The notes beneath the pieces were generated by a model that worked only from the letters and a program-made list of their open reading frames with translations, made no database searches and was not told where the DNA came from. Shown piece after piece: positions 1-64,000 of a stretch of 64,000 bases of DNA (positions are counted from its first letter, which is position 1; each line of letters begins with the position of its first letter). The translations under genes were made by a program, and so were the position numbers. The stretch comes from Candidatus Hydrogenedentota bacterium (GTDB lineage Bacteria > Hydrogenedentota > Hydrogenedentia > Hydrogenedentales > SLHB01): the NCBI GenBank assembly GCA_045863295.1, contig BTWA01000017.1, forward strand, positions 1-64,000. The letters run 5' to 3'.

Positions 1-14
1 AAGTCGCCTGCAAC

Positions 15-305
15 ATGGCCATGCGTGGCGTAGACGGCGGCCTGAACCGCGTCCTACGCGTTCTGCTGGACGAATTGGTCACCGAGTATAGCTTGCGGGA
101 AATCGAGAGTCGTATCGGCGTCTGGTGGAATGGCTTGAGTCTCGATGAGAAATTATCCGTATCCGGGGAGTACATCGCGAAGTATGGCCACTTGCTTCCC
201 AACGATGTGGTCGATGGCGGCGCGCACCGGCTTCGTGCGCACTTCCCGAAGTTCCTTGCCAAGCACCCGCTGCTCGTTCGAGGTATGCGGCAAACCATCC
301 GGTGA
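15..305 (+). CDS. Hypothetical helical protein, probably 5'-truncated by the window edge; paralog of 2754..3428
   Basis: Frame is open to the window start; shares the gapless pattern G-x7-LL-x22-LS-x2-E-[KR]-x11-G with the 2754..3428 product. Confidence 0.6.
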   Translation: MAMRGVDGGLNRVLRVLLDELVTEYSLREIESRIGVWWNGLSLDEKLSVSGEYIAKYGHLLPNDVVDGGAHRLRAHFPKFLAKHPLLVRGMRQTIR

Positions 306-382
306 CGAAGATTCCCTGAAACGAGAGGCCTGCCCCTGCCGCTATCCCTTTGAGGTACTGTGAATTTTGAGAGGGATTATCC

Positions 383-2845
383 GTGGCCCACGAAGGCGCT
401 CAGATCGCAAAGTGGCAGGCTGGACTCGTCAACGCCAGTCATCAGAATCTGTTGGTGCGCGAACTATCCAAAGGCTGTACTCCGGACATTGCCCCGGTGC
501 CCGTTGAGCTGGAACCGCCGTACACAAGCTTCAACTCCGGTCAACGTTCGCTACTCTTCGAGACGCAGGCGCCCTATCTTCCAGCGGCGAAGCCGCGCCC
601 GGAAGACCTTGTCCGGTACAGGATCTACGTTGCTCCGTCCACGGACATGGACTGGCGCGCGTCCGAGGACTTTATCAAGCAACTCGTTGCGTGCGCGCAT
701 CCCATCGTGTTCGAGGTCTGGGGGAATCGCGATGAGATCGTCATGAGTCTTATGTGTCATCGGCAAGACGCAGGGATGCTGAATATTGCGTTCCAGGGCG
801 CATTCCCCTCATTTTGTCTCGCGCCTGGTCCTGGCCCCGAAGAGCATCTCGCCGGGTGTGAAAGACTCGAGATGCTGGAGATCTTTCCGGAGCCGCCCCT
901 GACGCATCTGTTTACTCGCCCCATGGAGTTGGTGCGGCCCCCAGTTGGATTTTTCATCAATACGCTTTGCAGCCTTGATAGTTCGACTGTTGGGCTATAC
1001 CAAGTGTTGTTCAAGCCCGTCGATCGGCGCAACAACTGGCATCGTTACATCAATCTCTTTCTCGATCTGGAATACCGGGCATCGACGCTGTCTGGCGCCG
1101 GTCCTGCAAGCCGGTACGCCCAACAACTCCCCAGCGCCGAGTTACGAGGCATGGCAATGGATACGGACCAGAAGGCGCACAACGATAGAGCGATACTCGC
1201 TGCTGTCCCGCGGGTGCTCTTGCTGCACAAGGGACTGGCTAACACAAGTCCTGATGTCTGCGCAGCGTCTTGCTTCCTCTACCGGATCCAGCATGGTGGC
1301 CGGCCTCTTTGCGGTGTCACGGAAGCCGACTTCCTCCGCGCGCACTCACTCGAAGCCGTGAAGGAGATGATAGAACTTGGAATCACCTACCGGCCCGGCT
1401 TCATCCTCAACTCCCAGGAGTTGACCAGTTTCATCCACCTGCCGCCAATACCAACGACAGCTCAGCCACCGCCCATCGAAGTGCTCGATGGACTGCCGCC
1501 ATTAACCGTAAAGGATTCCGCATCCATGCTCATTGGCCATCGATTTTTGGCAGGACGCGAGGAGCCTGTCTTCGTGAGCGACGACACCCTCAAGCACCAC
1601 GGACACCTTGCTGGAGGCTCGGGAAAGGGTAAATCCACGGTGCTTGAGAACATGGCTGCCCACGATATCGCCCATGGGCGCGGATTTGGCGTGATTGACC
1701 CCCATGGGGACTTGTCGGCAAGGATACTCGGTCTCATCCCGGCAACGGAACATCATCGGGTTGTTTACTTCGCCCCAGGCGACCCTGACTGGGTAACGAT
1801 CTTTAATCCGCTCGATCTCCGCCCCGGCCAGGATTCCAGCCGGCTCGCCGACGAACTGCTCATGATATTTGAGGCAATTAGTGACGGCTTTGGCGACCGT
1901 CTGGGGAATTTACTTCGTCAGACCATGAGCGGCTTGATTCGCCTGGGGAACAGTACGCTTTTGGATGTGGAAATGGCATTGAGCTACAAAAGGCAAGAAC
2001 TCGAGCAACTCGTCAAAAAAGTTCTGCCCCATGTCATCAATCCCGTCACCGAGCACTTCTGGCGCAAGCTATTGAGCACATACTCCAATAGTGACGTGCA
2101 GCCAGCGCACAATAAGATCGGAAAGCTGTTCAGCTCCGATTCGGTCGCACTGATGCTATCTCAACCGAAGAACACAATCGACTTCAGGAAAATCATGGAC
2201 TCTGGCGAGATATTCATCGCTGATTTGTCCCACCTGGGCCCTGAACAGAAGGAGATCATGGGACGGATTATCCTCGCCATGATCTTCCTAGGCGCGGTGA
2301 GCCGGAGTTCCATGGACATTGCCAAGCGTTGTCCGTTCACCGTCTACGTGGATGAGTCACATAAGTTTGTTTCGCGCTCCCTGGAGGCCACATTGACCGA
2401 GGCCCGGAAATTCGGGGTGTCCGTCATCCTGGCGCACCAATACCTCAGTCAATGGGAAAAGAAGCAAATTGACGCGCTCAAGCAGGTGGGATTTACCATG
2501 CTGTTTGGCATGAGCGGTGATGACGCCAGGAGCCTGGTTAATTCGCTGGGAGGAGACATCGATCCAGCTGTCATCGCCCGGCTGGGGCGGGGCGAGGCAG
2601 TTGTACGCCTCGGAAGCGAGTGGGCGCGCGTGAAGACGCTGCCCGAGCGAAAGGATTTCTCGTCCACGCTTCGCGATCAGGTTATCGAGGCGGCCCGCAA
2701 GAAGTACTGCGTACGCTTTGATGAGTTGCTGCGACAATTGAAGAAGCGCAGTAATGTGTGGGCGGATGCGCGGCCAGCCCACACCGATACCAGTGCTCCG
2801 GAGGATTACCAGTTTGATCGACTACGCGCTCCGAAAGAAGATTAA
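383..2845 (+). CDS. VirD4/TraD-like (HerA/FtsK superfamily) coupling-type ATPase
   Basis: Walker A GGSGKGKS, IDPHGDL, Walker B VYVDESH, LTEARKFGVSVILAHQYLSQ motif. Confidence 0.85.
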   Translation: MAHEGAQIAKWQAGLVNASHQNLLVRELSKGCTPDIAPVPVELEPPYTSFNSGQRSLLFETQAPYLPAAKPRPEDLVRYRIYVAPSTDMDWRASEDFIKQLVACAHPIVFEVWGNRDEIVMSLMCHRQDAGMLNIAFQGAFPSFCLAPGPGPEEHLAGCERLEMLEIFPEPPLTHLFTRPMELVRPPVGFFINTLCSLDSSTVGLYQVLFKPVDRRNNWHRYINLFLDLEYRASTLSGAGPASRYAQQLPSAELRGMAMDTDQKAHNDRAILAAVPRVLLLHKGLANTSPDVCAASCFLYRIQHGGRPLCGVTEADFLRAHSLEAVKEMIELGITYRPGFILNSQELTSFIHLPPIPTTAQPPPIEVLDGLPPLTVKDSASMLIGHRFLAGREEPVFVSDDTLKHHGHLAGGSGKGKSTVLENMAAHDIAHGRGFGVIDPHGDLSARILGLIPATEHHRVVYFAPGDPDWVTIFNPLDLRPGQDSSRLADELLMIFEAISDGFGDRLGNLLRQTMSGLIRLGNSTLLDVEMALSYKRQELEQLVKKVLPHVINPVTEHFWRKLLSTYSNSDVQPAHNKIGKLFSSDSVALMLSQPKNTIDFRKIMDSGEIFIADLSHLGPEQKEIMGRIILAMIFLGAVSRSSMDIAKRCPFTVYVDESHKFVSRSLEATLTEARKFGVSVILAHQYLSQWEKKQIDALKQVGFTMLFGMSGDDARSLVNSLGGDIDPAVIARLGRGEAVVRLGSEWARVKTLPERKDFSSTLRDQVIEAARKKYCVRFDELLRQLKKRSNVWADARPAHTDTSAPEDYQFDRLRAPKED

Positions 2846-3428
2846 GCGGCGCCTGGATGGCGCAATCGAACTTCTCGGTATCGAGTACCGGCGCTCGACG
2901 ATCGAGCGTCCTCTTGACCAGGCCGCCGCAGGCTTCGATATTGCGCCCTTCATCGAAAAGGCGCCTACCGAAGCCGGCATGCTGCGCATGGCAGCCGCGT
3001 TCGTGCGGCAACTGGTTCGTTACGGTACGCGCATTCGCCGCGAGCTCACCAATGAACAAGCGGAACGGGAGGCGCTACGCCTCCTGCGAACCTATTCCGC
3101 GCCTCCCGAGCACGCGGTACAAACAGCCTTCGTCGAATACGCGGAATCCATCGAAACGGGTCCAATCCACATCTGCACTTTCCTCCTAAATACGATCAAA
3201 CACATGGAGGGCCAAGCGCATCGCCGCTGGGTCTACGAGGCCACGATCGAGTCGCTGTCCTGGCAGGAGCGCGTCATGGCCGTCCGCTGCTTGGCGGACC
3301 TGCACGGCACCGCTGACATGCAGGAAGTTTTCGAGAACCCGGAGCGGTACGCGCCCTACCTGCGCGAAATTCTGGAGAAGTACGTGGAGTGCCAGGACGA
3401 GATTCAGCACATTCTGCGCGGGCACTGA
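2754..3428 (+). CDS. Hypothetical protein (true start probably near 2815)
   Basis: 224-aa ORF overlapping the ATPase stop; C-terminus similar to 15..305. Confidence 0.65.
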   Translation: MCGRMRGQPTPIPVLRRITSLIDYALRKKIKRRLDGAIELLGIEYRRSTIERPLDQAAAGFDIAPFIEKAPTEAGMLRMAAAFVRQLVRYGTRIRRELTNEQAEREALRLLRTYSAPPEHAVQTAFVEYAESIETGPIHICTFLLNTIKHMEGQAHRRWVYEATIESLSWQERVMAVRCLADLHGTADMQEVFENPERYAPYLREILEKYVECQDEIQHILRGH

Positions 3429-3513
3429 AACCCTCTCTCGAAACAAGCCGCCCCATTCAGCCGCTTACTCCCTGAAGGCCACAGAACGAGTCACGTCTAT
3501 CGGAGTAGGAACG

Positions 3514-3879
3514 ATGCTTTTTCGGCGCAATTTCGATCATGACCGCGGCGCCTGGGTGGATCGCGGCGCCGACGGTCGCGTGGACGATTTCGAGATGTGC
3601 GAGATCTGTGACGCGATGTTGGATATTCGCGACGAGAAGGGCGAACACTGGCATTCCTTCGACGAGTTGTGCGGCAACTGCAAGGTCGACATCGTCCTCG
3701 AGACCACGATTACGGATCTGATGGGCCGTCCTCGCCCGTTCAACGGCAACATTGAAGACCGTGTGATTACCAATGATGAATTTAACGCCGAACCGCCTGC
3801 CCCCAATCGCGATTTCATGAACTACTTCCAGGAGGATCCGTATTACGGTTCCCCGCCGAAGGACTATTATCAGTGCTGA
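3514..3879 (+). CDS. Small acidic protein with CxxC...CxxC (putative zinc finger)
   Basis: CEIC and CGNC motifs; GGAG-type RBS upstream; overlaps primase start. Confidence 0.55.
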   Translation: MLFRRNFDHDRGAWVDRGADGRVDDFEMCEICDAMLDIRDEKGEHWHSFDELCGNCKVDIVLETTITDLMGRPRPFNGNIEDRVITNDEFNAEPPAPNRDFMNYFQEDPYYGSPPKDYYQC

Positions 3880-4910
3880 CGCGGGATTCACGGCGTCTGG
3901 AGTGGAAGATTGGATTGTTCCGGCGCTATTTCTCCGGGTTGCAGCATGTCTATGGGACCTACAATCCTGCCGACGGCAAATCGTGGCAGATCAAGCGTCC
4001 GGTGACCGACGAGGTCATCGCGAAGCACCTCGCCGGGCGGGAGCCGTACGGCGTTTACTTGCTGAATGGAGACGTCACGCGTGCGGTGGTCGCGGACTTC
4101 GACGCACAGGACGCCAATCCTCCGCTTGCCTTCATCTACGGCTGCCAACGGTACGGCCTCCATGCCTATCTAGAGACAAGCAAGAGCAAAGGTTACCACG
4201 TTTTTCTGTTCTTTCCTGCAACGGGCGTACCCGCGGTGAAAGCCCGGGCCGTCGTCCGGCACATCCTGGCCGAAAGTGAGTGTGGAACCGTCGAGGTGTT
4301 CCCGAAGCAGGACCGCATCGACGTAGACGCAGGGCATGTCGGCAATTTCATCAATGCCCCGCTCTTCGGACGCGCCTTACCCCATGGCAAGACCGTCTTT
4401 GTCGACCCCGCAAATGGCCTGAAACCCTATCCCAATCAATGGGAGTTCCTGGAAAGCATCGTAATCACCACTGAGGCGCAGCTCGACGAAATCATCGAAG
4501 TCAACGAGATCGTCCTAAGCCCATCCGCTGCCGTCTCTAGTTCAGCGGAGGTAGGTACCTGGCAGGGCGCGCGCGGTCTGCCTCCGTGCGCCCTTCGGAT
4601 GCTCTCCGAGGGGGTGACGAGTTTGCAGCGCCTCTCGTGCTTTCGCCTCGCCACGCATTTCCGCCGTATGGGCGTTCCCGCACCTATTGCCATTGCGGCC
4701 CTCCTGAAATGGCGTGAAAGCAACCATCCAGCAAACGGTAAACGCATCCTCACCGCAGAGGAAGTCGAGAACCAAGTGGCCCACGCCTACCTCAAAGCGT
4801 ACTGCGGTTACGGTTGCAACGAGCCCGAAGTAGCGCCCCATTGTTCATCCTCATGCCATCTCTATCCGGCCGTCATGGCGCAGCGACGCGGGGCCAGGCC
4901 TACCAACTAG
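3873..4910 (+). CDS. Archaeo-eukaryotic primase (AEP, TOTE-type) with Cys-rich PriL-CTD-like C-terminus
   Basis: AEP motifs VVADFD, ETSKSKGYHVFLFF, EVFPKQD, GNFINAPLFG; C-terminal LPPC...YCGYGC...HCSSSC. Confidence 0.8.
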   Translation: MLTRDSRRLEWKIGLFRRYFSGLQHVYGTYNPADGKSWQIKRPVTDEVIAKHLAGREPYGVYLLNGDVTRAVVADFDAQDANPPLAFIYGCQRYGLHAYLETSKSKGYHVFLFFPATGVPAVKARAVVRHILAESECGTVEVFPKQDRIDVDAGHVGNFINAPLFGRALPHGKTVFVDPANGLKPYPNQWEFLESIVITTEAQLDEIIEVNEIVLSPSAAVSSSAEVGTWQGARGLPPCALRMLSEGVTSLQRLSCFRLATHFRRMGVPAPIAIAALLKWRESNHPANGKRILTAEEVENQVAHAYLKAYCGYGCNEPEVAPHCSSSCHLYPAVMAQRRGARPTN

Positions 4911-4989
4911 TCCGCTGAATCGAACCACCTGAATCTGCCGCTCAAAGAATGCGGTAACTGAGCACCGAACAAACGAAAGGGAGATCATC

Positions 4990-5382
4990 ATGAAATCCGT
5001 TGGCACCATGCAAGAGCCCATCACATCCGTTCCCGAAGGCGAATACGACGCAATTCTCACCGGATTTGACACCGTCGCCATGCCCCACGGCGACGCAAAC
5101 CGCTACGAGTTTCGCATCGACAGCGACAAGGTCACGGACGGCCGTACCGTCAGCGGCCTCACTGGCACGGTCCTCGCGGAGAACACCAAGAAAGGCCGTT
5201 GGGTTTCCGCACTCCTCGGGCGCGTACCGGAACTCGGCGAGAACATTGATGACAGTGACATTCTCAACCGGCCCTGCCGCATCGTCATCGTGCACAAAAC
5301 CGATTCCAAAGGCATCGTACGCGCCAACGTCGCCGACGTCCTGCCCGCCGCTCCCATCAGCGACGACGACATCGCGTTCTAA
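4990..5382 (+). CDS. Phage/MGE-type single-stranded DNA-binding protein (DUF669-like)
   Basis: N-terminal VPEGEYDA; acidic-aromatic SSB-type tail SDDDIAF; directly after the primase; RBS GGGAGA. Confidence 0.65.
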   Translation: MKSVGTMQEPITSVPEGEYDAILTGFDTVAMPHGDANRYEFRIDSDKVTDGRTVSGLTGTVLAENTKKGRWVSALLGRVPELGENIDDSDILNRPCRIVIVHKTDSKGIVRANVADVLPAAPISDDDIAF

Positions 5383-5448
5383 ACCAGTATCCAGTGCCTT
5401 CGCGAGCTAAGCTCGCGTTGCGCGTGAGTGTTAGGCGTGGCGACAGCG

Positions 5449-5481
5449 GGTCCGCCGGTCAAACTCCCGGTGGACCTTTTT
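5449..5481 (+). terminator. Intrinsic terminator after the primase-SSB operon
   Basis: GGTCCGCCGG-N8-CCGGTGGACC stem followed by TTTTT. Confidence 0.65.
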
Positions 5482-5526
5482 GACGAATGCAGATAAGAGT
5501 CGGATCACTGTGAAGGATTTCGAACC

Positions 5527-5808
5527 GTGGCGTTTCGTTTCGATGGGATCAAAGTATCATTCGTGCGCCATGACAGTTCTCCCAACCCTCGAAATCCGTT
5601 TGACCATTTGTCACCAGGAGAACGTGTCGCGCGGATACGACGCGTGCTGGCCCGTGTAGCATTGAGAAGAGTAGCCGACAATTCAATGCACGCTGCTGAC
5701 GAGTCTACCGCAGACCTCTCGGAAGGCGATGATGCCAAGACGCCATCAAGCGAACTCGTGGCGCCCACCGAATTGGCCGGTTGCGCACGCAAGGCTAGCG
5801 ACGTGTAG
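5527..5808 (+). CDS. Small hypothetical protein
   Basis: 93-aa ORF with a basic amphipathic helix (LSPGERVARIRRVLARVALRR), convergent with the HTH frame. Confidence 0.4.
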   Translation: MAFRFDGIKVSFVRHDSSPNPRNPFDHLSPGERVARIRRVLARVALRRVADNSMHAADESTADLSEGDDAKTPSSELVAPTELAGCARKASDV

Positions 5809-6211
5809 TTGCCGGTGCGATCTTTTTGAAAGCGGCAACTTGACGAGACTTTGGCGTGAGTCTCACCAAATTCCGCAGCTTCCGCTCGGAAATCTGAGCT
5901 ACTTGATCGGGAGATTGATCCAGGAGAGCCTGTTGTATCTCGGGAGCCAGTTTAAGCAGGTTGAGCAATTGAGTGACGCGCGCGCGCGATACTCCCATTT
6001 TGGACGCCAGGTGCGATTGATTCCTAACCTCTCCATTGTCAATCATTCTTTGAAACGACAGGGCAACGGACAGTGGGTTCTGTCGAGCGGGTTTCCTCGT
6101 TGTCTGATTCATTTCGCTCGTTGTGAAGAGTAGCTTTCCGTTCTGAAACTGCCTGAACACCGGCACGGGATGCCAGCCCTTAGCAAAAGTTCGCTGAGTT
6201 CGCGCTGCGCG
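5795..6211 (-). CDS. att-adjacent ParB/recombinase-C-terminal-like HTH frame, copy 1
   Basis: NQSHLASKMGVSRARVTQLLNLLKLAPEI; homologous to 23229.. and 34541..; conserved RTQRTFAxGWH begins at the att core. Confidence 0.7.
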   Translation of the reverse strand, partial: RAARTQRTFAKGWHPVPVFRQFQNGKLLFTTSEMNQTTRKPARQNPLSVALSFQRMIDNGEVRNQSHLASKMGVSRARVTQLLNLLKLAPEIQQALLDQSPDQVAQISERKLRNLVRLTPKSRQVAAFKKIAPATTRR

Positions 6212-6213
6212 GA
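6183..6213 (+). mobile_element. Element right end (attR-like) copy 1, core shortened to CGCGGA
   Basis: GCAAAAGTTCGCTGAGTTCGC-N4-CGCGGA; the 21-mer is identical at 23629 and 34932. Confidence 0.7.
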
Positions 6214-6608
6214 TCAAAATGACAAAACTGATTAAACGGCGATTGGTTAACATGATGTCAAAATCTCCCAGAAAGTTTGCCTGTTCTTGATTTGTTGCGC
6301 GCTGGGCAATTCTACCCAGGAAAAAGGCAAGAGCCGTCGTACGATCTACGCCATTCCTAACTAGGCAGTACGCAATCAGGTGATTCCTGGATCGCCTAAC
6401 GGCCATCGGGCACCGGCATCATCCACAGTGACAAGGAGTTAGGTGGGAACGATCTCACAGCCTAATCATGCAGAATAGTGAAAGTAGATTCATGGCATTG
6501 ATGTCGAGTTGAAATAGAATTGCGCTCTTACAACCGAAAATCTTGTTTTCATGTAAAATCCGTGGTCATATTGATTTACGCACATGTAATCTTTCGTGAA
6601 AAATCGAT

Positions 6609-6637
6609 TTGACAATCTGTTCATCGTGTGCTACAAT
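6609..6637 (+). promoter_or_regulatory. Sigma70-type promoter of the TetR operon
   Basis: TTGACA-N17-TACAAT, 30 bp upstream of ATG 6668. Confidence 0.8.
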
Positions 6638-6653
6638 GTGAATATACTTTCAC
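6638..6653. promoter_or_regulatory. Putative TetR operator 1
   Basis: GTGAA-N6-TTCAC palindrome over the expected transcription start; repeated at 8606-8623. Confidence 0.65.
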
Positions 6654-6667
6654 TACATGGAGTTGCC

Positions 6668-7318
6668 ATGGCTAAAGAAAAGCTAGATACCGAGGTTCGT
6701 CAGGAGCAGATCTTGGAGGCAGCGCTAGATGTGGTCTCCCGAAAGGGCATGAAAGGGCTCAATCTCGGGGCCGTGGCCAGACGCGTCGGCCTAGTTCCTT
6801 CCGCGATCTACCGCCACTTCGAGAACAAGGACGGACTCATTGATGCTCTGCTTGGGCTCATCGAGTCCCGACTGGTCGGCAATGTTGCCACAGTTAGACA
6901 GGAAACGAAGGACCCATTAAGGGCCCTCGAGTTGCTGCTCAAGCGGCACGTTCGCCTGATCCGTGAGAATGCGGGCATCCCCCGAATCGTATTCTCGGAA
7001 GAAGTCTACGGCGCGAACTCTCAGCGGAAATTCCGGGTACACGCACTTCTACAGAACTACCTGGGGCGGGTGGCGGAATTCTTTAGGGAGGCACAGCAGG
7101 CTGGCCTGGTCCGCACGGACTTGAGCGCGGATGAACTCTCCGTAATGTTCCTTGGACTAGTTCAGCCTGCGGCGATCCTATGGCACGTCAGCGATGGTGG
7201 ATTCGATGTGACCCGTCAGGCCGAAAAGGCCTGGGGGCTTTTCAGCGAAGCGATTGGAAAATGCAACGGAAAGGCGCCCGAGGCCGAAAAGCCGGCGCGC
7301 GCATCAAAGGAGAACTGA
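6668..7318 (+). CDS. TetR/AcrR family transcriptional regulator
   Basis: N-terminal HTH ILEAALDVV...GAVARRVGLVPSAIYRHF. Confidence 0.92.
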   Translation: MAKEKLDTEVRQEQILEAALDVVSRKGMKGLNLGAVARRVGLVPSAIYRHFENKDGLIDALLGLIESRLVGNVATVRQETKDPLRALELLLKRHVRLIRENAGIPRIVFSEEVYGANSQRKFRVHALLQNYLGRVAEFFREAQQAGLVRTDLSADELSVMFLGLVQPAAILWHVSDGGFDVTRQAEKAWGLFSEAIGKCNGKAPEAEKPARASKEN

Positions 7319-7319
7319 C

Positions 7320-7970
7320 ATGAACATGAAGAGTGGATTCACGATTGGCCTGATACTCGCAGGTCTGGAGATCGTTCTTCCGTCCGGGGCATGGGCGCAC
7401 TGTGACACACTGTCCGGCCCTGTAGTCACGGATGCCCAGAAGGCCATTGAAACCCGGGACCTGGACCCTGTCCTGAAATGGATCAGGCCTGACGACGAGG
7501 AAGAGATCCGCTCCCTCTTTGACAAGACTGTTCAAGTACGTCAGAAAGGCAAAGACGTGCAGGAGCTTGTGGACATGCACTTCTTCGAGACCCTTGTCCG
7601 GGTGCACCGTGCCGGCGAGGGCGCTCCGTACACGGGCCTGAAGCCTGCCGGCACGCCGGTTGAACCGGGAATTGAGGCCGCCGATAAAGCGCTCGAGTCC
7701 GAATCGAGTGGCGCCCTCGTTGAGGCTCTGGAAGCCAAACTTGAATCGAGTATTCACGAGCGTCTTGAACGCACAGTTGAGGCCAAGAAGCACAAAGATG
7801 AGAGCGTGGCCGCGGGCCGGAAATATGTCGAGGCTTACGTGGACTATATCCACTATGTTGAGCGCCTTCATGTGGTGATGTCCGGGACGTCGGCGCACGG
7901 GCATGAGGCTGAGGCAGACGAACACGTAAAGGCCGCAGCGACGGAGACCTCCAAAGCCCACGAGCATTAG
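7320..7970 (+). CDS. Exported His-rich protein, DUF6448-like
   Basis: Signal peptide ending AWA, then HCDTLSGPVV; FFETLVRVHRAGEGAPYTGLKPAG. Confidence 0.75.
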   Translation: MNMKSGFTIGLILAGLEIVLPSGAWAHCDTLSGPVVTDAQKAIETRDLDPVLKWIRPDDEEEIRSLFDKTVQVRQKGKDVQELVDMHFFETLVRVHRAGEGAPYTGLKPAGTPVEPGIEAADKALESESSGALVEALEAKLESSIHERLERTVEAKKHKDESVAAGRKYVEAYVDYIHYVERLHVVMSGTSAHGHEAEADEHVKAAATETSKAHEH

Positions 7971-8017
7971 ACAGAGACTTGGGGTTCACGAGACTCTGAC
8001 ATGAAGGAGACAACGTC

Positions 8018-8563
8018 ATGAGAGCAGCGGACATACTCGAACACGAGCACGAAGCCGTGCTGGCTGTGATCAAGGCGGCGAGAGGCGAAGCGGGGGCGAT
8101 CAAGGAAGCTGGTCAGGTGAACGCCCAACGAATCGGCGAATTCGCGGACTTCTTCCGGAACTTCGTTGATCGTTGCCATCACGGCAAGGAAGAGAAGCAC
8201 CTATTCCCCAAGCTTGAGGAACGCGGTGTGCCCCGAGAAGGCGGACCTATTGGCGTCATGCTCCAGGAGCATGAACTGGGCCGGGCCGAAGTTCGCGCGA
8301 TAGCCGAAGCGTTGACTCGGCTTGAGCAAGGAGACGGGGGTGCCGCGGCGGCCATCAAGGAGCATTTGCTGGCTTACGCGGACTTGCTCGAAGCCCACAT
8401 TCAAAAGGAGAACGGCATCCTGTTTCCCCTGGGCGACCGGGTCCTGACGCCGGACGACCAACAGTCACTGGTGGATGCCTTCGACGCCGTCGAGAGAGAA
8501 GAGATGGGAGAGGGCACGCACGAGCGCTACCATCAATGGATTCACGAGCTCGTTCAGGAGTAA
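8018..8563 (+). CDS. Hemerythrin (HHE cation-binding) domain protein
   Basis: EHEH, CHHGKEE, MLQEHE, HIQKEN motifs. Confidence 0.88.
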   Translation: MRAADILEHEHEAVLAVIKAARGEAGAIKEAGQVNAQRIGEFADFFRNFVDRCHHGKEEKHLFPKLEERGVPREGGPIGVMLQEHELGRAEVRAIAEALTRLEQGDGGAAAAIKEHLLAYADLLEAHIQKENGILFPLGDRVLTPDDQQSLVDAFDAVEREEMGEGTHERYHQWIHELVQE

Positions 8564-8605
8564 CGAAGCGGGGCGCCTTGTGCGCCCCGATTTCTTCGCA
8601 CTTCA

Positions 8606-8623
8606 TGTGAATGGACATTCACA
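8606..8623. promoter_or_regulatory. Putative TetR operator 2, internal to the operon
   Basis: Perfect palindrome TGTGAAT-GGAC-ATTCACA just upstream of the RBS for 8637. Confidence 0.65.
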
Positions 8624-8636
8624 AGAGGAAAGGCCA

Positions 8637-9800
8637 ATGAAGACTTTAAGAAAGAAAAGACTCCTCGTGATCCCGCTATTGGTGGCGGCTGTCGCGGGAG
8701 GGTATGCGTTCAGCCGAAATGGTTCGAGGAATGCCGGAGGCGCGGTCCACATATCTGGCAACATCGAGGTGACCGACGTCGAAGCCAGTTTCAAAGTGGC
8801 GGGTTGGGTGGAATCCCGTTTGGTTTCCGAAGGCGAGGTTGTCAGGGTGAACCAACCGATTGCGCGTCTGGACAGCGAGGACCTTGAGCAGGAGGTAGCC
8901 ATGCGGCGGGCAGAGGTAGCCGGTGCAGGCGCCAAGCTGGCCGAACTTGAAGCGGGTTCGCGGCCCGAGGAAATCGCTCGGGCCGAAGCTGCCGCGGCCC
9001 ATGCCCAGGCCCGGTTGGACGAGCTTCTGGCTGGTTCCCGTACTCAGGAAATCGAGGCTGCCCGCGCGTCCGTACAAAGGGCCGAGGCCGAGAATACTCG
9101 CGCTGATGTGGATTACGCACGCCAACGGCAACTCTACGAACAAGACGTCATATCCGCCCGGGAACGGGACAATGCCCTGGCTTCGTACGGGTCAACCAAA
9201 GCAATGCTGGCTGAAGCGCAGGAGCGTTTCCGGCTTGTGCAAGAAGGCCCCCGTCACGAACAAATTGCTCAGGCTCGGGCGGCATTGGGCGAGGCCCAGG
9301 CGTGGTACGAACAGGTAGTAGCCGGACCCCGTAAGGAAACCATCGAGCAGGCACGCGCGGAACGGATGCGCGCCGAGGAGGCCTTGCGACTGGCGGAAAC
9401 GAGATTGTCCTATGCCGCGATCGCCGCGCCACTCACCGGGATTGTTCTGTCGGACCATTTGGAACCAGGCGAGTATGTAACCCCCGGGGCCCCCATCGTC
9501 ACCATTGGCGACCTGGAAAACGTGTGGCTGCGCGGCTATATCGATGAAACCGACCTGGGACGTGTCAAACTGGGCCAGCCTGTCGCAGTGACGACGGACA
9601 CCTACCCTGACAAGACCTACGAGGGCGTACTGTCCTTCATCTCTTCCGAGGCGGAGTTCACGCCCAAGAACGTCCAGACAGACAAGGAGCGGGTCAAGCT
9701 CGTCTATCGAGTGAAGATAGACATTCCCAACCCCGACTTCGAACTCAAACCGGGTATGCCCGCGGACGCCAAGATACAGCTCACGCAAGGGGAAGGCTAA
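8637..9800 (+). CDS. HlyD-family membrane fusion protein (YbhG-like)
   Basis: N-terminal TM, long coiled hairpin, AEFTPKNVQT and LKPGMPADA motifs. Confidence 0.9.
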   Translation: MKTLRKKRLLVIPLLVAAVAGGYAFSRNGSRNAGGAVHISGNIEVTDVEASFKVAGWVESRLVSEGEVVRVNQPIARLDSEDLEQEVAMRRAEVAGAGAKLAELEAGSRPEEIARAEAAAAHAQARLDELLAGSRTQEIEAARASVQRAEAENTRADVDYARQRQLYEQDVISARERDNALASYGSTKAMLAEAQERFRLVQEGPRHEQIAQARAALGEAQAWYEQVVAGPRKETIEQARAERMRAEEALRLAETRLSYAAIAAPLTGIVLSDHLEPGEYVTPGAPIVTIGDLENVWLRGYIDETDLGRVKLGQPVAVTTDTYPDKTYEGVLSFISSEAEFTPKNVQTDKERVKLVYRVKIDIPNPDFELKPGMPADAKIQLTQGEG

Positions 9801-10750
9801 TGTCTGCGATTCACACTGAAAACCTCGTGCGCACCTTCGGGGAACTGAAAGCCGTGGATGCGCTGAACCTCGACGTGGGGGAAGGCGAGATCTTTGGCCT
9901 AGTGGGTCCGGATGGCGCCGGTAAAACCACGACGATGCGTCTGCTAACCGCCATCATGGAGCCGACGTCGGGAGAGGCCTGGGTGGCCGGTCATCACACG
10001 GTCCGCGAAGCCGAAGCCATCAAAGAGGATATTGGCTACATGAGCCAACGCTTCGGGCTTTACCCAGACTTGACCGTCCTTGAAAACATTCATTTCTATG
10101 CCGACATCTACAGCGTGCCGCGCCGCGGCCGAGAGGCCAAGATCGAGGAACTGTTGGGATTCAGCAACCTTACGCCTTTCAAAAAGCGCGAAGCCGGCAG
10201 GCTCTCCGGGGGCATGAAACAGAAACTCGGACTCGCCTGCGCCCTGATTCATACACCGAAGGTCCTGTTTCTCGACGAGCCCACGAATGGCGTCGATCCG
10301 GTCTCGCGCCGGGATTTTTGGCGCATTCTCTACAAACTGCTGCGTCAGAAGGTGACCATCTTTGTCTCCACGGCTTACTTGGACGAAGCGGAGCGCTGCA
10401 ACCGCATCGGACTGATCCACCAGGGCCGATTGTTGGCCGTTGGCACGCCAGACGAGGTAAAGCAGCTCATGCGCGGTTCGATTCTCGAAGTGCGGTGTGC
10501 GGAACCACGTAAGGCAGCCCGCTCGCTACAGGTCCATCTGCCATCCGGCAGCGTTGGCCTGTTCGGCGATCGGGTGCACGTGGTGACATCCACGCCGGAG
10601 AAGACGTCATCCGAACTGGAATCCATCCTTGCGCGGGACGACATTGCCGTGACGTCGGTGCGAACAATCGAGCCTAGCCTTGAGGATGTTTTCGTCTCGG
10701 TCCTGGGACGCTCAGAAGGAAAGGAGACCGTAGATGTCCGTGCAAACTGA
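9800..10750 (+). CDS. ABC-2 exporter ATP-binding subunit (YbhF N-half-like)
   Basis: GPDGAGKTT, LSGGMKQK, LDEPT. Confidence 0.92.
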   Translation: MSAIHTENLVRTFGELKAVDALNLDVGEGEIFGLVGPDGAGKTTTMRLLTAIMEPTSGEAWVAGHHTVREAEAIKEDIGYMSQRFGLYPDLTVLENIHFYADIYSVPRRGREAKIEELLGFSNLTPFKKREAGRLSGGMKQKLGLACALIHTPKVLFLDEPTNGVDPVSRRDFWRILYKLLRQKVTIFVSTAYLDEAERCNRIGLIHQGRLLAVGTPDEVKQLMRGSILEVRCAEPRKAARSLQVHLPSGSVGLFGDRVHVVTSTPEKTSSELESILARDDIAVTSVRTIEPSLEDVFVSVLGRSEGKETVDVRAN

Positions 10751-11705
10751 CAACGCCGTTGTTGTACGGGGCCTCGGGCGCAGATTCGGTGATTTCCGCG
10801 CGGTAAAGGACGTGACCTTCGAGGTCGCCAAAGGCGAGATCTTCGGTTTCTTGGGCCCGAACGGCGCAGGCAAATCCACCACGATCCGCATGCTCTGCGG
10901 AATTTTGGCCCCGACCGAGGGCGAAGGAACCGTAGCGGGCTTTGACGTTCGCACTCAGGCCGAACGTATCAAAGCCCACATCGGCTACATGAGCCAGAAA
11001 TTTTCCCTCTACGAGGACCTCACCGTTGAAGAGAATATTGATTTCTATAGCGGCATCTACCGGATACCCGCCGAGAGGAAACAAGAACGCAAGGAGTGGG
11101 CGCTCCAGATGGCCGGACTGGTAGAACACCGCCACATGCGGACGGGCCTTCTGTCGGGAGGTTGGAAGCAGCGCCTTTCCCTGGGCTGCGCCATCCTGCA
11201 CGAGCCTCCCGTGATCTTTCTCGATGAACCGACCTCGGGCGTTGACCCCATCAGCCGACGTCAGTTTTGGGATCTCATCTACGAACTCTCCGGAAAGGGA
11301 GTCACTGTCTTCGTAACGACCCACTACATGGATGAGGCCGAATACTGCGACCGAATCGCCTTGATCTACCGCGGAGAACTCATCGCCATGGGTACGCCCG
11401 AATCCCTGAAGCGGGAGACGATGCAGGAAGACGTACTTGAAATCCATTGTGATCGGCCAAGTGACGCCATGGAACTGATCGAGCGCCTCGACAGCGTCAA
11501 AGAGGCCGCGCTGTTCGGAAAAGGCCTACATGCCGTCGTGGCCGATGCCGACGAAGCTGGCCGGGAGATCCGCAAAACGCTCAGCGAGGCGGGTCTTAAA
11601 ATTGCGCGCATAGAAGCTATCACGCCCTCGATGGAGGACGTGTTTGTGTCGCTCATCGAGGCGCGGGACAAGCTCGAGGACGCGCAGAAAGAAGTGGCGG
11701 CATGA
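10734..11705 (+). CDS. ABC-2 exporter ATP-binding subunit (YbhF C-half-like)
   Basis: GPNGAGKST, LSGGWKQR, LDEPT, TTHYMDEAE. Confidence 0.92.
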   Translation: MSVQTDNAVVVRGLGRRFGDFRAVKDVTFEVAKGEIFGFLGPNGAGKSTTIRMLCGILAPTEGEGTVAGFDVRTQAERIKAHIGYMSQKFSLYEDLTVEENIDFYSGIYRIPAERKQERKEWALQMAGLVEHRHMRTGLLSGGWKQRLSLGCAILHEPPVIFLDEPTSGVDPISRRQFWDLIYELSGKGVTVFVTTHYMDEAEYCDRIALIYRGELIAMGTPESLKRETMQEDVLEIHCDRPSDAMELIERLDSVKEAALFGKGLHAVVADADEAGREIRKTLSEAGLKIARIEAITPSMEDVFVSLIEARDKLEDAQKEVAA

Positions 11706-12835
11706 AGCCCATGCGTGTGTGGGCGGTCGCTCGCAAAGAATTCATACATATTCTGCGCGACCTGCGAAGTTTGGGTATGGCCATCGCGATACCCATGTTG
11801 CTCCTCGTTTTGTTCGGGTACGCCCTCACGCTGGACGTGGACAACGTGCCGCTCATCGCCTGGGATCAAAGTCAGACACCCGCGAGCCGGGAGTTCCTGG
11901 CATACTTCACCGGGTCCCGGTACTTCGACTTGCGTCAGTTCGCATCCGGCTACGACGATATTGAGGACGCCATCGATACAGGCGACGCGCTCGTTGGTCT
12001 TGTCATCCCTCAGGACTTCGCGGAACGCGCCAAGTCTCTGAGTCCTGTGCGGGTGCAAGCTATCGTGGACGGCAGTGACTCGAACACCGCCACGATCGCC
12101 ATGGGCTATCTCGATGCGATTTCCATGGCCTACTCAAAAGATGTCCTGATTGAACAGACACGCCGCATTGTGGGCGAAGCTCCCGGGGACCCCATCGATT
12201 TCCGCCCGAGAGTCTGGTTCAACGCGGACCTCGAGTCCAAGAACTACATCATCCCGGGCCTTATTGCGGTCATCATGATGGTTATTGCCGCCCTTCTGAC
12301 CTCGCTAACGGTTTCCAAGGAGTGGGAACAGGGCACCATGGAGCAACTCATCTCTACGCCCGTCAAGGGACCTGAACTCATTCTGGGGAAGCTTCTGCCC
12401 TACTTCGCGGTAGGAATGTTAGACGTTCTCATGGCCGTGCTCATGGGCGAGTTTCTCTTCGATGTACCACTGCGCGGGAACGTGCTCCTGTTGTTCGGCG
12501 TTTCGGCCGCGTTCTTGGTTGGGGCGCTGGCGCTGGGCATGGTGATCAGTATCGTTGCCAAGAGCCAGTTGTTGGCCAGCCAACTCGCCATGATCCTGAC
12601 GTTTCTGCCCTCGTTTCTCCTATCCGGCTTTATGTACGACATTGGAAATATGCCGCGTCCGGTCCAGATCATTACGTATCTGATCCCGGCCCGATATTTT
12701 GTAGCGCTCCTAAAAGGAATTTACCTCAAGGGCGTGGGGCTGGAGGTGCTGGGAGTCGAGGCAGCGCTACTCGTGGTCTTCGGTGGGGCAATGGTTTTCT
12801 TGGCCAATGTGAAATTCAAGAAACGGCTTGAGTAG
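11702..12835 (+). CDS. ABC-2 permease (YbhS-like)
   Basis: ARKEFIHILRD, KEWEQGTMEQL, multiple TM segments. Confidence 0.9.
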   Translation: MKPMRVWAVARKEFIHILRDLRSLGMAIAIPMLLLVLFGYALTLDVDNVPLIAWDQSQTPASREFLAYFTGSRYFDLRQFASGYDDIEDAIDTGDALVGLVIPQDFAERAKSLSPVRVQAIVDGSDSNTATIAMGYLDAISMAYSKDVLIEQTRRIVGEAPGDPIDFRPRVWFNADLESKNYIIPGLIAVIMMVIAALLTSLTVSKEWEQGTMEQLISTPVKGPELILGKLLPYFAVGMLDVLMAVLMGEFLFDVPLRGNVLLLFGVSAAFLVGALALGMVISIVAKSQLLASQLAMILTFLPSFLLSGFMYDIGNMPRPVQIITYLIPARYFVALLKGIYLKGVGLEVLGVEAALLVVFGGAMVFLANVKFKKRLE

Positions 12836-12860
12836 CGCAAGTTTTTTGAAAGGTCATACG

Positions 12861-13991
12861 ATGTTCGAGCGAATTAAGTACATGTTAATCAAGGAGTTCA
12901 TCCAGGTATTTCGGGATCCGCGGATGAGGGCGGTCATCTTCGTGATGCCCATCGTTCAAGCGCTCGTGTTCGGGTATGCCGTTACCACAGACGTGAAGAA
13001 CGTCCCCATTGCCGTCTACGACTTGGACAACAGCATTGCCAGCCGAGAATTGACTGCACGGTTCACCGAGACCGAGTACTTCGACCTCGCTTGCCACGTG
13101 ACAAGTGATGCAGGGGCGCAGGGCCTTATTGACCGCGGCGAAGTGAAGGCTGTCCTCAGGTTTAACCATGGCTTTCAGGCCGATCTTCGCAGCGGGCGCA
13201 TGACGCCACTACAGCTTTTCGTGGACGGCACCGATTCCAATACAGCGGGAATCGTCCTCGACTACTCGGCAAAGATTGTCGGCCGCTACAGCGCCAACGT
13301 GCTCGTGACCCGCCTGAGCCATTTAGGGGGAGGCGCATCCATTGCAGAACCGCTTGCAGTTGAGACACGGGCCTGGTTCAACGAGAACCTCGAGAGCCGA
13401 AACTTCTACGTCCCCGGCGTCATCGCCATCCTCGTCATGCTTATCACGCTTATGCTGACGAGCATGGCCGTGGTCCGCGAAAAGGAAGTCGGGACTATGG
13501 AGCAAATCATGGTGACGCCGATCACGCCGGGGGAGTTCATACTTGGCAAGACGGTCCCCTTTGCCGTGATCGGCTTTGCCGATGTGTTGCTCATCACGAT
13601 TGTGGCCGTGTTCTGGTTCGAGATCCCGATACGCGGCAGTCTGCTTTTGTTGTTCATCGCGACCGGCCTCTACATCATGACCACGCTGGGTATCGGCCTA
13701 ATCATTTCAACGGTTAGTTCGACACAGCAGCAAGCCATGATGAGCACGTTCTTCTTCTACTTTCCCGCCGTTCTCCTGTCCGGGTTCATGTTCCCTATCG
13801 CCAATATGCCCGTGACGGTCCAGTGGCTAACGTATATCAATCCGCTTCGGTACTTCCTCGTCATCATTCGAGGAATCTTTCTAAAAGGAGTCGGGCCTTC
13901 CGTGCTATGGCCGCAGATGGCCGTGTTGCTCTGCATGGGTGTCGCCACGCTCTGGTTCGCCATGAGCCGCTTCAAGAAGACTTCGGCGTAG
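12861..13991 (+). CDS. ABC-2 permease (YbhR-like)
   Basis: IKEFIQVFRD, REKEVGTMEQI, multiple TM segments. Confidence 0.9.
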   Translation: MFERIKYMLIKEFIQVFRDPRMRAVIFVMPIVQALVFGYAVTTDVKNVPIAVYDLDNSIASRELTARFTETEYFDLACHVTSDAGAQGLIDRGEVKAVLRFNHGFQADLRSGRMTPLQLFVDGTDSNTAGIVLDYSAKIVGRYSANVLVTRLSHLGGGASIAEPLAVETRAWFNENLESRNFYVPGVIAILVMLITLMLTSMAVVREKEVGTMEQIMVTPITPGEFILGKTVPFAVIGFADVLLITIVAVFWFEIPIRGSLLLLFIATGLYIMTTLGIGLIISTVSSTQQQAMMSTFFFYFPAVLLSGFMFPIANMPVTVQWLTYINPLRYFLVIIRGIFLKGVGPSVLWPQMAVLLCMGVATLWFAMSRFKKTSA

Positions 13992-14007
13992 CTTTAAGGA
14001 GACAAAC

Positions 14008-15471
14008 ATGTTTCGTGAACACACTAAATCACACGTCCCGTCGTTGCCGGTACTGCTCACCTTGATAACCTCCATGACAGGGTGTGCGACATTGAGTCCG
14101 AACACGCCACCAAGCGTTGGGGACTACATTCCCAAGATGGTGGGGCAGCAGGCCCCTGCAAACCAGGCTCCAATGGCTGGCGCCTCTAGCCTAAATCTGG
14201 CTTCTCCAGCAACGGGATTATCGAAAGATGTGCTGTCATTGGCTGAGTGTGTACAAATTGCCTTGAACCAGAATCCGGCGCAACTCGCAGCTCGCCACGG
14301 CATAACGGTCGCTACCGAAACCGTTGGTATCGCTAAAGCGCCTTATTATCCCGAGGTCAATTTCATATCAAGCTGGAGCCGGTCCCAGCGCAGTTCGACT
14401 CTACCCGGCGGCGTTACCCAACTACTTACACCAGATTCCAATGGCCCTACTAACGATTGGCTTGCGGGCTTTGCCGCACGCTATACGATTGCAGATGGAG
14501 GCCGCAGGGCCGCCGAACTCAGGCGAACGCTTGCGTTAAAAGGGGCCACGGAAGAAGACGCCAAACGCGTACGGCAAGATATTGTCTTCGAAGTTCAGAG
14601 CAGCTTCTACCGCCAGGCCGCAGCAACGCAGGTACACAGCGTCGCAGAGGAGAACCTCTCAAGGGCAAAGGCTCATCTCGATCTTGCGCAACGTCTCAAG
14701 GAAGCGGGAGCGGTTCCAAAGGCAGACGTACTGCGGGCCGATGTCGAGGTAGCCGAAGCGGAGCTTTCCCTTGCACGCGCAGCGGGTTTGACGCGCACAA
14801 CGCGCGGACAGCTAAGCATCGCTATGGGCCTTCCTGCCGCATCACGTTTCAAGATCGACGCAGAGGATCAGAAGCTTGCCTCTCCCGTATTGGCAGACCC
14901 CGAGATCATGATCGAAGAAGCTCTGTACGCTCGCCCAGAAATTAATGCCGGCTTGCAGTACGTTTCCGCGGACCAAGCAGGAGTTGCCGCTGCCAAAAGC
15001 GCCTACCGCCCACGACTGTATGCAGATGCGGGCTACGACTACCATAGCGATAGCTTCCCGCCGAAGGGCGAGGAGTGGTCCGTTGCGTTGAACTTAAGTT
15101 GGACGATCTTTTCTGGCTTCTCGCGAAAGCACGAAGTGAACCGGGCCAGGGCTGAGCTATCGCGCCAGGAGGCCGAGGTTCAGCAACTGATCCTCCAAGT
15201 CCAGCAGGAAGTATGGGCGGCCTACTCGACAGTCCTTGAAACATGGGAGTCCGTCGAAACCACGGAATCGCAGGTGGCGAGCGCGTTGGATAGCATGCGC
15301 GCGGCAAGCACACGCTATGAGGTCGGCGCAGCGACGATCAACGATTTGCTTGACGCACAGACGGCCCTTGCACGTGCCGAGACCAATCGCGCGGAGACAG
15401 TGTGGAACTACTTAATCGCAGACGCTTGGCTTGACCGTGTCCGTGGGAAAAATTCCGCCGCTTATTCCTGA
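14008..15471 (+). CDS. TolC-family outer membrane efflux lipoprotein
   Basis: Lipobox-like MTGC; two OEP repeats (ALNQNP, RPEI, RYEVGAATINDLLDAQ). Confidence 0.85.
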   Translation: MFREHTKSHVPSLPVLLTLITSMTGCATLSPNTPPSVGDYIPKMVGQQAPANQAPMAGASSLNLASPATGLSKDVLSLAECVQIALNQNPAQLAARHGITVATETVGIAKAPYYPEVNFISSWSRSQRSSTLPGGVTQLLTPDSNGPTNDWLAGFAARYTIADGGRRAAELRRTLALKGATEEDAKRVRQDIVFEVQSSFYRQAAATQVHSVAEENLSRAKAHLDLAQRLKEAGAVPKADVLRADVEVAEAELSLARAAGLTRTTRGQLSIAMGLPAASRFKIDAEDQKLASPVLADPEIMIEEALYARPEINAGLQYVSADQAGVAAAKSAYRPRLYADAGYDYHSDSFPPKGEEWSVALNLSWTIFSGFSRKHEVNRARAELSRQEAEVQQLILQVQQEVWAAYSTVLETWESVETTESQVASALDSMRAASTRYEVGAATINDLLDAQTALARAETNRAETVWNYLIADAWLDRVRGKNSAAYS

Positions 15472-15546
15472 AGCCGCAAACATGAATTCTTCACTGGACT
15501 TGTACAGCAAAGCGAGGACTTCCTGGTCAGTAAGAAGGAATCGCAA

Positions 15547-15834
15547 ATGGAGCAACTACCTTCTGAGGAAAATGTACGGCGATATGTTGTCGACTGCCTA
15601 TCGGTCACCTATGAAGCACATCGCTGGTCATCACGGGTCCATTCTGCCAGACGAGATCTCGCAAATTCTAAGCGACTGATCTTGGATAATCTGGATTTCA
15701 ATGCAGATGAATTCAGTCCGTGGCTCGCATGCAACGCGCCTTGGGGAACTTTGGAATGGGCCTATTGCAACCTGCTACGAATGGCCCGTCATGGTGTCAT
15801 GAAATCCCATTCGGGGAAGACAGCCAAATGTTGA
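15547..15834 (+). CDS. Hypothetical protein
   Basis: 95-aa ORF with an AAGGA RBS; overlaps the next start. Confidence 0.3.
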   Translation: MEQLPSEENVRRYVVDCLSVTYEAHRWSSRVHSARRDLANSKRLILDNLDFNADEFSPWLACNAPWGTLEWAYCNLLRMARHGVMKSHSGKTAKC

Positions 15835-17324
15835 CGCACTTCAGGACCCAGTTGACTCTCGCCATGAGCCTTATAGTCATTGTCACAACCGTCGTGGTCA
15901 TTTTTGGCGTCATCGGGACGGGCCTCGCCACTGTTGGCCAGCATTACTCCGAACTCCACATGAATATTGGGAAGACCGTGGCGATTAGCATCGCCTCTCG
16001 ATCTGTGGAGTCAGATAGTAGCTCGATTCGGCGCTACTTGGAAGAGTTATGCGAGTCCGTACCGATAGAGAGCGTAATCGTCTTTGACGAAGAGAATGTC
16101 ATCGCTAGTGCGGCCAGAGACCACTCGGATACGGCCACTCTTGCCCCGGAAGATATTGACACTTGGCGTCGCATGATAAAGGTCGGCGCGCGCAACGGCG
16201 TCTGCGTTGAAAGGCTGAACGGCGGAGAATTGGTCCTTGTTGGGACGGTTGGACCCAACCCAGGGCAAATCATCGGTATTGTCCTGTGGCCCATAGGTGG
16301 AGCCCCTTCCTCAATGATATATAGACGGATCGTGTTTGTTTCCGCATTTGCGCTCCTTATGGTCGCGTGTGCGCTGGTAATCGCTGCCTTCCTGAGTCAC
16401 AAAATCTCCACTCCACTCGCGATGCTGTCGGAAAGCGTAGCGAGAATCGGAAGCGGCGATCTCCAAGTGCGCGCGCACATAACCGGCCCGGAAGAGCTGC
16501 GGCGGCTCGCGATGAGTGTGAACACTATGGCTAAATCGCTGGAGAACCACCTGGAAGTCTTGAAGAATGAAACACGACGCCGGGAACAGCTCGAAACCGA
16601 GATTCGTCTGGCAAGCGAAGTTCAGCGATCCGTGCTACCTGAAAACGGGACGATCCTTGAATCGATTGAACTAAGCGGCATGTGTCGCCAGTCCAAGGAA
16701 GTTGGGGGCGATTTCTATGACTTCTTCGCCCTGGGACCTGACACACTCGCCGTCGCTGTTGGTGACGCGGTTGGAAAGGGTCTTCCCGCCGCAATTCTCG
16801 CTGCACGATGCGCCACGCTGGTTCGCGCTCTGGCGGAGCAAGGCCTATCACCCGACAGGATTCTCTCTGGAGTGAACCACTTTCTTTGCCGTCAGTTTGC
16901 CAGGAGCGGGCAATTTGTCACGATGTTCATTGCGGTGGTGGATATTCGGGATCAACGGACCCGCTATTCTGCAGCGGGTCACAATCCGCCACTCTTGATT
17001 AGGCGGAATTCAGGAGAGCGTATCTGGCTTACGAGCACGGAAGGATTACCGCTAGGGATCGAGGGGAACGTCGCGTTCGGAATGCACGAGGTCAACTTCA
17101 ATTCAGGCGATGTGCTTGTACTATATACAGATGGAGTAACCGAAGCACAAGACATTTCAAATACGTTGTATGGTTCCGAGCGCCTCGCCAGGGCGGCAGC
17201 CCGCGCGGCCGAAGGCGAGGCGGGGAGTATCGTAAAAGCCATTGATGCTGATGTGACCGATTTCATGGGAGGAAATACCATCGCCGACGACGTCACTATT
17301 GTGGTTGCGAAATCAATTGTGTGA
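15828..17324 (+). CDS. Membrane HAMP + SpoIIE/RsbU-type PP2C phosphatase
   Basis: Two TM helices, HAMP, EVGGDFYD, GDAVGKG, AGHNPP, LYTDGVTEA, DDVT. Confidence 0.88.
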   Translation: MLTHFRTQLTLAMSLIVIVTTVVVIFGVIGTGLATVGQHYSELHMNIGKTVAISIASRSVESDSSSIRRYLEELCESVPIESVIVFDEENVIASAARDHSDTATLAPEDIDTWRRMIKVGARNGVCVERLNGGELVLVGTVGPNPGQIIGIVLWPIGGAPSSMIYRRIVFVSAFALLMVACALVIAAFLSHKISTPLAMLSESVARIGSGDLQVRAHITGPEELRRLAMSVNTMAKSLENHLEVLKNETRRREQLETEIRLASEVQRSVLPENGTILESIELSGMCRQSKEVGGDFYDFFALGPDTLAVAVGDAVGKGLPAAILAARCATLVRALAEQGLSPDRILSGVNHFLCRQFARSGQFVTMFIAVVDIRDQRTRYSAAGHNPPLLIRRNSGERIWLTSTEGLPLGIEGNVAFGMHEVNFNSGDVLVLYTDGVTEAQDISNTLYGSERLARAAARAAEGEAGSIVKAIDADVTDFMGGNTIADDVTIVVAKSIV

Positions 17325-17609
17325 ACCTTAAATGCTCGACACCTGCAAGCTGACCTGGGCCCGACCCTCAACAAGCAACTTTCCAGGTTCTATGGCAACC
17401 AGAACAACTGTGGACCCAGGCAATCTGGGACATTACCACGAATGCTTGCGCCGTTCGTACTCGCGCTTACGCGCATCGTGCCCTTGGGACGCACTTTGCA
17501 CCGTCGTTCTATTCGCAGCATTTTCCAAGACGGTCTACCGTCTTACGGACCTCGCTTGTCAATCCTGGCGAACTGCATGTCGATGGATCGAACAAAAGTC
17601 TCGGCTGCG

Positions 17610-18764
17610 TTATTGTATCAATAGCGGCAATTTGGCAAATCCGCTGCCGGGGTAAACCGCATTTCTTGGGGGAGTTCCCGGAACGAGCCCGACGCTGTCT
17701 GTGCGGGCCAACAATTCTTCCAGCCAGACTCGCATCTCGAGTCGCGCAAGCGGTGCGCCTGGGCAAACGTGCAAGCCGGCGCCGTACAGAAGATTCTTCT
17801 CCACATCCCGATCAAAACGAAAGCAATCCGGTTCGTCAAAGGCCCGGCCATCACGATTGGCGGAAATCCACATGAGCGAGACTCGTTCGCCTGCGCCGAT
17901 TTGCCGGCCATTGATTTCCACAGGCCGGGTTGTGACTCGCCGATTGACAACGAGGGGGCCGTGAATCCGCAGAATCTCATCGATGGCGGCAGGCAAGAGC
18001 GACGGCTCCGCCCGAAGTTGCGATTGAAGATCGGCGTGTTCGGCAAGATAATGAGCCAATATCCCAACGGCGGCGGAAATTGTCCCGATCTCCCCGACAG
18101 TCCAATTTCGCAGGATACTCGCTATTTCTTCGTGGCTTAACGGTCGTCCCCAAACCGTGTCGTGCATGAGGGACGCCGTAATGTCGTCATCCGCCTTGGC
18201 GCCAGCTTCAAGCCGGTCCTCTATAAGCTCGTCAACCAAGTCCTCGAACTCCCGCGCAATCTCAGACATGACTTTGCGATCCTGGGCGAACGTGGCGACG
18301 TGGCTTTTCTGCGTCCAGCGGATGATCGGTTCCTGCAACGTTGACGGCCAACCTAGAAAGGCGCATTGGGCCCGTGCCGCAAAAGGCAGCGCAAAATCAG
18401 CAACAAGCTCCACCTGACCACGTTCGAGCAGATCCTGGACCAGATCCACAACGAGGTTGCGGCAGATAGGCTCGAACGCCGCTATCCGCTCGCCGGAAAA
18501 ATACCGTTCGACAATTGCACGATATGCCGTATGCTCGGGTGGATCCATGCCGCTTGGAACAGACAAGTGCTCCGAAACGGTGCTGCTGAAGGTCTCGTGG
18601 TCTGAGAGCACGCGCATCACGTCCTCGTGCCGAAACACGGACCAATGCATCAGTTCGCTGTAGGCGACTGGGCAACGCTCGCGCATCGTGTCGTACGCCG
18701 CGCGTTGGTCGCGCAATACATCCGCTGCTTTTGGGTCCCAGTCCGGTTCTTGCGTGTCGCTCAT
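17610..18764 (-). CDS. Cytochrome P450
   Basis: MDPPEH, EILR (ExxR), heme motif YGAGLHVCPG. Confidence 0.92.
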   Translation of the reverse strand: MSDTQEPDWDPKAADVLRDQRAAYDTMRERCPVAYSELMHWSVFRHEDVMRVLSDHETFSSTVSEHLSVPSGMDPPEHTAYRAIVERYFSGERIAAFEPICRNLVVDLVQDLLERGQVELVADFALPFAARAQCAFLGWPSTLQEPIIRWTQKSHVATFAQDRKVMSEIAREFEDLVDELIEDRLEAGAKADDDITASLMHDTVWGRPLSHEEIASILRNWTVGEIGTISAAVGILAHYLAEHADLQSQLRAEPSLLPAAIDEILRIHGPLVVNRRVTTRPVEINGRQIGAGERVSLMWISANRDGRAFDEPDCFRFDRDVEKNLLYGAGLHVCPGAPLARLEMRVWLEELLARTDSVGLVPGTPPRNAVYPGSGFAKLPLLIQ

Positions 18765-18774
18765 GATATTCCGG

Positions 18775-19464
18775 TTACTCCATCGCAAAATTGAGAATCG
18801 CTTCGGCGTGAATGCGGGTTGTGTCGTAGAGTGGCTTTGGACTGTCCTCTGGCTGGATTAGAAGGCAGAGTTCCGTGCAGCCAAGAATCACTGCCTCGGC
18901 GCCCTGAGCGGTCAAATCGGCAATCATGCCCTTAGCCGATGCGCGGGATTCGGGGCGCACGGTTCCGTGCGACAGCTCCTCCCACACAATACGGTCCAAC
19001 TCCTGCCGCGCGTGGGCGTCGGGAACGAGCGTTTCGATATGACTCGCCTGAAAATGCTTCTGGAAAAACCCGAACTCCATGGTGGGCCGTGTGCCCAGCA
19101 GCGCAACCATCCGCCGGGCATCGTGAACGAGCGCCTCGGACGTCGCATCCATAATCGTGAGGATTTCCAGCGGACTCGAGTCGCGGATTAGGTCGTAGGC
19201 GTTGTGCGGCGTGTTTGCCAGAATCGCCGCGAATTCGGCGCCGGCGTTCTTGAGACAGTGCAAAGCGTCCAAAAGAATGGCAGCGACCTTGTCCCATTCG
19301 TTTTGTTCGAAGTGCGGGATTAATTTCTGCAGGTTCAGACTCTGGAGGGTAATCTCGGGAAAGTTCAATTCGCCGGCCCGGTGATTGTATTCGCGGCAGA
19401 TTATTTCATAGTAATGAACAGTCGACTCGGGGCTGAGCCCTCCAATTAAGCCTATGCGCTTCAT
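18775..19464 (-). CDS. Aspartate/glutamate racemase family protein
   Basis: MKRIGLIGGLSPEST, ANTPH, ILGCTEL. Confidence 0.88.
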   Translation of the reverse strand: MKRIGLIGGLSPESTVHYYEIICREYNHRAGELNFPEITLQSLNLQKLIPHFEQNEWDKVAAILLDALHCLKNAGAEFAAILANTPHNAYDLIRDSSPLEILTIMDATSEALVHDARRMVALLGTRPTMEFGFFQKHFQASHIETLVPDAHARQELDRIVWEELSHGTVRPESRASAKGMIADLTAQGAEAVILGCTELCLLIQPEDSPKPLYDTTRIHAEAILNFAME

Positions 19465-19606
19465 CGCCGCTACCTTTCCGATTCTAAGTGTTCCAATCTC
19501 GGCTGCCGTTGACCGCTCCGGTCGTCTCCTGATCGATTGTCGGCAGCCCACGCATTAATTCTTGGCGCGAGTTCAGCTACCAGGCGGAAGGGCAAGTGCG
19601 CCGCCT

Positions 19607-20086
19607 TCACGCAACCGTGGGGCGTCCCTTGTGCTGTGAAGTCTCATACGTCCCCGGCACCTTCCGAAAACTGACGGCCAGCCGGTTCCATCCGTTAATC
19701 GCCACAACCGCCAGTGTCAGGTCTGCCAACTCTTTCTCGTCGAAGTGCTGCCGGGCGAGCTCATAGACTTCGTCGGGAACGTTCGTTTGTGCGACGTTGG
19801 TCACAGCTTCGGTCCAGGCGAGAGCGGCGCGCTCCCGGTCACTGAAGAATGGCGTCTCGCGCCAGGCGGAGAGCGCGTAGAGTCGCTGCTCTGTCTCGCC
19901 GCCGGCCCGGGCATCCTTGGTGTGCATGTCGATGCAGAAGGCGCAGCCATTAATCTGGGAGGCGCGGGTCTTCACGAGTTCCAGCAGGGAAGGCTCCAGT
20001 CCGCAGCCGTGCACGTATTTCTCCAATCCCCACATGGCCTTAACGCCATCCGGAGCGACGCTCGCATAATCAAGTCGCGGTTGCAT
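19607..20086 (-). CDS. Carboxymuconolactone decarboxylase / AhpD family protein
   Basis: RASQINGCAFCIDMH. Confidence 0.9.
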   Translation of the reverse strand: MQPRLDYASVAPDGVKAMWGLEKYVHGCGLEPSLLELVKTRASQINGCAFCIDMHTKDARAGGETEQRLYALSAWRETPFFSDRERAALAWTEAVTNVAQTNVPDEVYELARQHFDEKELADLTLAVVAINGWNRLAVSFRKVPGTYETSQHKGRPTVA

Positions 20087-20107
20087 TTGTTTTACCTTTC
20101 AGGTGGG

Positions 20108-20452
20108 TTAGTTGGCATTGCGCGAACGAAACATGATCGTCAACAAGACCAAAGAGTCCTCTCTCCCAACGATAGTGTGAGGGACACCACCCGGCAAAAA
20201 AAGCCAATGCCCCTCAGGTACAACTCGCATCTCGCCATTTGCAGTAAATGCAATTTGGCCTTTCATACAATGGATCGTGATTGGGCCTTCCACCTGGTGA
20301 TTGCGACACACCTCGTGTCCTTTTGGGATCTCCATCCGGATGGCCTCAAAGTCTTCGGTCTTCACCAGCGCGTTCGCCTTCGCCTCGGAAAACCCCTCCG
20401 CTTGTGGCCGAAGATCTACGGGAATACCGGGAGCCGCATGCGGAATCGCCAT
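20108..20452 (-). CDS. Cupin domain protein
   Basis: HQVEGPITIHC...GGVPH. Confidence 0.75.
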   Translation of the reverse strand: MAIPHAAPGIPVDLRPQAEGFSEAKANALVKTEDFEAIRMEIPKGHEVCRNHQVEGPITIHCMKGQIAFTANGEMRVVPEGHWLFLPGGVPHTIVGREDSLVLLTIMFRSRNAN

Positions 20453-20577
20453 GATAGTCTCTCCTTTCTTGAAATCAGATTGAACTCGGCAGGAGATTTG
20501 CAATGCACCATCGTCGGCCTTCTCCTTCCGGATCGTCATCTCCTGTCGAATCGTCCTACTTGCGCCGGAGCGTGGCG

Positions 20578-20958
20578 TCAGCGAATCCCATTGGTTTGGC
20601 GGACGCGTTGAAGGTAATTCTTTAGGGCCACAGCGTTATTGTGCTGGGGATCGTGAGCCGCATAGAGAAGCGTAACGGTTTTCTCCCGCGCCAGCTCCTT
20701 GACAGCCTGCCGGACGTCCGGTCTCTCATCTAGTTCCTCGAAGTATCGCCTTTGAAACTCTTCCCAACGGGCCGGGTCATGCCCAAACCAGCGGCGCAGT
20801 TTGTCGCTGGGAGCAACCTCTTTCAGCCAATTGTCGAGTTTGCAGGTCTCTTTATTGAGTCCACGCGGCCATAGCCTATCCACCAGGATTCGAAGTCCGT
20901 CTTGATTTGACGGAGGTTCATAGATTCGCTTCACGCGAAGGTACAGTGAATTGATCAT
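20578..20958 (-). CDS. DUF488 (YeaO-like) family protein
   Basis: RILVDRLWPRG, APSDKLRRWFGHD, HNNAVAL. Confidence 0.88.
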   Translation of the reverse strand: MINSLYLRVKRIYEPPSNQDGLRILVDRLWPRGLNKETCKLDNWLKEVAPSDKLRRWFGHDPARWEEFQRRYFEELDERPDVRQAVKELAREKTVTLLYAAHDPQHNNAVALKNYLQRVRQTNGIR

Positions 20959-20999
20959 CTTCCGACTCCATGCCGCGGGGGTCTTTCGGACTACAGCCT

Positions 21000-21587
21000 C
21001 TACTTCTCGGACAAGCCCGCGCCTACGTGTCCGAGGCTCGCGAGCGATCGCCGCTTTCTCATTTCCTCGCCGATTTCCCGAATTTCCTCAGATTTTAGTA
21101 TGCGAACTGCGATCGCAAAGACCTTCCCTTCCTCAAGTTGAATGTGAGCCGCATAAATCTCTTCCAGTTCATCAAGCGCCGGCCGAAGGCGCTCACGTTG
21201 AGCGTCGTCCAGTCGACCCGTTTCGAGCCAACTGCGCACCACGCGGTCAACGAGCGAATGGAGCGCCTCGCAACCGCGATGGTCGTTTTCCAGACGCTCT
21301 AAATCGGCCGTGACCTCCCGTGCGTCCGGGTCGCCGGAGTATCGCATCCGTGGGAATAGCGACTGCTCCTCGTCAGCCGTATGGCGCGGCGCGAAGTTCG
21401 CGAAGTAGTTCAGCGAGGCCTCTAATGCGTGACGTCCTTCTTCCTCGAGTTCGCTATTGCCGAATCGCCGTTCGGCTTCTCGCAATACTTCTAGAAAATG
21501 CTCGATCCGCCGATGGCAATCTTTCATCATCTCGATGGGTTCGCTGAAATCGGCCAGCGGTTTGCCGCCCACGTTCACGGCCATCAC
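21000..21587 (-). CDS. Hemerythrin domain protein
   Basis: CHRRIE, HTADEE, DH, HIQLEE. Confidence 0.85.
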   Translation of the reverse strand: MMAVNVGGKPLADFSEPIEMMKDCHRRIEHFLEVLREAERRFGNSELEEEGRHALEASLNYFANFAPRHTADEEQSLFPRMRYSGDPDAREVTADLERLENDHRGCEALHSLVDRVVRSWLETGRLDDAQRERLRPALDELEEIYAAHIQLEEGKVFAIAVRILKSEEIREIGEEMRKRRSLASLGHVGAGLSEK

Positions 21588-22315
21588 ACCTTCGCCCTTT
21601 CGACAAGTTCGGCTTCGAGCTTGGCGGCCCTCGGAAACAGCACGTTGTCTTCTTTGTGAACGTGCTGATGCATGTCGTGCTCGAGGCGGGCCAACGCATC
21701 AAGCATCACACGGTACGTGTTACAGGCCCAGTCAGGCGGGGTATAGTCATCAGTCAGCGCGCGCATTCGCTCGAGTGCCGCGCCTGCGTCGTGATGCTCC
21801 AGCTCCATTTGCCGAATCGGATTGGTGATCGAGCCACAGTGGAACTTCGGAAGCGCATCGCTCGCTTCCAGCCGGCGAGTCATGGGAAACAGGATTTGCT
21901 CTTCCTTCATCATGTGGCTGGTCATTTCGGCTGCCAGCGAAAGCAGCGTCTTGCGAACGTCGTGCAGGCGAGCGTCTTCCCCTCCGTGCACAGAAGCCAC
22001 TTTCTCCGTGAGCGCATCAAGCCGGGGCAACTCCGAGCGGAGGTAAGCATGGTGCGTGTGCTCGACGTGGTCAGCCAACTCCGTGAGCGACATGGCCGCC
22101 GCATCCACGAGCGGCTCTCCCTCGGACGCCGCCTCTGACTGCTCCAGCCTGTCGGCGAACGCCTGCGGATCAACGCCTTTTTCCCGGCATGCCTCCTCCA
22201 GCGTCTTTTTGCCGCCGCAGCAGTAGTCCACACCGGCCGCTTCAAACGCATGCGCAAGCATTGGGCGCCGTGCGATGATCTCTCCCACTATGTCTTGAAC
22301 GGAAATCGTGCTCAT
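21584..22315 (-). CDS. ric: Iron-sulfur cluster repair di-iron protein (Ric/YtfE/ScdA)
   Basis: DYCCGG, HHAYLR, HMMKEEQILFP, MELEH, HVHKEDNVLFP. Confidence 0.93.
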   Translation of the reverse strand: MSTISVQDIVGEIIARRPMLAHAFEAAGVDYCCGGKKTLEEACREKGVDPQAFADRLEQSEAASEGEPLVDAAAMSLTELADHVEHTHHAYLRSELPRLDALTEKVASVHGGEDARLHDVRKTLLSLAAEMTSHMMKEEQILFPMTRRLEASDALPKFHCGSITNPIRQMELEHHDAGAALERMRALTDDYTPPDWACNTYRVMLDALARLEHDMHQHVHKEDNVLFPRAAKLEAELVERAKV

Positions 22316-22347
22316 CGGGACTCTCCTTATTTCAGCTGGCGTTGCAG

Positions 22348-22770
22348 CTACGTCACCTCGCACAACGGAACGATTGGGCTTGCCGAACGGAGCAGTTTCG
22401 CGATCGTCACGCGCCCCAGTGCACGTTCTGCCGCGGCGTAGACCTGGTCCAATTCGCTGTGGAGAGGGCAGAGCTTCGTGTGCGATGGCAGCCCAAGCGG
22501 GCAACTGCGGATACGCTCCAGCGGCGCCACGGAACTGACCACGTCGAGGATCGTGATATCCTCAGGCCGTTGCGCCAACGCGTAGCCGCCGCCGGGACCG
22601 GGCTGCGATCGCACGAGCCCGCCACCCACCAAGTCTTGCAAAACCTTGTGCAAATAGCGGCGTGGTACCTTCGTGCGCTCGGCCAGGAGGTCGGCCGAAG
22701 CCGTTCGCCCTGGTTCGCGGGCCAGCCACACCACGGCCCGTAAGGCATACTCTGAAGACTTGGGCAACAT
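22348..22770 (-). CDS. Rrf2 family transcriptional regulator
   Basis: [28 protein letters not shown]...CPLH. Confidence 0.92.
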
Positions 22771-22804
22771 GCATCACCTCGCTTGATCGTATCCTCTACC
22801 CATA

Positions 22805-22832
22805 ATTATACACATTTACATGTAGATTTCAA
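22805..22832 (-). promoter_or_regulatory. Sigma70-type promoter of the Rrf2 operon with an imperfect palindrome (possible Rrf2 operator)
   Basis: Minus strand TTGAAA-N16-TATAAT; TCTACAT-N4-ATGTGTA spans the spacer. Confidence 0.55.
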
Positions 22833-23228
22833 ATTACCCCTGACACGAGCCGACAGAAATGGCTACTCATGCTACAAATGCCCGAGTAGCGACACGCTGT
22901 CGTGGAGCAGCATTGCAGATGTACTTTGTAGATTATTTGACAGGACACCAGCTTTGCCCTCGGTGTTGAATCGATGTTCATAGCCATGCCACTAGTGGGT
23001 GTCGCGACGCTCTGTTTGGCCATCGCTGTGATGCGGGCTCATCACTTCTGATTGCTTTCAATGGGCTTGTCGGTTGCTGAGAGCGCCGCTGAAGCAGAAC
23101 TCTTTCTGACAAGAACGCGCGGCAATTTCACATTCTACGAGAGACTTACCCTGGGTCTGTCGTTATCCCGCTGGCAATGGTTTCGCCTCGTGGATGGATG
23201 AGCTACGGCCCCAAATCGAGGGAGGACG

Positions 23229-23663
23229 CTACTGAGAATCGGAGAGAGCCACGAATTGCTTTCTCATGGTTTGGAAAGCCTCAAGCTGCTCTTGTGCAGA
23301 GGCAAGCTTGGTCATGGAACGCAGACGCCTCTCGGTAAAGAAGGCAATCGCGGCAGAGTCCTTTACGGCACTCAGTTCGGTGATGACTGCTGGTGGGAGT
23401 TTGAGGAGGTTCAGGAGTTGGGTGACGCGAGCCCGAGTCAGACCCAATTGTTGCGCAAGCCGGGCCCGGTCGCGGATCGTGCCCTGGTCCAGCATCTTTC
23501 GAAAGAACAATGCGAGCGCTACTGGATTGATCGGTTCGGTCTCTTCCGGTTCCCCGGCTGGGGTCACCGCGTATATCACATTGCGAACTAATGAGTTGCG
23601 ATATACCGGTGAGACGTGCCATCCGAAGGCAAAAGTTCGCTGAGTTCGCACTACGCGGAGCCA
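23229..23663 (-). CDS. att-adjacent HTH frame, copy 2 (frame continues to GTG 23714)
   Basis: WLRVVRTQRTFAFGWH...LAQQLGLTRARVTQLLNLLKLPP...FFTERRLR. Confidence 0.72.
   Translation of the reverse strand, partial: WLRVVRTQRTFAFGWHVSPVYRNSLVRNVIYAVTPAGEPEETEPINPVALALFFRKMLDQGTIRDRARLAQQLGLTRARVTQLLNLLKLPPAVITELSAVKDSAAIAFFTERRLRSMTKLASAQEQLEAFQTMRKQFVALSDSQ
23629..23663 (+). mobile_element. Element right end / att junction with tRNA-Asn 3' fragment CGCGGAGCCA
   Basis: 21-mer + N4 + CGCGGAGCCA, identical to the 3' end of the tRNA-like sequence at 35328-35337. Confidence 0.8.
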
Positions 23664-23673
23664 TGATATCCAG

Positions 23674-23703
23674 AGGGGTTGCGCTTCGTGCGTAACCCCT
23701 TTT
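23674..23703 (+). terminator. Terminator hairpin after the att core
   Basis: AGGGGTTGCGC-ttcgt-GCGTAACCCCT-TTT; near copy at 35346-35380. Confidence 0.7.
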
Positions 23704-23887
23704 CGTTTAATCACTTAACCCGCTCGATTGCACCCAGGTTCCTTTTGGCCAGTTTGCGAGTTAGCGAACTTTCGCGCACAGGTTCTACCGAATGAAGGGG
23801 ACGGAATCGGGCAAAGTGCATTCCAAAGCAAGCATTCTCATACCGGGTGGTGGCAAGTCGGTGCCAGTGCCTGTATCGCTTGGCCGG

Positions 23888-26107
23888 CTATTTATCGCGT
23901 ACGCTATCATAGAGATTTAGTAGTCGAAGTCCGTTGAAGATAACCAGAAGCGACGCTCCCATATCGGCAGCGATGGCCATCCAGAGGGTGGCGGCACCCG
24001 CAAGCGAGAGAATGATAAAGACGGCCTTCAGTCCCAGAGCGAAGATTATGTTTTGCCGGATGATGCGAAGTGTGCGCTTCGAGTGTTTTATAAGCCAGGG
24101 TAGTTTAGAGAGGTCATCAGACATGAGAGCGATATCTGCCGTCTCCAATGCAGCATCGGTTCCAGCCGCGCCCATGGCGATACCGACGCTAGCCGCTGCA
24201 AGGGCGGGGGCATCATTTATGCCGTCCCCGACCATGGCCACCTTTCCGAAAGCGGTTACAAGTCTTTGAACGGCTTCTACTTTGTCCTCTGGAAGCAGTT
24301 CGGCTTCCACATCATCAACTCCAACCTCATCGGCGATAGCTTCGGCTGTACCGTAGTTGTCGCCCGTTAGCATAATGACCTTTTGTATACCGGCATCCTT
24401 TAAAGCCAGAACAATTTCTCTTGATTCCGGCCTAACGGCGTCTGCCACGCTGATGAGGCCGCATACGTGTTTGTCATTTCCAACGATGATAACCGAATGG
24501 CCGGCGTTTTCGAGTCGTTGGGCCTCTTCGTGGATTCGCTCATCCTCTTGCCCTAGCTCGTGAAGTAGGCGATGGCTCCCGATCCAGTACAAGCTCCCAT
24601 TGATATACCCTTTTGCCCCCTTACCTTTTATCGCCTGAAATCCCGCCGCCGGTGTGAATCGAACACTATCGGCATCAGCCCGGCGCAGAATAGCTCTTGC
24701 TAACGGGTGCTCGCTTTGGGATTCCAGTGCGGCGGCACGCTCAAGCACCTCATAGGCGGAGTGACCGCTCAACGGCACGACCAGTTGCACTTCCGGTTGA
24801 CCACGCGTCAGGGTTCCGGTTTTGTCCATGGCGATAGCTCTTAGTTGGGCTGGGGCTTCAAGAAAGACTCCACCTTTTATGAGAACTCCGGCGCGGGCGG
24901 CGGAACTTAGGCCAGCGACAATGCTGACCGGGGTAGAAATAACAAGTGCGCACGGACACGCGATGACAAGTAACACGAGACCCTGATAGAACCAAGTCGC
25001 CCATGCTCCTCCAAACACAATTGGGGGCACGATCATGACGAGCACGGACAGACCCATCATGATGGGCGTGTAGTACCGTGCAAACTTCTCGACCCACTGC
25101 TCGCTTGGTGCGCGTCGAGATTGGGCTTCCTCGACCATCCTGACGATCCTTGCAATGGTAGTGTCAGTCGCGAGTTTTGTTGTTCGAAACTCGAAAGAAC
25201 CCTGTTCGTTGACGCTTCCGGCAAATACGGTGTCACCGACATCCTTGGCTTCCAGTTTCGATTCTCCCGTGATTGGAGCCTGATTGACGGTCGTGGATCC
25301 TTTGGTCACTGTTCCGTCGAGCGGAATCTTTTCTCCGGGTTTGACCAGAACGGCAGTCCCAACGGGTACGTCCGCGATTTCCATTTCCTTGATCCCGCCG
25401 TCATCCAGCAGACATCTGGCAGTGGGGGAGGCCACTTCCATGAGTGCGGAAATCGCCTTTCGGGCTCGACCGACGCTCCATGACTCTAAAAGGAGGGCGA
25501 CGCCAAAGAGAAGTGTGACAACAGCTGCTTCAAGCCATTCACCGATAGCTATGGCGCCGATGACAGCCACGGTCATCAAGAGGTTCATATCGGGCCTTAT
25601 GCGCCGCGCAGAGTTCCATGCTTTCGGGAAGATGTGCCAGCCCGACGCAAGAATTCCAGCCCCGTAAAGGACTAGAGTTGGGAAGGGGAATCGGTGGCCG
25701 GCGGAACCGCTGCTCGCGAAAGCATGCAAGAATCCATGGTACTGGACATGGATCAAAAACCCGGCAAATGTCGCAAGTCCACCCAGGATAACGAATAATG
25801 TACGCCCATGTCTCTGCCAGAGACTGTTAGAAGCGGTGGCGTTCCTCATATGCGCTTGCCAGGGCGTGGCCTGCATCCCTGTCCGGGCCACGGCTGCAAT
25901 AATGGCTTCATCTCGAATGTCTTTTTTTGCCGGCGCAATGGTGATTCTTGCATTGAGCAGGTCAAACGAGATGCATTCTTCGCCGCCTACCAACGGTCCA
26001 AGTTCGCGCTTTAGAATCGCAATTTCCTCAGCGCAATCCATGCCCCGAATCTTAAACGACTTTGGAATTGGCCCAAGATTGGGACCCCCATTCGTGATCA
26101 TCGGCAT
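23888..26107 (-). CDS. cadA: Heavy-metal (Cd/Zn/Pb/Co) translocating P1B-type ATPase
   Basis: GMDCAEE HMA-like domain, TGES, CPC, DKTGT, SEHPL, GDGINDAP. Confidence 0.92.
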   Translation of the reverse strand: MPMITNGGPNLGPIPKSFKIRGMDCAEEIAILKRELGPLVGGEECISFDLLNARITIAPAKKDIRDEAIIAAVARTGMQATPWQAHMRNATASNSLWQRHGRTLFVILGGLATFAGFLIHVQYHGFLHAFASSGSAGHRFPFPTLVLYGAGILASGWHIFPKAWNSARRIRPDMNLLMTVAVIGAIAIGEWLEAAVVTLLFGVALLLESWSVGRARKAISALMEVASPTARCLLDDGGIKEMEIADVPVGTAVLVKPGEKIPLDGTVTKGSTTVNQAPITGESKLEAKDVGDTVFAGSVNEQGSFEFRTTKLATDTTIARIVRMVEEAQSRRAPSEQWVEKFARYYTPIMMGLSVLVMIVPPIVFGGAWATWFYQGLVLLVIACPCALVISTPVSIVAGLSSAARAGVLIKGGVFLEAPAQLRAIAMDKTGTLTRGQPEVQLVVPLSGHSAYEVLERAAALESQSEHPLARAILRRADADSVRFTPAAGFQAIKGKGAKGYINGSLYWIGSHRLLHELGQEDERIHEEAQRLENAGHSVIIVGNDKHVCGLISVADAVRPESREIVLALKDAGIQKVIMLTGDNYGTAEAIADEVGVDDVEAELLPEDKVEAVQRLVTAFGKVAMVGDGINDAPALAAASVGIAMGAAGTDAALETADIALMSDDLSKLPWLIKHSKRTLRIIRQNIIFALGLKAVFIILSLAGAATLWMAIAADMGASLLVIFNGLRLLNLYDSVRDK

Positions 26108-26192
26108 ATTTCTCCTAACGTGTTTTGCTCAGCTCCTGGGCGCGACAAGTACACGAGGGATAGTACATAGACCTTGGAACTCACGTTTGCGT

Positions 26193-29676
<3,484 letters not shown>

Positions 29677-29702
29677 TCAGTTGTTGCCGCGTTTATGTGG
29701 GC

Positions 29703-30050
29703 TTATACCGCGTCGATTTGTTCCTCACCGGACCGAATCCTGACAATACGCTCGGCGTCGGTTACGACTATCAGGCCGTCCGCGGCATTGCCGGTATGGG
29801 CCGCTTTCTGGATGACTGCGACGATTTGGTCGCAAGTGCTGTCCGCACAAAAGACCATCAAGAGGCGCATGGCGCGGAAATCGAGGCTGTCTTCGGTCGC
29901 AACATATTTTCCGCCCGGTCCGCGACCGCGGCTCTGTCCTTCACACGGAGAGAGAGTGACGCCGGGAAAATGCTCACAATCGTGCAATGCGCTCAAGATG
30001 CGGTGTACCGCGTCGGTGCGGACTATGGCTCGAATTTCTTTCATGGACAT
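29703..30050 (-). CDS. P-II-like protein
   Basis: MKEIRAIVR...AHTGNAADGLIVV...RIRSGE. Confidence 0.85.
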   Translation of the reverse strand: MSMKEIRAIVRTDAVHRILSALHDCEHFPGVTLSPCEGQSRGRGPGGKYVATEDSLDFRAMRLLMVFCADSTCDQIVAVIQKAAHTGNAADGLIVVTDAERIVRIRSGEEQIDAV

Positions 30051-30055
30051 TCTCC

Positions 30056-31615
30056 TCAGTGGTCGTGCGCGGCGCCGGCTTTTTCGATGTCTGCCTTGAT
30101 CAGATAGCTGTTCTTGCTGACAAATAGCTCGCCAGGACTTAACCCGCTTACAATCTCGACGAGTGATCCGTCGCTACGGCCCTGCTCGACAGGACGCGCT
30201 TCGTAGGTATTGCCTACTGAGACGAACGCGACTGACCAGTCGCGAAATGTTTGAATCGCGTCCACCGGCACGGCAACCGGCACAGACGACTCTTCACCTG
30301 CAACGGTGACTGTCACAAAGAGCCCTGGGCGCCACAGTCCTTCCGGATTTGGTAAGTCAACTATCGCCTTGGCGGTGCGCGTTTGTTCGCCGACCAACGC
30401 ACCTACGAAGGCAATCACGCCTTGTGCTTCGATTCCCAAGTCTTGAGAATGTACGGTAACGGGCTGGTTCTCTCGGATGCGCTTGAGGTCGGCGGCATAC
30501 ACCACGACTTCGGCCCAGAGACTGCTTAGATCGGCAATGACAAACGCGTCCGCGTTATCGGCCACGGCTTCGCCAATGCTCATGTGCTTTTCGATGATGG
30601 TGCCATCGATTGAAGAATGAATCGGATAGTCCGTCAGCGTCTTGTCTTTACCACCGCGGATGTCTGCAACCTGTTCCGGCGATAGTCCAAGAGAGCGTAG
30701 TTTCTGTTCCGCCGATCGCACGCTTACGTCCAACTCGGCGAGTGCCTGTCTGGCAGTCAGGAATTCCTCTTCCGAAGAAATCTTCTTGTCGAAGAGGTCC
30801 TTCTCTCGACTAGAGCGAACACGAGCGAGTTCTCGCCGCTCCAGGTCCGCGAGGAATGCACTCTTGGCATCGGCCAGTTCACGGCTGTCTATAACGGCCA
30901 GAAGGTCTCCCTTTTTCACAGTGTCGCCGAGGTTCTTGTGGACTTCGCGCACTAAGCCGGGGAGGCGCGGTACGACGTGTACAATTCGATTGGGATTGAG
31001 TTGGATTTCACCCGGTAATGCCACAACGTCGCGAATGGTGCCCGGCCCGGCTGGTTGGGTCTCGATTCCACCCTCCCTAGCCGCTTCTTCGCTTATCTCA
31101 ACACGGCCTTCATAGCTCTCATAACTCCACGTAAACGGCTTTCCTGCGTGCTCCGCATTGACCTCAACGTCGAATGAATGCGGTTCCTCGACTTCCTGAT
31201 TGCTCTTGAGGAAATCGTCCTCGGGAGAAAAGGTGATGCTATCGGTACGTCCGCCAAGGCGGTGAAGAAGAATCGTGAGTTGTACCTCATCCGGTGGCAG
31301 GGGATTTTCGTCGGCATAGGGATAGACCCGGAACTCAGGCGGCACGCCCGTCTCGAATATCGTGATTTCAAGTTCGAGTCCTTCGCCGTGCAACATACGC
31401 CCGCCGTGTGGGCCTCGCTCACCCTCTTCGTCATGGCCGCCCTCCTCCGCGTGGCCGTGAACGTCGGCTTCCTGAGCTTGCTCTTCATGACCACCGGCGT
31501 GACCGTGTTCGTCTTCGCCAACTGGTTCCGCGCGGTTGGCAGTGACGAAATAGTAGGCCCCACCGAGTCCGGCGATGGCGATCGCGATTACGACAATTGC
31601 ATTGAACACTTTCAT
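30056..31615 (-). CDS. czcB: CzcB-type RND membrane fusion protein with His-rich N-terminal domain
   Basis: EHGHAGGHEE, GPHGGR, WRPGLFV, C-terminal AAHDH. Confidence 0.9.
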   Translation of the reverse strand: MKVFNAIVVIAIAIAGLGGAYYFVTANRAEPVGEDEHGHAGGHEEQAQEADVHGHAEEGGHDEEGERGPHGGRMLHGEGLELEITIFETGVPPEFRVYPYADENPLPPDEVQLTILLHRLGGRTDSITFSPEDDFLKSNQEVEEPHSFDVEVNAEHAGKPFTWSYESYEGRVEISEEAAREGGIETQPAGPGTIRDVVALPGEIQLNPNRIVHVVPRLPGLVREVHKNLGDTVKKGDLLAVIDSRELADAKSAFLADLERRELARVRSSREKDLFDKKISSEEEFLTARQALAELDVSVRSAEQKLRSLGLSPEQVADIRGGKDKTLTDYPIHSSIDGTIIEKHMSIGEAVADNADAFVIADLSSLWAEVVVYAADLKRIRENQPVTVHSQDLGIEAQGVIAFVGALVGEQTRTAKAIVDLPNPEGLWRPGLFVTVTVAGEESSVPVAVPVDAIQTFRDWSVAFVSVGNTYEARPVEQGRSDGSLVEIVSGLSPGELFVSKNSYLIKADIEKAGAAHDH

Positions 31616-33168
31616 GGTTGTTCCTCGTGCGATTCGTTCGTTTCGGGTATGGCAAACAGCGCCTGACCGGTGAGACGTTCCACATCCGCAAGGTATTGGT
31701 AGTACCTAGACTGCGCGTCTAGTAGCTGACTTCGCGCGTCGAACAGGCTGCGTTGCGCGAAAAGCACGTCCAGCAACCCGAACTTGCCCTGAAGATAGCC
31801 TTCGTTGGTGGCCTCGAATGCCTCTTGCGCTTTCGGCAAGACATCCGATCTCAGGGTGCTTGCTTCTATATGGGCAGCCTCGAGCACACTGTACCGCGCG
31901 GCTAGCGTTGCGCCGACCTGCACCTGCGTAGCACGCCGCTGGGCGGACGCTTTGAGCGCCATGTACTCGGCCTCACGAATTCGCCCTTGGTTGCGATGGA
32001 ATAGCGGTAACGGAATCGAAGCGCCAAGCACCAGCGACTGCTCCCGCGAATCGTGCGGCCGTACAGTTGATTGCGAGTATCCAAAGTTGCCCTCGCCCGT
32101 GAGTCCGTACGCCTGCTGGTCACGTGCGCCAAGCCCCGTGCTTCGAAAACCCAGCGTCACCGTCACATCCGGTTTGGCATTGGCTCGTTCGAGTTCTATC
32201 GCAGCTTCTCGAAGGTCAACTTCGGCCATCCAACGCGACAAATCGGGAACTGTTTCCAACTGTTGCCCAAGTTCGTCCAGCGGGGGTATGGCTTGTGTCT
32301 CGTCAAACTGGCCGATGGCGTTCGTGAACGTTGCGGATGTCGCACCCCAGTAAGACACCAGAGATATTCTTGCAGCATCCAGTTCGCGTCTCGTACGCTC
32401 GACTCCGATCCGCACCACACCGGCTTCGACTTCCACTTTGGAGAGTTCAATGGGAGACACTTTGCCCGCATCAACCCGCGCACGCACGGTATCCTGGACC
32501 TGTTGCGCTAAGTCGGCCAAGGCGGTCGCCAGCCGTAGACGTTCTTGGGTGGCTACGACTTCGTAGAATGCCTTTGCCGCGTTCGCAAGAACATCGGCTC
32601 GTGCAACCTCGTAGTCCCATGCGGCGACTGCCTGTTCGCGTTTTGCCACGTTAATTCGCTTCCCGCGTTTTCCGCCCAGTTCGATGAGCTGCGAAAGGCT
32701 TAGTGTAATCTCCGCTTCGCGCAACCCGGATTCGGATCCGGTTTCTCTGGTCCGTTCATATTCGGGCACGAAACCACGCCGGAAGATAGGAACCGCTATG
32801 TCTCCACTGGGGGTTGTTATGGTCTGGGTTTCGCTGGTAAGTGGACTGGAAAGTCCGAAACGCTTGGATGTCACACCCGGCCCGGATTGAAGCCGTAAAT
32901 CCTCGACCTGAATGGAAAGCTCGGGATTCGGTCTGAGGCGCGCCTGTATTTCACGCGCCTCTGCAGCGCGAATGTCCCACGAGTATGCCGCCAAAGACGG
33001 ATTCTGTCTTAAGGTTAACGCGAGTGCCTGTCCAAGCGTCAATTCCCCTATAGGATTCTCAATTGCCGCAGACTCTGGCTCCTGACTGGAGTCTGCGCTG
33101 TTGGCGTGCGAAACTGAGCAAATAAGCCATGTCGCGAATAACATGACGGCTATTCGAAAAGCCCACAT
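31612..33168 (-). CDS. czcC: CzcC/TolC-family outer membrane factor
   Basis: QARLRPNPEL, IELGGKR, GYLQGKFGLLDVL. Confidence 0.88.
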   Translation of the reverse strand: MWAFRIAVMLFATWLICSVSHANSADSSQEPESAAIENPIGELTLGQALALTLRQNPSLAAYSWDIRAAEAREIQARLRPNPELSIQVEDLRLQSGPGVTSKRFGLSSPLTSETQTITTPSGDIAVPIFRRGFVPEYERTRETGSESGLREAEITLSLSQLIELGGKRGKRINVAKREQAVAAWDYEVARADVLANAAKAFYEVVATQERLRLATALADLAQQVQDTVRARVDAGKVSPIELSKVEVEAGVVRIGVERTRRELDAARISLVSYWGATSATFTNAIGQFDETQAIPPLDELGQQLETVPDLSRWMAEVDLREAAIELERANAKPDVTVTLGFRSTGLGARDQQAYGLTGEGNFGYSQSTVRPHDSREQSLVLGASIPLPLFHRNQGRIREAEYMALKASAQRRATQVQVGATLAARYSVLEAAHIEASTLRSDVLPKAQEAFEATNEGYLQGKFGLLDVLFAQRSLFDARSQLLDAQSRYYQYLADVERLTGQALFAIPETNESHEEQP

Positions 33169-33169
33169 A

Positions 33170-33403
33170 TTACTTAGTCTCCTTTGTCGTCGGGGCTGAG
33201 CGTTCGAAGTGGGTATGACCCAAGTGCCGCGTTTTCTTGAACGGCTGGCCGGATGTTTTGGGACGTGGAGACGTTTCCCCTTGGGGGTCTGATGTCAAGT
33301 CCTTCGTGTGGTTGGCTCCATATGTTTTGCATCCGGAAAGAGCGAATGTTGTACATACCAAGATGGCTGTGAATAGTAGCTGTTGGATTACTCGGTTTTT
33401 CAC
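33170..33403 (-). CDS. Small putative lipoprotein
   Basis: GTG start after AAAGGA; lipobox LSGC; HLGHTH. Confidence 0.45.
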   Translation of the reverse strand: MKNRVIQQLLFTAILVCTTFALSGCKTYGANHTKDLTSDPQGETSPRPKTSGQPFKKTRHLGHTHFERSAPTTKETK

Positions 33404-33683
33404 GGCTGGGTGACCCTTTCCTTTCTCAGTGAACTCCACACGAATGGCAAAAAGCATTCGAGTTGTTGCGGTACTTTCACGAGGGCGTACGGTTAGCGTG
33501 GCGCTGGTTGAGGGGTTACGGGACCATCTTGTCGATGCTGTGCTCGACTGAATCCCGGTCACTGCACGCCCGTGCAGTCAGAGGATAGAGCGTGGAAGTG
33601 GGCCTACCCAACAATTGATGAGAAGACCAACTACCAAGTAGCCGAGAAGCGATGATCCGAACCGAACACAGAAGGTAGGCGGA

Positions 33684-34124
33684 TCAAATGAGTAGTACGA
33701 CCGTACGAAGAGGAGTGGGTGACAAATGGGTGGGATTATTGCGGTTAAAAGGTTGGCGAGTACAAAGCACGGCCGCCAGACTCGTCAATGATAACTCCGT
33801 ACAGTAGGACTTCTGGACTGGATTCGGCGCAAAAAGCCGTGAAGAAAGTGCAAGATTATTCGCATGTGTAGATATGAGCGGCATATCTGTGCAAGGGCCA
33901 CAGTGCGAATTGTCCTGCGTCACATTCGTTTGATGGTCTGGCTCTGTACGCGACGCTGACTGTGCGAGATTGTCGAAACAACGGCCTCGCTGAGCGGCTT
34001 CTATTTCCCTGTGGCCATCCTGCCCTACACACAAAACACGGAGATCGTGGCCGGGCACACCTGCCACGAGTTGTAGGACAAAAATCGTTCCAACAAGGGA
34101 AACAAACAATCTCTTTGCGATCAT
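33684..34124 (-). CDS. Exported Cys/His-rich protein upstream of czc
   Basis: Signal/TM, LCVGQDGH, HCGPCTD, C-terminal LRTVVLLI. Confidence 0.55.
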   Translation of the reverse strand: MIAKRLFVSLVGTIFVLQLVAGVPGHDLRVLCVGQDGHREIEAAQRGRCFDNLAQSASRTEPDHQTNVTQDNSHCGPCTDMPLISTHANNLALSSRLFAPNPVQKSYCTELSLTSLAAVLCTRQPFNRNNPTHLSPTPLRTVVLLI

Positions 34125-34540
34125 GTGGACAGCCTCATCCGGCAGAAGGGTATCAATCGAAATCCCAAATGTCAATAAACACGCTCGGTATATCCGGGGG
34201 CGTAAAAGCCCTCTGTGCGTTCAAATTATCGAATGACGCGGCTATTGATCGCCTACCAGCAGGCGTCCAATCAGGGCTACGGAGTGTTCGGCCACCATTC
34301 ATTAGGAGGCTTCTTAAGTTCCGAAAGCAGACAATCTCTCCGCCTGATCACACAATAGCTAACAGTCCAACCAGCAAACAGAACAATTCAACACTTGTCG
34401 CATATTCCATCATTGGATTGAATATTCGACTCACTTTTCGAACCTGCTGCTACTTGACCTATTAGCCTGACTCATACGAAGGAATACGCTCCATTCTCCA
34501 ACTCCCATTCTCTGTTTTATTCAAGCGATCGGGCACGCTG

Positions 34541-34966
34541 CTATTGAAGTGCTTTCAGTTCCTTCTTCAACTCCTGAAACATTCTGCCCTGTGCCCTTGG
34601 AGAGGAGAGTCTGGTGAGACGTCGAAGGCGCCTCTCAGTGAAGAAAGTGACCTCAACATGCTCCCGGGCGGAACCCAGTTCTTGGACAATATCAGGCGGA
34701 AGCTTGAGCAGATTCAGCAATTGAGTGACTCGAGACGGCGTCAAACCTACTTGCTTCGCAAGCTGCGACTGATTGTCGACCACTCCTTGGTCGAGCATAC
34801 TTCGAAAGGACAAGGCGAGCGCTATTGGATTAATCGGTTCGGCCTTACCCGGCTCATCCCGTTGGATCGTCGTGTATATAGCATTGCGATCTAATGAGTT
34901 GCGATAAACCGGGGACACATGCCATCCGTGAGCAAAAGTTCGCTGAGTTCGCACCGCGCGGAGCCA
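34541..34966 (-). CDS. att-adjacent HTH frame, copy 3
   Basis: WLRAVRTQRTFAHGWH...NQSQLAKQVGLTPSRVTQLLNLLKLPP...FFTERRLR. Confidence 0.72.
   Translation of the reverse strand, partial: WLRAVRTQRTFAHGWHVSPVYRNSLDRNAIYTTIQRDEPGKAEPINPIALALSFRSMLDQGVVDNQSQLAKQVGLTPSRVTQLLNLLKLPPDIVQELGSAREHVEVTFFTERRLRRLTRLSSPRAQGRMFQELKKELKALQ
34932..34966 (+). mobile_element. Element right end (attR) with tRNA-Asn 3' fragment
   Basis: 21-mer + N4 + CGCGGAGCCA. Confidence 0.8.
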
Positions 34967-34979
34967 TTTTGCTTCTAAC

Positions 34980-35004
34980 AGCCACCTCGCCGAGGTGGCT
35001 TTTT
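34980..35004 (+). terminator. Intrinsic terminator-like hairpin directly before the GIY-YIG start
   Basis: AGCCACCTC-gcc-GAGGTGGCT-TTTT. Confidence 0.7.
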
Positions 35005-35007
35005 CAC

Positions 35008-35259
35008 ATGTGCTGGGTATACATACTGCAAAGTCAGAGCACAGGCCGGTATTACTGCGGTTCAACAGACGATGTTGAACGGCGGGTCCGGCAGCATAAC
35101 GACTCCGGCTATCGCGGCACCAAGACGACCAAACGTTTTGAAGGTCCTTGGACTCTCGTATGGACAGAGCAGCACCCAAGCCGTTCGGTCGCGATGACAC
35201 GCGAAAAGCAAATCAAAGCACGCGGTATCGCCCGCTTTCTGGCGGATACGACGCGGTAG
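35008..35259 (+). CDS. Small stand-alone GIY-YIG nuclease (UPF0213/Slx1-like)
   Basis: WVYIL...YYCGST...RVRQHN...AMTREKQIK, 83 aa. Confidence 0.88.
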   Translation: MCWVYILQSQSTGRYYCGSTDDVERRVRQHNDSGYRGTKTTKRFEGPWTLVWTEQHPSRSVAMTREKQIKARGIARFLADTTR

Positions 35260-35337
35260 CTCAGTTGGTTGAGTCCCGCCGCAGGCGGGATTAACCACCA
35301 TGTCCCGCGCGTCGCGGGAGTCCTACCCGCGGAGCCA
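35252..35337 (+). pseudogene. tRNA-Asn-derived pseudo-tRNA with two hairpin substitutions
   Basis: CGCGG-TAGCTCAGTTGGTTGAG (acceptor/D arm), TTAA-CCACC-ATGT (anticodon 3' side), AGTCCTAC-CCGCGGA-GCCA (T arm 3' side, acceptor, discriminator G, CCA). Confidence 0.8.
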
Positions 35338-35345
35338 TTGACGTC

Positions 35346-35380
35346 AAAAGGGGTTGCGCTTCATGCGCAACCCCTTTTTT
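35346..35380 (+). terminator. Bidirectional terminator hairpin
   Basis: AAAAGGGGTTGCGC-ttcat-GCGCAACCCCTTTTTT. Confidence 0.75.
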
Positions 35381-35590
35381 GTAATACTCACCGCTGCTGG
35401 TTTCGCCCAGCCTCCTGTTAACCAGTTTGCGCCTCAGTGAAATCTCCGGCGCAGGTTGTGTCAAACACGGGGACCAGAACCGGGCAAAGTTGGAAGCCAA
35501 TACAGAAGTCTTATCACCAGACATCCGATTGGAACCGTAACGTCATCGTGCGCCTCGTTGTTCGGTCCAGCGATTGGCTCGGTCTGGCCG

Positions 35591-36310
35591 CTACTCAATG
35601 GGTTGCGGTAACTGACCGGTCGCAATGCGGTAGGCGATCGTGTAGATCACGCCCGCGAGAACCCCGCCGACATTGAACAGCAGGTGCGCGAAAATGGCGG
35701 GCCGCAGGCTGCCCGTCCGGGCGCGCGCCATCGCGCAGACGTATCCGAGCGCCGTCACTGACAGCACGATGACCATGACCGCGGCGATTTTCATATCGCC
35801 AAACAGCAACACCAGATGCATGGCGCCGAACAGCGCCGCACTCCACAGAACAGCGGTGGGCGTGTCGGCCCCGGCGAGCGTTTGGAACCAGGCCCGGCAA
35901 AAGATTTCTTCTACGAGGGGCGCGACAGCCCAAGTCAAGAGCACGAACCAGAGCAAGCCAGAAGCGGCAAGGTCCTCCCCGGGGCCTTGCAGGCCGAACG
36001 CCAACATGACGCCCGTGCACACGGCGCCCAGTGCGAGACCCCACAACTTGAAGTGGCCCTTGGCCGGCGCCGGGCGGCGGAATCCGAACTCTGCCAGCGG
36101 ACGCCTCGACGCAACCATCGCCCCGAACGCGACCGCCACCATCAGCCCTTGGGTCACGGCCTGCTGGGTCCACGGATACCGCGTCGTAACCGACTCGGGC
36201 AGGGCCCAAGTCGCGAGAAACGCGGCGACGAAGACGACGAGTGCGAGCCCGAATACGGCGAGCGGATTCCACGTCGACCCTCTCTGTGCATGATCAGGAC
36301 TTCGGATCAA
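35591..36310 (-). CDS. CPBP (CAAX/Abi) family intramembrane metalloprotease
   Basis: EEIFCR, FGAMH, HLLFN motifs; multiple TM. Confidence 0.85.
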   Translation of the reverse strand: MIRSPDHAQRGSTWNPLAVFGLALVVFVAAFLATWALPESVTTRYPWTQQAVTQGLMVAVAFGAMVASRRPLAEFGFRRPAPAKGHFKLWGLALGAVCTGVMLAFGLQGPGEDLAASGLLWFVLLTWAVAPLVEEIFCRAWFQTLAGADTPTAVLWSAALFGAMHLVLLFGDMKIAAVMVIVLSVTALGYVCAMARARTGSLRPAIFAHLLFNVGGVLAGVIYTIAYRIATGQLPQPIE

Positions 36311-36550
36311 AACCGAACTCCCAGACTTTTTGTGCGGATCGGCAGCGCTTGACCTAATGGCAATAGGTTTGCTCCGTGCGGCGGCTGTAGCGCCGCGACC
36401 GCAACACCTAACGCACCCTGCTTTCGACTTCGTTCTGCCGCCCAGTATGCACGCCGGATATCGCCTTGCTAATCAAGAATAGCGCTGCTGTGGTCGCATC
36501 GCAAGCGCCGTCTGTATCTACGGTACTAGGCCATGGTGTGTATTCTATCA

Positions 36551-36621
36551 AGCTGACGCGCCAAATGGGCCGCGCCAGATCCGGCGCGCAGCGATGCGTC
36601 GGCTCCAGTCGGATGTTAGCC
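36551..36621 (-). repeat. attC-like integron recombination site (degenerate R' GTCAGCT)
   Basis: Minus strand GGCTAAC (contains the stop codon)-ATCCGACTGGAGCCGACGC...GCGCGGCCCATTTGGCGC-GTCAGCT, 71 bp. Confidence 0.55.
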
Positions 36622-37071
36622 GGTCCCTTCCTCCAGATCTCCGTGATCCAGAGCGAACGTGTACATTACGTGCTCACCCACGACTTCTTTCCCACCGGCG
36701 GACGCGTAGAGTCGCATCGCCGGGCCATTCGAACGGTCAGTGAGGACCCAGGCCTCACGACAGCCCAAGCGCTTTGCGTGCTGCAGCAGCGTTCGCACAA
36801 TGGCCTTGGCAAGCCCTCGGCCCTGATGGCTCGGTGCGACACCGACTTCGTTAACCCACAGCTCAGGTGCCTTGTCGGGGTGTACGTAATGCACGCCTGA
36901 GGCGAAGCCAACGACCTGGCCCTGGTCAATGGCAACCGCCACGTGATGCCGAGGATCGCTTATGAACTCCGAGGCGAGATCAGGATCCACCGTGTGATCG
37001 AACACACCATCAGCGACGTTGTAAAAGATAGCCTGATCGCCAGAACGGAGAATTCTGATTTCGGGGCTCAT
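36616..37071 (-). CDS. GNAT family N-acetyltransferase (cassette-like)
   Basis: NEVGVAPSHQGRGLA, NGPAMRLY. Confidence 0.88.
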   Translation of the reverse strand: MSPEIRILRSGDQAIFYNVADGVFDHTVDPDLASEFISDPRHHVAVAIDQGQVVGFASGVHYVHPDKAPELWVNEVGVAPSHQGRGLAKAIVRTLLQHAKRLGCREAWVLTDRSNGPAMRLYASAGGKEVVGEHVMYTFALDHGDLEEGTG

Positions 37072-37743
37072 GGTTTGCTTTCTTGATGATCCGGCCAACA
37101 ATGGTTATATGGTTTTGTCATGCCACCTTTGGGCCGCGACGTCGCGGCATAAGAACCCGCCTGCAAATCCCTCGCAACGCCAGTATTTCCCGATCATTAG
37201 GCCAGCATTCATAGACCCAACTCTTCCGATACCATTACCGCAAACACTTGGCTGGACAACCTGTTTTCTTGCGAGGGTGCGTTGTCAACCGGTCGAGCGC
37301 GGGTACTTTGCCAGCGGCTTATCCTGATGTGAAGGAGATCGAAATTGGTTCTACAACGACTGGGCCAGATTCGGGCTTCTCCGTCATAATGCGTAATAAG
37401 AGGACTCTTGCTTGAGAAATAGTCTCTTTATGGGTTGCGCCCTACTTCACGACGCCGCACAGCTCTGTTACTTCCACTATCGAACGTCCCGTTTCTGACG
37501 ATACCCCTTGTGCAGCGTACTCGTCAATGCAACTCAAGCTTGCTGGACTTCTCTAAGTGCCTTTCTTGGCATGGGATTAGTCGAATCGTTCCGGGATTGA
37601 CCGGATGGGGGGATTCCGATAGGATTCAGGAGCGGTGTTCCCGGACGGGCTGCTGGCGCGCAGTCCGTGACATGTTCCTGTGGCGAAAAGGCTTTAGACA
37701 CGGTATACCTTGGCCGCGATGAGGCCGGGACCGAGGCTCGGGA

Positions 37744-38538
37744 GTGAATCACATGGTGGGCAAATTCTGGGTTGTGCTGATGTCGCAAATCAACAAGCTC
37801 GCCAATTTTTTCTGGCAGGCCGATCCCATTGCAGTGATGCAGCTTGAGTACGACAACGCCGTGGCCCAGTTGAAAGAGGGGCGGGAAGGGCTGGAGCAGT
37901 ACCGGGCCCTGGTGGAGCGCGTTACCCGTCAGGTGAAAGCCGATGAAAAGCGGGTGGCGAGCTTGACGGCGGAGGTCAAGGCGTATCTGAAGCTGAACGA
38001 CCGCGAGACGGCAGGCAAGTTTGCGCTGGAGTTGAAGCGTGCGCAGACAGAGCTTGCGGAGAATCAAGAGCAGCTCAAGTTGCATGAGACTGCGTATCAA
38101 AACCACCTCACGAAGATTCAGCATGCCACGCGCAAGTTGAATGAGGTTCAGACCAAGATTCACAAGTACGACGCCGAGCTCAAGATGAGCGCTGCGGAAG
38201 CCGAAATGGCGAAGCTGGCGGAGAGTTTCAATTTCAATGTGACTACGGATTTCGGCGAGTTGGAAAACATGATCCAGAACAAGATCGATGTGAATCGCGC
38301 GAAGGTGCGGGTATCCGCCGATCTTTCCAACGAGGGCGTAGCGGACATCGAAGCGGAGCAACGCAAGGAAGCCATGGAAGCGGAGGATCTGCTGCAACAA
38401 TTCGAGGTTGATATGGGCATCAAAACGCCGGAAACGGCGAACGTTCCGCAGCAGGAAAAGACGTTGGGCCAAGCTGAAGCGACACCGGCGGTGCGCGAAG
38501 ACGCCTTGAAGGACGTGGAAAAGCAGTTGGGCGCATAA
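37744..38538 (+). CDS. PspA/IM30 (bacterial ESCRT-III-like) family protein
   Basis: ADPIAVMQLEYD start of a long coiled-coil hairpin; AGKFALEL; KIDVNRAK; EDLLQQFE. Confidence 0.75.
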   Translation: MNHMVGKFWVVLMSQINKLANFFWQADPIAVMQLEYDNAVAQLKEGREGLEQYRALVERVTRQVKADEKRVASLTAEVKAYLKLNDRETAGKFALELKRAQTELAENQEQLKLHETAYQNHLTKIQHATRKLNEVQTKIHKYDAELKMSAAEAEMAKLAESFNFNVTTDFGELENMIQNKIDVNRAKVRVSADLSNEGVADIEAEQRKEAMEAEDLLQQFEVDMGIKTPETANVPQQEKTLGQAEATPAVREDALKDVEKQLGA

Positions 38539-38609
38539 TGGAATGCTTGTTTCGCGCGACTGCGGACCGGGCAACGACTTAGGCATCCGAACACGGGAGG
38601 TAGTGGAAC

Positions 38610-40406
38610 ATGGCGCAGCCAGGCGGAGGCGGCCCTCGGGCCAGTTTTTATGTGGCGTTGTTTGTCATCGTGGCGGCCCTTGCCGTGTATGGCCTTCGTG
38701 ATTACATTTTTCCCAAGGGCGGCAATTCGGCGGATACGCCACCCCAGCCGCCAATCCAATTAAGCGATACGCAACAGACAACCGTTGACCAGGCCTCCAC
38801 CACGAGCACCGCGACGGACGGCGGGGCGGAAGCGGCCGACGACAACACCTTGACCACGGTTAAAGAGTATTCCTACGTACCGGGCGAGAAACTACCGCCC
38901 GTCAGCGGCATATCCAATTATCAGCCGTTGTCGGATCGCACCGTCAAATTTGCGCTGAACGTGTGGGCAGGCTGGGCTCCTATTCTGTTGCATAACGAGG
39001 GCAAGGGGCCGGGCAAAATCTGGAAGACGCCAAGCGGCGAAGATTTCAAAGTTGAGCTCGTGTTGATAGATGACCCCGTGGCGATGCGTGATGCCTATGC
39101 TTCCGGGAATGTACATATTGGTTGGGGCACGCTGGATATGGTGCCTCTGTTCATGGAAGAGTTCCAAAAGGATAGCCGTATCGCTCCCCGCATTTATCAG
39201 CAAGTGGACTGGTCGAACGGTGGGGACGGCATCGTCATGCGGCGTGCCCACGCGAAGGATCCGAACAGCCCCACCATCTCCGATTTGCGCGGCAAGAAAG
39301 TGGTACTTGCCCAAAACTCACCGAGTCAGTTTTTCGTGCTGAACGCGCTCATCAACGGTGGCGTGCAACCGGCTGAAGTGGATTTCATTTACACCCAGGA
39401 CGCGTTTCAAGCGGCGGCAGCGTTCAATACCAACAAAGACATTGCCGCGTGCGTCAGTTGGGCGCCGGATATTTACAACTTGACGAAGATACAGGGCAAC
39501 CATCTTCTGGTCACGACGGCGACGGCGAACAAGATTATCGCGGATGTGTGGTTCGCGCGCGCGGATTTTGCCAAAGACCATCCGGATATCTGTGAGGGCC
39601 TGGTTCGCGGCATATTCGACGGCATGGAGGCAATGAAGACCGACGAGGGGCGTCAGCAGGCGGCCCAGTTCATGTCGAAGATGTACAACATTCCCGCTGC
39701 GGACTGCATGGGCATGTTGGGCGACGCGCACTCCACGAATTTCGCGGAGAACCGCGATTTCTTCATGAATCAGAACAACCCCACGAATTTCGAGCGCACG
39801 TGGGACACAGCGAATTATCTGTACCGTCACATCGGCAAGATTTCGAGGCCGGCGGCATTCGATACAGTGATGGATTTCTCCATACTGCAAAAGTTGGCGG
39901 CGGAACCCAAATACGCCAACAGCAAGAATGAATATCAGGTGGCGTTTACGCCCAAGTCCGTGCAAAGCATCAAGGCGGAGAGCGGCGAGATTCTGACAAA
40001 GGTCGTGATGTTCCATTTCTTTCCGAACAGTTACGATCTCTATCACAAGATCACGGTACAGGAAGACGGCAAGGACACCGAGCGCGCGTATGACCCGAAT
40101 GTAGACTTCACGCTTGAGGAGATTGGCAAATTGTCCGGCCAGTACGGCGCGGCGCGCATCGTCATTGAAGGGCATGCCGACGCCAGCATGAAAGGGCAAG
40201 TTACGCCCCAATTGATCAAGCAACTTTCCGAGAACCGGGCCAATGCGGTGAAGGAGGCGCTGGTAAAGCTGTTTCCGTCCCTGGATCCGATGCAGTTCAG
40301 CGCGACCGGGATGGGTTGGGATGTACCCGCCGATCCTAGCGATCCTCTGAATCACGCCAAGAACCGCCGTGTGGAAGTAAAGGTGTATCCCCTGGAGGCT
40401 CAATAG
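38610..40406 (+). CDS. Membrane-anchored NMT1/SsuA-type substrate-binding protein fused to an OmpA-like peptidoglycan-binding domain
   Basis: N-terminal TM, WAGWAP, DWSNGGDGIV, IIADVW; C-terminal IEGHAD, LSENRANAV, KNRRVEV. Confidence 0.85.
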   Translation: MAQPGGGGPRASFYVALFVIVAALAVYGLRDYIFPKGGNSADTPPQPPIQLSDTQQTTVDQASTTSTATDGGAEAADDNTLTTVKEYSYVPGEKLPPVSGISNYQPLSDRTVKFALNVWAGWAPILLHNEGKGPGKIWKTPSGEDFKVELVLIDDPVAMRDAYASGNVHIGWGTLDMVPLFMEEFQKDSRIAPRIYQQVDWSNGGDGIVMRRAHAKDPNSPTISDLRGKKVVLAQNSPSQFFVLNALINGGVQPAEVDFIYTQDAFQAAAAFNTNKDIAACVSWAPDIYNLTKIQGNHLLVTTATANKIIADVWFARADFAKDHPDICEGLVRGIFDGMEAMKTDEGRQQAAQFMSKMYNIPAADCMGMLGDAHSTNFAENRDFFMNQNNPTNFERTWDTANYLYRHIGKISRPAAFDTVMDFSILQKLAAEPKYANSKNEYQVAFTPKSVQSIKAESGEILTKVVMFHFFPNSYDLYHKITVQEDGKDTERAYDPNVDFTLEEIGKLSGQYGAARIVIEGHADASMKGQVTPQLIKQLSENRANAVKEALVKLFPSLDPMQFSATGMGWDVPADPSDPLNHAKNRRVEVKVYPLEAQ

Positions 40407-40457
40407 GCCGGACAGCGACTCCTGTAACGGGAACGTGCCGGTTGATGAAGGAGCACC

Positions 40458-41489
40458 ATGGCGAGTTCAAAGATACGGAGATATTTCGAGCGCTGGACTG
40501 TCATTCGCGACAGGCCGGGCGTTGCCGAAGGCATGATCATATCCATTGGTTGCCTTGCGATTGTGCTGTTTGTTTGGTACCTCGTAACGCTTGGCAAGCC
40601 TGAAGAGCGGCTGGTCGATCGCATTACGCTTCCCAGTCCGCGGGAGACGATAGAGTCGTTTCCCGCCTTGTGGTTCGATCGGGCTGTCATGCGTGGCGCG
40701 CTTGCAAGCTTGGGGCGTGTGCTGGGAGGGTTCATCCTTGCGGCCTCGGTTGCAGTGCCGTTGGGCGTGTTGGCGGGGAATTTCCTGCGCCTGAACGCAT
40801 TCTTGAAGCCGTTGTCCATTTTCGGCCGGAATATTCCCATTGCGGCGCTCATTCCGTTGACTCTCATGTGGTTTGGCTTGGGCGAAACGCAAAAGGTGAT
40901 GTTCATCTTTTTCGCCTCGGTGGCCTTTATCTTTTTTGACAGCACCGGCGCAATCCAGCGCGTGGCGGACAGTCATTTGGATGCCGCGTACACGCTCGGA
41001 GCGGGCTCGGTGTGGAAGCGCGGCGCCCTGTGGGCTGTGGCGGTAGGCGTTTTGTACGGTGCGGTCTTCGGTGGCGGCCACGTCACACTGGCGCAACGGC
41101 CGGGACCAAACGATGCGCAGCTTTGGGCTACGTGGCGCACGCACCTCGCGGCCATGACCTTGGGCGGGTTTGCGCTTGGGTTTCTTTTGTGGTGGCCTGT
41201 CTTCAGCAAGCAAGCGATTGGCAAGGTGCTCCTGCCGTTGGCCATGCCGGATATCGTGAATAGTCTTCGACTGCTATTTGGTCTGGCGTTCGGCTACATC
41301 ATGCTCGCGGAGGTGATCAACGCGGAATACGGTTTGGGCGCCATCATCAATCTCAGCCAGCGCCAGGGTCCGCGTGAACATATCTACCTTTCTCTCATTC
41401 TGATTTCGTTGCTGGCGTTTCTGATCGATCGGTCGATATTGAGCGCACAACGGTGGCTGTTCCCGTATCGCCGCATAGGAGAGCACTAA
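40458..41489 (+). CDS. NitT/TauC-type ABC permease with an internal 67-aa insertion
   Basis: LPSP, ASLGRV, PIAALIPL, LDAAYTLGA, AEVINAEYGLG. Confidence 0.85.
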   Translation: MASSKIRRYFERWTVIRDRPGVAEGMIISIGCLAIVLFVWYLVTLGKPEERLVDRITLPSPRETIESFPALWFDRAVMRGALASLGRVLGGFILAASVAVPLGVLAGNFLRLNAFLKPLSIFGRNIPIAALIPLTLMWFGLGETQKVMFIFFASVAFIFFDSTGAIQRVADSHLDAAYTLGAGSVWKRGALWAVAVGVLYGAVFGGGHVTLAQRPGPNDAQLWATWRTHLAAMTLGGFALGFLLWWPVFSKQAIGKVLLPLAMPDIVNSLRLLFGLAFGYIMLAEVINAEYGLGAIINLSQRQGPREHIYLSLILISLLAFLIDRSILSAQRWLFPYRRIGEH

Positions 41490-42362
41490 ATGGCGACGAC
41501 GCGACAAGCGGCGCCATGTTCGATTATCGATGCGGCGCGCGCACCCGCAAAGGAAAATGCGCCGCCGATTATAGAATTCAAGGGAGTTGCCAAGACATTT
41601 GGCGAGGGTACCGCACGCGCAACCACCGTGGTGAAAGACGTCACCTTCGTTGTTGAGGATCTTGAGGATGCTGGCGAGTTCATTGCGATCCTCGGGCCGA
41701 GCGGTTGCGGCAAGAGCACGGTGCTTCGGCTTGTCGCCGGGCTTGCCCCGCATTTTCCGGCCACTCAGGGCGAAGTACTCTACCATGGACAGCCCGTGCC
41801 GGGTCCCGGCGCGGATCGCGGCATGGTATTTCAGGATTATGCATGTTTTGACAATCGGACCGTCGTTGACAATGTAGCGTTTGGCCTGGAGTGCCAGGGC
41901 GTGGCCAAAGCGGACCGCGTCGCCCTGGCGATGGATTGGATCCAGCGCGTCGGATTGAACCCGGCACGGGATGCCTACAAGTACCCGCACCAGCTTTCGG
42001 GCGGCATGCGGCAACGCGTGGCCATCGCGCGCACGCTGATTTTGAAACCGCGCGTCATTCTGATGGATGAACCGTTTGGCGCACTTGATCCCGCGACCCG
42101 CCATAACATGCAGGACTTGTTGGTCGCGCTTTGGAAAGAAGTCCAGGCAACCGTGTTTTTTGTGACGCATGACGTGAACGAGGCGGTGTTTCTGGGCGAT
42201 CGCGTGTTCATCTTCAGCAATGCGCCCGGCACCATCCTTCACAAATTCTTCGTGCAGTCCCCTGATCGGCCCGCGCGGTTGATGATGCGCGAGGGCAGCT
42301 TTCAGGAGACCGTGATGCATGTAAGAGGTATTCTGGACAAACTTGAAGAAGGCAGCGGTTGA
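41490..42362 (+). CDS. NitT/TauB-type ABC ATP-binding protein
   Basis: [27 protein letters not shown]. Confidence 0.92.
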
Positions 42363-42363
42363 G

Positions 42364-43212
42364 ATGGCGTTGGGACGCACCGGCTTCACGCAGTATGTAA
42401 AGGCCGCCTTTCTCTGGCATTGGAATCTGCTGGCGGTGGGCGCGGGCGTGGCGCTTGCCGTGCTTTCCGGCAAGCCGGATGTCGTTTTTCCACTGCTCAT
42501 GGCGGGTGAGATGCTTTACCTGGGCCTGTTGACCACGCGCCCCCGGTTTCAGAAAGCCATCGATGCGAGAACCGCCGCGGCCGTGGGATCGTCTCAGGAT
42601 GATCTCCGGTTGATGGCGGAGATCAAGAAGACCCTGCACCCCGAGGCCTGGTCTCGGTTTGAAGAGCTTCGCGCGCGCTGCCTGGCCTTGCAGAATCTGG
42701 CGGAGCAGATGCGTGGTTCTCAATCCGCGGAGCCGGTGCGCGTGCGCGAAATGCAGACCGAATCGCTGGAACGGCTCTTGTGGATGTTCTTGAAGCTAAT
42801 CTACAGCCATGAGGCGGTTCAACGGTTTCTGCGCACGACGAACCGGGACGCGCTTGTGGCGCAAATCTCCTCGGCGGAAAAGGAAATTCAGTCCGCCAAG
42901 GCGAAGAACCGTAGCGACAAGCTGATTCGATCCATCGAGGACAAGCTGGAAACGTTGAAGCAGCGTCTCACGAATTACGACAAGGCCGACGAAAATCGCG
43001 AACTGCTGGCAGCGGAAATCAATCGCATTGAACAAAAGGTAAACGCGATCAGCGAAATGTCCATCAGCGCCCGCGACGCATCCGACGTTTCAGCGCAGGT
43101 GGATGGAATTGCCGACGGCGTTTCAGTCACCGAGGCGGCGATACAAAAGCTGGACGTGATGCCGATCTTTGAGCGCCAGACTGCGCCAAAACTATTGAGT
43201 CAAAGCCACTAA
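42364..43212 (+). CDS. Two-TM coiled-coil hypothetical protein
   Basis: Two N-terminal hydrophobic helices, then a long heptad-rich region; operonic spacing. Confidence 0.75.
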   Translation: MALGRTGFTQYVKAAFLWHWNLLAVGAGVALAVLSGKPDVVFPLLMAGEMLYLGLLTTRPRFQKAIDARTAAAVGSSQDDLRLMAEIKKTLHPEAWSRFEELRARCLALQNLAEQMRGSQSAEPVRVREMQTESLERLLWMFLKLIYSHEAVQRFLRTTNRDALVAQISSAEKEIQSAKAKNRSDKLIRSIEDKLETLKQRLTNYDKADENRELLAAEINRIEQKVNAISEMSISARDASDVSAQVDGIADGVSVTEAAIQKLDVMPIFERQTAPKLLSQSH

Positions 43213-43243
43213 TCGTCAACACGCAAGAACAAAGGGACCTCTG

Positions 43244-45025
43244 ATGCCGGATACCGCCGCGCCACAGTGGGTGGATGATCTCAAGCAAGCCTATCTTTCC
43301 GGCGCCGCCAGCATGTTCATACTGCATGGAAACACCTCAGACCTTGTGGGAAGCGAACAGGGTGGTGAATACAACCTTGATCCGCTCTCCGACTATCTTG
43401 CGCAGCATCTCTTCGGCAGTTATGACATCGTCCTGCACTTCGATTTGGGGCGCGGCCTTCGGGCGCTGCCCGGCCGGGATCAACAACGCCTCGCGCGCAT
43501 GAATGCAGACATATCGAAAGTGCTCGGCGACAAAGGTGATTTGCCACGGGATCCGACACAAGCCATGCGCGTAATCGATCGACTGGCATCGCTCTTGATT
43601 GTGGGGGCGGAGAGCCGCACACGAAAGACGGCAGTGCTGTTCGATTACGCGGACATGATCTGTCCGCCGGACGGCCGTACCGATGAACACCTTGCCACCT
43701 TTCTGAATTGGGCGCGCAGCCCGGTCATTCGGCGGGTGAACTTGATCTTTATCTTGATGACCGAGAGCCTTGGATTGCTGCATCCCGCGTTGGTTCAGAG
43801 CGGCCACACGTACGAATTGCTCGTACCCATGCCGAACGAGGCGGAGCGGCGCGCGTTTATCGCGAAGCGGTTTCCACAGTCCGCCTCCGATGCGGATCGC
43901 CTGGCCATCTTGAGTTCGGGGTTGACCCTTACCAATCTCGATACCATGATGCGACGCGTCGCGCAGTCTGAGTCTGCGCCCATACCGGCATCGGCCGCGG
44001 CAGCCGATGTGGTCAAGCCCGATACCGCGCTGCAAGGCCCCGCGCCCATCAAGACACAAGCCACGAGCGATTCACGAATGCTGGAGATTAAGAAGTCGCT
44101 CATGGAAGCGCAATGCCCGGGGTTGTTCGAATTCATCAAACCGAATTTTACGCTCGATCTCGTCGCGGGCCACACCGCCGCGAAGGACCGGTTGACAAGC
44201 GACGCGCGGCTGATTCGCGAAGGCAAGCTGGATGCCGTGCCGATGGGGTATCTGCTTTGCGGCCCCGTTGGCGTTGGCAAGACGTTTCTCGCGTTGTGTT
44301 ACGCGGGCGAAGTCGGAATACCGTGTTTGTCGATCCGGAATTTTCGAAGCAAGTATGTAGGCGAAACCGAGGCTAATCTTGAGCGTATTCTGAGCGTAGT
44401 CCGTGAATTGGGCCCAGTGGCCGTAATCATTGACGAAGCGGATGCGGCCGTGGGCGATCGTTCCAACTCGGGCGATTCCGGCACCAGTTCTCGCGTGTTT
44501 GCCCAATTGGCCAGCCAGATGGGTGATACGCGTTATCGAGGCAAGATCATCTGGTTTCTGCTCACGTGCCGTCCGGATTTGCTGCCCATCGACCTGAAGC
44601 GGCAAGGGCGATGTGAAGAGCACATTCCGCTCTTCTATCCACAGACGCCGGACGAGCTAAAAGATATGTTCAGGGCCATGTCCAAAAAGGCCAAAGTGGC
44701 CTTGGATGACGCGACGCTTGACGAGATTGGAAAAATGCCGCCTCTGAGCGGAGCGGACATCGAGGGGATACTCATGCGCGCCCGGCGCGAATCCATCTTG
44801 AGCGGAAAACCGGTCGATGCAAACATCATCAAGGAAGTGATGAAGAGTTTTCGCAGTGTGAAAGGACCGGAGCACGAACTGCAATGGATTGCCGGGATTC
44901 TTGAGTGCACGGACACACGCTATCTTCCCGCCGACGTGCGCAAAGCCACCGAGAAAGAAGGCGGCTTCGAAGTCTTTGCCAAGCGGTTTCGCGAGTTGTC
45001 GGCGTTGGAACAGGCGGGCATGTAA
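43244..45025 (+). CDS. Classical-clade AAA+ ATPase with a degenerate N-terminal AAA-like module
   Basis: CGPVGVGKT, SKYVGETE pore loop, IIDEAD, KRQGR. Confidence 0.88.
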   Translation: MPDTAAPQWVDDLKQAYLSGAASMFILHGNTSDLVGSEQGGEYNLDPLSDYLAQHLFGSYDIVLHFDLGRGLRALPGRDQQRLARMNADISKVLGDKGDLPRDPTQAMRVIDRLASLLIVGAESRTRKTAVLFDYADMICPPDGRTDEHLATFLNWARSPVIRRVNLIFILMTESLGLLHPALVQSGHTYELLVPMPNEAERRAFIAKRFPQSASDADRLAILSSGLTLTNLDTMMRRVAQSESAPIPASAAAADVVKPDTALQGPAPIKTQATSDSRMLEIKKSLMEAQCPGLFEFIKPNFTLDLVAGHTAAKDRLTSDARLIREGKLDAVPMGYLLCGPVGVGKTFLALCYAGEVGIPCLSIRNFRSKYVGETEANLERILSVVRELGPVAVIIDEADAAVGDRSNSGDSGTSSRVFAQLASQMGDTRYRGKIIWFLLTCRPDLLPIDLKRQGRCEEHIPLFYPQTPDELKDMFRAMSKKAKVALDDATLDEIGKMPPLSGADIEGILMRARRESILSGKPVDANIIKEVMKSFRSVKGPEHELQWIAGILECTDTRYLPADVRKATEKEGGFEVFAKRFRELSALEQAGM

Positions 45026-45029
45026 CCAT

Positions 45030-46346
45030 TTACTTCGAGGATGCCTCCCACGGGGGATGCGTGTTAATGCCCGAGTGCAACATGGGGTATTTGCTGGACG
45101 GATCTCTTAGTAGTGGTACCACTTTGCCTGACAACTGTTCGTCAAAAAACCCCCCTACCAAATCAGTCAATAGCGCCAGCAGAGTCATGCCACTTACACT
45201 ACCTACCATGTCTTGGGTAATGACAAACGGGTACAGCGGTTGGAATAGAGCGAGATCCACGGAGAATCCCATATGCTCCAACCCATCAACCTGAAACGAA
45301 TAAAATGTGGACGCGTTTTCCCGCACCGCGGCTGGGCAGTTGCGCTCGTCCCAATTAGCCCAGTATTCGCTCAGGGTGATACCCCGTTCCGCGAGATACT
45401 CCGGTGGCGGCGGTTCTGACTTATCCGACACCAGCGCAAAGCCACCGGTGACCCCTTGATCCAGGATGGGTTGGAAAACAGATGTGCCGTCCATGTTCAG
45501 ACCCGCACGAATACGCGAATCCAGTGTCATGGCTGCCGCTGCATTTTGCCCGCCAAAGGAGTGTCCGAACGCACCGAGCCGAGCAAAATCAAAGAGCCCT
45601 TTCAGCGGTCCATCCTCCGAGGCGCGCTTTGTTGCTTCGTCAATCGCCGTTACCGCGTCCTCCGCCCAAACGCGCGACACCTCTTGTTTTGCCTTGTCCC
45701 TCGTTGCTTCTTCTCCTTCCCACATTGCGCCGTAGCCTTCGAAGGATGACTCGACAATGCGGCCATCGGCAAACAAGGTGCGTGACGTTGTATATGGATG
45801 CCAAAGGGCCAGAATTACATAGCCCCGGCTGGTCAAGTGTTCCAATAAGCTTGTGTAGAAGACTGGCGGACCGTCTATGCCGGGTGAAAACACCAGTACC
45901 GGATACGGGGCGCCACTCGGATCTGGTTTGGCGTTGGCTACCCAGTTGGGCGAAATGATGTCTGTTGCGATTGCCGGCACCCCGGTCACGCCTGAGGCAA
46001 TCACGGAATCCAAATACGGTCCGGGTTCGGCGTCTGTCGCGACAGCGGGGTAGTAGACATCGACACGAATCTCTCTGTGATCGGCCTCGTCAACGGTAAA
46101 AAGTTCAGGCCGATCCATGTCGACGACGTCCCACGTTGTCCGCCCAACGGCGAAGGGCCCATCCGGAGCGGGTAGGTGTAATCCTCCGCCGGCAATGAAC
46201 CTGATCGGCTTTTGTGCAAGGATTGCCAGGGATGCGATGCCTACAACGGACAACGCGGCAACGATCATTCCGATCCGGCGTAGCCGGGGGCCTCGAAGGA
46301 GTGGTGATTCAGGTGCGGCGCTCTGGTTTTCGAGTCTGCTTTGCAT
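45030..46346 (-). CDS. Alpha/beta hydrolase (PAF-acetylhydrolase-like), start uncertain
   Basis: LPAPDGPFAVG, YPVLVFSPG, GHSFGG, NMDG. Confidence 0.85.
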   Translation of the reverse strand: MQSRLENQSAAPESPLLRGPRLRRIGMIVAALSVVGIASLAILAQKPIRFIAGGGLHLPAPDGPFAVGRTTWDVVDMDRPELFTVDEADHREIRVDVYYPAVATDAEPGPYLDSVIASGVTGVPAIATDIISPNWVANAKPDPSGAPYPVLVFSPGIDGPPVFYTSLLEHLTSRGYVILALWHPYTTSRTLFADGRIVESSFEGYGAMWEGEEATRDKAKQEVSRVWAEDAVTAIDEATKRASEDGPLKGLFDFARLGAFGHSFGGQNAAAAMTLDSRIRAGLNMDGTSVFQPILDQGVTGGFALVSDKSEPPPPEYLAERGITLSEYWANWDERNCPAAVRENASTFYSFQVDGLEHMGFSVDLALFQPLYPFVITQDMVGSVSGMTLLALLTDLVGGFFDEQLSGKVVPLLRDPSSKYPMLHSGINTHPPWEASSK

Positions 46347-46662
46347 TAGCGATGGCCTCCTTCGCCCATTCGGTAAATTGCCCGTCGTCTTCGAGCACAT
46401 CGGCAGGCACTTCATAGTACCGCCGCACGTCTACGCGCCGCGTCTTGGTGTTGTATGCGAAGCAACCGCTTCCCATGGCTTCGTATTTTGGGCGAGTCGT
46501 GTCGTCGACCACGAAATACAGCACGCCAGAGATAATCATGGCAAATTGTACGCCATCAGCGGAAAGGCCGATGCCGCCGAACAAGCGCCCGCTTGAAATG
46601 CCCTTGAAACCGGCCAGCCGATCCAATACATACTCGAGAAAGGCGTTGGATGACGAAGTCAT
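46309..46662 (-). CDS. TfoX/Sxy N-terminal domain protein
   Basis: RLFGGIGL...FAMI...YYEVPADVLED. Confidence 0.85.
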   Translation of the reverse strand: MTSSSNAFLEYVLDRLAGFKGISSGRLFGGIGLSADGVQFAMIISGVLYFVVDDTTRPKYEAMGSGCFAYNTKTRRVDVRRYYEVPADVLEDDGQFTEWAKEAIANAKQTRKPERRT

Positions 46663-47057
46663 GATTCGGACTCCAGAACGCGTTTTAATCCCGCCAGATC
46701 AGTGGCAACCATCGCTGTATCCTTGTCAAACTGTTCGTCGTTCATGTCCGGCAGCCGAAATACCGTGAAAATGACCACGCTCGAACCTACTTGGGGCTCC
46801 AGTACACGCATGGGGACATACACCGTGAGGTCCGCGTCCACTGTGACCCAATGATCCAAAATCCTGTGACTGTTTACCTGCGAAAAGCGGATTCGCACAA
46901 CACCCTCCGGCGTCGTAGCGGTCCAAGCGTCACCATCGGGCCTCATGTCCTTGATAAATTGGCTCCACGCCGGGAAATTGGGTGGATGGGCTAGGTAGGC
47001 ATACACCCTATCCGCTGGCTGCCGGATAGAGACGCTAACCGTGCGACACTCATTCAT
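46659..47057 (-). CDS. SRPBCC/polyketide cyclase family protein
   Basis: VYAYLAHPPNFPAW, VYVPMRV, DLAGLKRVLE. Confidence 0.78.
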   Translation of the reverse strand: MNECRTVSVSIRQPADRVYAYLAHPPNFPAWSQFIKDMRPDGDAWTATTPEGVVRIRFSQVNSHRILDHWVTVDADLTVYVPMRVLEPQVGSSVVIFTVFRLPDMNDEQFDKDTAMVATDLAGLKRVLESES

Positions 47058-47602
47058 ACCGTTTGCTTTCCGTACTTTGCTGCCAGGCGCCGCACCGTAT
47101 TCATACCGCGAAAGGTTGCCTTGGTCTTTGTGATGCGTTCGAAAGCGGCATTCGAAAAGGTTGAGTCGCTTTGTTTCGTTTTGCAGACCCAGTATATCTC
47201 CGTGCCATGGACATGGAAATAGTCGCTGTCCGTTTTCAATGCCAGTATCGCTTTAGTGGATTCGAGCGATAAGGGTTCGGCCAGAAATCCGACAACGAAG
47301 GCCGTGGCGGAAGCCAAGATCTTTTTGCTGGCAGGCTCGTATGTTGCGATGGCCGCAATTTCGGCATCCGTGCGCAGAAACGTACTTACCTCATAGCCCA
47401 GCGCGGCTTTCAGATGGACCTCAATCGCCTTTGCCAAGGCAGCGGTGTTTTTACTTCTGGATTCGAAAATGACGTTGCCACTGGCAATGAAGGTTTCCAC
47501 TTTGGAATGACCCAGTTCTTCGAAAAGGGTTCGTAGGCGATCCATGGTGACAGTATGGCCGCCCACGTTTATGGCACGGAGAAACGCGATATACCGGATC
47601 AC
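47054..47602 (-). CDS. DUF1697 family protein
   Basis: YIAFLRAINVGG, TFIASGNV. Confidence 0.88.
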   Translation of the reverse strand: MIRYIAFLRAINVGGHTVTMDRLRTLFEELGHSKVETFIASGNVIFESRSKNTAALAKAIEVHLKAALGYEVSTFLRTDAEIAAIATYEPASKKILASATAFVVGFLAEPLSLESTKAILALKTDSDYFHVHGTEIYWVCKTKQSDSTFSNAAFERITKTKATFRGMNTVRRLAAKYGKQTV

Positions 47603-47764
47603 GGTTTTTCCCTTCGCGGCGATATTCTTTGATCGGCCCTATTGTACATGCCGGACCTTCCTCATGAAGAGCTTACACGTTTTGAATACAATGATGCTGT
47701 GCAGGCCCGATGCGGCGGGGATCGGAATTGGGATGGGGCGATGCTTAAAACCGGGAGACTGGCA

Positions 47765-48694
47765 ATGGCTAATGGAATGACACGCAGACAGTTGTTGATG
47801 GCAGGGGCTGTGGCAGGAGTGGCCGGGCAGGCATCCCGCGCCGACGCCGCGCTCCATACACGATCGAAGCGGGGCCGGGCGCTGCGGTTTGCACATTTGA
47901 CCGATGTGCATGTGCAACCCGAGTTGGCGGGCGGGGAAGGGTTCGCGGCGTGCCTCCATCACGTGCAGAACCAAAAAGACGCGCCTGAACTCCTTGTCTT
48001 CGGCGGTGACAATGTTATGAACGTAGACAGTGAAGATGGAGCCGCGCGCGCGGACGTGCAACTCAATCTCTGGAACAGCGTGTTGAAGTCCGAATGTTCG
48101 CTGCCGCACAAAGTAGCCATCGGGAATCATGACATTCTTCATAACCATCCGGTAGACGGAAAGCAATGGGCCGTCGATGCGTACGGCTTGCCGGGAAGGT
48201 GCTACGTGTACGACCAGGCCGGCTGGCGGTTCATTTTTTTGGATGGGGTTATGCCCCAAGTCACCGGATACATTGGCAAATTGGACGACGCCCAGTTCGA
48301 ATGGCTGGGCGACCGCCTGAAAGAGGCCGGGAATACGCCCGTATGTATCGTCAGTCACATTCCGATACTCGCGGTGTGCACCTATTTATGTTTGAAAGAA
48401 CCGCCGCAAGGAGACTGGCAGACTCCTGCTTCGTGGATGCATGTGGACGCGCACCGGATTAAGGATTTGTTCAACAAGCACAAGAACGTCAAGTTGTGTC
48501 TTTCCGGCCACATGCACATGGCCGACAGCCTTACGTATCTTGGGACGACTTACACGTGCAACGGCGCGGTTTCCGGCGGCTGGTGGAAGGGCGCGTATTT
48601 TGAATTCGATCCCGGATATGCACTGGTGGACCTATACGACGACGGCGAAGTGGCGGTGGAATTTGTAAACTATGGTTGGACGGCGAAAGCGTAA
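47765..48694 (+). CDS. Tat-exported metallophosphoesterase
   Basis: TRRQLL Tat motif; TDVH, GGD, GNHD, GHMH. Confidence 0.88.
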   Translation: MANGMTRRQLLMAGAVAGVAGQASRADAALHTRSKRGRALRFAHLTDVHVQPELAGGEGFAACLHHVQNQKDAPELLVFGGDNVMNVDSEDGAARADVQLNLWNSVLKSECSLPHKVAIGNHDILHNHPVDGKQWAVDAYGLPGRCYVYDQAGWRFIFLDGVMPQVTGYIGKLDDAQFEWLGDRLKEAGNTPVCIVSHIPILAVCTYLCLKEPPQGDWQTPASWMHVDAHRIKDLFNKHKNVKLCLSGHMHMADSLTYLGTTYTCNGAVSGGWWKGAYFEFDPGYALVDLYDDGEVAVEFVNYGWTAKA

Positions 48695-48736
48695 CATCGC
48701 CTCTGATGCGGCGATTACTCAAGGTACTTGAGACAC

Positions 48737-49519
48737 ATGGACATCCTCGCACACAATCGCAAGGCGTGGAACGCGCAGGCGGAATCCGGCAATCCGTGGA
48801 CGTTGCCGGTGGATCGTGGTGTGATTCAGCGCGCCCGATGCGGGGACTGGCAGGTGATTCTCACTCCAAACAAACCCGTACCGAGGGAATGGTTCGGGTC
48901 TTTGGCAGGGTGCGATCTGCTCTGCCTGGCTTCGGGCGGAGGTCAACAAGCCCCTGTGCTCGCGGCGGCCGGTGCGCGCGTTACGAGCTTTGACAATTCC
49001 GATGCGCAACTGGAGCGGGATCGCGCGGTCGCGGATCGAGACGTCATTGCGCTGCGCACGATCCAGGGGGATATGGCGGACTTGTCGGCCCTGTCCGATT
49101 GCTCATTCGATGTGATCTTTCATCCCGTGGCGAATTTGTTCGTGCCCGATGTGAAGCCGGTATGGAGAGAGTGCCACCGTGTGCTCCGGCCGGGGGGACG
49201 ATTACTCTCCGGCTTCATGAATCCCGCCTGGTTTCTTTTCGATCATTTTGCTATTGAAAAGGGCGGGCCCTTGGAGGTGCGCTACCGGCTGCCTTATTCG
49301 GATGCCGAACATTACGATGAACTTGAGAAGCGCGGTGTACTGAATGAAAAGACGCCGGTGGAGTTTGGACATACCTTGACAGACTTAATTGGAGGTCAAC
49401 TCGCCGCTGGATTACTAATCGAAGACATGTTTGAAGACGATTGGGAAACCGCAGTAACACCGTTGAACGATTACATGCCGTTTTTCATTGCCACGTTGGC
49501 GAAAAAGTTTGCCTCCTGA
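48737..49519 (+). CDS. Class I SAM-dependent methyltransferase
   Basis: LCLASGGGQQ, RVLRPGG. Confidence 0.88.
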   Translation: MDILAHNRKAWNAQAESGNPWTLPVDRGVIQRARCGDWQVILTPNKPVPREWFGSLAGCDLLCLASGGGQQAPVLAAAGARVTSFDNSDAQLERDRAVADRDVIALRTIQGDMADLSALSDCSFDVIFHPVANLFVPDVKPVWRECHRVLRPGGRLLSGFMNPAWFLFDHFAIEKGGPLEVRYRLPYSDAEHYDELEKRGVLNEKTPVEFGHTLTDLIGGQLAAGLLIEDMFEDDWETAVTPLNDYMPFFIATLAKKFAS

Positions 49520-49562
49520 GCCCACCGGGATTTCCTTCAGTGGAAAGCAGTTGGATTTTCGA

Positions 49563-50504
49563 TTACCGAATGGCCGAGTCATACGGCTTGCCGTTGCCGT
49601 CCGTGCGCTGCCAAACCGGCGCTTTCTCAGGAGACGTGAGAATATCGTAGCGGTGGGGGCGGCGGTAGGCGTTTCCATGGATGGTCTTTTCCCGTCTCGC
49701 GCGCAAGCTGTCCAGATCGATCACGGCAAGAAAGAGCCCTTCTTCCTCGCCTGCAGATACAAGGCACGCTCCGGATTGGTCAAAGGCCACGGAATGGCCG
49801 TTGTTTTGAGGTGAAGGGTAGTTTGTCATGGCCACCACCATACAATTTTCCCACGCGCGAATCTTGAACTGATCCAATCTCAGTTCTTCCAAGCCGCACG
49901 CGTTGGGCGTCAAGACGACCTCCGCGCCCTGCAACATAAGGGTCCGCGCACTCTCCGGTTGCTCTCGATCGAAGCAAATCATCGCGCCTACCTGCACTGG
50001 ACCGGCCTTGGTATCAAGCTTGCCGGTGCAAAACCGGTCGCCTGGCGTCATGCTCGCCTCCATGGGTTTGAAGTCGCTTGTATGCACCTTGGCATACGTG
50101 AATACTTCCTTGCCGTGCCGGTCGAACACTGTGACGGCATTGCGGGGTAAAGGCTCATAGGCCTGCAGGTAGGTAACCGCGATGGCCATGTTCAACTCCT
50201 TGGCGAGTTTGGCGAAGCGTTGAATTTGCGGGCTGCTGGTGGCCAGCGCTAGCTTATAGAATTCCTCGCGAGCATTGGGTTTTTCCGGGTCGAACCGGGT
50301 GTAACCGATGCTCCACATCTCCGGCATAAGGGCAATGTCCGCGCCCTTGGCGGCGGCATCGCGGCACCAGGCTTCGGCCTTGTCCAGATTAGCCGGCACG
50401 TTGTCCCGGTCAGGCAACATTTGCAGCAGGGCCACCGTGATTGTGTGCGCGGCTGCATTGCATGAGAAGAGCACCGCACATAGAATCGCCCAATGCCATC
50501 GCAT
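49563..50504 (-). CDS. Carbon-nitrogen hydrolase (nitrilase superfamily) with signal peptide
   Basis: E-K-C triad: MPEMW, AKVH, MICFDRE. Confidence 0.88.
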   Translation of the reverse strand: MRWHWAILCAVLFSCNAAAHTITVALLQMLPDRDNVPANLDKAEAWCRDAAAKGADIALMPEMWSIGYTRFDPEKPNAREEFYKLALATSSPQIQRFAKLAKELNMAIAVTYLQAYEPLPRNAVTVFDRHGKEVFTYAKVHTSDFKPMEASMTPGDRFCTGKLDTKAGPVQVGAMICFDREQPESARTLMLQGAEVVLTPNACGLEELRLDQFKIRAWENCMVVAMTNYPSPQNNGHSVAFDQSGACLVSAGEEEGLFLAVIDLDSLRARREKTIHGNAYRRPHRYDILTSPEKAPVWQRTDGNGKPYDSAIR

Positions 50505-50528
50505 GGCCTGTCAACCTCCCTGCAAAGG

Positions 50529-50909
50529 CTATGGTTTTAACACGGTTTGCTTGCCGTCGGCCTCAGTCAACGTAATGGAACTGCCTTTGTCGCGCTTGGC
50601 AAGCATGTGAACCCCCGGCTCTGTTTCCTCGTTCATCAGGGCAAGGCCTGACCCGTCTTCGTTTGCGCCGATTTTCATGCGCACGGTGCCTTTGGAATCG
50701 CGCATGCGGAACACCGCTTCGCCGCTGTCCTCGACCTTCAGTTGCGCGCGCACGGTGCCATCCGGTGCAACCAATTCAATGGTCTGCGCGCGCAACACCT
50801 CGGGATCGAATTTCGCCTTGGCGGCTGCGGCGCCGCCTTGGAAGAAGGTCGCGGCGAACACAGCGATATTCAACGCGGTCACGGCAATCGGGAGTGAATA
50901 AACCTTCAT
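50529..50909 (-). CDS. Hypothetical exported beta-strand repeat protein
   Basis: GGAGG RBS, N-terminal TM, repeated DxxGxVR. Confidence 0.65.
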   Translation of the reverse strand: MKVYSLPIAVTALNIAVFAATFFQGGAAAAKAKFDPEVLRAQTIELVAPDGTVRAQLKVEDSGEAVFRMRDSKGTVRMKIGANEDGSGLALMNEETEPGVHMLAKRDKGSSITLTEADGKQTVLKP

Positions 50910-50960
50910 GGGAGCCTCCTTTTCGTGTCGATTCACGGAATCGATACGCAACCGGATACG

Positions 50961-51410
50961 CTATTCAAGTTTTTTCACGAAGTAATACTTGGCGTTGCCA
51001 TGGGAGTCCCAGTCGTCCAGCTTTCCCGCGACGGCATAGCCGAACTTTTCATAGAAACCCGGAGCCTGGTTCTCCATGGTGTCAACATACACATACCTGC
51101 AATCGCGGGCCTTCGCCAACTCCTCGGCCTTTGCAAGCAGCGCCGAACCCACTCCCTTTTTGCGCCAGCTTTCGTGAACGATCATGACATCCAGCCGGAG
51201 CCACGAGAATTGCGTATCGGCAAAAATCGCGCCGATGGCCGCGCCCGTCTCGTCAAACGCGAACAAGTTCAATGGTTGCGGTTCGTTCGTGGAATCGTCG
51301 CGCTTGCGCCAGTATTCCGGATTGACCGCGTGGTTGTATTGCCGGAACATCGAATACATTTTTTCCCGTAAATCACCGTCGGGGCGATCAATGGTTTCGA
51401 TGTGCAGCAT
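50961..51410 (-). CDS. GNAT family N-acetyltransferase
   Basis: WRKKGVGSALL, QAPGFYEKFGY. Confidence 0.88.
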   Translation of the reverse strand: MLHIETIDRPDGDLREKMYSMFRQYNHAVNPEYWRKRDDSTNEPQPLNLFAFDETGAAIGAIFADTQFSWLRLDVMIVHESWRKKGVGSALLAKAEELAKARDCRYVYVDTMENQAPGFYEKFGYAVAGKLDDWDSHGNAKYYFVKKLE

Positions 51411-51419
51411 GCGCGCTCC

Positions 51420-52499
51420 CTACTCCTTGGGCGGCCAGTTCGTGATAGCCTCCTCGCGAAATACCGAGTGCATAATCGTTGTTCGCCGGTTGGCCGTATA
51501 TATGATGTGAATTAATCCGTCTTTGGTTTGAATCGCGTAGGGATAAGCGAAGGTATTTTCCCCACCGCCAATGTGGCGCTTATAAGGCCACGTTTTGTCC
51601 CCGTCCGTGGAAACGGTAACCGTCAAAGGGGTTCGGTCATTCATGTTGTCGTTGTATACGAGCAGGAGGTGGCCATTCTGCAACTTGATGAAATCCACGG
51701 CGGAGTTGGGGTTCAGAAACTGGGATTTCACGGCGTCCGACCACGTGTTTCCGCCGTCATGCGATTCAGACTTCAACGTGTATCCGTCCTCCGTGGGAAG
51801 GAAATTGCCGCCGCGACGGATGTACGCAATGAGGTGGGTATCGGTCATTTGCACGACCTGGGCCTGCAGATTGCCCATTTCCGATTTGATGCGGCCGGTC
51901 TCGGTCCACACTTTTGTCTGCGGATTGTAGCGGAGAAAGTATGACATGGTGGAAGAGATCGTGCCTTCGCGGTCCTCACCGGTTTCGTGATAGACCGGTA
52001 GCAAATACTCGCCGTTGTTCAACACAATCGGCTGGCCTCGCACCATGCTTCCCTCTTCGAACAGCAACATCCAGGAATCTGTCCAGGTCTGCGCGCCGTC
52101 GTAGGACTTCTTCGCCATCACCCGCGCATTGGACCATGTCGGACCGTATAAGTTGTTGTAGAAGAGCCACACCGTACCGTCGGGCCCTTGCCACACGACG
52201 GGGTTTCCCTCGCCATGGTCGGGCGTGTCCGCGATGACCACCGGCGTACTCCACTGGGTTGTGCCTTTGACCAAGCGCATGCCGTAGACGGCCGTATCGT
52301 CTCCGTACTCGTCCGATCCGCCGTAATACGCTATGTACAGATCGCCGTTGTCGAGTTCGGTGATCGACGCGGGATGCTTGTACAATCCGGGAAATTCCGA
52401 GCCGATTACCCGGTAGGTTTCGACATTGGTCACCGGATTGCGATCGACCGGAGTCAAATTGGCGGCCCCGATGGCCAGCATTAGACACACGAAGGACAT
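51420..52499 (-). CDS. Sialidase/BNR (Asp-box) beta-propeller protein
   Basis: Asp-boxes SYDGAQTW, SHDGGNTW, STDGDKTW; NPNSA; AYPY. Confidence 0.85.
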   Translation of the reverse strand: MSFVCLMLAIGAANLTPVDRNPVTNVETYRVIGSEFPGLYKHPASITELDNGDLYIAYYGGSDEYGDDTAVYGMRLVKGTTQWSTPVVIADTPDHGEGNPVVWQGPDGTVWLFYNNLYGPTWSNARVMAKKSYDGAQTWTDSWMLLFEEGSMVRGQPIVLNNGEYLLPVYHETGEDREGTISSTMSYFLRYNPQTKVWTETGRIKSEMGNLQAQVVQMTDTHLIAYIRRGGNFLPTEDGYTLKSESHDGGNTWSDAVKSQFLNPNSAVDFIKLQNGHLLLVYNDNMNDRTPLTVTVSTDGDKTWPYKRHIGGGENTFAYPYAIQTKDGLIHIIYTANRRTTIMHSVFREEAITNWPPKE

Positions 52500-52672
52500 G
52501 GATGCACCTCCCAGTTTGCGAAGGCCCTATCGATGGGCCGCCTTCATCAATCCCAAGTTTCGCCATCGTAACATGGACATACCTACGATTTCCCTCGGTT
52601 GGGGCAATGGGTCAGAATGGCCCGTTACGTTGAGAACACAGACAGGGCGGGCTAGCGGCGTTGTCTGATCTT

Positions 52673-53083
52673 CTATGACAGGGGTCGGTCCGCTGGCAAC
52701 GTCCATGCGCTGGGGTGCTGGTCGAAACCGAGTCGGGGGTAATACTCGACGGCCGCGGGCGCGGACAGCAGGACGAGAAGGCAGCGGGGTCCCAGGCGGC
52801 CACGCGTTTGCTCGACGAGGCTCCGCCCGATGCCCTGGCGCTGGTACGCCTGGTCCACGGCCAGATCGGCGAGATAGCAGCAGAGAGAGAAATCAGTAAC
52901 GGACCGCGCAACCCCTACGAGCCTACTGCCATCCCATGCGGTCGCCATCAGGTTTGCGCCCGCCAGGGCGCCCGCCATGGACGCGCGATCATCCAGCGGC
53001 CGCCGTTCGCCCAAGGTTGATCGGCGCAAGACACCGATGAAAGTGTCGAGATCAATGTTTCGATTTGTGCTGTACTCGATCAT
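52673..53083 (-). CDS. GNAT family N-acetyltransferase
   Basis: YLADLAVDQAYQRQGIG. Confidence 0.88.
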   Translation of the reverse strand: MIEYSTNRNIDLDTFIGVLRRSTLGERRPLDDRASMAGALAGANLMATAWDGSRLVGVARSVTDFSLCCYLADLAVDQAYQRQGIGRSLVEQTRGRLGPRCLLVLLSAPAAVEYYPRLGFDQHPSAWTLPADRPLS

Positions 53084-53289
53084 GGCGTGTGGCCTCCCGA
53101 TGCGCGTTTACAAAGTATACAGGCATGCGCATGGGAAGCACGTAAGCGCGCTGAAAGTGGGACGCTAGAAAACCTATCCGGGAAGGGGTTGTCATGACGG
53201 GTGCTTCCACGCCCAACGTGGAGAATCATGCCTTGCGGAAGCTCTTACTGACGACTCCTGCCGTCCAATGCGCACCCTTCACATGTTAC

Positions 53290-55146
53290 TTATTCCATCC
53301 TGGGGCCTTGTTGCTTTACCAATTTTCCGCCCTGCCACTTGTACCATTCGCGTTGGTAATAGAACTGGCATACGGCCCCTTCTTTGATGTCGGATTTGGA
53401 GAATGCATTTATGGCGTTCATGTCCTGGACCCGTTTGACGCCGCTGATGGTTACGCGTTTTCGAGCCGCTTCCGTCAACCCGGGCCCCATCACCTTGTAT
53501 TCAACGGCACCGCCTGTAACGAACCAGACGCCGTCAATCTGCGAGAATGCCGCCTCACTCAATGCAATGTCGGTGGATTGGCTGGGTCCAACAACCCCGT
53601 TGCAGAAATCTCCGCTTCGGACATTCAAGTGTATTTGTGCGGGAAGGTAGCCATGAGACGGATCGATCCAAACCGTGCCGCGGCCGTACTTCGATTCAAA
53701 GTCCAAGGCATAACAGGTTGAGCCGTTTATGACTTCCGTGGCGGATCGTACGGCCACGCTGCCGGCTTCCATCATTTCGTCAATGCGGAAATAACACATC
53801 CCCACAAAACCCAGTAGCGGACCTGCGGCGAATCCGCCGGCGGCCTTACGTAGATCGCCCTCGGGATCCGGACCACTTCGCAGCCCGGCGTAACCCGCGG
53901 GCTGGTTCGGGATGCGCGGATCGAGCGAATAGGCCCAGTGTTCGCTTCCGTCAAACGAAATGAGGGCGAACTTGGCACGGTCTCGGGGAACAAACTCCAT
54001 GCTGCCTGCCTGACCCCACGACCAATAGCGCCATACCGAACGATACCCATCGGTGATTAATTCGCCTTCCTCAAGGAGCGTTCGCGGCCCACCGCTATAC
54101 GCATTCGGTTCGCTCACAATGTTGCTGTTGCGAACCTCATCGGATTTGTATTTCAGGGAGACTCCATAAATCTGAGCGTCGAAAGCCTGCGATAGTGCCG
54201 TTGTGAGCGCCTGGGCATTTACTTCCACACTTTCTGCCTGGGCGTTCGCCGCGCCTGGAACCGGCCGCCGTGCCTTGGGATGGTCCGGGGTGAGCTTTAA
54301 GGGTCCGCTTCCTGCGCCGATGCTTGGTTTGCTTTCTTGAGCCTGGGCCACGTTGCCGCCAAAAGGGGCGCTTTCCGTTGTCAACCAGAAACCAGCAAAA
54401 CCGATACCCGCGAGGCTGGCCGCCGTTAATGCGATCCCGGCCGCCTTTGTGCCCAGTTTAGCCAACACTGTCTGCACGAAACTTGAACCGCCACCCGCCG
54501 CGATCACCTCACTGTGAACTGTAGCCAATTGGTCCAACATGGCTGCCAGAGCACCCGGGATGGGTGCGGCCTCTGCCATGTGCGCATGCAACAGGCCGGC
54601 CAGGGGAAGAGCCCCCACGGAGACGCCGCGCCGTTTCAGCCCTTTACCCACTTCGCCAATAGCCCGTTCGATACGGTGGCTCAGCGTTCGCCTTGGCACA
54701 CCCAAACGGCGGGCGATGGCCGTCAATGTCTGTCCTTCGACATACCGGGCGACCAACGGTTCCCTCAGCTCACTCGGCAACTCGGCGACGGCCTCGTCTA
54801 CGTAGTGGTGAATATCGTTCCATTGTGGATGTTCGGATTCAGGCCGCTGCGCCGCGTAGCGATCTTCCCGTGCGAGGCGCCGCCGATTGGTTCTGAGTCT
54901 GTGCAGGCACTTGCGTGTGGCCACGCCATACAGCCAAGCCCCAACAGCATCCTGGCGAACGCTCTGGGACTGAGCCAGCGCGACGAAACACTCCTGAGTT
55001 GCGTCTTCAGCTTCGGCGGAGTCGCCGAGCATTCGGCGGCATGTTCCATAAACCATTCCAGAATAACGTTTTACGAGTTCATCGAATGTCTTGGTATTGT
55101 TTTGATTGGCCCATCGATCCCACGCCGACCGCATACCGCCGCTCAT
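53290..55146 (-). CDS. ECF sigma-70 factor with a long C-terminal membrane/periplasmic extension
   Basis: AEDATQECF, WLYGVA, region 4 HTH; TM near aa 235-256; about 360-aa distal domain. Confidence 0.85.
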   Translation of the reverse strand: MSGGMRSAWDRWANQNNTKTFDELVKRYSGMVYGTCRRMLGDSAEAEDATQECFVALAQSQSVRQDAVGAWLYGVATRKCLHRLRTNRRRLAREDRYAAQRPESEHPQWNDIHHYVDEAVAELPSELREPLVARYVEGQTLTAIARRLGVPRRTLSHRIERAIGEVGKGLKRRGVSVGALPLAGLLHAHMAEAAPIPGALAAMLDQLATVHSEVIAAGGGSSFVQTVLAKLGTKAAGIALTAASLAGIGFAGFWLTTESAPFGGNVAQAQESKPSIGAGSGPLKLTPDHPKARRPVPGAANAQAESVEVNAQALTTALSQAFDAQIYGVSLKYKSDEVRNSNIVSEPNAYSGGPRTLLEEGELITDGYRSVWRYWSWGQAGSMEFVPRDRAKFALISFDGSEHWAYSLDPRIPNQPAGYAGLRSGPDPEGDLRKAAGGFAAGPLLGFVGMCYFRIDEMMEAGSVAVRSATEVINGSTCYALDFESKYGRGTVWIDPSHGYLPAQIHLNVRSGDFCNGVVGPSQSTDIALSEAAFSQIDGVWFVTGGAVEYKVMGPGLTEAARKRVTISGVKRVQDMNAINAFSKSDIKEGAVCQFYYQREWYKWQGGKLVKQQGPRME

Positions 55147-55308
55147 GGTGTAATTCCTCCATGTCGCAAGTAATATCCTAACTCCATTCTATAATTGCCG
55201 CCAACGGAACTTTTGGCCACGATTAGGATATCGTGCACATGCAATCTGCTTGAGTGTTGGCCTCATCAACTGAAATACAGGCTTCCCCACTCCTTCAGGA
55301 GAACTCCC

Positions 55309-56868
55309 ATGCGATCCGGTTTATCGCTTTTCGTGATGTTGCTGGCGTCTGTCGTAGTGTCCCTGGCGTTTGCTGAACCCGCTATGCGGGAAGTTGTGGA
55401 GGGCATATCCACCTCGCGCGTGGTGCCGGGTGAACCCTACGACCTGCAGGGGAAGCGGGTTGTCTTTACGAACTGGCATTTTGTGCAACCTGGGGATTTG
55501 GATTGGCGGGATCCGCAGGAGAAGAGCGTATACGTGCATGGGAATTCGGAATTGTTCGAGGCGCACCATGTAGGAATTCGGGCTCCGAGGGGAATCAAGA
55601 TAACCGTACGTAAGCCGGCGGTGATCGGGCCTTTCGACAACATGCCGTACCGGTGCATATTGCAGGACAGCGGGATCTACAAGGGGTGGACCTCGTCGGA
55701 GTATTACGAATCGCAGGACGGCATGCAGTGGGAGAAGAAGGCGAACCTCGTTTTGGATGCGCCTGCTTCGGACGGCGTTTACCAGGTGTTTATCGATCCG
55801 TCCGCACCCGCCGAGGAGCGATACAAGGCGGTTTGGGTGGGCACGATCTCGAAGGAGGCGTTTGACACGTACCGCGCAAATCGGCCCGATGGATGGGAGC
55901 CGCGCGCTCTATTGCATTATGGGGAAACGGGCGAGGTCTCGGCCATCCGGGGTAGCGTGTCTCCGGATGGCGTTCACTGGAGAACGCTGCCAGACCCAAT
56001 CGTGGCCGAGTATGCGGACACGTTGAATACAGCGTACTACGATCCGGTACTGCGGCAATATGTGATGTACACGCGTCAATGGTCGCTGGGCGAGCGGGCG
56101 CGGGCGTTGCCTTCAGACATTCGCAATTCGTGGACTGGTGTGGGCCGGCGGGCGGTGGGGCGCAGCGCAACAGATGACTTCGCTACGTTTCCGGTGTCTG
56201 AAATGATCCTGGAGCCGGCGCCCGACATGCCGCCGTCGGAGCAAATCTACACGAATTGTCGTACAACCATTCCCGGGGCACCGGATCATCATCTCATGTT
56301 TCCCGCGCTTTGGAACGCTTCTGTTGACGACACGACGCGCATTGCGGTGGTCTCGAGTCATGATGGCAAGCTGTGGCATTGGGTACCCGGCGGGGACATT
56401 CTTTATACCCAACCGTTTGGCCGGTGGGATGGCGGATGCATATGGACGCTGCCCAACTTGATTGAACTGCCCGATGGCGATTGGGCGTTGCCGTATCTCG
56501 GTCACAATGTGCCGCACAAATATCCGCGAGGAAAGCGGGAAGGGGGCATGGGGTACGCCGTTTGGCCCAAGGGCCGGATGATTGCTTTGGAGGCCGAGAA
56601 TTCGGGTGGATTTACGATGATTCCCGTGCTGGCCGAAGGCCGCACGCTGAAAGTCAATGCCGTGACCCATCGCACCGGGTGGGTGAAGGTGTCGGTAGCG
56701 GGCAAAGACCGCCGAGCCATGAACGATTGCATACCGATTGTGGGAGACCACCCTTGGGTGACCGTTCAATGGAAAGAGGGTAGTGATCTCGGCGTCGAAC
56801 CTGGCCAACCTGTCACGCTTCAATTTGAGATGTATCAAGCGGATCTGTTCGGGGTTGAATTCGACTAA
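55309..56868 (+). CDS. Exported glycoside-hydrolase-like beta-propeller protein
   Basis: Signal peptide; SQDGMQW, SPDGVHW, SHDGKLW repeats; ADT, YVMYTR. Confidence 0.7.
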   Translation: MRSGLSLFVMLLASVVVSLAFAEPAMREVVEGISTSRVVPGEPYDLQGKRVVFTNWHFVQPGDLDWRDPQEKSVYVHGNSELFEAHHVGIRAPRGIKITVRKPAVIGPFDNMPYRCILQDSGIYKGWTSSEYYESQDGMQWEKKANLVLDAPASDGVYQVFIDPSAPAEERYKAVWVGTISKEAFDTYRANRPDGWEPRALLHYGETGEVSAIRGSVSPDGVHWRTLPDPIVAEYADTLNTAYYDPVLRQYVMYTRQWSLGERARALPSDIRNSWTGVGRRAVGRSATDDFATFPVSEMILEPAPDMPPSEQIYTNCRTTIPGAPDHHLMFPALWNASVDDTTRIAVVSSHDGKLWHWVPGGDILYTQPFGRWDGGCIWTLPNLIELPDGDWALPYLGHNVPHKYPRGKREGGMGYAVWPKGRMIALEAENSGGFTMIPVLAEGRTLKVNAVTHRTGWVKVSVAGKDRRAMNDCIPIVGDHPWVTVQWKEGSDLGVEPGQPVTLQFEMYQADLFGVEFD

Positions 56869-57014
56869 CGGCATTCGCTTGTGTCCGTTCGGGAGTAGAG
56901 GGCTGCTTCCATTTGTTTTCAGCGATGTTGGATTGCAGGCGCTTACACTGGAGACTTCGCCGTGCAAACCCCTTGATGCGTGGGCATTACTTAACTCAGA
57001 GGAAAATACCCCCA

Positions 57015-57806
57015 ATGAACCTTCAGCTGAACGGCAAACGCGCTTTAGTTACAGGCAGCACGGCGGGTATTGGCTATTCGATAGCGGTGGCGCTGGCACG
57101 CGAAGGGGCTCACGTTATTGTGAATGGCCGATCATCGGTTTCGGTGGAAACAGCGGTTGCCGCGATAGTTCGCGAAACGAGTGGTACCGTGGTGGGATTC
57201 ACGGGCGATTTGAGCAAGGCGGAAGCGGCAGAGTCTTTGGTGAACGCCCACCCAGATATCGATATCCTGATCAACAATCTGGGTATTTTTGAGCCAAAGG
57301 CGTTTGAAGATATTCCGGATGAGGACTGGCGCCGGTTTTTTGAGATCAACGTATTGAGTGGAGCGCGTCTGTCACGACTGGTGTTGCCTTATATGAAGAA
57401 GAAGAATTGGGGACGGATTATCTTCGTATCGAGTGAAAGTGGGGTACAGATACCCTCCGAGATGATTCACTACGGCATGACAAAAACCGCACAACTGGCG
57501 GTTTCGCGAGGTCTGGCGGAAACCCTGGCCGGGACAGGCGTTACAGTAAACTGCGTGCTGCCCGGACCCACAAAATCGCGGGGAGTGACGGATTTCGTGG
57601 ACGCGCTGGCGTCAAGCAAGGGAATGTCCTTCGAGGCTTTCGAGAAAGAGTTTTTCGAAACGGTGCGGCCTACGTCGCTCATCAAGCGCTTTGCCATGCC
57701 GGAGGAAGTGGCTGACCTCGTGGCCTTTGTGGCAAGTCCGCTGGCGTCCGCGACGACCGGCGCAGCTCTCCGAGTGGACGGAGGCACCATTAAGAGCGCC
57801 TTTTGA
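57015..57806 (+). CDS. Short-chain dehydrogenase/reductase
   Basis: TGSTAGIG, NNLG, YGMTK, VDGG. Confidence 0.92.
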   Translation: MNLQLNGKRALVTGSTAGIGYSIAVALAREGAHVIVNGRSSVSVETAVAAIVRETSGTVVGFTGDLSKAEAAESLVNAHPDIDILINNLGIFEPKAFEDIPDEDWRRFFEINVLSGARLSRLVLPYMKKKNWGRIIFVSSESGVQIPSEMIHYGMTKTAQLAVSRGLAETLAGTGVTVNCVLPGPTKSRGVTDFVDALASSKGMSFEAFEKEFFETVRPTSLIKRFAMPEEVADLVAFVASPLASATTGAALRVDGGTIKSAF

Positions 57807-57900
57807 GGCCGGACGACCGGTTGTTACTTTCAGCTCTTTGCCGCAGTGAACTCAGCCAGAATTCCGGTGTCAAAAGCCATGAGACCCTTTCAGGGAGAGA

Positions 57901-59187
57901 ATGGCGATGTCCGAACCACTTGGGCTTACAAATTCGAAGCGGCGGTTTCGACTCTATGCGATTGCAGTGGCCATTGCGTTGCTTGGCTATGCCGGCTGGT
58001 ATCTTTTGCAGGGCTGGCCTGTGTTGGTGGCGGGCGGGTTGACTCGGCCTGCGATGCCTGCAGACGCATTTGAGCTGGCGATTGCCACCGACAAGACGGA
58101 GTACGGTGTAGGGGAAAAGGTGGCCATCACGGCGATTCTCACGAACCGGTCTGGGAAGACGGTCTATCTGGCGCGCCCATTGGACGGATCGGAGCGCGGG
58201 CGGTCTCCTGTGGCGCGGTTTACCGTGGAGGCGCCGCCTTCGGCCCTGCCGAAAGAGCAACTGGGTCTATGCGGCAATACCAATCCGATTGACACGGGCG
58301 CGTTTGTGGAAGTACCGGATGGTGGCAGCCTGCCACTTGTGATCGACGGCGGTTTTTGGCTGAACTACGAGCTGAACCGTGGTGCGGGGGAATACCGCAT
58401 TCAGATGACCTATTCCACGGAAGCGACCGAACCGTCCGCGTGGGTTGGTGGGCCGATGCAGCCATTGGCTGAGAACCGGATTCTGCTTTCGATTGCCCCG
58501 TACTTGTCTTGTGTGCCGCGTATCAAGGTAGTGAGCAACGAGGTCGTTCTTTCGTTCAAGAGCCGATATCCCAGCCCAATTGCCGCCCTTCAGCAAGGAG
58601 ACCTTGAGGCCGTAAAGTTTGGTTTGCGTGAAATTGAGGCGATGGATACTGCGGCGAGACCGGCAGATTACACGACCGCGGCGTTGGACGCGTTGACCCG
58701 CCTGTACGCGGCCTCGGACTATGCCTACCACGATGTTGCCGCGCTGGCCATGCCGTTGTTGGCGTCGGATGCCAGGGAAAAGGACGCGGATCTATTCTGG
58801 AGTATGCTGGAACCGGAGCGACGGTGGGCCGAGCGGCGGGTCTATCTGGATCAAGGCGGAAGTAATATGGGAGCGTATGTGCTTGCGGTGACGTTGAAGA
58901 GTTCCGAAGCTTTGCGCGCGGATCGATTGCAGTACCTGACCCATTCTCAAAACTATGAGACCGATCATGCGGGGCAAACTTTGGATCCCATTCCTTTGGA
59001 TATGCGTACCATCCGCGTTCTTGTCATGGCCACCGGGTCCGACGTGGACCGCGCCATTGTCGGCCTTGCCGGTAGGCCGGAGCTTTTTTACGAAGGAGCG
59101 AAATCTGAAGAAGCCAAGCTACTTCGTCAAGTTATGGATGAACGCGGGTTGACGTTTCCTGAATCCTCACAGGCCAAGTCCAACTGA
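57901..59187 (+). CDS. Hypothetical membrane-anchored protein with an Ig-like domain
   Basis: N-terminal TM; TDKTEYGVGEKV...LTNRS...GEYRIQMTY. Confidence 0.7.
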   Translation: MAMSEPLGLTNSKRRFRLYAIAVAIALLGYAGWYLLQGWPVLVAGGLTRPAMPADAFELAIATDKTEYGVGEKVAITAILTNRSGKTVYLARPLDGSERGRSPVARFTVEAPPSALPKEQLGLCGNTNPIDTGAFVEVPDGGSLPLVIDGGFWLNYELNRGAGEYRIQMTYSTEATEPSAWVGGPMQPLAENRILLSIAPYLSCVPRIKVVSNEVVLSFKSRYPSPIAALQQGDLEAVKFGLREIEAMDTAARPADYTTAALDALTRLYAASDYAYHDVAALAMPLLASDAREKDADLFWSMLEPERRWAERRVYLDQGGSNMGAYVLAVTLKSSEALRADRLQYLTHSQNYETDHAGQTLDPIPLDMRTIRVLVMATGSDVDRAIVGLAGRPELFYEGAKSEEAKLLRQVMDERGLTFPESSQAKSN

Positions 59188-59209
59188 TCACGGCGACTTA
59201 CTCAGCTCT

Positions 59210-62200
59210 TTACTCAGCATTCGCCAGTGACGCCACCTCAGATGCAGTCGCGGTGGCAGGCGCCGAGGCGGTGAGTCCGTCACCGCCTTCCAATGGCGCG
59301 AGAAAGAATTCCCAGTCCGCACCCCGGTTAACAAGTTTGATCACCACCGTATTGACTCCCTGCTGCAACGTTGCTTTGAATCGTTCCTGATCCGGGACTG
59401 CGGCTGTGCCCTGCAATCGTTCGAAGACTTTCTTTCCATTGACCCAGACGCGAGGCAGATCGTCGGCTCCAAACGAGAATGTGACTTCGCGGGCATCCGG
59501 CGATTGGATGGTGGTCACTGCGTAGGCTAGTTTATTCTCTCGCGATTCGTCGTCGAGCCCCAAGGCCTTGTCAATTTCTATGGCTCGAACCACGTCCGTT
59601 GGCGAAACGATTGCGGAACTCGACGCGTCGGATACGCCGGACTCAATCAAGCCTTTTTCCAATTCGGGAATGTAATCCAGCGGCGATCCTTCCAAGCCTG
59701 TCTCGGAGACGTCGAAGGGACCCATGACCACCCAATTTTCGACCATGCGATCCCACAGGGCCGCTTCCTCCGCTTCGACGCCGGTCAACCCCGCGGCAGT
59801 GGCTACTGCTGCCGCCGAATCCGCCGCGCCTGCCTTTTCCGCAAGCGCGCTGTAAAAGCCGACGAGATCCGAACCGCGGTCGTGCGCAGGTTTCTCAGCG
59901 ATTGCGGCGAGAATCACTTCCTTGAGTTTGGGAAGTGATTCGGCCGACACCTTTTCGGCAATCGCATGGCGTGCGTTCGTAGCCTGTGCATCTCCCAGGG
60001 GGATAAGTTGCACGTAATACCGCATTGCCTCGGGAAGACTGGTTTCGCATTCCAGTTTCACGGCACTCAACAGGGCTTCGTTGCGCGCACTTTGCCCGAA
60101 GCCTCCGTTCGCGATACGTTGATACAGACGCATCGCATCGTCGTGCCGGTGGTTTTCTTTGAACAGGTTGGACATCTCGGCCGCTTGCTGCTCGGTCAGA
60201 ACGGGCGATTCTATTAAGGCGGCCAATTCAGCAAGGCTTTCGTCCGAGGCGCCTTCGTGCGCCTTGAACAAGCTTTCATAGCACGCCAACTGCTGTTCGT
60301 ATGGCACATTGGCGCGCAAGAGGTCGAGAAAGGCTTGCTTTTGTTCGGGCGAGCCTGCCTTGGCATAGGCCACCAGGATCTTCGTCTGTGTGGTCCAGGC
60401 CCCAGGTTGACGCGACAACAATTTTTCGAACGCCGCAAGCGCACCGGCAGGATCACCTGCATCGACAAAGCCAGTTCCCAGCAACGCCAATTCCCCATTA
60501 TTGAGCTGAGGCGCGCCCGCCGCCTTGCGCAACCATTCCAGCGCGGCGCCGGGATCGTCCAGATCGATGAGCGCGAGTGCCAGCTTGATTTGCGCCACGC
60601 TTCTTTCCACGGGTAATGCCGTTACCGCGGCTCGCGCCGCTTGGGCGCTGTCCTTTGCTTTGCGACTCGCCCGATTGCTGAAGCCACAGACCATGGCGGT
60701 TACCGCGCCTGGAGTAGGCGCGGCGCTCACCGCAGCGAGGGCGGCGTCAAAATTTGCTGGATTCTGTGCGATGGCTTGTCCTACGGTATCGGCAAGATCA
60801 CTCGCGCGCCTATCAGGAATCTGTTGCATGGCGGTTTCGAGTGCGGCAAACGCGTTGGCGGCATCGCCCATTTCCAGATGGGCCTGTACAAGCGCGATAT
60901 GAAATTGTTCGCCTGCCGGATCGATTGAAATGCCCTTTTGGGCGGCCGCGATGGCAACGTCATACAACTTTTCCGAAACCAGCCAACGGACGAACGATTC
61001 CGGGTTTAACTCCTCTGTGGCTTCCGCCGCAACGCGAATGGCATCTTCGCCGCGCCCCAATTTGGCATAGCACCGGGCAAGAGAGGCCTTTGTGCCGCTG
61101 TAGGCGCGCGAGAGCGTGGATGCCCTTTCGAGGTACGGCAAGGCCTGTTCATAGCGTTTCTGCTCGATAAGCAGTTGGGCGATGCTCTGGCTGGCATTGG
61201 CATCCTTGGCCCATGCGTACAGTTCAGTAAGCGTTTTCACAGCGTCTTCAGGCCGCTGAATGTTGAAATACGTTTGTGCGAGTTCGATCGTAGCGCTCAC
61301 TTCGGCCTGTGTATTCGTGGCCACGCTCAGGTCGGACGTCAACGCCAGTTCTTCTTCGTACCGTCCTTGCGCGTGTAACGCACCAACCAACCCCTGTCGC
61401 GCCTGACTTTCAAACCGGTTTTTGTCAAGTACCGTTTTATAGAGTTCGATGGCGCGGTCATAGTTCCCAATTTGCGAGTTTAATCGCGCACATGCCAGTA
61501 CGAGAGGCGTCATGGGATTGGGGTCTTCGAAAATGCGCGCCTCGAGTGGCCCGTAGAACTTGCGCAGATTAAACTTACCGCCCATGCGATCGGCGATCCG
61601 GTTGACGTAGTAATCACGGTTGTAGCGGTCGCCGTATCGGAGGAACTTCCAAGCATGATCAATGATCGCGTTTGGATCGCCTTCCTGCAAACAGAGGTCC
61701 GCATATGCTTCACTAGAGCCTTGCCATTGATCCAGAAATCCTTCGTCTTTATTGGCCATGAAAAGGGCGTAGGCTTCCGAATACAAGGCTTTCTGCGTCA
61801 GGAATTCGTAGTAGGCGCTGAACGAATTTGCATCTTTTGAGCGATCGAACAGCTCTTTGTACGCAGATTTTGCCGCCTCGATGTTGCCCATAGAGGCTTC
61901 AAGCCCGGCGAAGTGCAGGATCGTCTGATCTTTCAAGGACGGGTCGACGGTTTGCAGCGCGCTTTCCTTCAACGTAAGAATCTGTTTCCAGCGGCCCACC
62001 TGCTGCAGAAAAGTTGTGTACACCGGCCCGCGCTCTGCCAAGCGTTGAGGATACCATGCTTGAAACAGTGCATCGGCATCTTCCACACGACCCAGCGAAA
62101 CCAGGCAATTGGCATACTGCTGCACATACGCGCCGTTATCCTTGTCCAGTTCCACCGCTTTTGCGAATAGAGGCGCGGCCGCTTCGAAATTGTCTTCGCG

Positions 62201-64000
62201 CACGTGATTGTCGGCCATCATTACGAGCAGTGCAGTATTCTCGGGGTCCTTTTCCAGCAGGGGTTGGAGGAATTCCCGGCACCGGACGGTGTCGTCCTTC
62301 ATGGAATTGAGAATGGCTTTCAGGAATTCAGCAGAAGTGCCTTTAATGGGCTGGGCTTTCAATTCTTCTACTGCATGGGCGAAGCCCTTTCCAAGTGCGT
62401 ATCCGCGTGCCGCAATTTGATCCATTTCACGCGCCACCCATTCTTCGGCGATTGCGGCCTTTCGGTTGTTCGTATAGTAGTCTTCCGCTTCCTCCCAGAG
62501 GCCATGATGCACAAGCTGTTGCATGACTTCGCGGTATCCGTATGCGCCACCGTATCGTTGTGCATACTTTTTCCATTCTTCATACGCCTTGACGCGATCG
62601 CCGGCGGCGAGATACATCAGTGGCAGGCGATCGCCCCAGTAGTTCGCGTTCTGACCAGACTTTTCAATCAAGGCGAGTACGGCTGCCGGGTCGGCTTGGA
62701 GCTCGGACATTTCCACCAGTTGATTGACCACGTTTTGATCTTGTCCGCGGGTCATTAGGGACTCATAGATGGCACGGGCATCGTCAAATCTCTTTTCCAG
62801 TTTTGCGATGCCGGCATCCACGGCAAGGGCGATCTTGTCGGTGGCGTTCTTTTGCAGCGCCTCCGCGTTTTTTGTTTTCAACTCGTCCAGCTTGCCGGTG
62901 GCTCGATAGAGTCCCGCCATTTGATCGACGGCATAGTAGTCGACCCAACCTTGCGCCCGGGAAACCGGCGAGTCCATCCATGCGACATAGGTGGCCAGGG
63001 CTTCCTCAATCCGGCCGGCACTGACGTAGGTTTGGGCCAACTCCGATTTGTAATACGTTTGCGTTGGAGCGAGCTTGGCGGCTTTTTCGAGCAGTTCGAT
63101 AGCCTGATTGTAATCGCCCTCCTCCCGGAAGCGCCACGCCAATTCCTGCATTTGATCGGGGGTGGTCGCTTTGGCCACCATGGTCTTTTCCATTTCGTCG
63201 AGTTGTTCGCCCTTGCCCATCCTCTGATACAAATCGCGCACGCTCCAGCTGACGCGGGAGTACATGGAAGGCGTCTTTTTGATCATGTCTTCGTACATGG
63301 CGAGGGCCTCGTCGAACCGGCCCTTATTGGTAAGCAATTGCGCCACTGTCATTTTCGCTTCGGCATAGTTGGGCCGCTTGTCGATGAGTTTCTGCCACAC
63401 CTCCATGGCCTTATCAACTTCGTTGTTCATGCTGTATAAAGAGGCCAGATGGCGGTGAATCTCTATCGAGCCAGGCTGTTTTGCCAGGCGGTCTTCGAAC
63501 TCGGCGATCAGCTCGGGTGTGCGGCCGGCCGCAGCCATATATTGGTGCAAGCGCTGCAAGATTTGGTCGGTACCCTGAGGGCCGCCACCCATATTTGCGT
63601 AGTAGACGCCACCGTAGGAGGTGTAATAGTAGGAGTTGCTCCGGGCCGTGCCCTGGATGCGCCTGTCCCAGGCTTCACGTGCGAGTTCAATGGCCTTGTC
63701 GAGGTTATCTTCTTCGCTATACAGTTCGGCGAGCAGCGAGAGCGCGTCGCTGTTGCGGCTTAACCCGGACAGATGTTCCTCCAGCAACGACTTGGTAATT
63801 TCCTTCTCCCCCGCAGTACGGAACTGGTTAATGCCTTCCATGATTTGCGCAGGGGGCAGGCCACGCTGCATAAGCGCGCGCATTCCTTCGGCGGCTTTCG
63901 CATAGTCGCCCGCGCGAATGTTCACCGCGATTCTGGCACGCGTCGCCTCGCGCGTAGTGCTGGGGTAGCGGTTTTCGACCTCGTCGTACAATGACAGCAT
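59210..64000 (-). CDS. Giant TPR-repeat protein (5' part outside the window) with a C-terminal PA14-like beta domain
   Basis: >1596 aa of TPR-like helical repeats; WVVMGPF...FGADDLPRVWVNG. Confidence 0.85.
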   Translation of the reverse strand: MLSLYDEVENRYPSTTREATRARIAVNIRAGDYAKAAEGMRALMQRGLPPAQIMEGINQFRTAGEKEITKSLLEEHLSGLSRNSDALSLLAELYSEEDNLDKAIELAREAWDRRIQGTARSNSYYYTSYGGVYYANMGGGPQGTDQILQRLHQYMAAAGRTPELIAEFEDRLAKQPGSIEIHRHLASLYSMNNEVDKAMEVWQKLIDKRPNYAEAKMTVAQLLTNKGRFDEALAMYEDMIKKTPSMYSRVSWSVRDLYQRMGKGEQLDEMEKTMVAKATTPDQMQELAWRFREEGDYNQAIELLEKAAKLAPTQTYYKSELAQTYVSAGRIEEALATYVAWMDSPVSRAQGWVDYYAVDQMAGLYRATGKLDELKTKNAEALQKNATDKIALAVDAGIAKLEKRFDDARAIYESLMTRGQDQNVVNQLVEMSELQADPAAVLALIEKSGQNANYWGDRLPLMYLAAGDRVKAYEEWKKYAQRYGGAYGYREVMQQLVHHGLWEEAEDYYTNNRKAAIAEEWVAREMDQIAARGYALGKGFAHAVEELKAQPIKGTSAEFLKAILNSMKDDTVRCREFLQPLLEKDPENTALLVMMADNHVREDNFEAAAPLFAKAVELDKDNGAYVQQYANCLVSLGRVEDADALFQAWYPQRLAERGPVYTTFLQQVGRWKQILTLKESALQTVDPSLKDQTILHFAGLEASMGNIEAAKSAYKELFDRSKDANSFSAYYEFLTQKALYSEAYALFMANKDEGFLDQWQGSSEAYADLCLQEGDPNAIIDHAWKFLRYGDRYNRDYYVNRIADRMGGKFNLRKFYGPLEARIFEDPNPMTPLVLACARLNSQIGNYDRAIELYKTVLDKNRFESQARQGLVGALHAQGRYEEELALTSDLSVATNTQAEVSATIELAQTYFNIQRPEDAVKTLTELYAWAKDANASQSIAQLLIEQKRYEQALPYLERASTLSRAYSGTKASLARCYAKLGRGEDAIRVAAEATEELNPESFVRWLVSEKLYDVAIAAAQKGISIDPAGEQFHIALVQAHLEMGDAANAFAALETAMQQIPDRRASDLADTVGQAIAQNPANFDAALAAVSAAPTPGAVTAMVCGFSNRASRKAKDSAQAARAAVTALPVERSVAQIKLALALIDLDDPGAALEWLRKAAGAPQLNNGELALLGTGFVDAGDPAGALAAFEKLLSRQPGAWTTQTKILVAYAKAGSPEQKQAFLDLLRANVPYEQQLACYESLFKAHEGASDESLAELAALIESPVLTEQQAAEMSNLFKENHRHDDAMRLYQRIANGGFGQSARNEALLSAVKLECETSLPEAMRYYVQLIPLGDAQATNARHAIAEKVSAESLPKLKEVILAAIAEKPAHDRGSDLVGFYSALAEKAGAADSAAAVATAAGLTGVEAEEAALWDRMVENWVVMGPFDVSETGLEGSPLDYIPELEKGLIESGVSDASSSAIVSPTDVVRAIEIDKALGLDDESRENKLAYAVTTIQSPDAREVTFSFGADDLPRVWVNGKKVFERLQGTAAVPDQERFKATLQQGVNTVVIKLVNRGADWEFFLAPLEGGDGLTASAPATATASEVASLANAE

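Follow-up and report, generated by a model that had tools for sequence, protein, structure and literature searches.

Three HTH reading frames on the minus strand of this DNA all begin at a core that corresponds to the 3' end of tRNA-Asn, and the locus thus raises the question of whether they are genes in their own right or pieces of a longer gene that is cut, and could be rejoined, by site-specific recombination. The window analysed here comprises 64,000 nt of an uncultured sludge bacterium (Candidatus Hydrogenedentota) and starts at base 1 of contig C17. The initial annotation had proposed that a gene running toward the tRNA from the left end of the element, probably a recombinase, gains the HTH only upon excision. 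The three frames lie where it placed them and enter the core in one register (CGC = R), and its in-frame W-L-R reading in copies 2 and 3 also holds. The accompanying claim that they share no start codon is literally correct for the three together, but copies 2 and 3 both have an in-frame GTG two codons past the core (a possible start, at 23651-23649 and 34954-34952, respectively), where copy 1 has GCG.

Table 1. Features of the window that bear on the origin of the HTH frames, in window coordinates.
Feature	Position	Strand	Remarks
Right-hand genes of element 1	383..4910	+	820-aa ORF and AEP primase
ParB-HTH frame, copy 1	5795..6211	-	PF17762 E = 1e-11; right end of element 1
21-nt P-arm stretch	6183..6203, 23629-23649, 34932-34952	-	identical in all three copies, directly inside the core
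Junction 1 core remnant, CGCGGA	6208..6213	+	tRNA-Asn 3'-end identity ends here
Module 2 cargo	6596..22770	.	TetR, ABC-2 efflux with HlyD and OEP, SpoIIE phosphatase, P450, hemerythrins, ScdA/RIC, Rrf2
ParB-HTH frame, copy 2	23229..23663	-	PF17762 E = 9.5e-6; right end of module 2
Junction 2 core, CGCGGAGCCA	23654..23663	+	tRNA-Asn 3' end
G+C hairpin followed by T run	23675..23699	+	terminator-like in the tRNA sense; just after junction 2
Module 3 cargo	23888..33562	-	P-type ATPase; RND efflux set (AcrB-type pump, HlyD, OEP)
ParB-HTH frame, copy 3	34541..34966	-	PF17762 E = 1e-6; right end of module 3
Junction 3 core, CGCGGAGCCA	34957..34966	+	outermost junction of the array
GIY-YIG nuclease ORF	35008..35259	+	PF01541 E = 1.5e-17; between junction 3 and the tRNA-like sequence
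Degenerate tRNA-Asn-like sequence	35252..35337	+	agrees with the tRNA-Asn of C16 at both ends and in the middle (by eye)

Because the window begins at the first base of C17, there is no sequence to its left; this contig end is linked through a 55-mer to contig C55, which also links to C23, and a search of contig-end links within the genome returned no direct connection between C17 and contig C16. Displaced tRNA-Asn 3' fragments on C17 and an intact tRNA-Asn on C16, in direct orientation, nevertheless form the Islander signature of islands integrated in tRNA genes, and in the related genome G094 both ends come together: HTH junctions, recombinase and tRNA-Asn all lie on a single contig (G094:C20), about 157 kb apart and syntenic with C17 and C16. 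Within the window, the right-hand genes of element 1 include a weak match to TrwB-like coupling proteins in the 820-aa ORF (PF10412, E = 1.6e-4) and a clear AEP primase (PF22548, E = 2.2e-31). Modules 2 and 3 contain no recombinase among the 47 window ORFs scanned against Pfam, so that a tandem of three complete elements would be too simple a view of the array.

The gene at the left end of the element is a recombinase, as had been anticipated. It encodes a large serine recombinase (LSR) of 532 aa (C16, 35755-37353) that abuts the only tRNA-Asn gene of the genome and consists of Resolvase (PF00239, 6.9e-38), Recombinase (PF07508, 2.8e-18) and Zn_ribbon_recom (PF13408, 2e-15) domains, in this order. 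Its N-terminus reads ...YVRVSTDMQ, a motif that we take to hold the catalytic serine; at the other end, its frame crosses the core and terminates as ...NWLRG*, using a TAG inside the antisense tRNA-Asn. All four intact close relatives (G000, G109, G094 and G009; 63-93% identical) likewise carry an LSR whose stop lies inside tRNA-Asn, with two different stop codons, and the short-form C-termini found within the tRNA gene read WLRG*, WLRE*, WLREQDSNLRPSG* and WLLR*. Between G000 and G009, the tail (residues 501-520) differs by 6 changes at 15.3 synonymous sites and by 2 at 44.7 non-synonymous sites; as judged from the sequences, the tail is constrained as protein right up to the core.

Joining attL in silico to each of the three junctions yields open frames of 668 (copy 1), 672 (copy 2) and 669 (copy 3) codons, none interrupted by a stop. 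An in-frame ORF thus reaches the core from the left end, and att-linked or fused homologues exist as well, so that the two observations that could have told against the initial proposal went the other way. The natural joints of LSR tail, core and HTH that were recovered in the window's lineage (G110, G089, P0151, P0152 and P0065) are all in frame; homologues fused to serine recombinases are partial in the case of P0151 and P0152 and complete in that of P0155, P0158 and P0162. The crossover site is located inside the integrase reading frame, as in attP-spanning genes of the Mx8 kind, and integration gives the integrase a different C-terminus, with short forms terminated by tRNA-Asn and a long form of 683 aa. 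On this reading of the DNA, HTH copy 1, at the right end of element 1, is the split-off 3' part of an LSR-HTH reading frame.

The complete proteins come from outside the window's own lineage (lineage A), in which a search for longer homologues returned two N-truncated fusions only and no full-length one. The fusion-finding searches were able to return in-frame proteins only, and the number of fusions is therefore uninformative on how often the two frames agree. In a second lineage (lineage B), whose LSR is 26% identical to that of the window, public data show both long and short forms: P0155 is a complete LSR-WLP-ParB-HTH protein of 683 aa, P0154 (488 aa, same 90% cluster) has a different end after WLP, and the relative L153 (63% identical) ends within tRNA-Asn, at WLLR*. 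A viral scan with P0153 found nothing and a metagenome scan found this last relative only. Further complete fusions are P0158 (740 aa) and P0162 (678 aa). Across the complete fusions, the LSR parts are 17-31% identical, versus 57-61% for the HTH modules; WLP is followed by K or G, which leaves no start codon at this position, and no Met occurs between core and HTH. The W-L-P/R frame of the core, antisense to the CCA end of the tRNA, is common to LSRs that are just 17-34% identical, which might allow any LSR half to be spliced to any HTH half.

The sequence shared between att sites amounts to 6-10 nt (CGCGGA, up to CGCGGAGCCA), which fits the trait of serine integrases of using short att sites without a long identity block. 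Taken alone and with one mismatch allowed, the 10-mer is not above chance (12 matches vs 9.5 expected); the 21-nt pattern of the P arm, by comparison, has 3 matches vs 0 in 100 shuffles. This stretch, presumably the arm bound by the recombinase, also encodes R-T-Q-R-T-F-A. HTH codons 1-12 show few changes of either kind, synonymous or non-synonymous, which points to constraint at the DNA level, and for residues 13-35 pN/pS ranges from 0.20 to 0.85 and is <=0.55 in 44 of 55 pairs. Protein-level constraint is apparent on both sides of the core. An ungapped mirror test for an inverted repeat of attP half-sites around the core matched 12-13 of 26 positions, which does not exceed the shuffles (mean 12.7, maximum 16-17); a gapped inverted-repeat resemblance was noted there by eye only. 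A contig assembled from a sample of another study (X4) spans junction 1 in its array form, over 5412-6275, and the relative encoding P0005 retains this junction. Among the contigs of four of the 24 listed runs, all of which are assemblies, none from RNA covers copy 1, and no loose end that falls on the cores is informative.

Taken together, these data make it probable that a serine integrase gene spans its own attP, that integration into tRNA-Asn splits off the HTH, and that the attP form rejoins a protein of ~670 residues. The window would contain the last 35 kb, on the right-hand side, of a large composite island that the LSR inserted into the 3' end of tRNA-Asn. No stop codon of the LSR gene precedes the crossover, so that in the attP form its frame runs on into the ParB/Noc-type HTH module and a single protein of about 670 residues would result. 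Integration would then cut the frame at the core, leaving at attL (on C16) an LSR of 532 residues that takes its last residues and stop from the antisense tRNA, and stranding the HTH half at attR; the three frames of the window would be such halves. Copy 1, the left-most, would alone belong to an element that still carries the LSR, and copies 2 and 3 would close recombinase-less cargo modules, either remnants of earlier insertions or passengers served in trans by the LSR. This explanation implies that the free form arises in this organism and makes the long protein, and that the extra DNA-binding domain alters the behaviour of the enzyme; a separate HTH product may in addition arise from the ATG, GTG or TTG that adjoins the core.

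This last point touches on an alternative that we regard as rather unlikely, namely that the HTH frame is simply a small gene for a ParB-like regulator that starts directly within the P arm, in which case the stranded frames would be complete genes and the read-through fusion an accident without a role. In lineage A, 14 of 15 junctions have a start codon (ATG 4, GTG 5, TTG 5) immediately ahead of CGA-ACT-CAG, so that the HTH may be a gene of its own, and the gene call of P0001 begins at this position (MRTQRTF); the exception is copy 1 of the window, with its GCG, and the lineage-B fusions have K or G at the same place. Moreover, the TG of this NTG lies within TGCGA(A/T)C, which is conserved as DNA, and the codon may thus be fixed for another reason, while no Shine-Dalgarno-like motif was seen by eye within <=10 nt upstream in the junction sequences. 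An independent gene would also account for the HTH frame remaining intact beside the decayed LSR of G110 (6 stops), in modules without LSR, and in G103 and G105, where this LSR query found none, as well as for the small size of the best 150 of 1586 phmmer matches (62-364 aa). In the same direction point a phage-like IMG/VR contig (L156), the one contig whose DNA has a complete LSR next to the HTH, in which the frames are out of register (spacing of 41 nt vs 39 and 42 nt in relatives; LSR stop 10 codons after the core), and the AlphaFold2 prediction of a natural junction ORF, where pLDDT is < 50 over tail, core and N-motif (residues 172-248) and no fold spans the joint. What an independent gene leaves unexplained is the protein-level constraint on the LSR tail up to the core and the existence of complete fusions with three LSRs as divergent as those described above.

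A second alternative, which we consider very unlikely, sees in the three frames the non-functional remains of old insertions; that they are in frame with the LSR would then be due to chance (one in three) and have been passed down to all relatives. The recombinase-less state of modules 2 and 3 would agree with decay, as would a fourth HTH copy on contig C39, which has one TAA stop and no core; furthermore, the lineage-A junctions are all homologous, so that their shared frame counts as one event. Against this, purifying selection acts on residues 13-35 and on the HTH domain across copies that are 36-62% identical, and long and short forms occur together also in lineage B, despite its distant LSR. 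Finally, it is highly unlikely that the junctions are the work of a different enzyme, for example one of the tyrosine integrases that were in 2014 the sole kind known to target tRNA genes according to one account (PMC4383910), with the LSR as a bystander, since no tyrosine integrase is present among the 47 window ORFs and 23 C16 ORFs scanned, the LSR abuts tRNA-Asn in the four intact close relatives and in L153, and the natural joints place the LSR tail directly against the HTH arm.

As for the module that the LSR gene would lose and regain, Foldseek matches a model of the lineage-B HTH to Noc and Spo0J, with 88-89 residues aligned at ~2.1 Å (probability 1.00, E 0.009-0.02). The frames of the window share the PF17762 HTH with chromosomal ParB/Spo0J and Noc, and the lineage-B model shares their fold; unlike these, neither the three frames nor the junction ORFs match the ParB N-terminal CTP-binding domain (PF02195, GxxRxxA) even with E values up to 5 allowed, and no parS-like repeat was found next to the HTH genes. 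A ParB N-domain that would span the core, built from LSR tail and HTH N-motif, was considered and rejected, with no Pfam match at E up to 5 and low AlphaFold2 confidence. The regions downstream of the three frames share no repeats that could be candidate HTH-binding sites, and complex prediction for the free HTH with the C-terminal half of the LSR scored 0.02.

The closest precedent for the proposed splitting of a serine integrase gene by its own reaction is IntP/IntX of myxophage Mx8, a tyrosine integrase. In Mx8, attP lies within the integrase coding sequence, and the gene acquires another 3' end when the phage integrates at a tRNA locus (PMC6070905, PMC4383910); the prophage form of the enzyme is described in these sources as changed and still active (Tojo et al. 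1996; Magrini et al. 1999, via PMC6070905, PMC4383910), and one of them also names the SSV-type integrases of Sulfolobus viruses (PMC4383910). As far as these accounts go, the island shares with Mx8 the attP in the integrase frame and the new C-terminus acquired at a tRNA; it differs in that its enzyme is a large serine rather than a tyrosine recombinase, and in that it loses a whole, separately folding ParB-type module, which is kept as an open frame at the far end and may be expressed alone. In the SSV-type integrases, tyrosine recombinases from archaeal viruses, the gene extends across attP and is partitioned, and thereby inactivated, on integration into a tRNA gene; the island gene would be partitioned in the same way, whereas here an accessory domain would be removed from a serine enzyme. 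Mycobacteriophages such as BPs and Brujita, which show integration-dependent immunity and use a tyrosine integrase, also have attP inside a gene whose product is shortened by integration, but the gene that is cut is that of the repressor. In Tn916-type excision-coupled expression, circularisation joins the element ends and places genes at one end under signals from the other; that coupling is transcriptional, whereas the one of the island would be translational, within one reading frame. Our literature search, of partial coverage, retrieved no paper on a serine recombinase that targets tRNA-Asn or is fused to a ParB HTH, which is a weak negative.

Serine integrases are the main tools for the insertion of large DNA into genomes, and to our knowledge their choice of direction has so far been explained by separate directionality factors only. 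By analogy with IntP/IntX, one might guess at a role of the long form in integration or in anchoring the free element, with the short form as a resident enzyme of altered activity. It is a possibility, which we put forward tentatively, that the integrase edits itself: the free element would make an LSR with a ParB/Noc-type domain and the integrated one a truncated LSR plus a separate ParB-HTH, and this switch, in place of a classical directionality factor, would set which way recombination runs or how the free form is maintained, with the three HTH ends acting as alternative C-termini of one enzyme. If true, the domain composition of the integrase would be switched by the reaction that it catalyses, a built-in control of a different kind. 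The island would also be a case of a serine integrase targeting a tRNA gene, which was called unknown in a 2014 source (PMC4383910). For annotation, start-less frames at island ends and integrases that seem to end in a tRNA would be two halves of one gene and not errors.

Beyond the outermost junction, the 10-nt tRNA end CGCGGAGCCA recurs on the + strand at 35328-35337, as the last part of a sequence initially taken for tRNA-Asn. That assignment does not stand: ARAGORN and Rfam give no match for what is a degenerate tRNA-like sequence, and the real gene, with an identical 3' part, lies on C16 (c[37339-37414]). In the tRNA-like sequence, two G+C hairpins take the place of the anticodon-arm and T-arm parts, and the whole folds at -44 kcal/mol (z = -3.7); the idea that a hairpin within it is a repeated element was dropped, as the genome holds just 2 copies. 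The hairpin that follows it (35350-35374) is homologous to the one after junction 2, and junction 3 is flanked by a further hairpin (34980-35000) and T run. The GIY-YIG ORF in between is the single copy of the genome, and its stop codon falls within the 5' end of the tRNA-like sequence.

The three minus-strand HTH frames proposed in the initial annotation are present in the window (contig C17; copies 1–3 in the table), and each has a Pfam match to the ParB-type HTH domain (PF17762). Just inside their att-like junctions, the three copies share 21 nt without a mismatch (a pattern that gives three matches, against none in 100 shuffles), and protein identity among the copies is just 36–59%. On the plus strand, the final ten bases of tRNA-Asn, CGCGGAGCCA, come after copies 2 and 3, and only CGCGGA after copy 1; because tRNA identity stops there in copy 1 (one base later in the outer junction of a relative, G094), the crossover must fall inside CGCGGA. 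An initial idea of mirrored half-sites around this core failed an ungapped test. The same genome (G000) holds a fourth HTH copy on another contig; it shares 77% identity with copy 2, is interrupted by one TAA stop, and is missing the core and first eight codons.

Coordinates of the features discussed, with Pfam E values and the length of the large serine recombinase (LSR) frame when joined to each HTH copy
Feature	Contig	Coordinates	Strand	PF17762 E	Joined frame (codons)
HTH copy 1	C17	5795–6211	minus	1e-11	668
HTH copy 2	C17	23229–23663	minus	9.5e-6	672
HTH copy 3	C17	34541–34966	minus	1e-6	669
Fourth HTH copy (L026)	C39	29768–30166			
AEP-TOTE primase, element 1	C17	3873–4910			
Hemerythrin/ScdA/Rrf2 cluster, module 2	C17	17610–22770			
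Stretch covered by an RNA-library contig from another study	C17	19621–22662			
GIY-YIG nuclease ORF	C17	35008–35259 (region including the look-alike: 35008–35380)			
tRNA-Asn look-alike	C17	35252–35337			
LSR	C16	35755–37353			
279-aa protein (L001:4920–5759)	C16	34919–35758			
Defence island (L001–L003)	C16	1–37353			

No recombinase was found among the 47 ORFs scanned in the window, nor any tRNA gene by ARAGORN or Rfam. The 'tRNA' of the initial annotation proved, by eye against the real gene on contig C16, to be a degenerate tRNA-Asn look-alike with two internal parts swapped for G+C hairpins. These take the place of the anticodon-arm and T-arm parts and have 3-nt loops; the sequence has a stable fold (z = −3.7) that is not a cloverleaf, the GIY-YIG nuclease ORF terminates within it, and the same kind of hairpin adjoins a tRNA-Asn-like fragment in relatives' flanks (L067, L070).

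The sole tRNA-Asn gene of the genome (43 tRNA genes in 88 contigs) lies on C16, directly adjoined by a 532-residue LSR with Resolvase, Recombinase and zinc-ribbon domains that reads toward it. The LSR frame crosses the core and terminates ...ANWLRG at a TAG within the antisense tRNA, exactly the WLRG-stop ending predicted for a gene at the left end. All four intact close relatives (63–93% identical: G000, G109, G094, G009) stop within the tRNA, three at the TAG of the T arm and one at the TAA of the anticodon loop; across 27 LSR loci checked in the phylum, a table that leaves out a frameshifted copy (G114), a decayed copy (G110) and a fragment (G001), those 4 stop inside a tRNA and 23 have their own stop. 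Upstream, the stop of a 279-aa protein with HTH_17 and Recombinase domains, lacking the catalytic resolvase domain, overlaps the LSR start codon; the protein may serve the LSR as an accessory subunit.

When attL and attR are joined in silico, as the initial annotation had proposed, the LSR frame stays open into all three copies. Natural LSR–HTH joints in relatives (G110, G089, P0151, P0152, P0065) are likewise all in frame, with the LSR part decayed or N-truncated in every one; no full-length fusion was found in the window's lineage (lineage A), the best 150 of 1586 phmmer matches spanning 62–364 residues. Most likely, the element's attP lies within the LSR gene itself: when free, the element would encode an LSR–HTH protein, and integration would truncate the LSR and strand the HTH. 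The HTH may also be made on its own; both this and any function of the switch are inferred. The closest case is phage Mx8, whose attP lies inside the integrase gene and whose integration creates a new 3' end for that gene (PMC6070905 and PMC4383910); Mx8 Int is a tyrosine recombinase, whereas the enzyme here is an LSR. The 2014 Islander paper describes tRNA genes as not known to be targets of serine integrases (PMC4383910), and within a partial coverage of the literature no report was found of a serine recombinase that targets tRNA-Asn or carries a fused ParB-type HTH.

Complete fusions and short forms both occur in a second LSR lineage (lineage B), only 26% identical to the window's LSR. Looking for longer relatives of P0151 led to P0153, whose 90% cluster has two informative members: P0155, complete at 683 residues, carries Resolvase, Recombinase and zinc-ribbon domains followed by ...NKIWLP and a ParB HTH (21.1 bits, slightly below the Pfam cut-off of 22.6), and P0154 (488 residues) has the same LSR with another, short end past WLP. 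A 63% identical relative, on a metagenome contig, ends ...NKNWLLR at a TAG within antisense tRNA-Asn. Further searching gave 12 fused proteins, among them two additional full-length examples, P0158 (740 aa) and P0162 (678 aa). Such searches could return in-frame fusions only and show existence, not the frequency of frame agreement. The LSR parts of P0158, P0162 and P0155 are 17–31% identical to one another and their HTH modules 57–61%, a pattern that fits halves exchanged at the core. P0168 links the N-terminus of an AEP-TOTE primase to the lineage-B HTH module through the same junction motif, so this module can also take non-LSR partners; a primase of this type also occurs in element 1, the part closed by copy 1. 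Distant relatives of the HTH frames in Fermentibacteria and Aegiribacteria MAGs (L080–L123; 358–400 aa) are not att-linked and consist of an N-terminal extension, a ParB HTH and C-terminal TPR repeats.

On a simpler reading, the HTH may have its own start codon next to the core and be made alone. A possible start follows the core directly in 14 of 15 lineage-A junctions (ATG 4, GTG 5, TTG 5; GCG in window copy 1 alone), a count made without G085, where the motif is unrecognisable, and the truncated C39 copy; however, the TG of this candidate start belongs to a stretch conserved at the DNA level, and K or G occupies that position in lineage-B fusions, which have no Met ahead of the HTH. The gene call for P0001 begins precisely at the codon after the core, and the HTH frame is intact next to the decayed LSR of G110 and also where no LSR was found. 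DNA of a complete LSR adjoining an HTH was readable in a single contig, L156 (phage-like, from IMG/VR, with genes for Mom, holin and lysozyme); there the two frames are one base out of register and the LSR stops ten codons past the core. AlphaFold2 models the HTH domain with high confidence, with pLDDT <50 over the tail, core and N-motif.

Changes in the LSR tail outside the arm (residues 501–520) are mainly synonymous (G000 vs G009: 6 over 15.3 synonymous and 2 over 44.7 non-synonymous sites), and pN/pS over HTH residues 13–35 is 0.20–0.85, at or below 0.55 in 44 of 55 pairs; few changes of either kind occur in the 11 codons leading up to the core or in the opening 12 of the HTH frame, the pattern expected of a DNA site. 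Reading as protein therefore extends on both sides of the core as far as the arms.

The window starts with the first base of C17, which leaves nothing to its left on that contig, and no join to C16 exists in this assembly. A single contig of G094 carries homologues of copy 3, copy 2 and the copy-1 region and, ~157 kb on, the LSR and tRNA-Asn, in the expected order and orientation; the window therefore shows where a single composite island ends on the right. Element 1 includes the AEP primase and a TrwB-like ORF in the window, and the LSR with a run of defence genes on C16, where the island encodes SIR2 and a Piwi-domain protein, SMODS, SAVED and a ThiF-like protein, a DUF1156 methyltransferase, two SNF2-type helicases and a 2556-aa ORF. 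Copies 2 and 3 each close a cargo module. At the end of module 2, a cluster of hemerythrin-domain proteins, ScdA/RIC and an Rrf2 regulator, all co-oriented with HTH copy 2, suggests a role in nitrosative or iron stress.

Follow-up and report, generated by a model that had tools for sequence, protein, structure and literature searches.

The two GC-rich hairpins that interrupt a copy of tRNA-Asn in a Candidatus Hydrogenedentota genome are, as our comparative analysis suggests, probably DNA-level recognition sites of the adjacent Ssn-like GIY-YIG nuclease within a tRNA-nested selfish cassette. The cassette is composed of a terminator-like hairpin, an 83-aa GIY-YIG gene and a hairpin-substituted tRNA copy. 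Behind this reading stand the anatomy of the locus, an association of nuclease, hairpin and tRNA that extends across phyla, their co-orientation, the conservation of the stems with covariation at the seventh pair, tRNA blocks of local origin and a nuclease under purifying selection. The host genome comprises 6.34 Mb in 88 contigs at 56.6% GC; the window, as we call the whole 64-kb stretch of DNA analysed here, corresponds to positions 1-64000 of contig C17 and contains the following features.

23597..23703, plus strand: paralogous junction of remnant and terminator, a cassette-free comparison state, from alignment.
34544..34954, minus strand: ParB-HTH ORF closing the cargo segment to the left, outside the cassette (PF17762 HTH_ParB, E 3.4e-7).
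About 34900/34935..34968, plus strand: degenerate remnant resembling a tRNA-Asn 3' end, attachment-site-like, ending in the left copy of CGCGGAGCCATT.
34957-34968 (left) and 35328-35339 (right), plus strand: direct repeat CGCGGAGCCATT, the right copy being the 3' end of the pseudo-tRNA.
34980..35004, plus strand: terminator-like hairpin AGCCACCT-cgccg-AGGTGGCT followed by a T run, identified by eye, 3 nt before the ORF start.
35008..35259, plus strand: gene for the single-domain GIY-YIG nuclease P0001, 83 aa (PF01541, E 5.1e-18, residues 1-70).
35250..35337, plus strand: pseudo-tRNA-Asn of 88 nt, with three exact host tRNA-Asn blocks, an A21-to-T change (35270) and two hairpins.
35274..35290, plus strand: hairpin 1, TCCCGCC-gca-GGCGGGA, in place of tRNA positions 25-34.
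35303..35319, plus strand: hairpin 2, TCCCGCG-cgt-CGCGGGA, in place of tRNA positions 49-56.
35346..35381, plus strand: 14-bp terminator-like hairpin with a T run, identified by eye, homologous to the hairpin at 23674-23703.

What remains of the tRNA in this copy? The genome holds a single tRNA-Asn(GTT) gene, on contig C16 at c[37339,37414], and against it the pseudo-tRNA resolves into three blocks of 100% identity: host positions 3-20 correspond to 35252-35269 (18 nt), 35-48 to 35291-35304 (14 nt) and 57-76 to 35318-35337 (20 nt). All 52 of these 52 positions are identical, and the replaced parts are perfect palindromes. The preliminary description of this DNA had read two 7-3-7 hairpins in place of the 5' strands of the anticodon and T stems, with the orphaned 3' strands CCACC and CCTAC left intact; these readings stand, as does the GCCA end, and the alignment with the host gene fixes the replaced intervals at positions 25-34 and 49-56. 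Hairpin 1 has cost the copy the end of the D stem, all of the anticodon stem's 5' strand, and C32, U33 and base one of the anticodon, and hairpin 2 the 5' strand of the T stem plus TTC. The sole point change within the retained parts is A21-to-T, and in a DNA fold the stem of hairpin 1 can be extended via TGGTTGA/TTAACCA, this change contributing one extra pair. The nuclease ORF ends inside the pseudo-tRNA, its stop codon TAG coinciding with tRNA positions 8-10, and the two hairpins start 15 and 44 nt past that stop codon. ARAGORN detects no tRNA gene in the 64-kb window, and Rfam returned no match at gathering score, nor any tRNA model in 34300-35700 even at E<=10. Functional tRNA-Asn is recognised as a finder-detected cloverleaf with an anticodon arm, and the pseudo-tRNA is not of this kind; judged by its sequence, it is a tRNA-Asn derivative, a dead spare copy of the host gene. 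The Xanthomonas sRNA sX14, the top Rfam hit below threshold, was rejected as an identity for the segment, its match reaching 31.2 bits against a gathering score of 80 and involving hairpin 1 and the terminator hairpin alone.

The motif TCCCGC-N5-GCGGGA has four copies in the 6.34-Mb genome where about one is expected from base composition, and as two of the four lie 12 nt apart in the pseudo-tRNA, the hairpins are not a product of chance. Neither are they an assembly artefact, since both are spanned, with 0 differences, by Logan contigs from independent studies, two in number (X2, record 4; X4, records 10-11). The suggestion that they belong to a REP-like element, taken in the sense of a dispersed repeat, did not hold up in this genome search, where the other two copies are unrelated to tRNAs.

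The neighbouring nuclease is a bare domain. Beyond PF01541, P0001 shows no further domain save a sub-threshold T5orf172 match, and NCBIfam yields only a sub-threshold match to an intron endonuclease; its best solved relatives are the UPF0213 proteins 1zg2 (2.1e-7) and 1ywl (~100 aa), and SLX1. In an alignment of 29 rows, from which the ORFs of loci L015, L029 and L034 were excluded for carrying stop codons, Tyr5, Tyr16, Gly18, Arg26, His30 and Glu66 are invariant. The gene is under purifying selection: dN/dS amounts to 0.09-0.15 in the three pairs with measurable dS, and pN is 0.05-0.24 against a pS of 0.39-0.89 in 11 of 12 pairs, the twelfth (L010/L012, from one genome) being identical. As this selection is stronger than a purely selfish, decaying homing gene would show, a role at the level of the host is possible. 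The genome contains two other GIY-YIG matches, a small protein on contig C23 that is 31% identical to P0001, and one in a 653-aa open frame on contig C47, taken to be UvrC on account of the length of its frame.

The arrangement is not confined to this genome. Scanning one genome per species, we found 38 loci encoding P0001 relatives of 35-70% identity, in metagenome-assembled genomes labelled Hydrogenedentota, Nitrospirota, Desulfobacterota, Bacteroidota, Ignavibacteriota and Verrucomicrobia. According to ARAGORN, 24 of the 38 genes are accompanied by an intact tRNA (Asn at 15 loci, Pro at 8, Gly at 1), and the DNA past the ORF is, in the relatives, a copy of the same adjoining tRNA with GC hairpins. 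A TCCCGC, TCACGC, TTCCGC or TGGCGC hairpin occurs within 300 nt of the ORF in 29 of the 38 loci; the 21.7 kb closest to the ORFs contain 51 such hairpins and the 78.4 kb farther off 19, the distant ones mostly in tandem pseudo-tRNA arrays. Arrays of this kind are found in L001 and L024. In L001, 9.4 tandem 75-nt hairpin units are followed by the intact tRNA, a terminator and then the nuclease gene, and the duplication runs through the terminator, ~105 nt past the tRNA.

Members of the Asn group have a TCCCGC...GCGGGA hairpin bounded by GAG (positions 22-24) and TTAA (35-38), just like hairpin 1 here, and L004 carries a 17-mer identical to hairpin 1 at the same place. Extra hairpins (TCCCGC, TCACGC or TTCCGC) differ in place from locus to locus: some fall within the T arm or next to it, others precede the 3' strand of the acceptor stem, and others lie in the D arm; to judge from these placements, the varying arms of second and third hairpins would fit repeated local gain. 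In the Pro group, a 17-nt TGGCGCC-nnn-GGCGCCA hairpin takes the place of the 17-nt anticodon arm. Hairpin-bearing pseudo-tRNAs flank the gene on both sides in L002, L005, L006, L013, L025 and L034, and L003 has the alternative layout of pseudo-copy, ORF and intact tRNA. At 7 of 9 judgeable loci the blocks of the pseudo-copy follow, by eye, the host's own tRNA-Asn variant (L002 and L006 are the exceptions), from which we conclude that the copy was made from, or homogenised with, the local gene. The spread of the cassette is patchy: 23 of 61 related genomes hold any match, and a match of at least 60% identity occurs in only 5 of 36 other genomes of the same family.

The same question was approached from the hairpin. 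The pattern GAG-TCCCGC-N3-7-GCGGGA-TTAA is present in at least 120 metagenome stretches, 80 of which were fetched; among these 80 of at least 120, the nuclease lies within 700 nt in 43, an intact tRNA-Asn is present in 40 and either of them in 57, and wherever ORF and hairpin could be paired (55 of 55), they are co-oriented with the tRNA sense strand. Neither partner was seen in 23 of the 80 fetched loci (of at least 120), many of which are cut by contig ends. Orphan copies do exist, as among the 32 of these fetched loci that have full flanks the nuclease is found in 13 and the tRNA in 15. In 2.9 million viral contigs, the hairpin pattern has 0 matches and P0001 no close relatives. The GAG/hairpin/TTAA sites amount to 132 distinct sequences. 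Their 6-bp core is fixed by the search pattern itself; their loops vary freely. Outside the searched core, the seventh pair is Watson-Crick in 114 of the 132 (C:G 59, A:T 35, T:A 12, G:C 8), and the occurrence of all four pair types argues that pairing itself is selected. The two hairpins of the window are thus siblings of one conserved module and not a result of decay, as the preliminary description had surmised, and its proposal that the module is tied to the neighbouring GIY-YIG gene is borne out from both directions, by the 29 of 38 nuclease loci and by the 43 of 80 fetched hairpin loci (of at least 120).

Could the copy act as RNA instead? Co-transcribed with the nuclease mRNA, it could stabilise the 3' end of the message or mark it for processing, its tRNA-like end and GC hairpins blocking exonucleases, or it could bind the nuclease and restrain it in the manner of a type III antitoxin; we regard such an RNA role as quite unlikely. 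Type III toxin-antitoxin systems employ repeat-RNA antitoxins, and the order of units, tRNA, terminator and nuclease in L001 recalls such loci; the uniform co-orientation of ORF and hairpins and the position of the ORF end within the pseudo-tRNA also agree with a joint transcript. The RNA folds more stably than its shuffled versions (z -3.5), but the two DNA strands do so equally well (z -3.4 and -3.6). A cloverleaf-like shape, which had been attributed to the copy at first reading, survives only in part: 5 of the 7 acceptor pairs are kept in the window, but the minimum-energy fold of the RNA is not a cloverleaf. By eye, at least 5 of 7 pairs of the acceptor 5' strand are preserved in the window, L001 and L008, and the strand is broken or absent in L004, L006, L010/L012, L015 and L021, such that the acceptor stem, which tRNA-like processing would need, is lost in most relatives. 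Moreover, the stems are conserved in sequence, beyond mere pairing, a terminator-like hairpin separates the tRNA side from the ORF, and SsnA, the namesake of the Ssn nucleases, does not bind RNA (PMC11893778).

How did a cassette without its tRNA come to lie at this position? The ParB-HTH ORF in front of it has paralogues at 5798-6406 and 23232-23714, each then followed by the same tRNA-3'-like remnant, which is conserved at 23597-23664 (86.8% over 68 nt) and 6170-6213 (88.6% over 44 nt); the copies of the remnant each come after a minus-strand ParB-HTH gene. The three segments bounded by the remnants carry an AEP primase, an ABC/OEP exporter set, and a P-type ATPase with an RND pump. Aligned with the paralogous junction (23655-23669), the locus has 371 extra bases (34968-35338), which lie between the CGCGGAGCCATT repeats. 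To the right of the pseudo-tRNA, the DNA shows homology to the beginning of the segment after the 23.66-kb remnant. No recombinase was found in the 371-nt segment, and ARAGORN finds no intact tRNA near the cassette in the 64-kb window. A scan for sigma-70 and terminator consensus sequences gave 0 sites in 34700-35600, so that both T-run hairpins are terminator-like by eye only; homologues of the hairpin at 34980-35004 occur before the ORF in L004 and after the pseudo-tRNA in L002.

Two histories fit the data. In the first, the cassette inserted at a tRNA-3'-like site. In the second, which we favour, the original order was tRNA-Asn, a spacer with terminator, nuclease and pseudo-tRNA, and elements that integrate at the 3' end of tRNA-Asn later landed in the real tRNA as well as in the pseudo-tRNA, whose 3' end is identical. 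L002 and L004 display this ancestral order, and their spacer hairpin is homologous. The preference is founded on four observations: on C16, the sole intact tRNA-Asn shares its 3' end with an overlapping gene for a large serine recombinase (532 aa); the 3' flank of that tRNA is without the spacer hairpin; a related genome exhibits both types of junction, its tRNA and cassette being split by an island (L010 and L012, the latter with the same layout of remnant and then cassette); and genome G010 has a repeat of the tRNA-Asn 3' end 15 kb downstream of its tRNA-Asn. In L010, it is the 3' end of the pseudo-tRNA, not that of the real tRNA, to which the island end is joined. The 371 extra bases could equally have arisen if the cassette was there first and islands integrated site-specifically to its left and right. 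C16 and C17 share no end overlap, and C17 and C55 have 55 nt in common at their starts; as the contigs are not joined in the assembly, the order of tRNA-Asn, islands and cassette is one that we infer. A candidate for an empty allele, the only joint in these contigs, in X2, that skips 34968-35348 with GATATCCAG between, proved to be the paralogous 23.66-kb junction. The contigs of four runs contain no cassette-free allele, and the tRNA-Asn 3' flanks of the cassette-free genomes G004, G007, G010 and G018 are not alignable to this site as an empty orthologue.

The surroundings bear on two further explanations. With three cargo segments stacked here, each ending in a ParB-HTH gene and a tRNA-3'-like remnant, and with no intact tRNA nearby, the copy could be an inert relic, a decaying duplicate left by recombination at a tRNA site, whose hairpins are neutral palindromic scars. 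This is very improbable and, on the sequence comparisons, already largely refuted: the retained blocks are identical to the host tRNA throughout and the replaced parts perfectly palindromic, the same hairpin recurs at the same tRNA position in 132 distinct sequences and across phyla, and the copy holds positions 3-24, unlike attachment-site duplicates, which comprise only the 3' part of a tRNA.

Alternatively, the cassette could serve its host. Its spare 3' end could divert integrating elements to a place where they do no harm, or its nuclease could restrain recombination or transformation around the tRNA gene, as SsnA does at genes flanked by NTS, with the hairpins as the marks of the nuclease there. 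The strong purifying selection on the nuclease would agree with this, as would the island in L010 whose end adjoins the pseudo-tRNA instead of the real tRNA, the homology of the sequence right of the pseudo-tRNA to the segment start after the 23.66-kb remnant, and the character of tRNA-Asn as an integration hot spot in the family, evident from the repeat in G010 and the serine recombinase on C16; SsnA, too, modulates transformation (PMC11893778). An element did, however, integrate at the real tRNA-Asn in this very genome, and the patchy distribution fits a selfish element better than a housekeeping function, so that we deem a decoy unlikely.

We therefore return to the hairpins as recognition sites of a selfish cassette, a reading in which the nuclease would bind or cut at the hairpins, its substrate would be single-stranded DNA, and this action would drive the spread of the element. 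The hairpins would act at the DNA level, folding once the locus becomes single-stranded, and would have no part in an RNA. In its ancestral layout, an intact tRNA-Asn, a short spacer with a terminator, the nuclease gene and the hairpin-bearing tRNA copy, the cassette would live directly behind tRNA genes as a small selfish element. The spare copy would provide homology to a universally conserved, highly transcribed tRNA gene, such that recombination could gain, duplicate or convert the cassette, and the action of the nuclease at the hairpins would promote such recombination. By their presence, the hairpins would both bind the nuclease and kill the spare tRNA, leaving it only 18-, 14- and 20-nt stretches of homology to the real gene. 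Their placement is regular: in the anticodon, T and D arms alike, the 5' strand and the first part of the loop are replaced, and the remaining loop and the 3' strand are kept, a pattern that would agree with cuts falling within the loops while the tRNA gene is folded as a single strand. The two layouts found among relatives, with the intact tRNA before or after the gene and the pseudo-copy opposite, could each result from one crossover, to the left or to the right of the hairpins. Integrating elements at the tRNA-Asn 3' end would later have parted the cassette from its tRNA in this genome.

A bolder scenario, possible but doubtful, would make the cassette a distinct class of mobile element: a minimal hairpin-guided nuclease specific for single-stranded DNA would nick the tRNA gene during its transcription or replication, and host repair would duplicate the tRNA and copy the hairpin, arm by arm, into the 5' strand next to the loop, so that the element would write its recognition site into spare tRNA copies and amplify these into arrays. 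The two sibling hairpins of the window would then record two successive writing events in two arms.

If the recognition-site reading is true, small Ssn-like nucleases would be more than partners of dispersed repeats: they would also drive a very compact element (~0.37 kb) able to settle at tRNA genes across many phyla and leave those genes intact. It would provide natural pairs of hairpin and nuclease specificity anchored at a defined, universally conserved target, would explain many 'decayed tRNA' fragments and tandem pseudo-tRNA arrays beside tRNA genes, and would bear on how tRNA-linked islands find their sites. For annotation, it would mean that such segments should not be labelled as tRNA pseudogenes arising from decay.

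How does the cassette compare with known systems? The closest counterpart by its features is SsnA of Neisseria meningitidis (Chenal et al. 2025, PMC11893778), a 94-aa single-domain GIY-YIG enzyme in a superfamily whose characterised members are multi-domain. SsnA binds the NTS hairpin only as single-stranded DNA, binding neither RNA nor double-stranded DNA, and cuts a few nucleotides upstream of it; the sequence of the stem matters for binding and the identity of the loop does not. Mutation of Tyr, Tyr and Glu abolished its cleavage, and the same columns are invariant in the P0001 alignment. Ssn homologues are mostly flanked by inverted repeats of 20-50 nt, and the authors themselves remarked on the IS-like look of 'hairpin-gene-hairpin' (PMC11893778). 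P0001, with 83 aa, likewise is a small single GIY-YIG domain without a DNA-binding extension, encoded beside short GC-rich hairpins; the 6-bp core TCCCGC/GCGGGA of both hairpins is contained in the NTS consensus CGTCATTCCCGCGMAVGCGGGAATCYRG; and here, too, a specific stem goes with a free loop, with the proviso that in our 132 sites the core is constant by construction of the search. P0001 may belong to the Ssn clade, cd10448 (GIY-YIG_unchar_3), or to the neighbouring UPF0213 group, possibly a sister clade, which supplies its nearest solved proteins. In contrast to the Ssn arrangement, our hairpins sit inside a duplicated tRNA gene, at the positions of its arms and, at this locus, on the 3' side of the nuclease gene only; upstream of the gene, this locus shows only the terminator-like hairpin of unrelated sequence, unlike NTS-ssnA-NTS, and some relatives (L002 and the five others named above) bear hairpins on both sides. 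The hairpins are also nearly unique in the genome, whereas NTS/SRM occur in hundreds of dispersed copies. The published degenerate SRM pattern gave 63 matches in the genome on both strands, none of them in the window. Separately, the genome harbours an NTS/dRS3-like repeat family of 7 copies, distinct from these hairpins. The word 'tRNA' is absent from the main text of PMC11893778 and, in the 12 supplement files covered, is confined to gene descriptions.

A second comparison is with SegB and other GIY-YIG homing endonucleases of the free-standing kind, whose genes lie within tRNA gene clusters of T-even phages (PMC2330249, PMC13096335) and for which a 2026 abstract reports SegB-promoted segmental amplification (PMC13096335). 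Common to both are a GIY-YIG gene among tRNA genes and inheritance driven by a nuclease, and the amplification recalls the arrays of L001 and L024. The Seg proteins, however, are multi-domain phage endonucleases that act on double-stranded DNA, whereas P0001 is a bare 83-aa domain in a bacterial chromosome, is accompanied by hairpin-substituted tRNA copies and has no match in the 2.9 million viral contigs. As the catalytic domain alone, P0001 also lacks the attached DNA-binding domain with which homing endonucleases of the Seg type read a long double-stranded site.

With IS200/IS605 and REP/RAYT systems, the cassette shares a small nuclease, a hairpin partner in single-stranded DNA and the multiplication of hairpin copies (PMC11893778, section 12). 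It differs in that the enzyme has the GIY-YIG hydrolase fold and is not an HUH tyrosine enzyme, and in that its few hairpin copies are all tied to one tRNA gene. Unlike for those two systems, we know of no strand-joining chemistry for a GIY-YIG enzyme of this kind. Dispersed REP/BIME palindromes, which come in tens to hundreds of copies, were set aside as an identity for the hairpins, given only four copies in 6.34 Mb.

Genomic islands at tRNA 3' ends, finally, resemble the locus in the CGCGGAGCCATT direct repeat, the stack of islands and the serine recombinase abutting the real tRNA-Asn. Yet the cassette has no recombinase, and its tRNA copy possesses positions 3-24 and hairpin substitutions. 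For the same reasons, the presence of positions 3-24 and the lack of a recombinase, an attL/attR repeat was rejected as the identity of the pseudo-tRNA, and that description fits the remnant at 34935-34968 instead. In the openly accessible literature that was searched, we found no description of GIY-YIG cassettes with hairpin-substituted tRNA copies. What this locus adds to the systems known so far is the occurrence of two sibling hairpins in one tRNA copy, and the separation of a cassette from its tRNA by integrated elements.

Three cargo segments in the window are each closed by a ParB-HTH gene and a degenerate remnant resembling the 3' end of tRNA-Asn. One contains an AEP primase, another a TetR regulator, a hemerythrin and an ABC/OEP exporter set; in the remaining one a P-type ATPase accompanies an RND/OEP efflux set. 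The three ParB-HTH genes are paralogous, and each is followed by one remnant:

5798-6406, minus strand: ParB-HTH gene
6170-6213: tRNA-Asn remnant
23232-23714, minus strand: ParB-HTH gene
23597-23664: tRNA-Asn remnant
34544-34954, minus strand: ParB-HTH gene
34900-34967: tRNA-Asn remnant

A search for integrase families among the ORFs of at least 100 aa in window positions 1-46 kb found none. A large serine recombinase of 532 aa, with Resolvase, Recombinase and Zn_ribbon_recom domains, is encoded elsewhere in the genome, at C16:35755-37353 (L171:4756-6354 in the stretch around the C16 tRNA-Asn). At its 3' end the gene shares 15 nt, on opposite strands, with the end of the only intact tRNA-Asn in the genome; these are the final 15 nt of the tRNA. 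Immediately upstream is another recombinase-like ORF, which has an HTH domain.

In X2, a public sequencing run from another study, a 2654-nt contig matches window 34543-34963 with 0 differences and then continues into unrelated sequence; it suggests that an additional junction variant of the 34900-34967 remnant is present in that community. At the start of the window, positions 1-55 match C55:1-55, the beginning of contig C55, in reverse complement, so the chromosomal order is probably C55 followed by the window. A paralogue of window 1-500 (87.5%) is found at the end of C23.

Two clear stem-loops, at window 34980-35004 and 35346-35381, are each followed by a T run. A terminator consensus scan of 34700-35600 returned 0 sites and missed both, which may be a limit of the scan.

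In L001 and L024, two loci encoding relatives of the GIY-YIG nuclease P0001, hairpin-bearing pseudo-tRNA units stand in tandem immediately upstream of an intact tRNA. The L001 unit consists of a leader, tRNA positions 1-24, the hairpin and TTAACC.

L001:628-1333: array of a 75-nt unit, 9.4 copies, 99% identity
about 240-910 nt upstream of the L024 ORF: array of seven hairpins, 105-nt spacing

The whole genome of the window's host yields three GIY-YIG matches only. One is a second small gene with 31% identity to P0001. Palindromic repeats of a different family, CCCTTCG...CGAAGAAGGG, flank it on both sides; gene and repeats may form a second nuclease-hairpin pair.

C23:46110-46316, minus strand: second small GIY-YIG gene
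C16:131403-131419: lone hairpin TCCCGCC-aac-GGCGGGA

The lone hairpin occupies a short stretch between genes, and neither a tRNA nor a GIY-YIG gene is close by; of the bordering reading frames, one resembles by eye the end of an EF-Tu gene and the other the start of rpsJ.

For a Neisseria NTS/dRS3-like repeat, GGATTCCCGC-4 nt-GCGGGAATGACG, no small GIY-YIG gene was found adjoining any copy in this genome. The repeat itself is present in seven copies (C1:204942, C3:202935, C5:11333, C22:2121, C22:75065, C22:82881 and C51:625), with two near-variants in addition on C5.
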